From Stegostoma tigrinum (Eukaryota), in contig NC_081368.1 in NCBI RefSeq assembly GCF_030684315.1, forward strand, positions 42,175,734 to 42,239,733: 64,000 nt of DNA, given 5' to 3'. The notes beneath the pieces were generated by a model. The model ran no database searches. It saw only the letters and a program-made list of their open reading frames with translations, and was not told the DNA's origin. Below, piece by piece: positions 1-64,000 of this stretch (the stretch's first letter is position 1; the number at the start of each line of letters is the position of its first letter). A program made the position numbers and the translations under genes.

Positions 1-169
1 AACAAAAAATGTTGGAGAAATTCAGCAGGTCTGGCAACAGCTGCGAAGAGAGAGAAACATTCAACCTCCCAACTCCCTACCAAGATGTTTGTATGATGGA
101 CTGTTACCATCTTGGAAAGCATTTGAAATTCCTTCGAATTACAAGCTTAGTTACATGTTTTCCACAGTC

Positions 170-250
170 TTTATTCTTTGATACTTAATTTTGATTTCTA
201 TCCATTCTGTTTTGTGTGCCTACGAAACTATTGTTTGTTATTACTTTATT
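170..250 (-). terminator. Candidate COX11 polyadenylation signals
   Basis: AATAAA on the minus strand at 250-245 and 175-170, about 100-180 nt after the stop codon. Confidence 0.45.
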
Positions 251-352
251 CTGCGTGAATCACAAGATTGAGTATTACTGCTGCAACCATCTGATACACT
301 GTCAATCAACATAATATTCTGAATTAATTTGCTCTTCAAAAGTAATTTTTAG

Positions 353-535
353 TTAATTATATCCTGGTAAAGGTAGATTTTGACCATCCTTTGCCTCAAA
401 GAATGTGTAAGAGAGAGTGATTGTGTCCACTCGTGCCATTCCTGGATCTTCTGCAAATTCAGGGTCAATATAAAAAAAAACTGGCATGTCCACTTCTTCA
501 TGGGGATTCAGCCGTTGCTCCTCAAAACAGAAACA
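353..535 (-). CDS. COX11: COX11 last coding exon (CFCFEEQ copper-binding motif to stop)
   Basis: Translates CFCFEEQRLNPHEEVDMPVFFYIDPEF...TLSYTFFEAK...PGYN*. AG acceptor at 537-536. CFCF is the Cox11 Cu(I)-binding motif. Confidence 0.97.
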   Translation of the reverse strand, partial: CFCFEEQRLNPHEEVDMPVFFYIDPEFAEDPGMARVDTITLSYTFFEAKDGQNLPLPGYN

Positions 536-1398
536 CTGAAAGAGGCAGTGTACATGAAAGTTAGTAGATCTATTACCAGCATACATTAGATCAAACATAC
601 AGAGGAGAAAAGCGATTCTACAAACATTAGCTCCACCTCTTAAGTTCATGTCTTCATCCTCAATTAATCAATTTTAGTTCATGCTTTGGTAAGAATACCG
701 AAACAGGGAATGAATAACATCAAATATTGTGAAATAGTACCACAAATTGTCATAATGGATGCTGATTGATGAATCATCTGAAAGACAACATTTGTTTCTC
801 TCTGTACAGTTCCCTGATCAAACTAGAACTGGATCATTAAGCCTAGTTCAGAATCACAGAGATGGAAAGACTTTTGAGATCTGGAGAATATGCAAAGAAC
901 AAATACAACATTAATTTTTAGTGTCAAAGGGCCAACCTACAAGTTAGGTTTTTCAAACTCAACAGGAAGTAATTGGTCAGGGACCTAAACATGCTAAAAT
1001 AAGAGGTAAATCCATATATTTACATCAAACTAAATCAGAGGGAGAAAAATGACAAGTTTAAATGAGGGTAAAAAAACTCTGAACTAATTTCAAGAAGCTA
1101 GTCTTCAAATGAGCTGTGGGTAATTTGTAGAAAATACTTCCAGGTCTGGTGGTCGCAGGAACAAAATGAATATTATTCACAAACATTAGATACTGCACTT
1201 TGGAAACGTAAGCCATAGTGGGAAAGGTCATAGTTTCTCCATCGAAAGGGTGAATGGCCTTCCTCATCCCAACTTTCTGATAAATTACAACAACGTATTC
1301 AAATTCTAAAACTGAGCAGAGCTACCTGTAATAAAAGCTAATAAAGTGTGAAGCTGGATGAACACAGCAGGCCAAGCAGCATCTCAGGAGCACAAAAG

Positions 1399-1430
1399 CT
1401 GACGTTTCGGGCCTAGACCCTTCATCAGAG
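1399..1430 (-). ncRNA. Minimal hammerhead ribozyme motif, core intact
   Basis: Minus strand reads ct-CTGATGA-a-GGGTC-ta-GGCCC-GAAAC-GTC-ag. Core boxes and stem II are present; stem III is reduced to self-complementary ACGT. Confidence 0.75.
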
Positions 1431-2964
1431 AGGGGGATGGGGTGAGGGTTCTGGAATAAATAGGGAGAGAGGGGGAGGCGGACCGAAGATGGAGAAGAAG
1501 AAGATAGGTGGAGAGGAGAGTATAGGTGGGGAGGTAGGGAGGGGATAGGTCAGTCCAGGGAAGACGGGCAGGTCAAGGAGGTGGGATGAGGTTAGTAGGT
1601 AGGAAATGGAGGTGTGGCTTGGGGTGGGAGGAAGGGTTGGGTGGGCGGAAGAACAGGTTAGGGGGGCAGTGACAGGTTGGGCTGGTTTTGGGATGCAGGG
1701 GGGGAGGGGAAGAGCAGTGCTGGTTGTGTGCTGCAGTGGGGAGAGGGGATGAACTGGGCTGGTTTTGGGATGCGGTGGGGGAAGGGAAGATTTTGAAGCT
1801 GGTGAAGTCCACATTGATACCATTGGGCTGCAGGGTTCCCAAGTGGAATATGAGTTGCTGTTCCTGCAACCGTCGGGTGGCATCATTGTGGCACTGCAGG
1901 AGGCCCATGATGGACATGTCATCGAAAGAATGGGAGGGGGAGTGGAAATGGTTTGTGACTGGGAGGTGCAGTTGTTTATTGTGAACCGAGTGGAGATGTT
2001 CTGCAAAGCGGTCCCCAAGCCTCTGCTTGGTTTCCCCAATGTAGAGAAAGCCACACCGGGTACAATGGATACAATATACCACATTGGCAGATGTGCAGGT
2101 GAACATCTGCTTAATATGGAAAGTCATCTTGGGGCCTGGGATAGGGGTGCGGGAGGAGGTGTGGGGGCAAGTGTAGCATTTCCTGCGGTTGCAGGGGAAG
2201 GTGCCGGGTGTGGTGGGGTTGGAGGGCAGTGTGGAGCGAACAAGGGAGTCACGGAGAGAGTGGGACAAGGGTGGGGATGGAACCCAGGAAACCGCAGGAA
2301 ATGATACACTTGCCCCCAGACCTCCTCCCTCACCCCTATCCCAGGCCCCAAGATGACCTTCCATATTAAGCAGAGGTTCACCTGCACAGTGGTATACTGT
2401 ATCCATTGTACCTGGTGTGGCTTCCTCTACATTGGGGAAACCAAGCAGAGGCTTGGGGACCGCTTTGCAGAACACCTCTGCTCGGTTCGCAATAAACAAC
2501 TGCACCTCCCAGTCGCGAACCATTTCAACGCCCCCTCCCATTCCTCAGACGACATGTCCATCATGGGCCTCCTGCAGTGCCACAATGATGCCACCCGACG
2601 GTTGCAGGAATAGCAACTCATATTCTGCTTGGGAACCCTGCAGCCCAATGGTATCAATGTGGACTTCACAAGCTTCAAAATCTCCCCTTCCCCCACTGCA
2701 TCCCAAAACCAGCCCAGCCTGTTTCTGCCTCCCTAACCTGTTCCTCCTCACACCCATCCCTTCCTCCCATCCCAAGCCGCACCTCCATTTCCTACCTACT
2801 AACCTCATCCCACCTCCTTGACCTGTCCGTCTTCCCTGGACTGACCTATCCCCTCCCTACTTCCCCACCTCTACTCTCCTCTCCACCTATCTTCTTTTCT
2901 CTCCATCTTCGGTCCGCCTCCCCCTCTCTCCCTATTTATTCCAGAACCCTCACCCCATCCCCCT

Positions 2965-2996
2965 CTCTGATGAAGGGTCTAGGCCCAAAACGTCAG
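2965..2996 (+). ncRNA. Minimal hammerhead motif, core mutated (GAAA to AAAA)
   Basis: CTGATGA-a-GGGTCTAGGCCC-AAAACGTC-ag. Confidence 0.55.
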
Positions 2997-3776
2997 CTTT
3001 CGTGCTCCTGAGATGCTGCTGGGCCTGCTGTGTTCATCCAGCCTCACATTTTATTATCTTGGATTCTCCAGCATCTGCAGTTCCCATTATCACTGCTGAA
3101 CTACCATGCTGGGTATCCTCACTTTTTGCTTACTTCCATGATGTCAGTGAGTGGGAGGAATCCTTGTGCTTAGGATGACTCAAGCGATTGCAATGGGCAT
3201 AGTAAATGCAGACTGAATAGATGCAGACCCAGCACCACTTGGCCCTGAAGAAAATGTTGTCCCAATTAGATTTGCAAAATGGCTAACTAGCAGCCTTGTT
3301 GTACAGGGTCAGATAGTTGCAGACTTGCTCTCAGGCTGAACCAAAGCTGTAGCTACTTTTGAAGTTAACTAATGTAAATGTACTCAACAAGTCAAACAGT
3401 TTACTTTGAATAAGCGTTCCACAGACTTTATGACACCATATCTTGTTGAAACTAACTGACCAAACTGTAATTCTAGGTCTGAGGATTTAAGGCAAGAGCT
3501 TCAACAAAATCCATAAAGAACAAAAACTATTTGCATTTCTCCAGTGTCTTCAATATTAAACACTGTTCTGAGGCAAATATTTCCAGGAGTTGCTTGTGTC
3601 AGTATTTGCACAGGGTCTTTGAGTTTGCAGCAACTAAATCCACACAGTGACATAATTAGTACTGCCTTAGGAAAATAAAAAATGCATTTGTAATCACAGT
3701 AGTTAAAATCTGAAGGTTACCTGAAAGAGTTTAAAAAGTCTTTTACTTCAAGCATGTGACTAATTTTTTTCCATAC

Positions 3777-3902
3777 CTGTATTTTATTGAAATACTGTCC
3801 TGCATCGAATGGTACTACATTGTAAGTAGAAATTCCAATGACTGGTTTGTCAGTAGGATTTTTTGCTTTATAGAATGCCAAAGCTGTTTCTCCAGGAACA
3901 AC
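3777..3902 (-). CDS. COX11: COX11 coding exon 3
   Basis: VVPGETALAFYKAKNPTDKPVIGISTYNVVPFDAGQYFNKIQ. 126 bp, AG/GT boundaries, phase 0 at both ends. Confidence 0.97.
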
Positions 3903-4389
3903 CTGGAATGAGTTTAAAACAAAGGTAACGTTCTTACTTAACATAACTTGCTTACTCCTTAGTACTATTGCACCAGCATTAATAATAAGAAATCATAACA
4001 TAACAGCCATTAAATAGAGTTATGGGCCATATTATATAACAATGCTATCTCGACAACATAACAGGAATTTAAACATTTCTCTTTGTATTTCACAAACTGT
4101 GGCAAAAGACAGTGTGTAAAACATTTGCACAAGATCCCTGTATGCCCATGGATCTATGAATGGATTTAAGAGTCTCTCAATTTGTTGATCTTATGTCAAT
4201 GACATCAAAATGTCTAGGCCTGGTCTTTTTCTTAGATGTAATTTATATTGCTTCTTAAATACCAGAACATGGCATGTAAACACACATTCATGATTCCCGT
4301 ATTAATTCCCATTAACAGTGATTTATTCATAATTAAATATCATCCATTTTACCAATGAATCATGGTGAAGCAAAGAAATATGGCAATGC

Positions 4390-5020
4390 TGTGAAGAGAA
4401 CTTAAGGAGGTTGCAAATGCATATAAATAGGCAAAATATGGGAAAATATGAAGTTGTTAACTTTGATAGAAAGAACAATTACTTTAGAATTTTGAGGTGC
4501 AGAGAAATCTAGGTGTTCTAGTACTGGAATCTCAAAAGGCTACAATACAGGTAGACAGGTAATTAAAAATGCTAATGAAATATGAATCTTCATTATGATC
4601 CCAATTGAACATCAAGGAAAGGATATTATATAGGGCATTGGTAAAACCAGATTTCGAATGATGTATGAAGTTTTAGTCTTACAGTTTAAGGAAACATGTA
4701 AATTGGACCACTGGAAGCAACTTAGAGGAGGTTTAAGAGATTGATCCTTGAAGCAACTGGGTTGACTTACAAAAAAAAGGTTGAACATACTGGTTTTGCG
4801 CCCACTGAAGTTTAGATGACTAGGGGTTCATTGGAATTTGATTCAAGTAAGAAAAATCTTGGGTGGTCTTGGCAAGGTGAAAGGATGTTTTATCTGTGGG
4901 TTAGTCCAGAACTAAGGTTCGCTGCTTAAAAATCGGTGGTTGCTCTTTTAGGATAAAGATGAGGAACATTCCTTTTTCTCTCAGAGGGCTGTGAAACTTG
5001 ATCTTTCTGCTCAGAGGCAC
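4390..5020 (+). mobile_element. Heavily decayed CR1 fragment
   Basis: Recognisable remnants of CR1 ORF2 C-terminal codons (gaagttgttaactttg, agggcattggtaaaacc, ttctctcagagggctgtg). Confidence 0.55.
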
Positions 5021-5860
5021 TGTAAGAAACCACATACATTTCCTTTTTGAACTATAAACAGAAATGGAAGTTGGAGACTGCTACATAACCAAAATGCCAA
5101 GAAAGTTTTGCAACTTGAAAAATCAAGTGGTGCACATTGTTAGCTGTAAAAGACTATGTTGATTTTGGAACAATAAGATTGTTATATCATTAAGGTAGAA
5201 CAGCACCATGAGTTTCTGAGTTAAGGAGAAAATTTGTTGAACTGCAGTTTGCTATAGATCTGAGAGAACAGTACAGTCAGAAAAATCCAGAACATGCAAA
5301 TGCAAAATGCTTCTCTCCTTTTTCTGTTAGTGAAAAGACAAAAGAAAATTTGAAGAAATAATTCTAATGCAAGACGAGACCTAGGCCCATCTGATCAATC
5401 ATTGAATTGAAAAACCACCACTGGTCTTTAGACAAATACAAATCTTCATTGCTATAATCCAAGGAATTGAGAAACAATTTATCTACCTCGTAGTTTAGAA
5501 TCTGAGCTCCAGAAAATGTTTTCCTGTCCATATTTTTTGACCCATAATACTTACCTTAAATCCTTTTGATTTTGCCTTTTGTCTATTTTGTTTGTGAATG
5601 TATGTTTTGCAGTTTAAAGTAGTACATTTTAAACTGCATAATTGAAGCCTAGTAATCCTCTCCTTTTCCCTGTTATTTATTAAACATTAGGTTTATTTAG
5701 AATAAATAGATATTTGTCTGTAAATTACGAAGCCTGTTGAAAATTATTTTTGTCCTGAGTAGTGGTCAGTCAGGAAAATTTGTCATCATCGAACTTATTT
5801 GGTGTCACTGCTTGGACTACAAACTCACACCTATAAAGAACTCTACCTGTTTTAACTCAC

Positions 5861-6016
5861 ATAGATTTCAGTTTGCTGAGGTCTGAAATTCCACTGCAGA
5901 CTGGCATGGACATCTGCATTGAAAGTGACTTTAATGATTCGATCCTTCACGGGTTCCATGGTTTCTACTTGATCCACATTGTGACCAGCTACTGCAGCCC
6001 CTCCCAGTCCTGTAGC
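5861..6016 (-). CDS. COX11: COX11 coding exon 2
   Basis: ATGLGGAAVAGH...IKVTFNADVHASLQWNFRPQQTEIY. 156 bp, AG acceptor and GTGAGT donor. Confidence 0.97.
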
Positions 6017-7071
6017 CTGAAAGTAGATAACCAATATATATATTTGGCAGGATAATGGTTCTTAAAGTTTGGAAATTCTGATATTTAAAATTTTATGTAA
6101 CACAGTTGACCAAACCCTGATGGCTGACCTGCCAAGATGGTTTCTGAAACTAGCAATTTTTTTGCTTTGGCACATAATATGAAAATACATCACAAATATA
6201 TGCATTTCTGACCATTGCAACCCGAAAAACCACGTTGCCTCACTCGTGTGTTACCTGTTCCAATTATTTACCCTTTACCACACCACCCTCACAAAGATTA
6301 TTTTTAACAAAAAAAATTAATTGTGATTTTCTATCACAAATTCCATGCTAACTTTTATTTTAAACACCTAGAAATGAAATTAAACGTAACAATAGATCCA
6401 ACAGTTATGCTGTTAGCAAGAACTGTAATGGGACTCCTTTATAACATCAAATAATATCACTGCTCCACTCAGTTCCTCCATCTTTATGTTGTTATATTTA
6501 TGAGTGTAATATAGGTCCAAAAAGTACCAAGCACTGCATTCCAATTTTATTTTTGATTTATTATTCTAGACTGCAGTTCCTACTAGAAGCTTACTTTAAT
6601 TAGAATTTTGGATTCTGAACTCTTATAAAAGATCAACATATTAAATAATTTGCATTTCATTATTCCTCACAAGTACCGATACTGAACTCGCATGAAGCAG
6701 GCCATTTCGTTTATCATTTTAACAAAAGACATACATCAATGCAACAAATTGCATCAGCACAATATCTAACGATGCAGCACACAATAAATTAGTTCAGGAA
6801 TACTGTTCTTTTGGGAGGTAAGCACAACAACCACTCTACCTCATGATTAGTGACGAGAAATAAATAATTGATGTTAGCTGAAGAAAAATGATGGTCACAT
6901 TTCCAGAAGAAAAGCTGTCTTGGAATCTGATTAGGTAGAAATGATTTTTGTTTGTCATAACTCTGCAACAATTCACTCTTCCAGGAATTTTTTACCTTTT
7001 AATTTTTACTCTTTCTATTTGGGAACGAAGTGTAGCTAACTAGGTCTCTAACAAAACAAAATAGATGCAAC

Positions 7072-7410
7072 TGCATGGCTCAGTGGTTAGCACTGTTGCC
7101 TCACAGCACTAGGAACCCAGGTTCAATTCCAGCCTTGGGCAACAAGCTAGGCGGAGTTTGTACATTCACCCTGTGCCTACATGAATTCCTCTGGTTTTCC
7201 CTCACAGACCAAACCCGCACAGGTTAGGTGGATTGGCCGTACTAAATTGCCCATAGTGTCCAAGGATGTGCAGTTATAGGTGGATTGGTAATGGGAAAAG
7301 CAGGCTTACAGGGTTAGGATAAGAGGTTAGCTTTGGATGGGATGCTCATTAGAGGATCGGTGTGGACTCAACAGGCTAAATGGCTAATTCCACACTGGAA
7401 GGTTTCTATA
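7072..7410 (+). mobile_element. tRNA-derived SINE (HE1/V-SINE-like)
   Basis: A box TGGCTCAGTGG, B box GGTTCAATTCC, central ggagtttgtacattc domain, LINE-like tail. Confidence 0.8.
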
Positions 7411-8202
7411 CTCTCTCCGTGTGAACTCTGTAAATGATCAACACTGCATTTGGCACTTTATACTGTGGTAGAATAATTTCTGCTAGTTCTCGTGAAGCTC
7501 AGATTTGAGACCTGGCATATGTCATCCCTCAATTACATACAGCGTTTAATTTATTTGGGGTGAGGCAGGGAATTGCTCACGTGCCTGTATTTGTATCATA
7601 AGAGATTTTGCACGAGAACATAAGAACTAGGAGCAGGAGGGAATTCAGCCCCTCAAATCTCATATGATCATGTCTGATTTCATCTCAGCCTCAACTCCAC
7701 TTTCCTGCCCACTCTCCAAGACCCTTTGACCAATTACTAATGAAAAATCTGTCTAAGTGCTCCTTAAATTTATTCAGTAGTCCAGCATTCACCACACTCT
7801 GGGGTGGGAATTCCAAAGATTCATCCATTGAGAGAAGTAATTATTCCTCATGTCCGTTTTAAATCTGCCATCCCTTACCCAAAAACTATGACCTCCCTTT
7901 CCAGTTTGGAAATATCGGCTCTATGTCTACTTTATTAGTGCCCTTTGTTACTTTGGAAAAGTGAGGTGTACCTCAATCAGATGTCACTTTTCCAAACTCC
8001 AATGACCAGAGGTCTGAGCTGCTCAACATTTCTTAATAAGGCAGGCTCTGGAATTCATCCAGCAAATTTTTCTATACTAACAAGAATCTCACCACTTAGG
8101 GGATTTGCAACAGTCGTTCAAGAGCAGTGTCTATTATCAGTACAGGGGCTTGGACGTGACCAGTTAGCTGCTTAGCTATTTTAATTTAAAAACAATACAT
8201 GG

Positions 8203-11200
8203 GGAGGTGATGGCTTAGTACTATTATGGCTAAGCTATTTTCCAGAAATACAGCTAAACTCCTGGAGAGATCTTCCATTTGAATTCCACCATGGCCAGAT
8301 GGTGAAATTCTTCAGCACAAAATATCTGGAATTAGGGATCTACTGATGACCATTAACAATTGTCTATTGTCAAAAAAACCCTCTGATTCACGAAACGTCC
8401 TCATGAAGCAAATCTGTCATCCTCACTTGGTCTGGCCTACATGCGATTCCAGACCCACAACGATGTGATTGACTCTCAAATGCCCACTGAAATGATCCAC
8501 CAAGCTACCCAGCTCTATCAATCACTATAAAATCTCAACAAATAAATTAAACTGGAGGGACCACTTGGAATTGGCCTAGACACAGAAAAGACAATCGCAG
8601 AAACACCCCAATTAAATCTGTCAAGTTCTCCTAATGACTAAGGCTAGTGTCAAATTGGGAGAGTTGTCTCTCAGACTGGTCAAGCAACATAACAGTCTGT
8701 TTCCGTGACTCTTCAGTCTAATTCGTCCATGCCGACCAGATATTTTCAATTAATCTAATTCCATTTGCCAGCATTTGGCTCATATCCCTCTAATCCCTAT
8801 TGAAGTACCCATCCGGATGCCTTTTAAATCTTGTAATTGTACCAGCCTCCACCACTTCCTCTGGCAACTCGCTCCAGACAGACACGACTCTCTGTGTGAA
8901 AAAGCTGCCCCTTAGGTCCCTTTTAAATCTTTCCCCTTTCACCTTAAACCTATGCCCTTTAGTTGTGAAAAACTCTAACCTGGCAGTAAGACCTTGGCTA
9001 TTCATCCTATCCATGCCCCTCATGATTTTATAAACCTCTATAAACCCCTCAGCCTCCGAAGCTCGAGGAAAAATAGCCCCAGCCTATTCAGCCTCTTCCT
9101 GTAGCTCAAACGCTCCAGCCCAGCATCATCCTTGTAAGTACTTTCTGCATTCTTTCAAGTTTAACATCTAATTTCCCTGCTGTAGATAAAAATTGAATGC
9201 AGAATTCCAAAATTGACCTATCCAATGTGCTGTGCAACCGCAACATGGCATTCCAATTCCTACACTCAATGCATTGGCCAAGAAAGGCAAGGGTACCAAA
9301 GGCCTTCTATACTACTCTGTTGATCTGTGATGGCACTTTCGTGGAATTATGAACCTGCAACCCAAGGTCTCTATTCGGCAACACTCCCCAGGACCCTACC
9401 ATTTAAGTCCTGCCCTGATGTGCCTAAACAAATTGCAGCACTTCACATTTATCTAAATTAAACTCCATCAACCACTCCTCCGATCAAGGTCACGTTGCAC
9501 TACACCACCAATTTTGGTGTCACAGCAAACTTGCTAACCATACCACTTATATTCACATCCAAATCATTCATATAAATGGCAAAAAGCAGTGGAGCCAGCA
9601 CCAAACCTTGCGGCATATTGCTGGTCACAGGCCTCCAGTCCGACCAACAGCACTCCACCAACATCCTGTCTTCTACCTTCAGGCCAATTTTGTATCCAAA
9701 TGGCTAGTTCTCCCTGGATTCCATGCGATCTAACCTTGCTAATCAGTCTACCATGTGGAACCTTATAGAATGCCTTGTTGAAGTCCATATAGACAAGTCC
9801 ACTGATCTGCCTTCATCAATCCTCTTTGTCACTTTCTCAAAAAAGAAATCACTCAAGTTACCCATGGAATCATGCCTTAAAGACAATTTCCCAAACACCA
9901 CCATCACCATCCCTGGATATTTTCTGTCCTACCGGCAGTGCAGGGCCAGTAGAGGTGGAGGCACAGTGGTATACAGTTGGGAGAGATTTGCCCTGGAGTC
10001 CTCAACATTGACTCCGGACCTACGAAGTCGCATGGGCAAGGAAATCCCTTGCTGATTATGACGTACTGTCCTACCTCAACTGATAACTCTGTACTCATCC
10101 ATGTTGAATAACACTTGGAAGAGGCAATGAAGGTGGCAAGGGTGCAAAACATGCTGTAGGTAAGAGATTTCAGTGTCCACCACCAACACTAGCTGAACAA
10201 CAGGCCTGCTAATTGAGTTGGTTAAGTCCTAAAGGACACAGCTATTACAGTGGTTCCGTCACTGCCCACCACGGACTCAACAAGAGGGAAAAACATACTT
10301 GGCCTCAAGCTTACCAATCTGTCCATGGCAGTATCGACAAGAGTGGCAACTGTACAGTCCTTGTGGAGCTGAAGTCCTGTCTTCACATTGAGAATACTCT
10401 CTATTGTGTTGTGTCACACCATCACTGTTTAGTTCAACACATTTTGAAACATCAAATGGATCTAGCAACTCACAACTTGGCATCCATGGAGATGCTGTGG
10501 GTCATCAATAGCAGCAGAATCCAGCACAATTTGCAATCCCATGGCCTGGGAAATTCCCCACTAATTCCCCATTACCATCAGGTAAAGCGATCAACATTGC
10601 TTCAAATGGAGAGTACAGGAGCACATGCCAGGTGCAGCACCAGGCATACCTAAAAATGAGGCATCAACTAAGTGAAGCTACCAAACAGGACCACTTGCAT
10701 GTCAAACAACATAAACAGCAAGCAATAACAGCTAAGTGATCCCTAACCAATGAATCAGATCTAAGCTCTGTAGTCCTGCCACATCCAGTTGGGAATGCTG
10801 ATGGACATTGAAACAACTCACTGGACAACTGGAAGTACTCAATACATCAAAGGATGTGGGCCCTGACAATATTCCAGCAAAAGTATTGAAGAGTTACCAC
10901 TGACCAGAAACTGGACTTGCCAGATAAACAGTGACTACAAGAGAAGGTCAGAGCCGCGGAATACTGCAGTGAGTAACTCACCTCCTGACTCCCTAAAGCC
11001 TGTCCACTATCTACAAGGCATAAGACAGGATGGAATACTCTCCACTTGCTTGGATGGATGCAGATCCAATAACGCTTAAGAAGCTTGACAACATCCAGGG
11101 CAAAGCAGACTGTTTGACTGGCACCACAAAGACAAGCATCCGTTCTGTCCAATACCGATGCTCAGTAACAGTTAGCAGCATGTACTGTTTGCAAAATGCA

Positions 11201-11515
11201 CTGCAGAAATTCACCAAAGATCCTTGAAAAGCAGCTTTCAAACTCAAAACCATTACCTCCTAGAAGGACAAGGGCAGCAGACACAAGTTCAAAGTCACTC
11301 AACCATCCTGACTTGGAAATATATCATCATTCAGTCACTGCCGCTGGTCAAAATCCTGGAATTCCATCCCTAAGGATATTGTGGTCAACCTATAGCAGGT
11401 GGATTGTAGTAGTTCAAGAAGGCAGTTCATCACCACCTCCTCAATGACAACTAGGGATAGGTAGTAAATTCTAGTCAGCCAGCAGAACCCATGTCTCATG
11501 AGTGAATTAAATTTA
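8203..11515 (+). mobile_element. Decayed CR1/L2-group LINE with a tRNA-like head, split by a CR1 insertion
   Basis: APE endonuclease remnants (TITIPGY...RGGGTVVY; gatttcagtgtccaccac, a DFNVHH-like motif), RT C-terminal MEYSPLAWM, and a 3' tail ending at ~11515. Interrupted at ~8700-9843. Confidence 0.7.
8700..9843 (-). mobile_element. CR1 LINE fragment
   Basis: MDFNKAFYKVPHGRL and GHRFKVKGERFKRDLRGSFFTQRVVSVWSELPEEVV. Confidence 0.85.
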
Positions 11516-11657
11516 AAGAAAAACAACTTTGCGGTGTGAAAAACAAGTAATTTGCACTTTACATTTGGCTTGTTTAAACAGATTTCTTTTTACATTTGTT
11601 AATGTCTGCTTATTCCGGGAACTTGGGCATTAGGGTCAAACAGAAGATTATACTGAC

Positions 11658-11972
11658 CTGACAATAAAGTCTGTAGAGAGGTACAGCCGCATATGACATG
11701 CCAATCATTCCAACTGCTGTTGCTGCTATATACGTGAGTACGGTTTTATTCTTCTTCTTCCATGCTTCCTCCTGGCTCCGAGTGAAGGGATTATGGTTCT
11801 TGATACCATGCACCGGCTGTTTCAAAGTCAGATAACTTGGCCTCCAAGGAGTATACCGAATAAATACTGAATACAGTCTTTGTGAGTTAGACTGTTGTAG
11901 TCTTCGTGCACAGATATGACAAGAAGACATGACATACAATCTTGAGATTCTTGTCCAACAGAACAAAGTCAT
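11658..11972 (-). CDS. COX11: COX11 first coding exon (presequence-like N-terminus and TM helix)
   Basis: ATG at 11972. Arg/Ser-rich N-terminus, then KNKTVLTYIAATAVGMIGMSYAAVPLYRLYCQ, then a GTCAGT donor. The four exons join to 259 aa. An upstream AG acceptor (ttttgatttccag, 12058-12057) suggests a further non-coding first exon. Confidence 0.93.
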
Positions 11973-12589
11973 GCTGATTATTAGTCAGATTGCTGTGTTA
12001 ATGTGTAATCTTTACTTCTTTAGTGTAAATGGCAAATAGCAGTCTTCCTGCAATATCTGGAAATCAAAACCAAACTGTTATCACATTTCCCTTTATTAGT
12101 GAACACATCACACATGAATCATAGCCTACAGTAAGGGATTATGTTCTTTTAGGGCCCAAAAATTTGTTCAATGTGGCATGCGTTAAGTTGGATGAAATGT
12201 TTTCCCCTAAAACAAACCTTATGAATTGAAACCGTAAGGCGATAATATTGGGTATTGCATAAATCTACAAATTATTTGTGCAAGGTTAATAAAATCTTAG
12301 AATGAGTTAAACAAATGCATAGAAAAAAGAAAGGAATTTAGATGAATGTTTAGATCTAAGTTGTGAGAAATATTAACTCTGCTTTTTACCAACAGATGCT
12401 GGCAGCCTGCTGAGTTTCTACAGCAATTTATGCTATTGGTACTTGCTTATACATCTGTTTTGTTAACATCAGAATACCGCAAAACACTTTACAGCTAACA
12501 TAATCATAATAAAGTCTAGGCACTTTTGCTGGGTAGAAAAACCCCACAACCATTCTGTACGTAGCATGCTCCGTAAAGTATAAACAATT

Positions 12590-13662
12590 GGTTCTCTGGC
12601 AGAAAGCAGAAAGCAGAAAGTCAAAAGGATAGCAACTGGTGACAAGTGGCGATCCACAAGGGTCAGTGTTGGGACCACAACTTTTTATTTTTGCATTAAT
12701 GATCTAAATGAAGGAACTGAGGGCATTCTGGCTAAGTCTGCAGATGATACAAAGATAGGCAGAGGGATGGGTAGTATTGAGGATGTGGAGAGGCAGCAGA
12801 AGGATTTGGACAGGTTGAGAGAGTTGGCAAAGAAGTGGCAGATGGAGTACAATGTGGGAAAGTATGAGGTCATGCACTTTGGTAAGAAGAATAGAAGCAT
12901 GGGCTGCTTTCTAAATGGGAAGAAAATTCAGAAGTCTAAAGTGCAAAGAGACTTGGGAGTTCGAATCCAGGATTCTCTCAAGGTAAACCTGCTGGTTGAG
13001 TCAGTAGTTAGGAATGCAAATACAACTTTGGCATTTATTTTGAGAGGACTTGAATACACAAGCAGGGCTGTACTTCTGAGATTCTATAAGGCTCTGGTCA
13101 GGCCAAATTTGGAGTATTGTGAACAGTTTTGGGCCCATATCTCAGGAAAGATGTACTCGCCCTGGAGCAGGTTCACAGGAGGTCCGGTAGAATGGTCCCA
13201 GGAGTGAAAAGCTTTGCATATGAGCAGCATTTGAGGGCTCTTTACTTAATGGAGTTTAGAAGGACTGGTGGGTGGGGGTGGAGGATCTACATGGAACTCA
13301 CAAAATACTGAATGGCCTGGACAGTACAGATGTTGGGAAGATGTTTCCATTGGTAGGAGACTAGGACCCGAGGGTACAGCCTTAGAGTAAAGGGGAGACC
13401 TTTCAGATCTGAGATCAGGAGAAACTTCTTCAGCCAGAGAGAGTGGTGAATCTAAGGAATTCACTGCCACAGAAGGCTGTGGAGGCCAGGTCATGGAGTA
13501 TATCTAAGACAGAGATAGATAAGTTCTTGACTGTCAAGGGGATCAAGGATTATGGGCAGAAAGGAGAATGGGGAGGAGAAACTTAATTATCTATTATTGA
13601 GTGGTGGAGTAGATTCGATGGGCTGAATAACCTAATTTCTGCTCCTATATCTTATGGTCTTA
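12590..13662 (+). mobile_element. CR1 LINE 3' fragment
   Basis: PQGSVLGP, ADDTK, WQMEYNVGK, LVRPNLEYCEQFW, and a 3' tail tcttatggtctt. Confidence 0.88.
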
Positions 13663-13945
13663 AAGTGCTGGAGAAGCTCAGTTGGTTTGGGAGCTGTGAG
13701 ACAGTGTTAACATTACGAGACAGATATGACTTCTTCAGAGAAACTCTTTTAGTAACGTGATACTGGAGAATCTGTTTTTCTGGTGTTAATGAAGGGAGTT
13801 AGTATTAATTGAACAGGCTAGGAAGTAAGAACACCCTTCAAGCTTTCCGGGACAAAAAAAACTGCTCTAGAATTGTATACGTTCACTGAGAAAGCTGTTT
13901 AACATCTCATCCGAAAATCATGAGGGGCATTACAGTTGTATAGCT

Positions 13946-14069
13946 GTGATAATGGGAGCTGCAGATGCTGGAGAGTTCAAGATAAAGTGTGGAGCTGGAT
14001 GAACACAGCAGGCCAAGCAGCATCTCAGGAGCACAAAAGCTGACGTTTCGGGCCTAGACCCTTCAAAAA
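13946..14069 (-). mobile_element. Short PLE 3'-end insertion truncated inside the hammerhead, 10-bp TSD
   Basis: Same sequence as 1341-1424 and its 3' extension. TTGTATAGCT flanks it at 13936-13945 and 14070-14079. Confidence 0.8.
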
Positions 14070-14574
14070 TTGTATAGCTAACCCGGAGATGGGCCTGACT
14101 AACTCGATGTCGGAACAAGGAAGAGACGCTCTCATTACCACTTGCAAAGTTCAAGATTTAATAATTTTCCATTTAACAGGGCCAGACAAATGGAAATGAC
14201 TGTACTTAATATAGCCCAGACAACGAGCACAGCATTGTTATGAATATTCGAAGGCCTGCCCCACGACATTGAGATTCCCAGTGAGAACAACTAATTTACA
14301 CTAACCCACATTGTCCCGGCCACAAACTCCATTCATTCAACCTCGCAGCTCCTTCTCATCAATCAGACGGAGGGGTTTGATCCCAGGCCCAGGCCCAGGG
14401 ACACTCAAAATAAGTTACAGCCCCACAACCTCTCTACTACAAGGCCACAACATTACAGACTAATCATACGATCCACTTTAATTCAGTGGGGAAATATATA
14501 CATCTCCAAAACGAATACCGTGTTCTGATAGTTGATCTTCTCCCACACAAAGCAAAACCTTTTTAACTATACTT

Positions 14575-14752
14575 CAGTTTCCGGAACAGCTATGAGCAAT
14601 ACTACATTACCCAGAATGCCAATCGATCGTCGCGCATGTGTAAGTGGCTTCAGATCACGTGCAGTCCCCTGCGGCAAATAGGACTGAGGCCGAACGACAA
14701 TCGGCGCATGCGCGGGGTTGCTATTGTGTGAGTGCGGAGTATTGGAGTGAAG
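14575..14752. promoter_or_regulatory. Bidirectional CpG-rich promoter shared by COX11 and RBM41
   Basis: CpG-rich patch. ZNF143/Staf-THAP11-like ACTACAttaCCCAGAATGC at 14601-14619, CCAAT at 14619-14623, NRF1-like CGCGCATGTG at 14631-14640, E-box CACGTG at 14656-14661, perfect NRF1 palindrome GCGCATGCGC at 14704-14713. RBM41 ATG at 14753. Confidence 0.8.
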
Positions 14753-14760
14753 ATGCGCAG
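14753..14760 (+). CDS. RBM41: RBM41 coding exon 1 (8 coding nt, ATG CGC AG)
   Basis: AAGATGCGCAG|GTAAAT. Phase 2 joins exon 2 to give MRRVSS..., matching the recalled human start MKRVNS. Confidence 0.85.
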
Positions 14761-15068
14761 GTAAATTAGAGAGAATAAGTATTCAGGTTATTACTGGGTT
14801 TTTACACATTACGTGCTTATAGTTAATGGGATAGGGGTTTCTGGACGATGAAAACACAGTTATTGATTCCGTTCCTGTCTGATGAAGGTCATTTTCATTG
14901 TTGGAAGAAGCCGAGGAACAGAGAGAAATGGCTGCCTATGGGGCTCTTGAAAATAGCCCTAATAGAAAAGAGTCGGAGTTATTACATCACTAACAGTCAC
15001 ATCTAATGCTGTTCAAAATACAAAATGAAACGTTTCGTTTAATGGTAACCTATATATGTAGCGAATAG

Positions 15069-15164
15069 GAGATAACAAAGTGTGGAGCTGGATGAACACA
15101 GCAGGTCAAGCAGCATCTTAGGAGCACAAAAGCTGACGTTTCGGGCCTAGACCCTGTTTATCTC
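15069..15164 (-). mobile_element. Short PLE 3'-end insertion in RBM41 intron 1
   Basis: Same family as 13946-14069. Ends at ...gggcctagaccct, with short inverted ends gagataaca and tgtttatctc. Confidence 0.7.
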
Positions 15165-16134
15165 AAGGCGTTACTTTCTTTTGTTTGCTCGGACGAATTC
15201 TGATGTCGTGCACTACTATTTGCAGCCAGTTATGATTTACTAAAACCTTCAAGATTTGCCGATTCCCGGTCATACTGAGCAAATGTTTAACACTTGTGCA
15301 CTTTTATTATCAAAACGCTTTGTCTTCATTCAACCTCGATAATTCTGTTCCAAACATTTTCCAGATTGGTCATTTTAAAATAGTTGATCCTGCTTGTTTC
15401 TAGCATCTGGAAAGTAAAATAAGGGAATACGGATTGAGAATCTGTTGTGCTAATGCTCGTCAAACGTCAGGGAAGATGCATCTGTACGTTAAAGGGAGTT
15501 CTTTTTATAAGCCTGACAGTGAAAAGAAAGGGGATGGTTAGTTTAGTTGATTCGTTGTTGACGTTTTTCTGAGCCACAGAATGGGATTTTGAAGTGAACT
15601 TGGGTCTCTCTCCGTTTGGTCCTGGTCCTTGAAGGAATACAATGGTTAAAACATTACTTAGAAAAACTGCCAGGAAAATGGCACAAGATGAACTATCTGC
15701 CGACAGAGACAAAGACCTTCTGTCTTTGTTCAGTGCACTTATGATTGAAAGTGTAAAGACCGTTGTTAGTGTCTTTGTTCTAAAAGTGAAGATAATGTAA
15801 TTACTGTAGTACCAATTCGTTTAGTGAGTATCCCCACTATATATGTTCCATAAAGCTTATAGCCCAATTCAATCAAACCTGGGACTATTGGCATTGGCTA
15901 TTATTTGTTGACGAGAGGAGTGAGCTTCAGTTTGGGGAGACGATAAATTATTAATCCAGAAACTCAGCTAATATACTGGGAACAAAGCCTTGAATCCCAC
16001 CAGGGCAGATAGTAGGTTTGCATTCAATTTTTAAAAAAAATTTGGGATTAGGAAATGTAATGATTCAAGTGCACCTAGGGACAGGTAATAGATGCTGGCC
16101 AGCCAACAATGCTCAAGTAAATTTTAAGAAAGAT

Positions 16135-16262
16135 TTCTGAGGAAGGGTCACCAGACTCAAAACATTAACTTTGACTTCTCTTCACAGATGATACCAGACC
16201 TGTGGAGCTTTTCCAGCAAAACATCTGTTTATGTTTCTGATTTACAGCATCCACGGTTCTTT
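16135..16262 (+). mobile_element. Degenerate hammerhead-bearing mini-element
   Basis: CTGAGGA-a-GGGTC-acca-GACTC-AAAACATT, followed by the cagatg...agacctg...tccagca tail. Confidence 0.55.
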
Positions 16263-17766
16263 GCTTTTTTTTAAAAGCAGGTATCCTGGGAACAGAGAAC
16301 AAAAATAATCAACCAGAGTTTCCACTTTTCATTTTTGGAGTGATGCCTGATGAGAGCCCTAGTGTATGGCTATTTGCTGAAGATGGAGTAGACTTAGCAA
16401 AATGTTTTGTTTCTAATAACTTGCATTTTTAAGAAGGCAATAATAGACACTGCTGTTTCTGAAAGAGCAAATGATAAATAAATGAAGACTATTTGCGAGT
16501 AGAATTAGATGAATAAATCACACACAAAAGATACACAATTTATTTAAGCCATTAGAAAAATAGTTTTGCTAAATTTATTAAAAGGATCAATCTAATAAAA
16601 TAGGGTATTAGTGAAATCACTTCATTCCTCAGGACTGTTGAGAATCTAGGCTCAGTATTCTCAGTCTCACTTTATTGGATAGTCTGCCTATTTTAGGAAT
16701 GAGTCTGGTGAACCTTTGTTGCAGTCCATCTCTGAAATTTTTTTTTTATTGTAATTAATAGTAATAAATGTAGTCCTGTGTTGCAGCTTCACAAGGTTGA
16801 TACATAATTTTTAGTTTTGTCCGAATTGTTGTTCCTGGCACGGCCTCCTGCCTTTATGGTAATGGTAGATTAGGAGCTGTGCTGCGTTACAGATTGTGGT
16901 TGCAAAAAACTTTGTACTGCTGAAGGCCCATAGCACTTCATGGAGGCCCAGACTTGAGCTGGTAGATCTATTCAAAATCTTTCCCAGGGTGGTACACAAC
17001 ATATAGGACAGTATCCTCAATGTAATCCATAACTTAATATATGACAATGGCTGAAGGTAAGAGCAAGAGAAGTTCCTCGTCAGCCATTTGACGTAAAGGA
17101 ATTGGGGTCTGTACCACAACTATCCACAGCATGAGTTTCCAATATACATGTACATGTGGACATTACCACATCAGTCTGGACGTCTTGGAAATGCAGACAG
17201 GGAGAGAGGTGATAGTTTTAGCCATGTCTGAATCTCATTTCTATCAATAACACTGTGTTCAATCTCACTTCTGCTGTGGATTTGGGTCCTGTTGCCATGC
17301 CATCCCTATTGTGATGCTGTTGGTTGGACTAACCTTTGGCAGAGGAGAACTGTTTAAGAAATAATATTAGAACTTATTTCAGAATTCCAGACAGAACTTA
17401 ATTTTTTGAATGCTAGCTCAAAAGTACAATCGATTGGTCTTATTCACTGAGTTGATTAAAAAGATCTACGTTAGAACAGCTGAGCAGAAAAATCACATTG
17501 ATTAATGTCAGTCTGACAGATTAAACAGTGAATGTTTAGCATCTCTTGGCTGTCAGTGAAATACATGCATATTTTAACTTGAAAATATTATTAGGAACAA
17601 AGGAAATTAAGCCTTTTGTGAAGCTGAAATAAGGATCTCACTGTTCTGGTTCTTATTGCTAACTTCCAGTTTCCAAATTCAAAATTACATATTAATTGTG
17701 GCCTTTTTGCATTTTAATCCTGATGTAATGTAAGCAAGACACCTCTTATTCCCTTTTAAAATTTAG

Positions 17767-17886
17767 GGTTAGTAGTCGTATAAGTGGTGATGATGATGTT
17801 GAGCCAGAGGAGCTGGAGACAGAAGGAGAGAGGCAATTGCAAAACCTCTTGAAGCACCAGTTAGACACAAGCGTAACACTTGAAGA
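17767..17886 (+). CDS. RBM41: RBM41 coding exon 2
   Basis: VSSRISGDDDVEPEELETEGERQLQNLLKHQLDTSVTLE. tttag acceptor, GTGAGT donor. Confidence 0.93.
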
Positions 17887-18474
17887 GTGAGTATTGGAAC
17901 ATTTCTTCAGTGATGTTTTTGTATGAATAAAACCAAGTAAGAAAGTAATGTTTGTGTACATTTTAATGCATTGTAGTCCTTTCAAAATTATGACAAAATG
18001 GAAAATGCTGGAAAACTCAGGTCTGTCGGCATTCAGAGAGAAGACAGAGTGCTTCTTGTTGAATCCCTTTATGCTGATTGATGTTCTATGCAATTCCAGC
18101 ATTTTCTGTTCTTACTTCGTATTTGCAATTCTGGATTATTTTTTGTTTTTATTTCTACAGGTATTTAAAGGCTTACCTCTTTTTTTTTCCAGTTACCTCC
18201 AGGCTGCACAAATAAATCCCAATTTAGAATGAAATCTCAAATAAAGATTCTGTCACATAATTTCATTGTCTTTTTCGAAGGTTTAAATGGTGGAATCACC
18301 ATAAAGTGGTAATTAATGCATTCAGAATTCCTGTATTATAGCAACTTTCTCAACTTGTGCTGTTAAACAAACAAAATGTTATTTTATTTAGAGGCATTAG
18401 TTGCTTTCATTTACCCAATTACACTAATCAATGCAATTTTATAGTTTTTTTCCAAAATGTAAGATTACCAAATC

Positions 18475-18700
18475 ATAACAAAGAACAAAGAAACCTACAG
18501 CACAGGAACAGGCCCTTCGGCCCTCCAAGCCTGCACCGATCAAGATCCTCTGTCTAACCTGTCATCTATTTTCTAACGGTCTGTGTCCATTTGCTCCCTG
18601 CCCATACATGTATCTGTCCAAATATATCTTAAAAGACGCTAACGTGTCTGCGTCTACCACCTCCGCTGGCAACGCGTTCCAGGCGCCCACCACCCTCTGT
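18475..18700 (-). mobile_element. CR1 3'-end fragment
   Basis: aacaaagaacaaagaaa...caggcccttcggccctccaagcctg...ggcaacgcgttccagg is the reverse complement of a CR1 tail. Confidence 0.7.
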
Positions 18701-19286
18701 GTTTTTATAAAAAAAAATCCATAGGAAGATCTTCCATTCCAGATGGCAGCAACGAAATGTGTGCCATTTCCTGTAGTATGGGCAGAAGTAGCTGGCTCTG
18801 TTACCTTTTAACATAGTGAAATAATCTGATTATTTAAATTTGCTTACAAATGCAACAGTGTGGTTACAAGTGGGAGTTCACACATTGATGTTTTCTAAGT
18901 GTATCTTTGCTTTGCGGTAAAATGCAAAAATGAAGGGGTTGTGGATTTATGAATCCTGCCTGAAAAGAAATGTGTGTGGCTTGGTTGTCAAAGGTTTAAA
19001 GGGAGGCTCAGGATATTACTGGGAAGAAGGTGTAAAACGTGGCAAGGGCATCTATGCTGGCTGTGGGTATTTTGTTAGCTGCAAGTTTCACAAGGATGTT
19101 TTCAGAATGAGGTTTTATAAACTCTTGAAATTTAATCTGAATTTAATTTCAAGTTGAAATGGAGTTCAGTGGATCTAAGCAATAACTAATCAAACGAGCC
19201 ATTTTGCAGCAAACAGCTCAATATAGAACAGAGAACATTACAGTGCAGTGGATGTGAGTTTGCTCGCTGAGCTGGAAGGTTCGTTT

Positions 19287-19326
19287 TCAGACGTTTCATC
19301 ACCATTATAGGTAACATCATCAGTGA
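19287..19326 (-). ncRNA. Minimal hammerhead motif in the inverted segment
   Basis: Minus strand reads tca-CTGATGA-t-GTTACC-tataat-GGTGAT-GAAAC-GTC-tga. Confidence 0.7.
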
Positions 19327-19566
19327 GCCTCCGGTGAAGCGCTGGTGTTATGTCCCGTTTTCTGTTTATCTGTTTAGGTTTCCTTGGGTTGGTGATGTCA
19401 TTTTCTGTTCTTGTTCTCAGAGGATGGTAGATAAGCTCCAAATCAATGCGTTTGTTGATGGAGTTCCGATTGGAATGCCATGCTTCCAGGAATTCTTGTG
19501 GAAACCCAAGGAAACCTAAACAGATAAATAGAAAGCGGGACATAACACCAGTGCTTCACCGGAGGC

Positions 19567-19606
19567 TCACTGATGATGATACCTAGAATGGTGACGAAAT
19601 GTCTGA
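19567..19606 (+). ncRNA. Minimal hammerhead motif in the 5' pseudo-LTR
   Basis: tca-CTGATGA-t-GATACC-tagaat-GGTGAC-GAAAT-GTC-tga. One stem II mismatch and a C-to-T change in stem III. Confidence 0.65.
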
Positions 19607-22052
19607 AAATGAACCTTCCAGCTCAGCGAGCAAACTCGCATCCAGAACCTCAACCTGAGCTACAAATCTTCTCAACACTCGCTAGCACCTATGGGCGCAA
19701 TACGCTAAAACTGGCCTGAAGATGGGAAACCAATGCCATCTGACAGAGTGCTACCCCTGAACAGCTGTACTTCCCACACGAATGCCTAAAGAAACAGGTA
19801 CTACCTAAATGTCACAAGTACAAACCTCCCCTTAACACCCCACTAGCCAAAAGAATAGCAGAACAAAACAGGTGCAGAATGCTTAAAAGAAATGATCAAC
19901 GATGCCCACAACAGACTCCGTAAATACAACTGGGAAATTTCGTGCCAAAAAACTTTACTCACTGACGCGACAGACCATGAATGGACAGACACAGTACAAC
20001 GAGCCATAGACATTAGACAACGGCAAACACAGAAAACGAGAAAACTAGACCTGTAGAAAAAAACTAGATAAACTCACATACAATAACAACACAGACAATA
20101 CAGAAGCATGGATAAAAAACTTCAGACCGACCATTAACAGACACTGAAAAAGCCGTCTTAGTAAGAGGATTAAATTACAACTTCCAGGATGCGGACAAGA
20201 AAGATTTCTTAGCAGCGTTAGAAACAACACTGAAAGACAACAAATTTACAGAAGAAACCCAGCAAACCATCAGACAGACAGTCGCACCAACATTAAGCAG
20301 GAAAAAGGAAGGAAACACACTCTACACAAGAAAGGAAAGCACTAAAAGGACTCAAAAAAGATAAAAACATCGTTATCCTACCTGCAGACAAAGGATGCTC
20401 GACAGTCATTTTAAACCGAACAGAATACATTGAGAAAGCGAAGGCACTGCTTGCAGATTCTGACACTTGCCAACAGGTGGCGACAGACCCGACCCCACAA
20501 CTAGAGAACCGAATCACAGCCTTACTCAAAAAACTTAAAATCTGGAGAATTAAACAAGAGAGACTTCCAAAAAATGAAACCAGATGGATCCAACACAACA
20601 CGCTTCTACGGACTACCAAAAATTCAGAAACCAGGAGCCCCCCTCAGACCCATAGTCTCGCTACCAGGAACACTAACGTACAGATTAGTCAAGGAACTAC
20701 GCCAAAGACTAAAACACCTAATAGAAGATTCACACCACTCCATTCACTCAACCCAAGAATTCCTGAACACCAAAGACACCAAGATAGAAGAGGATGAAAT
20801 AATGGTCTCCTTTGACGTAACAGCCCTGTTCACATCCATCAACATCAACCTGGCCAAAGAAACACTGACTACACTATTAGAAGAACCGAAGACACATACA
20901 CCAGACACCACCAACCTCATCAGCAAGGACATCAAGCTAGTGGACCTATGCCTCACCACCCACTTCACTTTCAATAACAAAACCTACAGACAAACCAACA
21001 GTACACCCATGGGATCTCCGATATCAGGGTTCTTAGCAGAGGCAGTAATGCAGAGACTCAAACAAACAGCTCTGCCAATCATCCAACCCAAACTTTGGGT
21101 CCGCTATGTGGATGACACCTTTGTCATCACTAAACAAAACAAATTAGAGGAAACCTTCAAGACCATCAATAATACCCTTTACTGGCATAACATTCACAAA
21201 AGAGGAGGAAAACAACAACAAACTGCCATTCCTAGATGTCACAGTAGAGCGAACAGCCAATGGGGAACTTCAAACCAGCGTCTACAGGAAAACAACACAT
21301 ACGGACCAAACACTGAACTACAGGAGCAACCATCCCAACACCCACAAACGAAGCTGCATTAGAACATTATTCCAACGAGCGACCACACACTGCAGCACAA
21401 AGGAACTACGCAGAGCAGAAGAAAATCACCTATACAGCACATTTATAAAGAATGGGTACCCAATGAACACAGTCCGCCGATTTCTCAGCCACAAACCCAA
21501 ACAAACAGAATGTGCCCAGAAACCGCAACCACTCTCCCCACATCAAAGACATTTCCGAAATGACTGCCAGACTACTCAGACCTCTTGGCATCACGGTAGC
21601 CCACAAACCCACCAACACACTAAAACAGCAGCTAATGAACTTAAAACACCCGATACAGACAACAAGCAAAACAAACGTCATCTACAAAATACCTTGCAAG
21701 AACTGTGACAAACACTACATTGGACAAACTGGCAGGAAGCTAGCCACCAGGATACACTAACATCAACTAGCCGCAAAAAGACATGATCCACTATCACTAG
21801 TGTCCTTACATACAGAGGAAGGACACCACTTTGATTGGGACAACACATCCATCCTAGGACAAGCCAAACAGAGACACTCACGAGAATTCCTGGAAGCATG
21901 GTATTCCAACTGGAACGCCATCAACAAACACATTGATTTAGAGCCCATCTACCATCCTCTGAGAAAAAGAACAGGAAATGACATCACCAACCCAAGGAAA
22001 CCTAAACACATAAATGGAAAGCGGGACATAACACCAGCGCTTCACCGGAGGC

Positions 22053-22091
22053 TCACTGATGATGTTACCTAGAATGTGACGAAACGTCTGA
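22053..22091 (+). ncRNA. Minimal hammerhead ribozyme motif in the 3' pseudo-LTR, core intact
   Basis: tca-CTGATGA-t-GTTAC-ctagaat-GTGAC-GAAAC-GTC-tga: 3-bp proximal stem I, 5-bp stem II, GUC cleavage triplet. Confidence 0.8.
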
Positions 22092-23072
22092 AAACGAACC
22101 TTCCAGCTCAGCGAGCAAACTCACATCTAGAACCTCAACCTGAGCTACAGATCTTCTCAAAACTCGCTAATTACAGTGCAGTACATATCTCTTCACTTCA
22201 GCAAGAGGCCCATATGATTTATATTGCCACGGGGATGGGCTGTGGGAAGAAAAGGTCCATTGAAAGCTATTATAGGGTCAGGAAGTAGGTTTTTTTAAGG
22301 TGGTCGCAAACCCCTAAGATGCAAGAATCTGGGAAAGAGCAGTGAATTTGTTGTGGCCAATTTCTCTTGCTTAACATGCAAAATGCATGTGGGACTTCAT
22401 TCTTGTATTGAAAAGATCAGATTTGAGCGGATTTAAATGAGGCTAGAATGTTCTGATGTAATAAGCAGTACCCCTAGCTTTGTTTAGAAGGAGGAATGTT
22501 CAGGGTAAGACTTAGGATTGGAGGTTGGCTAGAAAACAAGTATGCCGTCATGAGCTAAGAAAATGTTTCAACTGGTTCCTAGAGAATGGTATGCCTGCTT
22601 GAGGGGTACAGCAAAGTAACAATGAAGGGGGATTTCAGTCATTTTAAAAGGTGAATAATAAACACTTTAATGTGGCAGCTGAATACTGTTAGAAACAATG
22701 TTACTGCACCAAACAAGCTAACAGCAAAAGTCTTAAAACCTGAAATCCTATATGATCCTTCCATGGAGTCACTGAAACACCCACTACCAAAACACAAATG
22801 TTTTGTGATCAGAACATTCAGCAACACTACATTGGTTTGACTTTGTTGAATCAACTTCTACCTCAGGAACAACTATTAACTTGGGTCAATTTTCATGAGA
22901 CCCAGCGTTACTTCACAAATACCAACATTCTTTGCATAAGAGAGAAATATATTTTTTAAAACAATGTCTTTGACTTATAACTGTTCGTAATCATTAATTA
23001 CCACTTAGTTGTTCTACCATTTGTTGACTTCATGCTGCTTTTTCTGATTTAAGTTTCCTTTTGTTTTGATAG

Positions 23073-23265
23073 ATGCATTGCTAAGAAAAAATGCTTTGCC
23101 CCAAGTTCTTTGTACAAGCCATTTGGGGAGCAGGCAGCAGGAGTGCTCAGTCTGTCACAGTTTCAGACTCTGCAAGATGGAGAAGGGGAGGTTGCTGCCC
23201 TGAGAGAACTGGGACTTACTGACAGGGAGATCCAACTCTGGCAAGATAGGGAATCTCTAGTTAAG
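23073..23265 (+). CDS. RBM41: RBM41 coding exon 3
   Basis: CIAKKKCFAPSSLYKPFGEQAAGVLSLSQFQTLQ...LRELGLTDREIQLW...LVK. AG/GT boundaries, frame continuous. Confidence 0.93.
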
Positions 23266-25214
23266 GTACAGTATACCTAGAGAGCGTTTGTAAACTTATG
23301 TAGGGATAAGTAACAATGTGCAATGTTAGCATCCACATAGGTAGCATGTTTGTGACGTATTAGTCTAATTAAAAGAGTGCATTCTATTTTGTACCAACAG
23401 TCTGAGGAATTCATTATCACTGTGTTGAACATCTATACTCTTAATGTTGTACAGTACAGATTTCTCTATTTAACTTATATAGATCACATGAATGTATCTC
23501 TGATGCTAAGGAAGAATTTGAGTATTATTCGATTTTACTTCAGTACTTCAAATCTGGAAAGGATGAGCAAGCTTTTTGCAATGTCACCATCTGTTCTATT
23601 CCAGCATGGTTCTTGAGACAGTCCCTAGGAAGATTTTCTAACTTCAAATAGTTACTGTACAAAAGACCACGCAGTCCATTTTGTTTGTGTCAATCCTCTG
23701 TGAGCAATTCATTTAGTTCCATTCCCTTGTTCTTTGCCCCAGGGATCCAGGATTCTCCAGTCTTCTTGGTAACTAACATCCCTAATCTGTGAAATTATTC
23801 TCATAAACTTATTTGCTGGTCATAGGTTTTATTAAGACTGACAAGTGTCAGTGTGATGTTCAAGTGCATCGAAAACTTTGGCACTTAACAAAATGTCAGT
23901 TCCTTGAGTGTTAGAACAGTTTATAAGACAGTTCAAGCGCACTTATTAGAAAATGCCACTCAAACACTAGTGACTAATAGGCATGCTGTGTATTTAATCA
24001 ACCTCCTCAATTGCTGGTCCAGATGATGCACCTGCACCATAAGGGACCCCACCAGCACTAGGAAAGCCTCTTGGTGGTCCACCAGGCCCTGGGTGGGCTT
24101 TGATATGTGGGATTGCAGATTTTTTTTTTCTCCAGCTCCTTCAATTGGTGCTCATGCTCAAATCTTTTCTGCACCTTTGCTGGTGCTGTCTTATCTTTCC
24201 AAATGTTTGGTGCCCAGAATAGACACAATCCACCAATGAGGCTGGACTGATGTTTTATGAAGGTTATCATATTTTAATTCACTTGTGAGATGAGTAGAGG
24301 CCAGCATTTATTTGTTCACTTTAATTGCCCTTGAAGAAGTCAGTCACCTTCTTGAATAACTGCAGTCTACTTGATGACGGTACACCCACAATGCTGTTGA
24401 GATGTTACAGGATTTTGACCCAGAAACGCTGAAGAGACATCAGAGTTCTAAATTAGGTTGGTACATGACTAAAGAGGAATTGGCAGGTGGTAAGTTTCCC
24501 ATACATCTGATGTCCTTATCCTTCCAGTAGCTGGACCTTTCAGGTTTGAAGGTGCTGTTGAAGGAACTTTGGTGTGTTGCTGCAGTGCATCTTGCACTTG
24601 CACTGGTGAAGCTCAAGTCTCATCAGTTGCAAATGGAATAAATTTAAATTGGTGGATGTATTGTGTCTCTGTTTTGTGAAGTCCAAGATCCCACATGACT
24701 TATTAACAACATTCTCAATCTTCCCTGCACACTCAGTGATTTGTGCATATACACTTCCAGATACCTTTTGTTCTCCTTTAGAATTGTATCCATTTTTTAA
24801 TGCCTTTCCTGCTAACGTAAAGCATTCCACATTGTTAAATTTCGTCTGCCCCATGTATGCCCATTCCACCAGAATGTCTCTGTTCTCCGGGTTTCTCATT
24901 ATCCTTGTCATAATACTTTCACAAAACTTCTCATTTTTGTTTTTGTTTTGCATATCTTGAAGTTGTGCCCTGTAGACCTAAGTTTAAGTAATTTAGTATA
25001 CGTCAAGACAAGCAGTTGTCCAAGTACCAACCTTTGAGGAACCCCAATTCAGTAATAGTTGAGAGCTGGGTACAAATGGAGAGGCGATAACCAGTTGAAC
25101 ACAGAATTTGCGGTCTGTAGATTTATTGTGTATGGAGAAGAAGTTAAAATCTCATATGCAGCTGATTAAGGAAGCGGTCTGGGCCTCAAATTGCTGCAAA
25201 TAAGTTGGAAGATG

Positions 25215-25447
25215 GGGAGGTAATGGCCTAGTGGTATTATTACTGGACAGTTATTCTGGAGACCCAGGTAAATTTCTGGGACGTGAGTTTGAATCTTAGC
25301 ACAGCAGATGAGTTTTTATTGAATTCAAATTCCACTATCTGGTTGACTAATGTCCTTGAGGAAGCAAAATGCCATCTGGGCAATTAGGATCAGCAATAAA
25401 TGCTGGCACAGCCAGTGATGCCCTCATCCTGTCAGGGAATTAAAAAA
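25215..25447 (+). mobile_element. SINE-like short derivative: tRNA-like head joined to LINE 3' tail
   Basis: TGGCCTAGTGG head, homologous to 8203-8300, joined to gggcaattagg...aataaatgctggc tail, homologous to 11445-11510. A similar copy lies at ~15933-16120. Confidence 0.65.
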
Positions 25448-26492
25448 TTAAGCAAATGCTGTAGTTTCTTGCCATAGTCATGTTTTTAAGTCAATGCAGG
25501 ATAACTGTTCATCACAAAAAAAAATCATTTATGATATCAGTTTAAAGAAATGTGGACACAACATGATCAAATATGAAGGATCTACAAATTAGAGTCATAC
25601 AGCACGGAAACAGGCCATTCGCCCAACTCGTCCATCCCAATCAGGTTTTCCAACTGAACTAGTCCTGTTTGCCTGCATTTTGGCCCATAACCCCCTCAAC
25701 CTTTCCTATTCATGTACACGTTCAAATACTTGTATTTACCACTTCCTCTGGCAACTCATTCCGTATACGTACTGCTCTTTGTGTAGAAAAAGTTACCCCT
25801 TAAGTCCCATTTAAATCTTATCACTTTCACCAAGTTTTGGACTCCTCTACTTTAACTGTAGTTCAGTACATTTCCACTACTACTTCAATATGATCTTGGC
25901 TTTAGTGATATGTCACTGTCTGGTAACGGGCTCTTAAAGAATGTTGTACTTATAATGTTGTGGCTGAGTTAATATAACAGATCTCCTAGTGAATTAGAGA
26001 GTAGTTTATAAACCTAAGAAACTTTTTATAATTTCAGAAAGTTGGAAGGAATATCAGAATGAAGCGATTTTTGACGGGGAGGATGAAAAATTACATGCTG
26101 TTTGAATCATGGGGTACAAATGGTTTTGGAGTTTCTCAGTGATTATAGTGGTGCTGTCACAGTAAAAGAAAGTTATGTGCAGTTTGCATTACAATAGTAC
26201 TATTTTAAACAGTTATCTTTTAGTTACTTAATTGTTTTCTCCTTTTTTTTTTCTTGAATTTCTATGTATCACTCTCGAATGAGTATGTGTGTAATGGTCT
26301 TAGTCCCTGACATCTGATATCAGATGAATCACTGGAAAGTGCATATGTAACGACACCTTTTTTTCCATCCCAACATGTATCTTAACATCTTTTACATCTC
26401 CCCTTGTTGCATTAAAGCTGAAATTTGGCACTTAGTCGAGTATTAGTGGCAGAAGCCCATACGCTGAAAGCCAATTCTGATTGTGTTTAAAG

Positions 26493-26697
26493 TTCTCAGG
26501 GCTTGGAGCAGATCCTGCTGCAGTGCAACAAAGACTCCGAGCCATTGAAGAGAAAATTGAGGAGCGGCAACAACTTATGTCATTGCCACAGAGATTTGCT
26601 GGAAGCAAACAGCTGAACAGGAGAGAGATGGAAATTGAAAAAGCAATGTTCCAGGGAACTGACCGTTTCACGTTTTTGAAAGCTCTGTATTACCAAG
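26493..26697 (+). CDS. RBM41: RBM41 coding exon 4
   Basis: FSGLGADPAAVQQRLRAIEEKIEERQQLMSLPQRFAGSKQLNRREMEIEKAMFQGTDRFTFLKALYYQ. The phase-0 acceptor tttaaag is the one that keeps frame. Confidence 0.92.
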
Positions 26698-28740
26698 GTG
26701 TAAATTTTTGTTGATAAATAATTTTACTTTTTCTTCCTCTATATTTTCGTTGAATCATTCCCTAGGCAAAAGTGAAAGGAAACAACCTGTTCTTGACCTT
26801 CTGTTCAGGGAGTTAAGTAAGAAGAGCATAGCGTAAGTTCCCATAATTCTTCCTTGAAAAGAAATAGCTGGCTTCCCGTTGAAATGGGTGTGATGTGGAA
26901 TTTGCCATGTTGGAGCTTTTATTTAATTCTAGTCTTACTTTGCTGTGGAACAGCATATTGGAGCAGTAGGAGCTTTATGACTTGGCATTGTTATCTTTAG
27001 TTACAGACATCAGAGCCTTTCCTTAAGTTTGGAGGTTAGAAAGCTCTCGTTCTTTGACTTTAGCCACCATTCTGGTCAAGTGAATGATTCCTTGTCTGTG
27101 CTTTGTGAAAATAAAATACTAACAAAGACCTGTTCTGTGAATTCATATGCTGCTATAATTCTGCTTTGTAATACTTACTGTTCTGTACCCTTGCAGAATA
27201 TTTGTGACAAATAACTGACAAATTCCAGAGTAGTGGACAGAGAACATGGTACTGTATGACCTTGTGCCAGTAATCGTCTGAATGCAGTCGGTTAATTGTA
27301 CTTTTTGTTTGTAAATTTTCTTGTTTTCTCCAGTTTTTGTTCCCTGAAATTTCCTGAACATCAGGCTACTGCCCCAGCTACAAGCACGGCCTGGAGACCT
27401 GCTTCAAGTGCTCTGCCAAAGTCACTCCATAACTTGTCACTGGAGGTGGGCAGACTGATTTCTGTTTTTTTTTCATTTCCCTAGTTTCACTTTTTACGAC
27501 AACAGCATTGAGATTTTGAATCCGCCATCTGGGAAATTGAAGGTGTCAATCCATGTCCTACTACTTGTAGTGTAGTGCACTGTTGCTTCAAGCATTTGCT
27601 TGTTTTTAATAACTTTATAGGCTTCCTATCTCAATTAAGACGTCCTGTAGAGGATGTGAGCAGAAGTGAGGCTGTTTCTCAGCAGGAGAGAAAACAAATT
27701 TGAGCTGAAGTCGTAGGTGTGATTTTTCAATGCTGGTTTTAAAATGGTTTTGCAGATACCTTGGTGCAGGTTACTGGCTGAACTCCTGATTAGGGAATGA
27801 TGTGTGGTGTGGAGGACATAAAAGAGTTGGGCACAAAATGCTTGTAACGTGGTATGGTAGGAACTTCCAAGTTGGCTGCTTCTAAATGAGGCAGCTTGTG
27901 TTTTCTTCTGATTTCCTCACTTTACATGTATCTCTGCTTGCCACTATCATCTGGCTAAATATTGTTTTGTTTTGCTTTCCTTCTGAATACCAGTAGATTC
28001 CCTGTCCACTGAATGGACTCTGTGATGTGGTTGATACTCAACTATTTAAATAAAAATTTTAGATCATTATTTGTGGTCCAACTGTAGTGAGCATCCAGAT
28101 GAATTTTGACCTGTGTTTATATTTTGGATTGTACAAGCTTACCTGGATCATTTCTAACATTTATCACACTTTAACACATATTTTTCAATCTACTTTGTAT
28201 TTTTTATTATTCTAAATTCATCCAATACTCAATTTTAGCTATTTCCATTTTCTAAATTGGATAAAATGTTGAATTATGTATGGTTACCCAGGTTAATTGT
28301 GCACAAATTAAATATTCTTTTACTATGTCATTCTAGTCTTTACCTGCTGTCAATTTCACCAGGATGTAACAGAGTAATTAGAAATTATTTAGTCAAATGC
28401 ATTGTGGTACAAAGAATCCAAAATTGTCTTGTTTAAAATTATGTATTATTGGCTTCCAAGCAGAATTGGAATTCAACAGTGGCACCACAGTAGTTGAATT
28501 GACATTTCCTTTTGACTTCAGCTACATTGAGGGGCGGTAGTATCATTCTTAGGCGAGTAGAACTGATGAATATCGTCTTGATTATAGGATAGTTTTGACT
28601 TGAGGAAATGCGGCGTGCTACTGGCTGGGGTGGCAGTTGGGGGATCTAGAGGAAGAAAATGTCCTACTCAAAGTGTTCTCTTTGACACGATCATTTACTT
28701 TTGTCCTTTTTTTAACATAATTTGCTTTTTCTCACTTCAG

Positions 28741-29159
28741 ATGAAAAGTCTGTAAAAGACCAGAATGACCCTATTAATCAATTAGAAATGATGTTATCAA
28801 AGTTTAAAAATGACTCAGCCGGAATGGGAGACACTCCAAAAACCAGACAAGAGTCATCTTTGGAGATGCTCGCTACAGCAACAAGTAAGGAGGGTACCTT
28901 TAAGGAAATGACTGGTTTGTGTTTTCAAACACAAAGTCAGTTCAATGCTGCTGATCATTATGAAAATCAGAACTCCAAAGGGCTTTCAGTGAATATTCCC
29001 ATTCGAACCCTACCCAGCTCTGGTACTCACGGTCCTCAGAAAATCACCCAGCAAGTTGAAGCTGTTCCTAAAGAAGAAATCTGGAAGAACAAGCTGTCTG
29101 AGGAGGAAATTAAAATGATTCCAAGATTTTCAAATTATAATCCTGGACAACCAAGCAGG
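28741..29159 (+). CDS. RBM41: RBM41 coding exon 5
   Basis: Strong acceptor ctcacttcag. Variable linker, then VPKEEIWKNKLSEEEIKMIPRFSNYNPGQPSR, then a GTATGG donor. Confidence 0.92.
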
Positions 29160-30943
29160 GTATGGTATAATATTTACTGTTGAAAAAGTATTATGAACAT
29201 AATAGCTGATGAATAAAAATATCCAATTCTCACTATTATCTAGGGTGGAAGTGAAATGTAAGGCTGGTTATGTTGATGTTCTGTAATATAGTTCAAAACC
29301 TATTATGACCAATTGCATTATCCAGTGACTCAACTGAAATAATCTGTCACTGTATCACTTTTTAAATATATTTTCATGACGGTATGTTGCTGGCAATGGT
29401 GTTCTTTTTGCATCAGGTCCTAATCTAAGTTTTAAGATTCTCCCAGGTAATGCTTGATTATCTATAATTCTTGGGAAGGCGCAGGATAAATGTTTCTCGG
29501 TCCTTCAAATAACAAGATTCTTTTAATCCTGACTACAAAAACATTACCATTGTATGCTTGTGATATTTTCTACTTTGTGTATCAATCATTCTTGTTACCT
29601 GAACGGCATACAAATCTCAAGTATATTACAGTCTTGTGTTCTGCTATTAGGTTGATAATGTGTTAGGACTCATAGTTATCACACTTAGAATACTCTCAAT
29701 CTTCACCATCTTACAAACTGTTTTGAAAAATCCAACTTTGTGAGATCCAATTGTTAAATTTATCTTCACTTTTTGTAGGTGAACAGTTAAGCAGTTCATC
29801 TATATAATTTAAAATATGCGCATTTATATCCCACAGTCTTAAGATGCAGTGCTTTGGATCCTTTGTTTCCAAAATATTTCACCAGTCAGATCATTAACTT
29901 TGCTTCTGATTGTTCATTTCCATGGTTGAGGTGGGGATTGGGAGAAGAATTGAAAAGGTAGTTAAGTGAACTGTTCCTAACACATTTAAAATAGCTATTA
30001 AAGTTTGTTTTGGGCAATGGAGCAGAACAAACATACTACTTAAGTATATTTTCCTGGCTGTAGGTAGGAATAAAAGCATCTTTAATCAAATATGATCAGA
30101 AATGCTTTGTGCTTTAGCTTATCGATAGGCTTATTTTGGATTTAAATTGAGATGATAAATCGCAAAGTAGATGGAAGGAATCATTTAACCTTTTAAAACT
30201 ACTTCTTCCATATAGTCCATCAGTTTCTTTATTAAGACATAACTAATTCTTAAATGATTCCAAGGTTTTAAGGATTAATCTTTTTACTGCACTCAGTGTC
30301 CTTTTGCCATTGTCTTGTGATTCTAGGGATCAGCTTGGGCTCTTGCTTTGTATTGCTATTATGGATTGCCTGTATTTATTATGCCTTATTTGAAACCAAC
30401 ATTCAAAGTGCATCCTGACCAGAACTTACCTGGTATTAGGATGTTAGCCTTAGATTTAAACTCTCTCCATTTGGGATACAATATAAATGTTTTATCTCTG
30501 AAAATCCACAAGGCTGATTGATTAGGAAATCGATATTATATACTGGGCTAGTAAGAGATTCCTAAATGAAACAAACTATCACTAATTTTGTTTGATTCTG
30601 ATCTCAGTAAAGATCCATAAATTTAACTTGCAACAAGATCATTCAATATTTTTCAGAATTGGTAACTTTCCTACTATTGGCTTCGTTGGCTATGTTTGCC
30701 TTGAAGGCTTTGCCCAGTCAGTTAAATAGTCCAAGCTTGAGCCTTTGCTAGTATTATCTGATTTGGTACGTATCTATAATCAATCTCCAGTTCACATGGA
30801 GAAAAATATTTTTAGTGGGAAAGTTGTTGGAGTGATAATAAAATTTGGTCTGATCACTGGCAGATGTGACACTGCATTATTGCACGCTTTTACGTTCGCA
30901 GTTGCCCGTTTGTTTCACTTCCTTTTTCTCCACCTTCTCTTAG

Positions 30944-31091
30944 GTCCTATACTTGAAGAATCTTAATCCAAAAGCTACTCTGGAGGACCTGTTTTCCTTA
31001 TTCGTTTCTTTCCAACAAAAAGATGGTCCTCAGCTGATTTTCCGATTGTTGACAGGCCGAATGAAGGGACAAGCATTCATCACCTTCCCAA
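30944..31091 (+). CDS. RBM41: RBM41 coding exon 6 (RRM RNP2 and RNP1)
   Basis: VLYLKNL (RNP2)...GRMKGQAFITFP (RNP1), the RNPC3/RBM41-type RRM. GTATGT donor. Confidence 0.95.
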
Positions 31092-32274
31092 GTATGTATT
31101 GCTGCATGATTAAGGCAGGTGTTTTAGAAAATGAAGTCCGTTAGCAATATCAATGGGGGATCACACCAGATTAGTTGGAACTTTGCATCTTAATCATGGC
31201 TGAACAACAGGTGATGTTGGATTGGTTACTTGTTACAAATCCAGTATAGTTTTTTTTAAACTTTGTTTGAATAGAGATCAACTTGTTTAAAGTTAAAAGT
31301 GTAGCTAACAGCAAAACTACATGTTTGCTGTCAGTTGCATTTACAATTATAAATTCATCTTTTATGTTAATTTGAGGTGCTGTTGGCATTTTTGCAGTTT
31401 TTTGTATTGTTTCAAACACTTATGTATGTTCTAAGTTGCAAATTGTGTTCAGTGTGGTGGCCAAAACGGCTTCTGCTCTGTGGTCTTTGTATACCAATGA
31501 TGGCATCAGAGGTCAGGGGTCAATGATGAGCCTCAGTGCATAAAGACATTTCTCCAAATATATATAATTGAAGATACATTAGTCAACATGTTTTCTGCAT
31601 AAACATTCCTAATGATCAAATGCGTAGAGGCATTGACCTTTGCAGCCCTAAGTCACAATTTTTTGGTTTGTGATTTGACCAGAACCTGGCTACCACCCAG
31701 GCTGGGAGAGGAAAATTTAAGATAGAAATTCTACCTGTTGTTCAATGACCCTTGCTGTAAATTCACTATGTATGTGCTTGGAGATCTGGATGAGGCTTGG
31801 CTGTGATTCGTTTCATGATTGAGTAGCCTGCTGGCACTCACTGGTTTAGCTTATCCACACACGTACCAGTGGAACTGTACCCTGAATAGGAATCAAAAGT
31901 TTCAAGAATAGGAAAGAGCAAGTTAATTTGTAGGGAGGGAGATGCAGATGTCATAAGAGCATCAGTCTCTTGTACATCACTTGAAGAATTTTAACACCTA
32001 TTTGAGTATTAGTTTCCTGAAAATTATATTAGCAGTATTATAGAAAATGGTTCTACCTGCATACATTAAATTTGGTTATGCACTATTGTTTTTAGGAGGC
32101 AGAACTTCACCAATAACAAACTGATGAAGATGTAAAGACTGTCCCTATTTATGTGCTAAAGGAATAGTAAAAATTAAACTTGAGTAAAGTGATTATCTTT
32201 TATTGTGTGTAGTACTTAAAATGGTAAAATATCCTGAAAACTTGTTTATTTCTTTGCTTATTACATTGTTTTAG

Positions 32275-32375
32275 ATGTGGAGATGTCAACAGAAGCACTG
32301 AACACAGTGAATGGCTACAATCTGTTGGGCAAGCCAATAATAATAGAGTATGGACAGAACCGATTGGACCACTGA
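32275..32375 (+). CDS. RBM41: RBM41 last coding exon
   Basis: (N)VEMSTEALNTVNGYNLLGKPIIIEYGQNRLDH*. Total CDS is 1194 nt = 397 aa plus stop. Confidence 0.93.
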
Positions 32376-32955
32376 CTTGTATTTGCAGAAGGAGGCTGAT
32401 GAATGGAGTTTCAGCATAACAGGCCTGATGGTCCCAAGGATCACAGGCATATTCGGAAGTCTTGACATTTAATTTAGTCCAACCATATACAGTTACATTT
32501 TCAGGATACATTTTCAACTCTGAACCAAGAATCGTTACATTAATGTGTCGAAACAACCTCATCTGTATAATGTGTACAATCACGTTTTTTTTTAAAAACA
32601 TTTTTGTGCTTTCTGGTATTAAATGCACCAAATTATGTAATATACTGAACTATATCGAATGAGGAAATTCACAGGTTTATTCCCTAATATTCAGCCTTGT
32701 GTGTGGAGGTTGCATCTAGAGTACTGCAACTAATAACATCATTATTTTTCTGGCAATGAAAGAATAATAATCTTGCGTTTCGGACTCCTTATCCATTACT
32801 CTTTGCCTCCTGTACTGAAGCATTTCAGTTAAGGATCACCATTACTGAAAAGTATAGCAACAGTGACTTTCTAGGCTCATAAATGACAAATGGCATCAAT
32901 GCAAGGTATCAGTAGCTGTTTATAGTCAAAACCAGACATTGTTTCAAGGAGGGGA

Positions 32956-33023
32956 ATAAAATGAGCAGTTTTTGTTTAAGAAAGGATACGTCCCTATTTT
33001 AACGCCCTTAGTTCACATAATAA
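32956..33023 (+). terminator. Candidate RBM41 polyadenylation signals
   Basis: AATAAA near 32956 and 33018; another near 33484. Confidence 0.35.
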
Positions 33024-34568
33024 ACTGTAGTTTGTGTACCCTGCATTATAATCTAATTTTCTCATGCATAACTTAATAGCACTGGGAAATGCTTTAACAA
33101 TTTTTATTTTGAACTGTCCTAAATTAACCATGCCACTGCATGCTGTATATATTTGGGAAAATCTTGTAAATTATGGTTGTGTTCATGAATGAGATCAGGA
33201 AGGTAGAATTGTAATCAAACACTATGATCTTTCTTACTAAATTACAATACAGAATTAGGAATTGTGCTTGTGATTTTGAAATGGTTGCAAATTTTTTCAC
33301 ACATTGAGACAGTTATTTGAAAGGACATAGTTCTGCCAGGAGAGCAAAATTGATTTGACAGGACCATTTTTAAGCAGTTATGTGCTTTCTCATTTGTCAG
33401 TCTAGGCAATGATCCAAAGAGATGATAAGCTAATTTTCCACAAGATTCATGGACTTGGGTTTTGAGTAGCTAAGGGGTGTGAAAATAAATGTTTTGAGAG
33501 AAACAAATTTAAAATTCCTACATTCTTGGAGTTTTTTTTTAATGTTGCCCACAGACATAGCCTAACCAGTATTCATCTTTAAGACTAAGTAGACATTGTA
33601 GATGAATGAATATTAATGTCGTTGTTACTTGGGATTAAAATGTTTTTCCAAGTTTAAAAGAAGAAAGAAATGGTTTGCTGTGGTTATTTCAGCTACTGTC
33701 TTTCATGATTAAACATCATATGACTTACAAATACAGGGATGGAGCGTGTATACAGGGTGCTTTGATTAAATCACATCCAAATTGTAATTCTTGAAGGCTG
33801 ATGATTTAACCCTGTGAAAGTTTACAGGAATACTGTCTTCACAGAAACCTACATGCAGGAGCAGGCCCTTCAGCTCTTCGAGCCTGCACCGCCACTCAAT
33901 ACAGATCAGTGGTATACTGAGATAACTGATCGTGCAGTCTCTGGTATACCACTCCCGTTTTCTCTCCATCCCTCCTTTTCACTTGGATACCTGTCATTTA
34001 CTTTCTTTTGATAAATTATTGTTGCTTCTTTTAGACACCATTGAATCCCTACAGTGAGAAAAGAAGCCATTTGCCCCATCAAATCCATAGTTGAATCAGC
34101 TAATTCTTTGGTACTACATGACCTGCATCATCATCTTGTGTTATGGAAGCTAACATAAGCATTAGCTGAAGTGTGATTTGGATGTTCTTATCCATGGAAG
34201 AAAGCTAGCATTCGGATGCAATGAGTAAAGTAATAAACGGAAATTTAGCTTGGAGTTTAAAAACAAGGATGCAAGTGTTAACAATTGTACAGGATATTGG
34301 TAAGGTCACATCTGGAGTATGGTGGATGCTTTTGGTCTCCATATTTTCAAAGGAAATGTTGATGAAGCATGTGACTTCAGAATAGCTGAACAGATTTGGC
34401 CTTCATTCATTCATTTAGAAGAATTCAATGAAACATGCAAGGTTCTGAGGGATCTGTCATTGATGTCAAGATGATGTTTTTACCAGAATCAGAATTTGCT
34501 TGGTCACGTAACCAAGAGTACAATGAAAAGTTGCCACTTAGCACCATCTTAGATATAGAAGTTCCTAG

Positions 34569-34684
34569 GGGCCTGAAACATCAGCTTTTGTGCTTCTAAG
34601 ATGCTGCTTGGCCTGCTGTGTTCATCAAGCTCCACATTTTGTTATCTCGGATTCTCCAGCATCTGCAGTTCCCATTATCTCTGA
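34569..34684 (+). mobile_element. Short PLE 3'-end insertion
   Basis: ggcctgaaacatcagcttttgtgc...gcagttcccattatctctga, homologous to 2981-3095. Confidence 0.7.
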
Positions 34685-34782
34685 TTACACTTGCAGGGTT
34701 GATGTGGGTTTGTGTGCCACTCTGATGCCCAGCAGTCTTAGAAGTCTTGTGGTGAGTTCTGACGTGTTCCTGATATGGTGTT

Positions 34783-34802
34783 GTGTGTGTGTGTGTGTGT
34801 GT
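34783..34802. repeat. (GT)10 microsatellite
   Basis: gtgtgtgtgtgtgtgtgtgt. Confidence 0.9.
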
Positions 34803-36939
34803 CGGGGTGTATAGAATCTTTCTGATGCTGTTCTGTAGACATCTCCTGATCCAGATCTTTTGGATATCTATTATCCTTGAACAATTGCAAGAGCTATTCC
34901 TCCTCCAAAACCTTATCTACCCCTTTTTTTAAATATTGATCTAGACCCCTCACTTTTCTGCGATAGATCCTCTGAATCTGGAACTCATGGACATAGTTAC
35001 ATATTTTGTAATGCTGGCTCTGAGTTTCAGATTCCACTAGCAAATAGATGCTCAAGAGTGGGGATGTCAGCAGCCTGGAGTGGTCAGAGCCACTTGGAGG
35101 CTTCCTGTGCTGGTCTGCTGTGGAGAAACCTTAGAGAAAGGCTGTGAGTTTTGCTGTCATAACTTTTGCTTTTTGTTTTTCTAACCAATGGTTATACTAT
35201 ATATAGCTGTGACCTTTTTTTCATTTCTTTTTCTGTACCTAAGATGGCATGGTGTTAGTGACATTGTTACATTAACCAAAGTTGTACCTAGGAACTTCTA
35301 TATCTATCACGTAACACAATTCAGGGTCCTCACTATGAAGATGGGACTTCTCTGCAAGGCCTGCACGGTGGTCACACCTACCAATATTGCCATGGATAGA
35401 TGCACCTGTGGCAGACGGATGTGGTTGAGGTCCAGTAGAATGTTTCCATCTTGCCAGTTTGGCAGCTATTTTAGGGATTTTGCCAGCTCAGTTGATAGTG
35501 ATACTACCAAGCATCTTGCTGATTGGCACTGAAATTCTCTATTTCCTCTGCCTTTTCTACACCCAGTGCTTCCTCTTAGTTGTGTTCTATGTGACTACTA
35601 GATCTGACTCACCCACAAGAAACATTCTTTATATATCTAGTTTTTCAAAAATCAGTTTAGTATTGTACACTTAAAATAAAGTTATCCCTCACTGAACTCC
35701 AATGGAAACAAATTCAGTCTGTTGAACCTTTATAAGATATATTCATCCCAGGTATCAACCAAGTAAACCTGTGAACTGCCTCCAATGCGTTTACATCTTG
35801 GTCAATAGAAAGGCCCATCTGCACATAGTATAAGAGATTTGGCCTTTTCAATGCCTCCTATAAAGCTAAGAACGTTCTGTTTCATTTATGTTCAATTCCT
35901 TTCAAGAAAGGATTACATTCCATTAGCCTTCCCTATTAAACATTGTTCTTGCATAATACCTTTTTGTGATGTGTACTAAACATCTAGATTCCTGTAAGTC
36001 TCAAAATTCTGAAGATATCCTTTGTTTAATAGTTTGCATTTTTTAATCTTCCTGTGTAAGTAACATCTTCTCACATTATACTACACCAGCCAGATTTTTG
36101 ATAAATTACAGCTACATCCATCCACAACCTAGTTTTATCCCCCTCTCAACATTCTTTCCTACTTTTTTATTTTGCTTCCCTCATCCAAGTCATTGATATA
36201 AAGTAGACAAGTTTGAAGCCTGAGTATAGACACATTCATTACATGCTGCCAAACAGAGGGCGACTCATTTATATACGTTGTGTTTTACTCGACAGCCACA
36301 TTATATCCATGTGAAAATGTTACCCCTATAATGAGCTCTGGCATTGCACAATAACCCCTGCTTTGGCAAAACAGGCTCCCACTTATCTAATTACCTTACT
36401 CAAAATGGAAACTCGGCCATTTGGTCCATCAAGCTTGCTTGACCATTGAATGAACATGACCAATACTTAATCTCAATGCCGTATTCCCACTTCCTCCTCA
36501 TACCATTTGATCCATTTAACATAAATAATTATCTATTTTGAATATAATTAGTGACTTGCTCTGCAGCAGAATGCATAGCCTCTGAAACCTGAAAACAAGT
36601 ACACAGAGCAAAGCCAACAAAATATAGTGGGGGTAATATGTAAAGAAGTGTTCATGCATTGTTGATGTGAAACTCAATACTGAGTCCAAATGAATGGAAA
36701 ATGCCAAAGTAGAAAATTAGGTGTTCCTCCTGTTTGCATCAAACTTTATGGAGTACTAGCAGGCCTAAGATGCAATTAGCATGGGAGCAAGGAGATTTCT
36801 CAGCTTATTTTTGTGAAGCACTATTGTTCTGGACACTCACCATCTGTTCCATTTACTGTTTCCATGTCCCCCTCTATCAACAGCATAAAAAGCATTTTTC
36901 AGCAGCTTTTAGTTCTAAAGTCGTATCTGAACCACAGAA

Positions 36940-37960
36940 AATAGGCCATTTGGCCCTTTGAGCTCACTCCATTTAACACTAAGCTTTCACTTTTTCCCCC
37001 ATATTCTTTAATCTCTTTAGACCTCAGACTATATTTAATATCTTTGTCAAAATGTTCAATGTTTTGCCTCAACTGCTTTCTGCTGCAGATAATTCCATGG
37101 GCTCGCTGCTCTCTGGGTGAGGAAATTCCTCAGTTCTAAATTCTAACTCCACATCCCTAGACTTTGATGTCTGATTATACATCCTTCAACTCCATTGTCA
37201 TTGGAACTATCCTTTCTGTTTACCTGGACTAGTCCAGCTAGAATTTTACAGATTTCTAGGTGAATCCCATCATTTTTTTAAATGCCAGCAAATATAGTTC
37301 TAACCATTCCAATATCTCTTCATACATCAGTCCTTCAATCATCTGGTACACCTTCATTACACTACTTCAACAGCCACAACATTCTTCCTCAGTTAGAGAT
37401 TAAAACAGCGCTCAATATTTCAGTTGTGGTCTACAATTGCAACAAGTCACTCCCGCTCCTATACTTGAATCCTTTCAGTATGAAGGCCAACATACCATTT
37501 GCCTTCTTCACTGCCTGCTGCACATGCACACTTACTTTCACTGACTGGTGTACAAGGACACTCAAGTTCTTGTTGCACTACCAGCTTTCCCAATCTATTG
37601 GCGTTCAGGTAATAATTTTGCCTTCTGGAACAAAAACAGAATTTGCTGTTAAAGCTCAGCAGGTCTGGCGGTATCTTGTGAAGAAAAGCAACCAAGAGTT
37701 CCTCAGAACTGTTCTGTGGACGGGTCACCGGACCTGAAACATTAATTCTTGATTTTCTTCTTCTTCACAGATGCTGCTAGACCTGCTGAGCGTTTACAGC
37801 AAATTCTGTTTTTGTTCCTGATTGAAAGCAACAACAGTTCTTTTGGTTTTCAACAATGTTGCCTTCGCGTTTTTGCCACTAAGGTGGACAACTTTACATT
37901 TATGCACATTATACTTCATTCTGGCATGCACTTGCCAGCTCATGCAACTTGTCAAAATCA
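36940..37960 (-). mobile_element. Decayed CR1 fragment hosting the fold-back mini-element
   Basis: Reverse-strand CR1 ORF2 remnants (aaggccaacataccatttgccttc, gtggacaactttacattt). Confidence 0.65.
37627..37818 (+). mobile_element. Fold-back mini-element with ~58-bp inverted arms and a degenerate hammerhead in the loop
   Basis: Arms at 37627-37685 and ~37761-37818. The loop holds CTGTGGA-c-GGGTC-accg-GACCT-GAAAC-ATT. It sits inside a CR1 fragment. Confidence 0.75.
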
Positions 37961-38379
37961 CAATGAAGCATCTCTATCAACCTCCCACCCAGTTCTTTTG
38001 TCATCTGAAACCTGAGAGATATTACATTACAGTTCTCATCGCAACGCTAACTGCCTCTCTCTCCACAGATGCTGCCAGACCTGCTAAGGATCTATTCCCC
38101 CTATCAATCACTTATCGTGAAGACTCTTCCAGTGTTGGGCGAGAGTTAGCAGAAAGTACGGGAGACAGATGCGTCATTGTTATAAAAACAAAGAACTGAG
38201 AATGGGGCTAGCGATGCTCACGTCGCATTAATTAACAAAATTACTAATCAAACATGCAGAATGTCATCACAAAGTATATGTGGGATGCAATATTCGCTGA
38301 TTATTTTTGCCAGCATTTAGTGTTAAGTACGCCGTCTAAAGATCAGCATTTGTACAACATAATTGCTGGATTCGGAAAT

Positions 38380-38520
38380 GAGAAGCGCCATATTGTACGG
38401 CACTCGACCACTGGAAGTCCAGCAACACCAGTACCGGGAGGCGCCATTTTGTACGGCATCCCCGCCGTTGACAACGTTGCGCCCTCACCTGGGAAACGGA
38501 GAACTCAATCAAATATGGCG
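38380..38520 (+). promoter_or_regulatory. MORC4 promoter/5' region with three YY1-like motifs
   Basis: GCGCCAT(A/T)TTGTACGGCA occurs twice (38385-38402 and 38441-38458). AAATATGGCG overlaps the ATG. The region is CpG-rich. Confidence 0.7.
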
Positions 38521-38553
38521 AAGCTGAGCGAGCATGGAATTCGGCTCAGTGCG
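38515..38553 (+). CDS. MORC4: MORC family GHKL ATPase (MORC4-like) exon 1
   Basis: MAKLSEHGIRLSA followed by GTAAGC. GIRLS is the MORC3/4 N-terminal motif. Confidence 0.88.
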
Positions 38554-38648
38554 GTAAGCTTACAAATAACGAAGCAACCGACCGGAATCAGACGGAGCTA
38601 AGTTGCACATCTACCAAATAACAGTGATGTTTTATTTTTGCTTTTCAG

Positions 38649-38721
38649 ATGAGCCCTACCTACCTACATACGAACTCGACCAGTCATACCTGGCCTTTTA
38701 GCGCAATCGCCGAACTGATAG
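38649..38721 (+). CDS. MORC4: MORC4-like exon 2
   Basis: [24 protein letters not shown]. 73 bp, ttttcag acceptor and GTAAGG donor. Confidence 0.92.
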
Positions 38722-38899
38722 GTAAGGCACCGCGCCGGCTTGTCATTCTGATCTTACAATCGCATGTCGCTGTTGCGCACCTTCTCCGCTAATCGCAACC
38801 GGAATTTAGCAGGCCTTACATTGTATATTTAATTGCAATCCCAACTAATCTCATGTGCAGACACAACCGAACTTGTGCGGGGGGATGGGAGTGATGTGG

Positions 38900-39420
38900 A
38901 GGGGAGGGAACCCTTGTAGGGGCGGGCTCTGTCGCAGTGTTACGCTGGGACCTTTGGTTTCGGCCCATCGGAGGCGGTCTTAAGGACCCGATTGGCCGAA
39001 AACGTTGATGAGCAGCGGCGCGACCCAATTGAACATGAACTGTCGTCTACCCTCCCCCCCGAGGTCACTCCAGGCGGCAAGCAAACGCTGCTGTCGTGTG
39101 AACGAGCGAGAAAAAAGACAGGGAGAGATATGCTGGGAGATTCAGGGAATTCTGTAGCCGGAAAGGGATTGTGCTACCCTTGGCGGCCGACCGCTGCTGC
39201 CCAATTCTTGAGCCCTTCGCCGTCACCTGACCTCTTCTTCAGGCATCCTATTGGCTCACTACGTCAACCAGCCACAGAGCGCGACCGAATCACAACAAAC
39301 AGCGCGTGACTGCGGTTGCGAACTTGACACTTCCGTGTTTTGGGCACGCGTGTCGTTGTGATTGGCCAGTGCTGGTGGCGGACTGTCATTGGTCAGTGCC
39401 AGCGTATGTGCTTGCAATAG
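38900..39420. promoter_or_regulatory. Second promoter-like CpG module in MORC4 intron 2
   Basis: Six CCAAT/ATTGG boxes (38991, 39025, 39201, 39250, 39361, 39388), GC box near 38919, CRE half-site ACGTCA at 39261, ETS-like ACTTCCG at 39329. Confidence 0.55.
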
Positions 39421-39536
39421 CACAGTTTGAGAATGTGGAAGTACGTAGAGAGCTCCAAGCAGAAACATCCTAAGATGCATGAATTTGAGTTTGGATTTAT
39501 GGCTTGGAAGGATGACAATTGAATTGCTCCTCCAAC

Positions 39537-40200
39537 CTCTGATGAGAGTCATCTAGCTTCGAAACGTTAGTTTGCTCTGTCTCCGTTGGATGCTGCCTGA
39601 CCCGCTGTCATAAGGTGTGGAGCTGGATGAACACAACACGCCAAGCAGCATCGTCGAAGCCGGAAGGCTGACGTTTCGGGCGTAGACCCTTCATGTGATC
39701 TCCAGCGTTTTTTTTAATTTTCAAACTAAACCGCAATTATTTCTCATGAAGGGTCTCGGCCTGAAGCGTCAGCGTTTTGTGCTCCTAAGATGCTGCTTGG
39801 ACTGCTGTGTTCACCCAGCTCCACACTTTGTTATTTTGCAATTATTGCAAAGTGTTTAAGGAACAGAATTGGACGTTTGGGCCTAATGCTAGATTAATCA
39901 ACTACAAAAACAGAAACTGCTGGATAATCTCAGCAGGTCCAGTAGCAGTCACGGAGAGAAAAGGGGTTCCTGGACCCAAAACATAAACTCTGATTTGTCT
40001 CCATGTCTGCTGCCGGACCTGCTGAGATTATCCAGCAGTTTCTGTTTTTGTTGTTGATTAATCTAGCAATGGGCCCAAATGTCCATTTCTGTTCCTCAAA
40101 CATTAATGGAGAGAGAAAGGGTTTCTGGACCCAAAACATAAACTCTGATTTCTCTCCATGTCTGCCAGCAGGATTGCTGAGTTTTTGCGGCAATTTCTGT
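39537..40200. mobile_element. Cluster of nested hammerhead-type PLE mini-elements
   Basis: CTGATGA...GAAACGTT at 39539-39568. A minus copy at ~39610-39695 is nested in its tail. A plus copy at 39742-39837 has TSD GCAATTATT (39733 and 39838). A fold-back spans 39853-40101, with a direct copy at ~40108-40200. Confidence 0.75.
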
Positions 40201-40201
40201 T

Positions 40202-40920
40202 ACAGGGCTAATGGTAAGATTCTTAGTAGTGTAGATGAGCAGAGAGATCTCGGTGTCCATGTACACAGATCCTTGAAAGTTGCCACCCAGGTTGACAGGG
40301 CTGTTAAGAAGGCATACAGTGTTTTAGCTTCTATTAATAGAGGGATCATGTTGCGGAACCAAGAGGTTATGGTGAAGCTCTGGTGCGGCTGCACTTGGAG
40401 TATTGTGTACAGTTCTGGTCACTGCATTGTAAGAAGGATGTGGAAGCTTTGGAAAGGGTGCAGAGGAGATTTACTAGGATGTTGCCTGGTATGGAGGGAA
40501 GGTCTTACGAGGAAAGGCTGAGGCACTTGAGGCTGTTTTCATTAGAGAGAAGAAGGTTGAGAGGTGACTTAATTGAAACATATAAAATAGTCAGAGCGTT
40601 ATATAGGGTGGATAGGGAGAGCGTTTTTTTTCTAGGATGGTGACGGCAAGCACGAGGGGGCATAGCTTTAAATTGAGGGGTGAAAGATGTAGGACAGATG
40701 TCAGAGGTAGTTTCTTTACTCAGAGAGTAGTAAGGGAATGGAACGCTTTGCCTGCAACAGTAGTAGATTCACCAACTTTAGGTACATTTAAGTCATCATT
40801 GGATAAGCATATGGACATACATGGAATAGTGTAGGTTAGATGGGCTTGAGATCGGTATGACAGGTCAGCACAACGTTGAGGGCCGAAGGGCCTGTACTGT
40901 GTTGTTATGTTCTATGTTCT
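40202..40920 (+). mobile_element. CR1 LINE 3' fragment with (TTCTATG)n tail
   Basis: HLEYCVQFWS...LERRRLRGDLIETYKI, FFTQRVVREWNALP. Candidate TSD TTCTGTT at 40195 and 40917; inserted in a mini-element tail. Confidence 0.9.
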
Positions 40921-41189
40921 GTTTTTATTTCTCAGTTCCATCTACAGTTCTTTTGCTTTTTGTCTAGATTGATCAAATGCCCGTTCCTCAGAAAAAGACC
41001 ACTTGTTTGGTTAGCTCGGGTGCCTGGATGGCTAGTTTATGCTCCAGAGTGATTCCAATATGAGGATTCAATTCAACAATAAGATCCTACCTTCTCAATG
41101 TCCCCCTTGGTGTGACTCTCAGGTTCATTTCACCACCGTCTCCAATGAGAGAGCAGCCCTTCAAACTCCTGGAAATATGGCAGTTTTAC

Positions 41190-44040
41190 CTTACCTATTA
41201 AATAAATATCTTTGAGGTGGGTGCAATACTTGCACTTGACTATCATCATTTGGAAGAATATTGTCTCACGGCTGTATGTGGCGTCAAGTAAGCTTTCACT
41301 TTAAATGCACAGGACGATAGGAGTGGTTTTTTTTATTGTTTACAGGTCTCCAAAATTCTATTATCCCTTCTTCTGACTTTCAGCTCAATATCGTTTTGTG
41401 CAGTAATTATCTTCATTTCAACTCTGCGACCTTGTAGATCAAACACCTGATGGAATTTGGTGACCAACCCAACAATGTCTACATAAAGGAATGGACTTGA
41501 GACAAATGTTGCAATTCGTTCCATCACATTTAGTTTCTGAAATTGCCTGTTCATTTCCTCTGCCAACTTCCCCCAGTGTACATGGAAGCTTACTGGCTTG
41601 AACCATTTTCTTTTCTTTTTGATTTTGTTTCTAGTATTTTCTCTAGACTCTGAAAGTGTTGCAGCATTTCACTATTTCATTGTGAAGACCATGGACCCCA
41701 GTTTCGATTTGAATTCATTCACAGCACTGATCATAAGTGGTAAGTCTGTAGCCTTACCCCACAGTTCTCAGTTTAGCTCTTTCACTATTGATGTCAATGC
41801 CTGTAAGGATCCTTGCAATTTACCTACCAGCAAGACAGGTCCACAGGTGGACACCATTTCTGGAACAGGTGGATAATAAGAATACCTATGTCGGGCTCCG
41901 ACTTCAACACCATATTCCCAACTGAGGTAATGCCAAACTTCTAAGACCAAGGTCTGGGCTCAGCCCTCTGCAACTGGATCCAAGGCTTCCTGACCCACCA
42001 ATCGCAATCAGTGAAGATGGACAATAGCACTTCCTCCACGATAATCCTCAACACCAGCGTACTAGCCTCCCAACTGTACTCCCTGTATATTAATGATTGT
42101 GTGGCTAAACATCTACCAGTACATTGACGACACCACCATTGTGGGCCAGATGGCAAACAACGGCGAGGCAGAATACTGGAAGGAGATTGAATGCTTGGTA
42201 TCATGGTGCAATAACAATCTCTTCCTCAATGTCAGCAAAATTAAAAATCATTGACTTCAGGAAAAATGGAGGAGGACACCCCCCCCCCCCCCACCCCCCC
42301 AGAAAGGATCGAGTGCGTCACGTTTCTAGGAATGATGATTACCTACCCTGCCCTGGATCTCCCATGTAGATGCGACAGTCAAGAGAGCACAACAACTACC
42401 TGAAGAGGCTTAGGAAATTTGGCATGTCCGTAAGGTCTCTCAACTTGCACAGATGCACCATAGAAAGCATGCTAGCCCGGTATATAACGGCCTGGTATGG
42501 CAATTGAGCTGTCCAGGATGTAAGAAACTACAGCATCTGCAGTTCCTATTATCTCTGATACAGAAAGTTGTGTACACGGCCCAGATCATCACAAAAGTCA
42601 ATTCCAATCATGCATGCCATTTACACTTCTTGTTGCTGCAGAAAAGCTGCCAACATGAAAGACCCCTCCCACCCCGGAAATACCCTCTTTCTACTTCTTC
42701 TGTCAGGCAGAAGATATAGATGCTTAAACACACGTACCCAGGCTTAAGAACAGCTTCTTCCCTGCTGTTATTAGATTGCCTAATGCATCTCTCTAATTTC
42801 AAATCTAATGCTGATCTTACTTTTGTGCACCTCCTGTGTGGCCATAACTTTCTATGTCTTACTTTATTTAAACACCCCATGATCTGAATAATTAGACTGT
42901 ATGGCTTGCAAAACAAAACATTTCACTGTATGTAGGTTCATGGGGCAACAGTAAATCAAGCAAAGATTCTAAAATTGTACAACCTTGCAATGCCTGACGG
43001 GTCACTGAATACTTCAGTCCTTGATTTCAGAAAAGAGACAATTTGAGGTGTCAGATCAAAAAATTTATTGCAGGACCTTCCCTTGACTTAATCACCTGAC
43101 GTCAATTTAGGATTAGTTCCCCATAGGTAACAACAAGTTTGTCGAGTAAAGATTTAAGTGAGCATTGTTGAAAAGTTCTTTCTGGAATTGAGTTCACAAT
43201 CTTAAGTTTCATTTGATGAGGAAAGTTAAGATCTTTTACTTGCTGATATTTGTTGGTGAGTTATGCAATGGTAATTGGCAAAGGAGAGGAGATAAGAATG
43301 GTTTCTGCAAAATACAACAAAATCTGCCTTTGTGCCAAGCATAGCTGATGCTTCATCAGTCATGATGGAAGCCAGTTTCTTGGGTAGAATGCTTTCCTCA
43401 AGTATTCAACTTTTGCATTTATTAGAGATAGCCTCACCGCTTGTTCACTGTTTTCAAAAGGGCACCCTTTAGTTATGTCATTAAAAACCATAAGCACAAT
43501 TACAATCAGCTTTGCTATTGTCAAACATGGATGCATTGAATGAAGCATTGTAAGAAGCATTCATGGCTGTTCAGGTCCTGCTTTAATTGCTGAAAGATTT
43601 CTTCGGAAGAAGGTTCTGCTTGTATTGCTACGGTGGAAGCACCAACTGACCTGTCCTGTATTGCATCTGTTATTTTCCCTTCATTCTTGTCTTTTGCATG
43701 AAATGTAAGTGGCTGTAGTCAATGTTTCCTGAATTACTTCACCATCTGTGAATGATTTAAGGTGTTTTTCCAGAATGGGGCAAACATAAAATGATACTTC
43801 AGTGCCGCTGTTTAGAGAAAATGATTTGAGTTTTCAAAGCAGCCTTCAATATTCTGTTCCAAACCATTGCTGCTGAAGGGAGGACTCTCTTGATTTTGCA
43901 TTGTTGTGAGATCTCATTCCAAATTTCTCTTTTACTTATCAATATACATTGGCAATATAAGAGGCAAATGGTCTTGTCTTTAACAATCTTGAATGGAAGT
44001 TAATTTTACTATTCCATGTGGAAGTTGTATATTTTTCATT
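41190..44040 (-). pseudogene. Decayed hAT transposase (Buster/SPIN/GTF2IRD2-like), split by a Rex1-like LINE
   Basis: Manual minus-strand translation gives, in order: KDKTICLL, KHLKSFTDGEVIQE, FQQLKQDL, KLASIMTDEASAMLG, YHCITHQQ, VR*LSQGKVL, ELN*ELWGK..MISAVNEFKSKL, FVSSPF, TYSRETIFFQMMIVKCKY (hAT dimerisation region). Many stops and frameshifts. Confidence 0.8.
41808..42960 (+). mobile_element. Rex1/Babar-like LINE fragment
   Basis: DPLQFTY, KNTYV, LCNWIQGFLTH..QSVKM, LYSLYINDCVA and IIDFRK remnants. Candidate TSD CAATGCCTG at 41795 and 42988. Confidence 0.75.
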
Positions 44041-47000
44041 TCTTTCTAGACGGACCAGGTTACTCACACATCATCATTGTTTCACCTTGTAGTTTGTGAC
44101 AATATTCTGCTATTGGCTGTGCTGCAGGGTGGTCTCTGGATCTGCACCTGTGAAAAATACAGATGTTGCTGACAGCTTCCAGGTGTGGAGGCATGGGAGG
44201 TCTCTTCTGTTGTCATGGTTTGTTTCTTGAGAATTTGTTGCCATTGGTTATCTTGAGTTGATTGAATACTGAATATGGGATGCGGCAGCATTCCCCATAG
44301 TTTTTCTTCATCATGCACAGACATTTAGATAAACAGCAGAAGGAAAATATCTTCAAGCCTACAGAGAATGGAAATTGACTGGAACTAACTGAGCTGCTTT
44401 TGCAAAGACTACACATGATGGATTGAACAACCTCCTGTGTTTCCAGTACTGAGATATTCTAGCTTTACACAGCAAAATCAAAATTTCCTCTTGCAACATG
44501 CTCAGAATCCTGAAGCTTTCATGTGAACACAACAAACTCAATACGCTTACCCTTGATGCAAACCCCTTCTGTATCAAATGTTTTGGACAGAACTAGGTGA
44601 TTTGAAATGTTGGCATTGTGAGCCCTACCTGAGCTGTGTATTCCATTTTCTCCATCACTGTTGCCCCTGTGACAGCATACAATTGATCTTCTTGGGCTCA
44701 TCTGTTGAATCCTCAACTTCAGACTTGACTATGCAGTTACCTATTTTGAATATTTACATTCCAGTACTCTTCTGCCCAAATCCCATTCAGTCATATCCTG
44801 TTACTTTTCAGCTGTGATATTACTGGCCATATTGGTACTCCATCTATCATTTAAAATTCTTATAATTGAGTTTAAATGTCTTCATAGCCTTTCCCTTTCC
44901 TTTCTCTGTACCTCCGACAGACGTAAAGTTGATTACTGCTGCATCACTCATTACCGAAGTTGTTCAAATAGGTTAATAGTTATGGTTACATGATTTTTGC
45001 ACATAGATGTTGACTTTTGTTGTTACATATTTTTTGGCACAGCTATGTGAAATTTGTGATTTCACAGATACAGGGGATTTACTATATTAGAATCATTGAA
45101 GAAAAAGTAGTAGGTCTTAAGCATTTCAAAGAAGGGGAAAATGTAGCAAGGCCCTAGCTAGCTTAAGGCATGATCACTAGTAGTGAAACAAAGAAACTTA
45201 GGATGTCCACGTTACCAGAGTTGGATAGGTACAGAGATTTCTAAGGCTTATAGGGCTGCAGGAAGTTTTAGAGATAGGGAAATGTGATGTCATGTAGAAA
45301 TTTGAGAACAAAAATGAAAATTCCAAACTTGAGATATTGGTTAAAAAAAGGAAGAAAATTCTTTAAGTGCAGGGCAGATGAGATCTGAACTTGTGAGTTA
45401 GAACACTGGCAGTACGAGCTGTGAATATGCTGAAGTTTACAGAGGAGGCAGTCCAGAGAGAAGTTGAGTAGCTACTTGAGAAATTGGAGAGCATTGGAGT
45501 ATTTACTCCTTTGAGAGAAGCTGCAAAGCTGCTGACCCACAAGTAGCCATGACGTAATGTTGGAAATTCTCTTCCACCATTTTGTCTTGATACCTAAAGA
45601 TGGTTTGTCTGTGAAATGGATCACAGTGCAGTCCTGTTGGAATTACTCAAGCCCTCTGTGGTTTGTGATTGAGCCACTTTAGGCCCACCTCTTAGCTAAT
45701 ATTAACTGAGTGCCGTCACAGAGGAAGACGACTCTGGTAAAAAAGTTGATAACTTTTGTACAGCAGGTTTTAAACATACAAAATATGGATCTGCTGCTGG
45801 ACTACTGAAAACTAATATAATTACATAAATGCCTGTGGCTGGCTCCCAATGCAAAACTCGCAGGTTGCAAATTAAAACACATTGTGCAACCAACTGTAAA
45901 AGGAAACTTGCCAGCTATTTACAGATAGCTTATAATATCAAAAGTTAATGTGTGATGAACTCTGGCATCAGTTTGATCTCATCCAGCCGAAAATGTTGTA
46001 ACTGCGGTGCATAACTTTTTACATTTTTGTAAATACTTTGATAGTATTTCTTTCAGTTGTGAACTCACAGCTAATCCCTGACCAACTCAAAATAGAAAAA
46101 GGAAGACTACCTCTGAACCCATTGACCTATGTCCTGTAACACTTCTTTGCACAATGACCACAAACCATGTAACACTTAAATACTAATTTTACATATGACA
46201 AAATAAAACAAATGAACATTCGCCATGTCTCAGTTACCTATAGGCAAATATATATGTGTAGAGATTGGAGATTGTAAGGTTCTATTTGTTGTATACAATA
46301 TATGTTATATATCGGCATGTAAAACTTAGCCTCGTGGTGTTCCAGTGTAGATCCTATCACTTTCTTGTCTTATTTTGTTTGGAACAAGAAACCAAGTGTT
46401 GAATATCAATTCTACCAGAATTTCTCTACTGGCAATTCATAGATAGAGACCAGTAGATGCATAAAGTAATAAAAGGTCACGAGGAATAACAGTACAGTGG
46501 ACCCTCAACTATAATCCAAATATTGCTGCTCTTGAAGCTAAGTTTTGTTGTCTATGAATTCTCCAGTTTTTCATAATGAGTAATAATCAATGGATGAATC
46601 CAAATTACAAGAAGACAATGTGAAGAGGCTGGTGTAGGGTGGGGTGCTTGTGAACTGTTACACTGAAATGTTTCTCGTACTGAGCTGAAATAACTTTGGC
46701 TCTGTGTGTACTGTATTTTTCCCTAGCTCTGAATATCAATTGAGCTGCATTGATGTTATCACTACAGTATTATTGTAGTACAGCACTTAATAGAAAATGG
46801 CATTTCTTCACATATCCACAAGCACTCTGCTTCCTTTCACAACTTTGATACAAATGAATTTGCATAAAGTGTTCTTCCAGAAGGATTGGTTTAAAAAAGA
46901 CAAAAAAAAGTTGTTTTCACATGTAGTGGCTTCGGTGGTGATGAAGTAGATGAACTAACCTGTTAAGTAGCAGCAAATATAGGGCTGCCAAAAAAGACTA

Positions 47001-50000
47001 TTTTCCAAGCTGAAATCTTCATGCTGTTCCCTGTTATGCCAGGCATTTGCCCAGTCATTCAAATTATCTAAGTTACGTTGAAGACTTTTTTACATCTTCA
47101 ACACTATCACTCCTACCTAGTTTTATGTTGTCAGCTAATATATGTTGTGAATAGCTAGAGCCCAAGCACTGTTCCCTGTGGTAGAAAACTAGTCACAGCG
47201 TTGCTCCTATTTATTCCCACATTCTGTTTATTGACTTCTAACCAATTCACAGTCCTTGCTAGTATGTTACCACCAATTCCATGTTATTAGACTTTACACA
47301 ATAACCTTTTAAGTGGCACTTAATTAAAATTCCAATATACTACTCTGACAGAATTTTTCTCATCTATTTCACTAGTTACATTCTTTTTAAAAAGTCCAAC
47401 ATGTTTATCGAACAGCTTCCTATTCATAAATCAATGTTGATTTTGTATAATTTCATTGGTTTTGTTTTAAGTGTCCTGTTGTCACATCCTTTGGAGAATC
47501 CAGGAAAGAACTTAGTAAATATCTCAAGATAGATTAGGGGTTGGCCCATGTTGCAAGAATTAAAAAAGAACTGGATACTTGGATAGTTAGACAACTTTTG
47601 AAAAGTGTCACCCTATAGATTATTCTGCAAAGTAGAATCCTATAAAAAATTGAGTTGAAGATTTTAGATTGGTTTAAGAATCAACTACATTCCTATCAAT
47701 AGGACAAAGTAATAAATGATTACTTGAAAACCAAGAGTGTTGCATAATATTCATGAATACAGTTGTTTGTTTTAACAATTTTCCTCAATCACCTGAATTG
47801 GGCATTGGAAGGCAAAACTGAACAGTTTGTGAATGATAGAAAGCTCTGTGCAATGGTGAAGATGGTGATAAATATATTCTGTTGCAAACCAGTATAATGG
47901 GGAAATAGGCTCATATTCGATGAATGATAGTTAATGAACATCAATGTAACATTGGGCAGAACCAATGGATTATATTGCTGCTAATGAGAAGGGAGTGTTG
48001 GCAGTCACAATGTAAAAAGAACTATGGTTATGTGGGGCCAGCTCAATTGCCGAGCTGGTATTCAAGGTATTCATTGGCCTGGACATTTACTCTTGGCACA
48101 GAAGTTCAGAGACAATTTCTCAATGCTACAAACCTGACCTGGGAGAAAGTGCCCCAGAAGGTCAAAATCACTTTTGCCCAGAAACTCTTGCTGTTTAAGA
48201 TTTACTGCAGCGGTTTAGCTGTGTATCTCCCTGTTAGCCAAATACCAGCAGACCACTCTTTGCATCTGCACTTTATCTGTAAACTTGACACCAGCTTGTT
48301 TTCTGAGATCAGGTTATTTTCTATACTTAGTTCTGCTCACCTGAGAGTAGACAAGAAATTGTTGCAGTTGCCTATGGCAAAGTCTTCTTTCTAGCAGGCT
48401 TGGTTGAAAATTTATATAGTTTTACATTATCATTGTCAGCAGGTTTTTATAAAGCACAGTTGTGATATGTATAAAATATCCTTGCAACTGCCTTGCTGAT
48501 CAAATCGTTTCTTTCAAATCTTAAAAATGATGGAAGCGTTAGATATTTTCATATTCTATTGAACTATGACAGACATCCAGCAATAGAATTTGGTTGCAGA
48601 TATTCCCAATTCATATATACTTTGAGCTCTGAGATGGTATATAGAACTATTTATCACTAGGCTGAAGTGTTCATAGGTTCATTCGTATTTGTAGTGAGGT
48701 GATCAGTTCAGAGTAGATTTTCTTTAACCAACCCTGTTCCATTGTATTATGAAACACCTCCTGTCCCAAAGACAGAGGCATTACCACTGTGTCACAAGGT
48801 CCTGTTTCAATTTAGGGTAACACACAAGAGATTAGCACAACATTAAGCGTATTGTTGAAAATTCACTTTCCTAAAATGTCATTAGTATCAAATAATGAAT
48901 AAACTTTGTTACAACGTTTCTGTTTTAACATTAGAATTTGTTTATTATTTTAACACATTCATTCAGATGCCTGTTATGCTGGTTGATGGTTATCAGATTT
49001 GGTCAGTTCCAGCAGCAGCAAGTCAGGGCAGTTGACCTCTGTCTGAATAAAAGGGAGCAATTTTATAGCAGATACAGTTTCAGAAATGTGCCACAGTTTT
49101 GCTGGGAAGTTCAACATGTCACATTTTTCCTACAAGTTTGTGATATTGCCTCACTGTGCATTGTTTTCAATACTCAAGTTTGTCTTGCATCTTTTTCCTG
49201 TTACATCATATGTTGTGACCATCTCATGGAAGGATCAGAATCATGATAGTAAGAGTATTACTAGCTTAAAAACTATTTTTCTGACAGTGCTAAGTTCTGG
49301 ATAAGAACTTGTTGAACTGTAGAGAGAAAACCTTCCTGTGAAATATGCAATTCTAAATCTTGAAGGCCAGCATTTCAATTTAAAAGTTGACTTTTTAAAA
49401 AGACATTCACAAAATCTTTAGGTCTTCAAAAATTGCCTACTGTATTTTAGTTTTAAATGTGTTTATATATGGAATATTAAGCTATTAGTGAAGCCTTTAG
49501 TGTTGGGCTGAATCTTACATTTTTTTGGCTAAATGTGAGTTGTGCCAACTTTTTTGGAGGGATTCTTGCTACAAGGCCCAGTGAGGTGGTTTACCATATC
49601 TTACCAAACGTTCTTCACTACTTATTTACCCTGCCCCAGAACGTACCTTAGCTGGATTTTATTCCCCACCTTTTCAAATTGTTCCCAGGATAATCCGCCA
49701 CTGAGTAGATATCTGTTAAAAACTGGCATCCCTGTGCATCACTACCTTTGAAAGGCTACTGAGCACCTGAACAAGCTTCATAAGCTTGTGTGGTGGCAGT
49801 GAACATGCAGCCTCTGGGCTGCGATTAGGTTCCATTCTGGTGTCCATCTGCAAGTTGATTTGTATGCAAGTGGGAACACAATGCAGGACAGTGTCAAGCA
49901 CTCATTAGTAAGTACAGTACATATTCATCTGTTGGATTTTTAAAATTCCACCCCTTTGTGGAATTGAATTCATAAATACAAGTATACTTCAGTAAGATGT

Positions 50001-51094
50001 TAACAAATCGAACACCCCCACCACCCCACTGCACTGACATGGTAGCCATGAAGCTATGCTGCTCACTGCACCTAATTGGCATGGCTGACACTTGCTTGCA
50101 CATAAAGCTGCATTTTCTGACCCTAATTTCTGTGTAATCTCAATACCATAGACTATATTGTCCTGTGCAGTAATCTCATCTAAGCATCTTTCTAAGTCAG
50201 AGCTGCCAACTCCCAGTGGCCACTGCACACCTGCAGCTTCTCATTGTCCAGCAGGTGACTATCACAAACTGTCAAGCAATCAGACAATTACAAACATCAG
50301 CTTTTATTTATAACCATGGAAAGGGAACACAAAAAAAAACAAATAGGAACTGAAGTTCACCCACAAGGAAAACCAAAGTTTTGTGACCATTGTGACCAAC
50401 AACTATTTAAAATTCCATGATGGTGTCGCAGTCAGCTCTCATCAGCTCCTGTCTGGCTTATTGAGAAATCATAAACTTCTTATGTTGCATAACTTGTTTT
50501 TGACCCCCCCCCCTCCATCTCCCAACACTTTAACACTCTACAGCTTCTGTCAAGCACCTTTGCATTAAGTTTTGCGTTCTATAGATTAGAATAGTGCGCA
50601 AAGAAGGAGGCCATTCAGCTCATCAAGTCTGTGCCATTTTTATTAATGAGAAATCCAGCCAGCTCTTTCATCTACCGTCCCTACTCATTCTTCCATTTTT
50701 TTAAACTCCAGATTTTATCCTGTTTCCTTTGGAACATTATTTGAACGTGTATTCATCACAATATCAGGAAAGGAGTACATTCCAAATCCTAATCACTTTG
50801 TGTATATATCTTTCCTCATGTCACCCTTGGTTCTTTTGCCAGTTGATTTGTGTAATTCAGTCTCGGCCAGATGTTTATCAGTCCTTCAACAATTTGAAAC
50901 ATTGTCTGCTCATTCTGTCTAAAACCTTCATAATTTTGTCTGTCTCCACCATATCTACTCAAGCTTCTTGAGAACAACCCTAGCTTTACTGTAATCCCTC
51001 ATCCCCAGTACCATTTTAGTAAATTTCTTCTGAAGTCTGTACAAAGCTATCACATCCTTCTATGGTCAGAATTACAAATTCTAATCAGAGTGGG

Positions 51095-51670
51095 ATTGAA
51101 TTGTGTATTTTTTTCAGTTCATTTGTGGAATGTGGGCATTGCTGGCAGGCCATCATTTCTTGCCCATCCCTAGTTGCCCTTGAGAAGGTAGTGATGACCT
51201 GCCTTCTTGAACCTCTGCAGCCCACGTGCTGTAGGTTTACCCACAATCCCATTAGGGAGAGAATTCTAGGATTTTGACCCAACAACAGTGAAGGAACGGT
51301 GATATATTTCCAAGTCAGGATGATGAGTGGCTTGGACGGGAATTTGGACGTGGTGGCGTTCCCATATATCTGCTTCCCTTGTCCTTCTAAATGGAAGTGG
51401 TCATGGGTTTGGAAGGTTGTATCTGAGGATCTTTGGTGAATTTTTGGCAGTATATTTTGTAGATAGTATACACTGCTGCTACTGAGCGTCGGTGGTCAGG
51501 GAGTGGATGCTTGTAGTGTCAATCAAGTAGGCTAATTTGTCCTGGATGATGTCAAGCTTCTTGAGTGTTGTTGGAGCTGCACCCATCCAGGCAAGTGGGG
51601 AGTATTCCACACTCCTGATTTCTGCATTGTAGATGGTGGATAGACTTTGGGGAATCAGGACGTAAGTTAC
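51095..51670 (-). mobile_element. 3' fragment of the same LINE family as 9850-11515
   Basis: Reverse-complement similarity to 10970-11510 (ggagtattcca, atccctagttgcccttgagaagg). A similar copy lies at ~24270-24600. Confidence 0.75.
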
Positions 51671-52128
51671 ATCAAGAGTGAGTGAGTGTTTACATAGATT
51701 CAGGAATATAAATGTCTTTTATATGGTATGGACTTATCAACCCGGCCTGGTATTGTGAAGTAAACCCCTGATCATCAAGGTCCACAGGGAAGCCTGAGAA
51801 AACGGTGAGCACTTCCAACATCTTGGAAGTGCCCCATAGGCCAAAGCAGCTATTGATCAAGAGATCCAGCATCTCTTCCAGGATGCTAACGCAGCCTGAG
51901 GAAAAGGCTGTTCTGGAGCAATGACATCAGATCTGTCACCAAGATCATGCTTTACAGAATTGCGGTATTTCCTGCCGTCCTAAATGGCTCTGAGTTGTGG
52001 ATTGTCTACAGCAGACACCTCAAGGCACTGGAGCAGTACCACTAACGCTGCCTGTGCCAAGATCCTGCAAACCCGCTAAGAAGAAAGACATAGCAATGTC
52101 AGAGGCCTCAACCAGGCCAACAATTTGG

Positions 52129-52425
52129 GGGCGGCATGGTGGCTCAGTGGTTAGCCCTGCAGCCTCACGGCACCAGCGACCTGGGTTCACTTCCAGCCAT
52201 GTGGAGTTTGCACATTCTCCCTGTGTCTGCGTGGGTTTCTTCCGGGTGCTCCAGTTTCCTCCCACAGCCCAAAGATGTGCATGCTGGGTGGATCAGCCAT
52301 ACTAAATTGCCAGTCGCGTTAAGGGGTGAGTGGGTAATAAGGGGATGGGTCTGGGTGGGATGCTTCAAGGGGTGGTGTGGGCTTGTTGGGCCAAAGGGCC
52401 TGTTTCCACACTGTAAGGAATCTAA
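52129..52425 (+). mobile_element. tRNA-derived SINE (HE1/V-SINE-like)
   Basis: ggcggcatggtggctcagtggttagc...gggttca...gtggagtttgcacattctccctgtgtctgcgtgggttt...gggcctgtttccacactgtaag. Confidence 0.82.
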
Positions 52426-55400
52426 TCAAATCTCCAGCATTGAGGGCACTGACCACCACCACACCCCCGCCACCCAATTTGGCTACACATGCAGAAAGCG
52501 GAAACATTTGAGCCAAGCAGTCATTACCCGTTTTACTGAATGTAAAATCTCAATCTCAAATTTAAATTTAGCAATTGATGCATTGCTCCTTATAATACGG
52601 CCACTACAGTTTCCCATATAATTGCTACAGTGTGTAGAAACTTTAAGCTGGAGATTCCTTATCCCCATTTGTAAGGAATTTATTACCTCATTGATTTCAA
52701 ATTTTACCAGCTCCCAGTTTTTGGAGTTTTTTTTTGGCTGACTGTTGTGGTCTCCTTGACTGACTAACCTGATAGCATATTCCTTCTCCACCTCCTCCTT
52801 CCCACCTCTTTGCAGGCTAATCTTTCCCACCCCTCACTAGCAGGCTAATTCTTCCTATTATCATGCCCAAACTTGCAGCCTACTCCTTTCTGTTCTACAA
52901 AATTCTTTTCCATGCACCTTTTGGCCTCTTTCCTCCTCCCTTTGCATTCCCACTTGCCCCTTGCAGCCTCCTTGCTCTCCCTCCCAACTCCCACAACCAC
53001 TTCCTTCTCCACCTCACTCACAGCATCCTTCTTTCTCCATCTCCAATTTGAAGCTTCTTTCTCCCTTCTCCCTTACAACCATTTTCAACCTCCTTCTCCA
53101 TTTCCCCTTATCCCAACAGAAGATGGCATTCCCCAGATCCTCTAATAGTAAATCTGGACCCAGCTCCCAGGAATTTAGGCCTGGACTGGAAATCATTCTA
53201 AGGCCTGTGCCCTGGTGGCAATCCCCAGAGTTGGGGCCTGGTGAACAGCAACCTCAGTGACTGCAACACTGAAGTAACTTAGCTTCCCTTCCCAAAGCCC
53301 AGCTTCCCACAGCAGTCTCTGAACCCTGAATGCAACACTTGATAGCAACTGTCCTATGGCCTGGGTCCTGGCACCAGTTCCTTAGGCCTGAAAAACGCCT
53401 GGTGAAAATTCCCAAGCCTGGGCCTGGCTGGCAGTAACACTGCAGCGACTTGCCCCGAGGCTCACCTCCCAGCTGTAATCCCAGACACGTGGGCCCAGCC
53501 CTCGGTGACAACTCCCTTAAGTACTCGCACCAACCGTCAAGGCTTGGCCTAGTTAGCAGTAACTCCAATGAGTGTTACGCCACAGCAGATTACCTCCTCA
53601 GCTGCTTCTGCAGTCGCAGGTTGATTTGTGCCACGTTTGATTCTCACAGAATCAGTAAATGTTTGTGATGTCACTCTGTTATTGAAGGAGCAGCCCCACT
53701 TCCGTCTGTCTGACGTATGTTGATGACTTGGCTCTGCTGCTGAAACCTAGAGCCTCCAGAAAGCCTGACCCCATAGCACAGCATGCACCCTCTTCGGGGC
53801 CCTGATTAAAAATGTACAATGCAAATTGCAGGAAGTCATGACCAAGCTTTATTGTTTTCTAGTTAACCTGTATCTTGATTTTTGTGTCCAGTTCCAGTTT
53901 CTGAGGTAAAAGGGGGATTCAAATGATGAAAGTAATGTAAAGGGCTATAAGTTTGATCCACAATTTTAGAGGTTCAAAATGTGAAGAAAGCATGAAGAAT
54001 ATTCACCTTTTTAACTTTGAAAATTGATTTCTGAGAGAGATGTTTCTTAGAGATAATAATATTTGTAAATGAAAGTTGAATTTGGCTAGGAGACTAGAAC
54101 AACAGAGTAAAAGGTTCTGATTGCTTAAAGATAATTTGATAAATTATATCAGGAATTTTTTCATGCTGCAGAGATTGATCATGCACAAAAGGATATAGCG
54201 GAGGTGAGAACCCAGCAATCATTTAAAAAAAATACTTTGTATGTTGTAGTGTTAGGATAACCTTCAGTGATATTCCGGAATGATAAATTAAGATTGACCA
54301 AGTTGCTGTTCTCACCTGTAGCTGCCTCCAAATCATGATCTTTTAAAATAAAGAATGCAATGGAGAAATCTATGTTCCTTCATTGGATAGAGAAAATAAA
54401 CCCCTGAATTACTTCATCTTTACCAGGATTACAGGATAGGAATATTCTATGTAGGATAATGGAAAAATGAAAGACAGAAACATATATTTAGAAAAAAGGT
54501 TCAAGGACATTTGGAAGAGTTTCTTTTGGAAAAAGTTTATAACACCAGGATATGGAGCTCATCTAACACACAGCTAACCACTGTATTAGTTGAAATGGTA
54601 GAAGTGTATTCAGGAGGAAAGATAAATAATTTACTTTCTAGCAATTGCACTATGTGAGGTGTACTGACTCTTGACATTGAGATGAAGTTACTGGCTTTTT
54701 GGAAAATTGCAAAGAGGTGACAATCTGGTGAACTGCATTCTGAGAACAAAGTAGCATGAAAAAAATCTCATGAAATATCAATGGAATAATAAAAAAAATC
54801 ATTAAATTGAATAGAAGGCAAAGGGGAGAAAGAGCAGAATATGGCTAAGGAACTGGATTGTTTCAGTCAGTGTTCAGACTAGGGAGTTGTAGAACACTGA
54901 CAGTTTGTATTGAGTTGTATTGTTTGTATTGGAATAATATAGAAGGTTAATGTCAAAATGTTCAAAATGATAAAGGGGGTGAAATTGAATTGACCAGGCT
55001 AATTGGTCAGAATTATGGTTATAGCTGAACAGAAGTTTGTTTGCCATTGTATCTGCAGTGTAAATGTTATCATCCAATGAGCAGCAGATACCTTACTGAA
55101 TTGGAGGAAGGACATGCAAATTAATGCATCACATGGGTTATTTTGAGCCTTGGCAGTGGCATGGGAAAGAAATAAATGAGACATGGAGTAAAATTGTTTT
55201 GACCCTGAATACTGTGGGCATTGTTGAGTCAGATAGGACAATAGGAAGAGAACATTAGAAATTAGATTCTTGACATTGTGTGAAAGAAGTTTGACTCTGC
55301 AATCAAGTTTTGGATATTAAGACAAGAACCTCACTAGTGCGTGGAAAAAGGCCTTTTTCTTGCATAAGTATGCCGTTCATACCTAATCTCACCTCAGGGA

Positions 55401-55699
55401 AATGCAGCTTCCCATTCTCTCACCTGTCATCTTATATACCTCAATTATATCTCCTCTCATTCTTCTAGACTGTAGAGAATATAGGCCTAAATTACTCAAC
55501 CCCTCTTCATTAACCATCAAAAACTTCACTAACAACCAAGCAGCTTGTCTTGATGGTCAGCAACACTTAGTCAAGTGTCATATATTTCGCAACACTGCAA
55601 TATGCTATGTCAATCTCACACCTGAACCGTGTGTCACATTAGCTGTAAGTGATGAACAAAGCTCAGTGATCCCTCAACCATCAGATCAGATTTTAGCTT

Positions 55700-56597
55700 T
55701 GCAGTCCTGCCACATCCAATAATGAATGATGATGAACGATAAACACTTTATTGAAGGAGTGGGTTCCACAAATATCCCCATCTGCAGATATCCCAGCATA
55801 TATGTGCAAAAGATAAGGCTGAAGCATTCACTGTAATCTTCAGCCCTAACTGTGAGTGGATGATGCATCTTGGCCTCCTCCAGCTTACAGCCATCTTGAT
55901 TCACTCCATGTGATATTTGAAGCACTGGATACTGCAAAAGTATGGACCTTGACAATAGTGCTGAAGACATATGTTCCAAAACTTGTGTGCCCCTTGCCAA
56001 GCTGCTCTTGTACAGTTATGACACTGGGATCCACCTGACAGTGTTGAAAATTGCCCAAGTATGTCCTTTACAAAAACAGAACAAATACAACACAGTCAGT
56101 TACCATCCCATCAATCTACTCTCAATCATCAGTAAAGTGATGGAAGGTGTAATCAACAGTGCTATCAAGCAGCATTTGCTCGGCAATAATCTGTTCAGTG
56201 ACATCCAGTTTGGGTTCCACTAGGGCCACTCAGCTCTTGACCTCATTACAGCCTTGTTCCAAACATGATCAGAAGAGCTGAATTCCAGAAGTGAGGCAAG
56301 AATGACAGTCTTTGGCATCAAGCATGCATTTCACTGAATGTGGCATCAAGGAGCCCGAGCAAAACCCGAATCAACGTGAATTGGGGGAAAATATTGCTGT
56401 TTGGAGTCATACCTGGAACATAGGAACATGGTTATGATCGTTGGAGATCAGTCACCTCAGCTTCAGGACATCTCTGCAGGAGTTCCTCAGGGTACTGTCC
56501 TAGGCCTAACCATCTTCAACTGCTTCATCCATCATAAGGTCAGAAGTGGGGATTTTCAGAGTGGGGATTGTGTAATGTACAGCACCATTTGTGACTG
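55700..56597 (+). mobile_element. CR1/L2-group LINE RT fragment
   Basis: YHPINLLSIISKVMEGVIN...QFGF and ISAGVPQGTVLG. Confidence 0.78.
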
Positions 56598-57850
56598 TTT
56601 TGTGAAGGGTAGGTGGTGCCTCACAAACCTTATTGAGTTCTTTGAGAAGATGACTGAACAGGTGGATGAGGGTAAAGCGGTTGATGTGGTGTATATGGAT
56701 TTCAGAAAAGCGTTTGATAAGGTTCCCCATGGTAGGCTATTGTAGAAAATACGGAGGCATGGAATTGAGGGTGAATTAGTGGTTTAGATCAGGAATTAGC
56801 TACCTGTAAGAATACAGAGGGTGGTGGTTGATGGGAAATGTTACTAGTTACGACAGTTACTCGTAGTGTACCGCAAGAATCTGTTTTGGGGCCATTGCTG
56901 TTTGTCATTTTTATAAATGACCAGGCTGAGGGCGTAGAAGGATGGGTTAGTAAATTTGTGGATGACACTAAAATAGGTGGAGTTGTGGATAGTGCGGAAG
57001 GATGTTACAGGTTACAGAGGGACATAGATAAGCTGCAGAGCTGGGCTGTGAGGTGGCAAATGGAGCTTATTGCAGAAAAATGTGAAGTGATTCACTTTGG
57101 AAGGAGTAACAGGAATACAGAGTACTGGGTTAGTGGTAAGATTCTTGGTATTGTGGATGAGCAGAGAGATCTTGGTGTCCATGTGCATAGATCCCTGAAA
57201 GTTGCCACCCTGGTTGATAGGGTTGTTAAGAATGAGCATGGTGTGTTAGATTTTATTGGGAGAGGGATTGAGTTTTGGAGCCACGAGGTCATGTTGCAGC
57301 TGTACAAAACTCTGGTGCACCCGCACTTGGAGTATTGCATACAGTTCTGGTTGCCACATTATAGGAAGGATGTGGAAGCATTGGAAAGGATGCAGAGGAG
57401 ATTTACCAGGATGTTGTCTGGTTTGGAGGAAAGGTCTTATGAGGAAAGGCTGAGGGACTTGAGGCTGTTTTTGTTAGAGAGAATAAAGTTAAGAGGCAAC
57501 TTGATGGAGACATACAAGATGATCAAAGGATTCGATAGGGTAGACAGTGAGACCCTTTTTTCTCAGATGGTGATGGCTAGCACAAGGGACATAGGTTTAA
57601 ATTGAGGGGTAATAGATATAGGACAGAAGTCAGAAGTAGGTTCTTTACTCAGAGTAGTAAGGGCGTGGAACGCCCTTCCTGCAACAGTAGTAGACTCGCC
57701 AAGTTTAAGGGCATTTAAATGGTCCTAGGATAAACATATGGATGGTATTGGAATAGTGTGGGTTAGGTGGGCTTCAGATTGGTTTCACAGGTCGATGCAA
57801 CATTGAGGGCCAAAGGGCCTGTACTGCGCTGTAATGTTCTATGTTCTATT
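56598..57850 (+). mobile_element. CR1 LINE 3' half
   Basis: CLTNLIEFFE, DVVYMDFRKAFDKVPHGRL, SKFVDDTK, HLEYCIQFW, and a (TTCTATG)n tail. Same family as 40202-40920. Confidence 0.92.
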
Positions 57851-58782
57851 TTCTTTGTTTATATATTGAAGCAGTCCTTATCTAAGGGCAGCAAGATCTG
57901 GATAACATTCTGCTGCTTTAGCCAGTAACATTACAGCTATGTAACTTGGAATCTAGTAACTCCAGTTCTGAGAGATAACTCGGAAAACATTTAACGAAAA
58001 GCAAGAGTGGGTTAAACATTTTCTTTGTACCATCTGCCGTAGAACTGCGGGATTAACCAAGCTCTTGCTATAGTACACAAGCTTATTTAAGGAACTAAGT
58101 AACAACTAGTGCCTAATTCAAGCTATTGCTGAATTTCCTCATATCAGCAAGGCCAATTTTGTGCTCCTGAGATGCTGCTTGGCCTGCTGTGTTCATCCAG
58201 CTTCACACTTTGTTAACTTAGTAGGAACTTAACTTCGGGTTTGAGATGTTTGTGTTGGGCAGAAGGAAATGCATACCTGCAGGAAAATGCTTTTATTCTT
58301 TCGGTGACAATAGGTTTGAGCTTTGCTGTGAAGTCTCTGGGTTTGAATTATCTGTACACACTTGCTGTCTAAGAAGACGCTTGTTATTTGACATCTCCAT
58401 GAAGCACAGGTTTCTGTAGAACTGCACCAAGCAAAATCCAGCGCCTTCGAGGGTGTGAGTGAAATTTATAGGACACAGGACAGAACAACTACTGGTATAA
58501 GATGTAAGACAATTTTGATATTAGTCAAGTTATAAGCAAGGTCCTTTAAATGTGAATCATAAAACCTTTATATATATAAATTGCCTCCAAAATATCTGAA
58601 AGATATGAAGTTAATAGGAAGATATAAAGTTTCTTCGTTTCCATTTCATGGTGAAGTATGAGAAGCTGACAATGGGTTACAAAGCAAATGAGAAGTTGGG
58701 TATTGTTTCAGTTTATTTCTGAATAACTTTTGTTTGCTATAAGGCAGTAACTGCTTTATCAATAAGTTATTTTCTATTTCAG

Positions 58783-58915
58783 ATAATGCCTGCGATCCAG
58801 GAGTCTGTGCCAAACAAATGTGGATTGATGTGACTAAGATTAAAAATGAGCTGTGTCTGACCTTCATGGATAATGGAAATGGAATGACTCCAATTAAACT
58901 ACACAAAATGCTAAG
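58783..58915 (+). CDS. MORC4: MORC4-like exon 3 (GHKL motifs I and II)
   Basis: [17 protein letters not shown]...[19 protein letters not shown]. 133 bp, phase-compatible with exon 2 across a 20 kb intron. Confidence 0.92.
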
Positions 58916-61900
58916 GTAGTGTGTTCCACGATGAATAAAATAAATCCCATTTTAAAATAAAATGTTGTCAAAGGAAAAAAAAAGGAGAAAGTAGACAAAT
59001 TGCAATTCAGAATTTATTCAGGTTCAATACAATTTAGAACAGTACAGCAGAAAGTATGACAGGTGAATTATAATTTAGAGCAGAACCATAATGTAACAGA
59101 ATGGTTTATGAACTTGCTTTGATGCTGATTTAATTATTCAAATATCATCATCTGAAAACTGAAGCATTAAGAATAGGATAAATAAGCTAATAGGACAGGT
59201 AAGAATAGAATCGGACAGAATCAGCATGGACTTACAAAAGGGAAACCATACTTGGAAATGTATTAAAAAATGTTACTATGAAATGTTATGAATATATTAG
59301 AAGATTGGGACAACTTCTAGATCTAAAATTATGCTAGCGTTGCTGTGGACTATTTATTTGGTTTGTAGGGTATTTATAATTTATTTAATTTGAAAATACA
59401 TGTTATATCCAGAAAGTGTACCTGATAGGTTTTGTGAAAATAGAAGAATGTTTTCTTTTAGCATCATAGAACATAGAACATTACAGTGCAGTACAGATCC
59501 TTCAGTCCTCGATGTTGCGGTGACCTGTGAAACCAATCTGAAGACCATCTAACCCACACTATTCCACATCAGAATAATTTAATAAATAATTATCTTTTCT
59601 TCTCATGTACTTCTATCAATAAAGTATTGCACCCACTTCAAGATGGCAGCGTGAAGCAGCTTCACTGAGTTCCCAGCATCCTTCTCTGTTACTTAAATAT
59701 TTTGGATATATTTGCAGACAATGTGCTGCAATTTTGGACGTGTGTTTTTTTAGTTGAAGCATTAAGCTGAAATCCTACACAGAAGTGAGCTCCAAAGGAG
59801 CAACAGGAGAACTTTTTATTGTAACCTGAACTGGATAAATATTTCTTGTATATATTTCTTCAATCTCTCTAAAACTGGCCAATTTAACAGTAAATGGAAC
59901 AAAGTTTGGCTAAAATTGTATGCATCTTGTTTCTGCATTAGCATGAAAAATGTGTGTCAATAGTCATGATGAGAACCATTTATTTCAGTTAGTACAGTGC
60001 TTATGTAATAATACTCAAGGTGTGCCCAACTCCATGAACAATACTAACTTACATTTATACAGCAGTTCTACCACAATTAAATGTCCAAAGGTGCTACACA
60101 GAAGCATTATATAAAACAAAATGTGATAGAGGCTGTTGCTAGGGAGAGGGATGGTCCAGTAGCTTGGGGAAGAAGTTTGGAGTGGAGCCGAAATGTTTCC
60201 AGTTTAATATTTAATTTCTACTGATCCACTACTGGATTTTGAATAAGTAACATGACAATTTAGTAATAATGAAGGAGTCTAGAGAAGTGTAGGTGAGTTA
60301 GAATTGGGTGACGTCAGCACGTGTGTGAAAACTAAAGCTGATGATTTCTCCATGGCATAGTTTGTAAATAAGAAATAGGAGGGCCAGTAGTAGTGGTGAG
60401 GGAAATATGTGATTCTTGCTATGATTAGATAACTAAGAATGGAACTTGATGAGAAAAATCCCACTTGCTGATTATAACAGTGGAGGGTTAGAGGAAGGAG
60501 GTGTGGTCAGCTATTTCAAAGGATATAGAAAGATGGAGAAGAATAAGGAGGAATCGCTTGCCCTTGTTTTAATTGTTTAGGATATCTTTTCTGATTTTGA
60601 AATTGTTTCATATGTTTGGTTGGGTGCAAACTGATAGGGAGCATTAAAATGTGGAGTTTCAGGAAAAGGGGAATAGATTTGGGAGGTGACAACGTATTTG
60701 TGGACTTTGGAGAGGAAAGGAAAGTTCAGGATGGCACCAGTAATTTGCAAGGATGTTGGGATCAGGATTCAGCATTTGAGGAAAGAGGTGATGATGGCTG
60801 TTAAAGGTAAGGGGACGACACAGTAAAGAACCGTTTCCATATCAGCTAATATGGAGAGAAGAATTTCATCAACACTTTTGTGAGAATAAGATCATGGGCA
60901 AAGGAGGTGCTTTGTTTTTTACTTGGAATTGTTCTCTTTCCGCCCCCACTACCCTATCCCAAGAGTTCTTGTTTCCATGTTAGGTCTGTTTTGTTGTATT
61001 GAGGATGCTCTTTGAGATGCTCTGAGTGAAACTCTATGCATACCAGGAAGCCCCATGAAAACTCAAGCTGAAATGCCTGGCTTTCTTTGTATGATTTGCA
61101 TCTCTAGCAAGATGTGATGTCTGGGATGAATGTTTTAAATCTGTGTATAGTATATGTCACATCCAAGGCATGCACTCTTACAAGACACGCAAAGTTATCT
61201 TGAATAAAATCCATTCCTCGTTCTGGAATTTGATACTTAAAAAAACATTTGCTCTCATTCTCTGGCACAAGCCATCTCTATGTAGCTGTTATTTATTTAA
61301 TTTGCCTTCTGGCTCAGCGGCCTAAAAGATATAGGCCAAGTTGCTAACATTATAACTGTTACAATCCTGTGACTGCCCATAATGGAGTCAAACATAATCC
61401 AGAATGTTAATGTGAAAAATTGTTTAATTTCTGCACTACAAAGGAAGGTTGTGATTGAGAATCATTTCTTGCAGTTACATAACAAGAAAAGAAAACAGCA
61501 AGACTTGCTCTTCCGTGCCTGTTTTCTGGTGTGGATGCTTTTTCAAAGATGTATGGACAGTTTTAAACAAAATTGTTCAAATTAAATTTATTGTGAGTGT
61601 ATTATGATTTTTTAGGAAATTTCACTTTGTCATAAAGTTTAATTTAAGGATAAAAAGAACATCTGAGATTTGATATTTGGTGGTATGAAGTCTGTTGATC
61701 TCAGTCAGGGCAAGGTGTGTGCTGCAATCGAACCCATTAGTTGAGTTTTCTGTTTCTTACCACAGGGACAGTTTCCAGTCATGATCCTTTGATTCCTTCT
61801 GAAAAGTGCTTTGATACATGCTACGTGCAAATGCATTCTGCTCTTGGCTTGCAGTTAGCTACACTATTCATACAGAAAGAATAATCATTGGGCAAGGATG

Positions 61901-62537
61901 CCCCACATTTATGAAATCTGAAAGTTACTGCATTAAACAAATGGAGAGGGGGAGGAAAATTGAGAAGAGATTAGCAAAAATTAACTGATTTTGAACACAT
62001 ACTTGAATTTTGTTTAGCTGCATTTCACATATGTAAATCAACTTGTTGCTTAATGAAGATATCAACATATAATATTTTTGAAAAAAAATCTATTTATTTC
62101 CTCCTTTCCCTATTTCTCCAGTTCATATATGGAGGTAGGGGGACACGCTGACCTTATGCAGGGCTGTGAATGTTTTCACTGATAACAAAAATGCAAATTG
62201 AGGAGATAAATTGAACTTTACCTTTATAATGATAAATGGTCCTAAGAACTTAGGAGTTTCTGTTCCCTGTAGTGGGGAAGAAAATCAATAACTAATCAGG
62301 TTGGTTGCAGCTCACCTTCTCTATGCTGACTGAGATAAAATACTACACCAACCAAATATCATTTAGTGTCCATCTCTTTCTCTTACAAAAAAAACTGTTT
62401 AATCCTGCCTCGCTAGAATTAGAAGAAACTATGTTAATTTTGCAGCAATTGATCATTGATGCGAAATGAACTTTCTTTTAGTCTGCATGTCTTTTTCTTG
62501 TAATTTTATCACTTCAAACTTTAATTTTATTTCATAG

Positions 62538-62755
62538 TTTTGGCTTCACGAACAAAACAGGAAATAAAAACCACTTGCCAATTGGTGTTTATGGAAATGG
62601 ATTTAAATCCGGCTCAATGAGGCTGGGAAAAGATGCTCTTGTCTTCACCAAGAATGGCGGAGCTTTAAGTGTAGGCCTCCTATCGCAGACATACCTGGAA
62701 CAGATTAACGCCCAAGCAGTCATCGTACCCATTGTGCCTTTCAACCAGCAGAATA
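62538..62755 (+). CDS. MORC4: MORC4-like exon 4 (GHKL motif III); the gene continues past the window
   Basis: SFGFTNK...[74 protein letters not shown] matches recalled MORC4 rather than MORC3, and RBM41 lies next to MORC4 in human. Confidence 0.9.
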
Positions 62756-62764
62756 ATATCCTTT
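62756..62764 (+). other. U12-type (AT-AC class) 5' splice site
   Basis: ATATCCTTT begins exactly where MORC homology ends. No GT donor lies at this position, and read-through stops at 62764-62766. Confidence 0.9.
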
Positions 62765-63329
62765 AATGTTATGGATTTTTCATATTTAGTACATTTTATC
62801 CTAATTTATTGGGCTTACATCGGTACTGCACTGTCTTTTCCACATTGTTTCCACCATCTTCCCTCTGTTATGTGTTAAATTGCTTGAGCATGCTGCAACG
62901 TTATACAACTTTTGTGTAATGGACCACTAGTTCTAAATTTTCTAGTGCATGTGCATCTTCTGTGTGATACAGCGTTTAGCTTTTAGTGATCCTTGAAATA
63001 ATCTTCACATTATTTGAGCAATCGGGTTAATTTATATGAATAAGCCACAATTTCAAAAAAATGAAAAATCTTGCAGATTGACTTGTATGGTTAGTAACTT
63101 CATCAGTGTACAACTATGTCTCATTGCCCCGGAATAGTTTTTTCCAGCCAAAGGTTTAAATGTGTGAAGCATCAGGTTCAAATTCATATGAAAGGAATTG
63201 TCATGGCTCACAGTTTAATTTTTTCTCGTTGATCAAATGCTGCTTGCGTAGAGTTGTTTGATTTCCTGACCAGTGCTAAAGACAACATGAAAACTCTCAA
63301 TGACTCTAAGAAGTAAATGAACGTTGTGG

Positions 63330-64000
63330 AAAGTAAGGGAGGAAATTGTGAGACCCCTTGCCGAAATATTTACATTAGCTATAGCTACAGGTGAGGTGCC
63401 AGATGACTGGAGGGTTGCTACTGTTGCACCTTAGTTTAAGAAAGATTGTCAGGGGAAATCGGGGAACTATAGACCTGCGAATCTGACTTAAGTTGCAGGT
63501 AAATTGTGGGAGGTAATTATAAAAGATAGGATTTAGGGACACTTAAAGACGCAAAAATTGATTAGGGGTAGTCAGAATGGTTTTGTGTGAGAAAACGTGT
63601 CTCACAAACTTGATTGAGTCTTTTGAGGAAGTGAGCAAAAAAATTGATGAGGAAAGAGCAGTAGACATTGTTTACTTGGACTTTAGTAAAGCACTCGCCA
63701 AGGCTCTGCGTGGTGGAATAATTACTAAAGTTAGGTCACATGGGATTCAGGGTGAGCTTGCCAGTTGAATACAAATTGGCTTAACAGCAGGAGACAGAGA
63801 GTAATGGTGGAGGGTAGCTTTTAGGACTGGAGCCTGGTGACCTTTGAGAGTGAGAGCCTTTTTCCTCTGATGGAGAGGCTTGCACGAGGGGACAATGCTT
63901 TAAACTGAGGTGTGATAGATATGGCAGAGGTAGGTTCTTTACTCAGTGAGGGCGTGGAATGCCCTGCCTGCAACAGGAAGGATGTGGAAGTATTGGAAAG
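63330..64000 (+). mobile_element. CR1 LINE fragment with internal deletions
   Basis: VPDDWRVA, GNYRP, CLTNLIESFEEV, DIVYLDFSKA, joined directly to 3'-end pieces. Confidence 0.82.

Follow-up and report, generated by a model that had tools for sequence, protein, structure and literature searches.

Minimal hammerhead ribozymes of Penelope-like elements (PLEs) form a class that is already known. According to the accessible part of their description, about 4,000 motifs occur in the coelacanth and 9,000 in Xenopus tropicalis, mostly as single motifs thought to derive from PLEs that were truncated (Cervera and de la Pena, 2014; PMC4209133). Insertion units of EN+ PLEs include partial tandems and an adjacent inverted 5'-truncated copy, carry a 30-40-bp tail at one end, are surrounded by a TSD and have a TATA box and an Inr in a pLTR (PMC3846280; PMC8557442). 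For PAc, a Poseidon element of Anolis, the available text reports two internal RT starts, cutting and extension of both strands, and uncut RNA as the substrate (Frangieh, 2024; PMC11167929). Non-LTR retrozymes, as far as the accessible portions of their descriptions go, are defined by tandem repetition, two or more successive units each having a complete hammerhead (PMC7229834; 10.64898/2026.07.22.740005).

The window analysed here is the whole 64-kb stretch of Stegostoma tigrinum DNA. The earlier note had placed hammerhead motifs at 15 coordinates in it; a motif or its remnant is indeed present at every one, and all 15 are pieces of PLE pLTRs carrying the known minimal hammerhead. With the motifs of PMC4209133, in the part accessible, they share the type I core, a helix III consisting only of palindromic ACGU, an extra base before stem II, the G10.1-C11.1 pair, a short helix I, several families per genome and mostly single motifs. 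The scale is larger here (the commonest 30-nt core has 90,316 exact occurrences genome-wide), and the ends of copies are analysed. All of the EN+ unit traits listed above recur, the inverted 5'-truncated arm, one-sided 30-40-nt tail and TSD among them; the differences are that counts are given here (45/48 and 13/15, see below), that arm geometry speaks against pure self-priming and that most Neptune-type units are reduced to the length from the probable start site to the tail. PAc, judging by its available text, has in common with our copies the two internal RT starts, the extension of both strands, the use of uncut RNA and an ORF beginning inside the hammerhead (family C here), but that was in vitro Poseidon work, whereas short copies bounded by the probable start site and the pairing of sites per insertion are reported here. 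Retrozymes, in the accessible portions of their descriptions, are likewise non-coding, hammerhead-bearing and kin to PLE pLTRs, while in the window the copies stand singly or in inverted orientation and most are broken; no array in which two or more successive units have complete hammerheads was seen in the window. Outside the window the retrozyme form is represented by 330-430-nt tandem units at loci L011, L021 and L054/L180, about one insertion per 105 random copies. Literature searches, which mostly did not extend to subscription journals, gave no match for Neptune-type PLEs in sharks or for strong-stop products of Penelope-like pLTRs, and only unrelated titles for twin priming in Penelope. 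The features of the window are as follows, positions within copies being counted from the C of CUGAUGA as 0.

1339-2263, minus strand: 3' end of family A (Neptune-type PLE) with a GIY-YIG coding piece, 3' UTR, hammerhead and short tail to +89; left arm of a head-to-head insertion
1401-1428, minus strand: minimal hammerhead in which both boxes are intact; stem I of 2 bp, stem II of 4 bp
2290-3095, plus strand: family A right arm, long tail to +128; core at 2967-2994 with GAAA changed to AAAA
13946-14065, minus strand: short copy of family A spanning +4 to +126; first box gone, TSD of 10 bp
15072-15155, minus strand: short copy of family A spanning +7 to +90; first box gone, TSD not found
16133-16262, plus strand: old short copy of family B (second Neptune-type PLE), second box mutated
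19250-19500, minus strand: family C (Poseidon-type) inverted arm, short tail; core at 19290-19323 with both boxes
19503-22169, plus strand: near-full Poseidon-type element with 5' pLTR, broken ORF (RT and GIY-YIG) and 3' pLTR
34570-34685, plus strand: short copy of family A spanning +15 to +130; neither box left
37627-37847, no single strand: head-to-head pair of family B whose core, at about 37714, is decayed; candidate TSD of 8 bp
39531-39725, plus strand: short copy of family D (the third Neptune-like pLTR, a rare one) with both boxes in its core at 39539-39568; right end approximate
39610-39694, minus strand: short copy of family A spanning +3 to +87, nested in and interrupting the family D copy at 39531-39725
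39742-39838, plus strand: short copy of family A from about -1 to +94; damage in both boxes, TSD of 9 bp
39853-40201, no single strand: old fold-back of family B type, arms 39853-39961 and 39994-40102, a further copy at about 40108-40201; no box left
58157-58215, plus strand: family A fragment, +31 to +89, beyond the span of the earlier note

Both catalytic boxes (CTGANGA and GAAACGTH) are kept at four of the 15 sites: 1401 and 19290 on the minus strand, 22056 and 39539 on the plus strand, the last with a stem II of only 3 bp. Six sites have lost one box and five both; 39962 and 40117 are old family B copies with zero boxes left. The window copies are very likely inert. The hammerhead cores are not a chance product: with a stem II of at least 4 bp and CGTH as the criterion, 20 cores were found in 380 kb of random genome and three in the window, against none in each of ten Markov simulations of 444 kb. 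Rfam (E<=1) returned six weak matches over the window, hammerheads not among them.

Although all the sites exist, they are not 15 independent mini-elements. Five of them fall in two insertions with PLE coding sequence, 1401 and 2967 in the Neptune head-to-head pair (1339-3095, no clear TSD around it) and 19290, 19570 and 22056 in the near-full Poseidon insertion (19250-22169). The Poseidon element, whose 5' pLTR core (19570) has a mutated second box and whose 3' pLTR core (22056-22088) has both, forms one insertion with its inverted arm, flanked by a 13-bp TSD (19237-19249 and 22170-22182). That some copies have TSDs of their own is borne out at 14042 (10 bp) and 39746 (9 bp); the pair at 37627-37847 has a possible one (8 bp), and none was found for the other nine of the 13 spans tested. 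The gatgctgc tail, described as shared by most copies, is not common to all, being absent from the Poseidon family. A coding role for this tail was rejected on inspection (the family A frame hits a stop within 30 codons). A conserved hairpin pairing gatgctg with the tail appears in the folds of families A and D, but with z scores of -0.03 (A), -0.05 (B) and -1.0 (D) we do not claim it.

The modal sequences of families A, A2, B and C contain the CUGANGA and GAAAC-GUH boxes, and the family modes have one unpaired base before stem II and G10.1-C11.1. Helix III is palindromic ACGU in all families, as was claimed, so pairing is possible only between two copies (self-duplex -1.7 kcal/mol). The AGCT at the cut site is self-complementary; in family B the bases that follow the cut lack this property. 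Stem II has 4, 5 or 6 bp among family modes and by eye keeps its pairing despite changes, which upholds the claim of differing but paired stems; both stems I and II covary between families. Helix I has 4 bp in family B, 3 bp in C and 2 bp in A, against 4-5 bp in the minimal hammerhead definition; D. virilis is described as having a 2-bp helix I. When 13 copies were aligned with MAFFT, the unequal stems were misaligned, and RNAalifold did not recover the hammerhead from this alignment (0/8 pairs compensatory).

The motifs come from three or more autonomous families of PLEs, Neptune-type in two cases and Poseidon-type in one; for the rare fourth, D, no parent was found. Short copies match the pLTRs of coding elements: L069 (pLTR-ORF-pLTR, 3.75 kb) for family A, L154/L161 for family B, where only the GIY-YIG end is seen and encodes a second GIY-YIG, 39-43% identical, and the window's own TSD-flanked element (19503-22169) for family C. 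RT-type motifs and, at the C terminus, GIY-YIG are visible in the frames of L069; Pfam scored its GIY-YIG at E 0.0038, below the family's cut-off, and did not match RVT_1 in two L069 pieces. The C-x4-C-x2-C linker between RT and EN in family A corresponds to the CX2-5CxxC of the Neptune clade, an assignment made by this linker feature after Craig (2021) and not from a tree. Family C has RT and a GIY-YIG piece (identified by eye) with no zinc linker, and in the frames of the window element its ORF begins inside the hammerhead. Among ten window ORFs, Pfam found RVT_1 in two (family C RT, E 5.5e-12) and left the family A GIY-YIG piece unmatched; a PDB sequence search with the family C RT gave no matches. 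A suspected COX11 likeness of the ORF at 11610-11984 on the minus strand found no support in PDB, which returned only designed repeat proteins.

Family A has 102 copies in 570 kb, which extrapolates to about 570,000. The view that the copies are PLE minimal hammerheads of several families, present in very high number and made by PLE RT/GIY-YIG, stands. The best explanation overall, to which we assign a probability of roughly 0.7, is that the short copies are dead-on-arrival reverse transcripts of the autonomous PLEs.

Neptune-type copies begin in a narrow zone about 4 nt upstream of CUGA. The 5' ends lie at -6 to +4 in 23 of 53 young random family A copies (at +26/+28 in two) and at -8 to +3 in 59 of 92 family B matches, while a further 21 of the 53 end between -27 and -1923. 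Of the 44 family A copies that reach +4, 23 stop within 11 nt and only two of the remaining 21 in the next 130 nt. The ends of family C are spread broadly with no peak at the start (2 of 57 copies at -8 to +4). Genome-wide, at least 8,575 departures occur at -5 against 1,090 at -12, and contigs of sequencing run X1 have loose ends at -1, -4, +90 and +129, with one extra base beside -4. A TATA-like box lies 30 nt above -4 in family A and 28 nt in family B; reading -4 as the transcription start relies on the DNA ends and on general promoter motifs. An extra G stands at -5 in 74 of the 100 junctions listed and in 17 of 29 without an inverted arm (p 1e-4); as 10 of these 17 end in AG, snap-back or microhomology could supply it. 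At the 3' side, Neptune-type copies end at one of two sites, about +90 or +130.

From these sequence features it appears probable that -4 is the transcription start, so that the hammerhead would form the first 35 nt of the PLE RNA, that RT primes internally, in the 5' pLTR, at +90 or +130, and that synthesis on uncut RNA goes on for about 95 or 135 nt until the cDNA runs off at the capped end. Long copies extend past -4, and the run-off model gives no account of how. The predicted fold of family A is a core-locking hairpin (-11.4 vs -3.6 kcal/mol); solo and inverted copies are likely not cleaved by their ribozyme, which would be dispensable for making them.

Head-to-head pairs combine one of each tail end, share one TSD and derive from one common template. 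One short-tail and one long-tail arm were found in 45 of 48 family A pairs, single copies of that family being divided 51:50, and in 13 of 15 family C pairs; TSDs flank 23 of 28 pairs, compared with 13 of 300 controls. The arms share 150 of 166 diagnostic sites against 56% in permutations, a sharing that could also stem from equal age or conversion between arms, and at 8 of 8 loci a locus-private junction is present in both arms; the arms of the window's own pair differ at three of six sites. It is an even bet that the two ends of the cut target DNA each prime one cDNA on the same RNA, one per site and often two per insertion, and that the two cDNA ends are then joined head to head.

In the published alternative, the inverted arm is a product of self-priming (fold-back), and endonuclease resolution makes the tails asymmetric (Arkhipova, 2013, PMC3846280; Craig, 2021, PMC8557442), to which stalling of RT at the hammerhead may be added as the source of the 5' cluster. 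The common template, the correlation between 5' ends of paired arms (rho 0.56) and the abundance of perfect palindromes and mini-inversions fit it. However, in 18 of 45 pairs it is the arm with the short tail that extends further 5' (in nine the long-tail arm), and this holds in four of seven junction-sharing short/long pairs (L012, L029, L030, L092), and a copied arm cannot outreach its template, though later trimming at palindrome centres could mimic this geometry. Against stalling, the peak is found past stem II, at promoter spacing, and family C, with the longer stem II, has none. We consider this explanation rather unlikely.

Another possibility is that ribozyme cleavage matters for part of the family, the cut RNA being circularised or used as a template to give ends at +28 and tandems of more than one unit. 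Non-transition departures number about 4,200 at the cut site, compared with some 1,100 and 1,450 at its neighbours, a three- to fourfold local excess, one junction is repeated in tandem within an arm at L011, L021 and L054/L180, and the covariation of stems I and II points the same way. AGCT microhomology can, however, account for the +28 excess, forcing L011 into a dimer fold costs 34 kcal/mol above the minimum in a crude model, stem I of family A has 2 bp, and no RNA ends were seen at the cut site in vivo in the available text of Frangieh (PMC11167929). We consider such a role unlikely.

The earlier note had taken the short copies for a retrozyme-like, non-autonomous system of its own; on this reading they would be transcribed, undergo cleavage as dimers and be mobilised in trans. 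This agrees with their having fixed ends, 5' as well as 3', with the TSDs found for 8 of 21 singles of the short type, with the tandem units that have a repeated junction and with the small excess of ends at the cut site, as it does with haplotype proportions. In young copies typed at six diagnostic sites these proportions are unequal between short and long copies, older haplotypes being richer in short ones (GTTTCG, 10 short and 2 long; ATCCCG, 4 and 0), so some amplification of short copies may have occurred. Against it, the main subfamily haplotypes are common to short and long copies. Short copies match autonomous pLTRs and have neither the TATA-like box, which lies upstream of them, nor what follows downstream of the tail; they occur alone or head-to-head and not in tandem, and mostly include sequence upstream of the cut site. 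An internal promoter is known in D. virilis Penelope. Of the window cores, 11 of 15 lack a box, the window has no tandem unit of family A or C, and only one tandem insertion was met per 105 random copies. A separate system is not supported and is very unlikely.

Ordinary random 5' truncation with no special boundary, with which the wide spread of family C ends and the 21 upstream-ending family A copies would agree, is extremely unlikely as a general account. In families A and B, the way the ends are distributed (see above), the genome-wide departures and the contig loose ends already refute it, barring unseen parents whose different upstream sequence would explain the step. The earlier note had opposed its view to short copies being all random truncations with no subfamilies of their own; with this proviso a random origin is ruled out for A and B, but an independent subfamily structure was not found.

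Returning to reverse transcripts of autonomous PLEs, we tentatively propose that a dimeric RT/endonuclease, using both ends of the cut DNA, primes two cDNAs on one capped, hammerhead-first Neptune RNA, with one cDNA per tail site. Priming in the 5' pLTR would yield strong-stop-like products that integrate by the hundred thousand, and internal jumps setting two hammerheads 330-430 nt apart would give tandem units copied more than once round; if so, such units would be retrozymes caught at birth. The value of these copies lies in what they record of PLE copying and not in a novel ribozyme class. Several hundred thousand insertions of one family constitute a natural data set in which questions of PLE biology can be approached by counting: at which point the RNA begins, whether it is the ribozyme that sets the template, what gives rise to inverted arms and to a tail on one side only, and in what way pLTRs may give birth to tandem retrozymes.

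The earlier note had placed a hammerhead core or its remnant at 15 coordinates of the window, and one is present at each of them. Both catalytic boxes (CTGANGA and GAAACGTH) are intact at 4/15 sites (1401, 19290, 22056 and 39539), one is lost at 6/15 and both are lost at 5/15. An Rfam search of the window did not detect the hammerhead. The motif is not due to chance, since cores with a stem II of at least 4 bp and CGTH were found 20 times in 38 random 10-kb stretches and 3 times in the window, against none in any of 10 Markov simulations (444 kb each). It is real and of an already known kind. The window sites sort into the Neptune-type PLE families A (stem II GGGTC-TAG-GCCC) and B (GGGTC-ACCG-GACCC), the Poseidon-type family C (GTTACC-TAGAAT-GGTGAC) and a rare Neptune-like family D. 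Exact genome matches number 150,564 for a family A 23-mer, 90,316 for its whole 30-nt core, 12,368 for a family C 17-mer and 5,551 for a family B 18-mer, the reversed k-mers used as controls giving 0 or 1. Family A is represented by 102 copies in 57 random stretches (570 kb), which extrapolates to about 570,000 copies per genome (genome size 3.2 Gb). The window contains:

1-35, 38055-38090 and 42528-42559: small PLE tail fragments additional to those listed by the earlier note
1339-3095: head-to-head insertion with sites 1401 and 2967 as its two ends, both arms with GIY-YIG coding sequence
7076 and 52140: tRNA-like SINE heads
12584-13207, 40201-40925 and 56380-57852: pieces of a further LINE-type RT repeat (RVT_1 at 56832)
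19250-22169: near-full element flanked by a 13-bp TSD and containing an RT domain; 19290 is an inverted arm, 19570 and 22056 are the two terminal repeats (pLTRs)
28998-29180, plus strand: exon-like, matches RNA-binding protein 41 (PDB 9xu3 chain y, E 1.4e-14)
39531-39850: pile-up of three PLE end pieces, with A nested in D and an adjoining A copy with a 9-bp TSD

The repeats are probably located in or near introns of the RNA-binding protein 41 gene. An ORF end at 11610-11984 (minus strand) is reminiscent of a COX11 exon; a PDB search with this ORF did not support the likeness.

The family A pLTR belongs to a 3.75-kb pLTR-ORF-pLTR element (locus L069), whose ORF is broken by stops and frameshifts. 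It has a C-x4-C-x2-C linker, given as a feature of Neptune PLEs by Craig (2021, PMC8557442), and a weak GIY-YIG match (Pfam E 0.0038), while Pfam searches with two pieces of it did not match RT. L154 and L161 show family B as the pLTR of another Neptune-type element, whose endonuclease is 39-43% identical to that of the family A element. Family C has no linker and its reading frame opens inside the hammerhead, as is also described for PAc, the Poseidon of Anolis (Frangieh 2024, PMC11167929). No parent was found for family D (3 matches). L043, L069 and L110 hold more hammerhead families of the Poseidon-like kind, which differ in their stem I and stem II pairs.

The G10.1-C11.1 pair is kept in the family modes, stem II is paired with differing bases, and stem I, judged by eye, reads U-A/C-G in A, U-A/U-A/G-C/A-U in B and A-U/C-G/U-A in C. 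Such differing paired stems, in only a handful of families, support selection on the parent elements. The covariation-like pairing pointed out in the earlier note was seen by eye across family modes; RNAalifold did not recover the fold. Family A prefers a hairpin pairing the two catalytic boxes (-11.4 vs -3.6 kcal/mol) and family C does likewise (-12.0 vs -8.0 kcal/mol); in family B the hammerhead is the minimum in isolation and stem I is lost in a longer RNA. The short copies (pLTR pieces without coding sequence) are predicted to be inert as ribozymes, because solo copies have no partner and a transcript spanning both arms of an inverted pair would form a duplex. Numbering from the C of CUGAUGA as 0, families A, B and D carry at +30..+55 a pyrimidine tract with AG and ATG behind it, resembling a splice acceptor. 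They also share gatgctg, complementary to cagcatc in the tail, with folding z-scores that are not significant.

These copies had been called retrozyme-like. At L011, L021 and L054/L180 one junction is tandemly repeated inside an arm, giving 330-430-nt units with one core each, the form of non-LTR retrozymes, in agreement with the birth of the latter from pLTRs as proposed by Li (2026, 10.64898/2026.07.22.740005). Related systems are treated in Cervera 2014 (PMC4209133), Cervera 2020 (PMC7229834), Arkhipova 2013 (PMC3846280), Schostak 2008 and de la Pena 2017 (PMC6155905). The tandem form, found via a selected query, is rare, amounting to 1 insertion among 105 random copies, the window has no such unit, and the L011 dimer fold is unfavourable in a crude model. 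For the copies in the window the retrozyme reading is unsupported. As for a subfamily structure of the short copies' own, typing of young family-A copies at six polymorphic sites found the main haplotypes in both short and long copies (short/long: GTCTTA 15/18, GGCTTA 8/10); older haplotypes are skewed to short ones (GTTTCG 10/2, ATCCCG 4/0).

To collect 5' ends, the window was combined with 57 loci drawn at random and 79 anchored on the motif (90 before 11 overlapping ones were removed). Among 53 young random family-A starts, 23 fall at -6..+4, 9 at +9..+31, 2 at -27/-33, and the other 19 no closer than -143, with a filter blind to starts below about +33. Family B has 59/92 starts at -8..+3, a peak that old copies could overstate if parents differ upstream, and 8 further upstream. 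Neptune-type 5' ends are therefore non-random. Only 2/57 family C starts lie at -8..+4; in this family an AT-rich box lies about 47 nt upstream of the core (window 21995-22040) and 3/57 ends are at -16/-17, with no clear peak. Genome-wide, departures from the parent sequence number at least 8,575 at -5, a count lowered by a filter on an upstream base, and 1,090 at -12, mostly C-to-T. Contigs of sequencing run X1 have loose ends at -1 (549, including subfamily variants), -4 (136), +90 (184) and +129 (66), and their depth over the core is three times that upstream. The parents carry TATA-like boxes 30 nt (A, TATTTAT) and 28 nt (B, TATAAA) above -4, and the bases at -4 match TCT and Inr motifs. 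We infer transcription to start at -4, so that the RNA would open with the four bases that form the 5' arm of stem I. Immediately before -4 there is a G in 74/100 listed junctions, and in 17 of the 29 that on visual inspection lack an inverted arm (25% expected, p 1e-4). This excess is compatible with a copied cap; alternatively it could come from snap-back, favoured by 10 of these 17 junctions ending in AG.

A local excess of ends at the predicted family A cut, between +27 and +28, counts against a start at -4. Exactly there we counted 5,848 departures, not T in 72/100 listed (about 4,200). The site one base earlier has 2,417, of which about 45% (about 1,100) are non-transition, and the site three bases later has 4,040 (36/100 listed non-transition, about 1,450); 2/53 young copies start nearby, at +26/+28. 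Either a few percent of templates are cleaved by the ribozyme, or the junctions are drawn by AGCT microhomology; about 12 of the listed cut-site events form perfect palindromes with AGCT in the middle. Excess 5' ends and AGCT palindromes coincide at +28..+31 (window 1397-1400, minus strand).

Family-A 3' ends cluster at +85..+100 and +122..+142, corresponding to the known PLE tail. Among 48 head-to-head pairs, which take in old subfamilies and two window pairs, 45 combine a short with a long tail, and in the remaining 3 both tails are short; in family C the mixed type makes up 13/15. Unpaired family-A copies have 51 short, 50 long and 2 other tails, and a short inverted arm, in every case of the opposite tail class, is concealed in 6/50 young copies scored as unpaired (one of the six at threshold; controls 15/1000). 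TSDs of at least 8 bp flank 23/28 pairs, 8/21 short singles and 10/26 long singles (controls 13/300). The arms of pairs agree at 150/166 diagnostic sites (2000 permutations: mean 56%, maximum 71%); those of the window's own pair agree at 3/6 only. In 18/20 loci chosen for carrying the region behind the tail, this region is rejoined to the 3' UTR at a junction that varies by locus and is identical in both arms at 8/8 loci reached by both (7 of the chosen 20 and L092). Identical junctions and arm agreement indicate that the two arms usually share a template. Pure fold-back requires the long-tail arm to extend 5' at least as far as the short-tail arm, yet the short arm reaches further in 18/45 pairs (long in 9, 18 within 5 nt) and also in L012, L029, L030 and L092, unless later trimming of palindrome centres has blurred the comparison. 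Internally deleted A units (L011-L030, L092, L054/L180) have +255..+390, often +258, +266 or +283, joined to the 3' UTR; X1 contigs have joints at +214..+266 and a tenfold drop in depth by +300. The +255..+390 zone may be where a short pLTR transcript, or else a protein-bound region, ends.

For PAc, Frangieh (2024, PMC11167929) describes internal priming at two sites, with both strands cut and extended, a predicted dimer and uncut RNA as the substrate. In the elements described here, RT would prime at +90 or +130 in the 5' pLTR and reach the RNA start after about 95 or 135 nt, yielding short copies; if each target end primed its own cDNA on a shared RNA, this would yield the short/long pairs within one TSD. 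PLE RT is not known to have RNase H, so that the RNA could be read twice. For long copies passing -4, candidate routes are 3' pLTR priming, strand transfer or a circle. The literature, incompletely covered, held no account of PLE copies bounded by the start site, nor of one RNA giving two cDNAs. The end statistics yield a testable mechanism that goes beyond the known motif.
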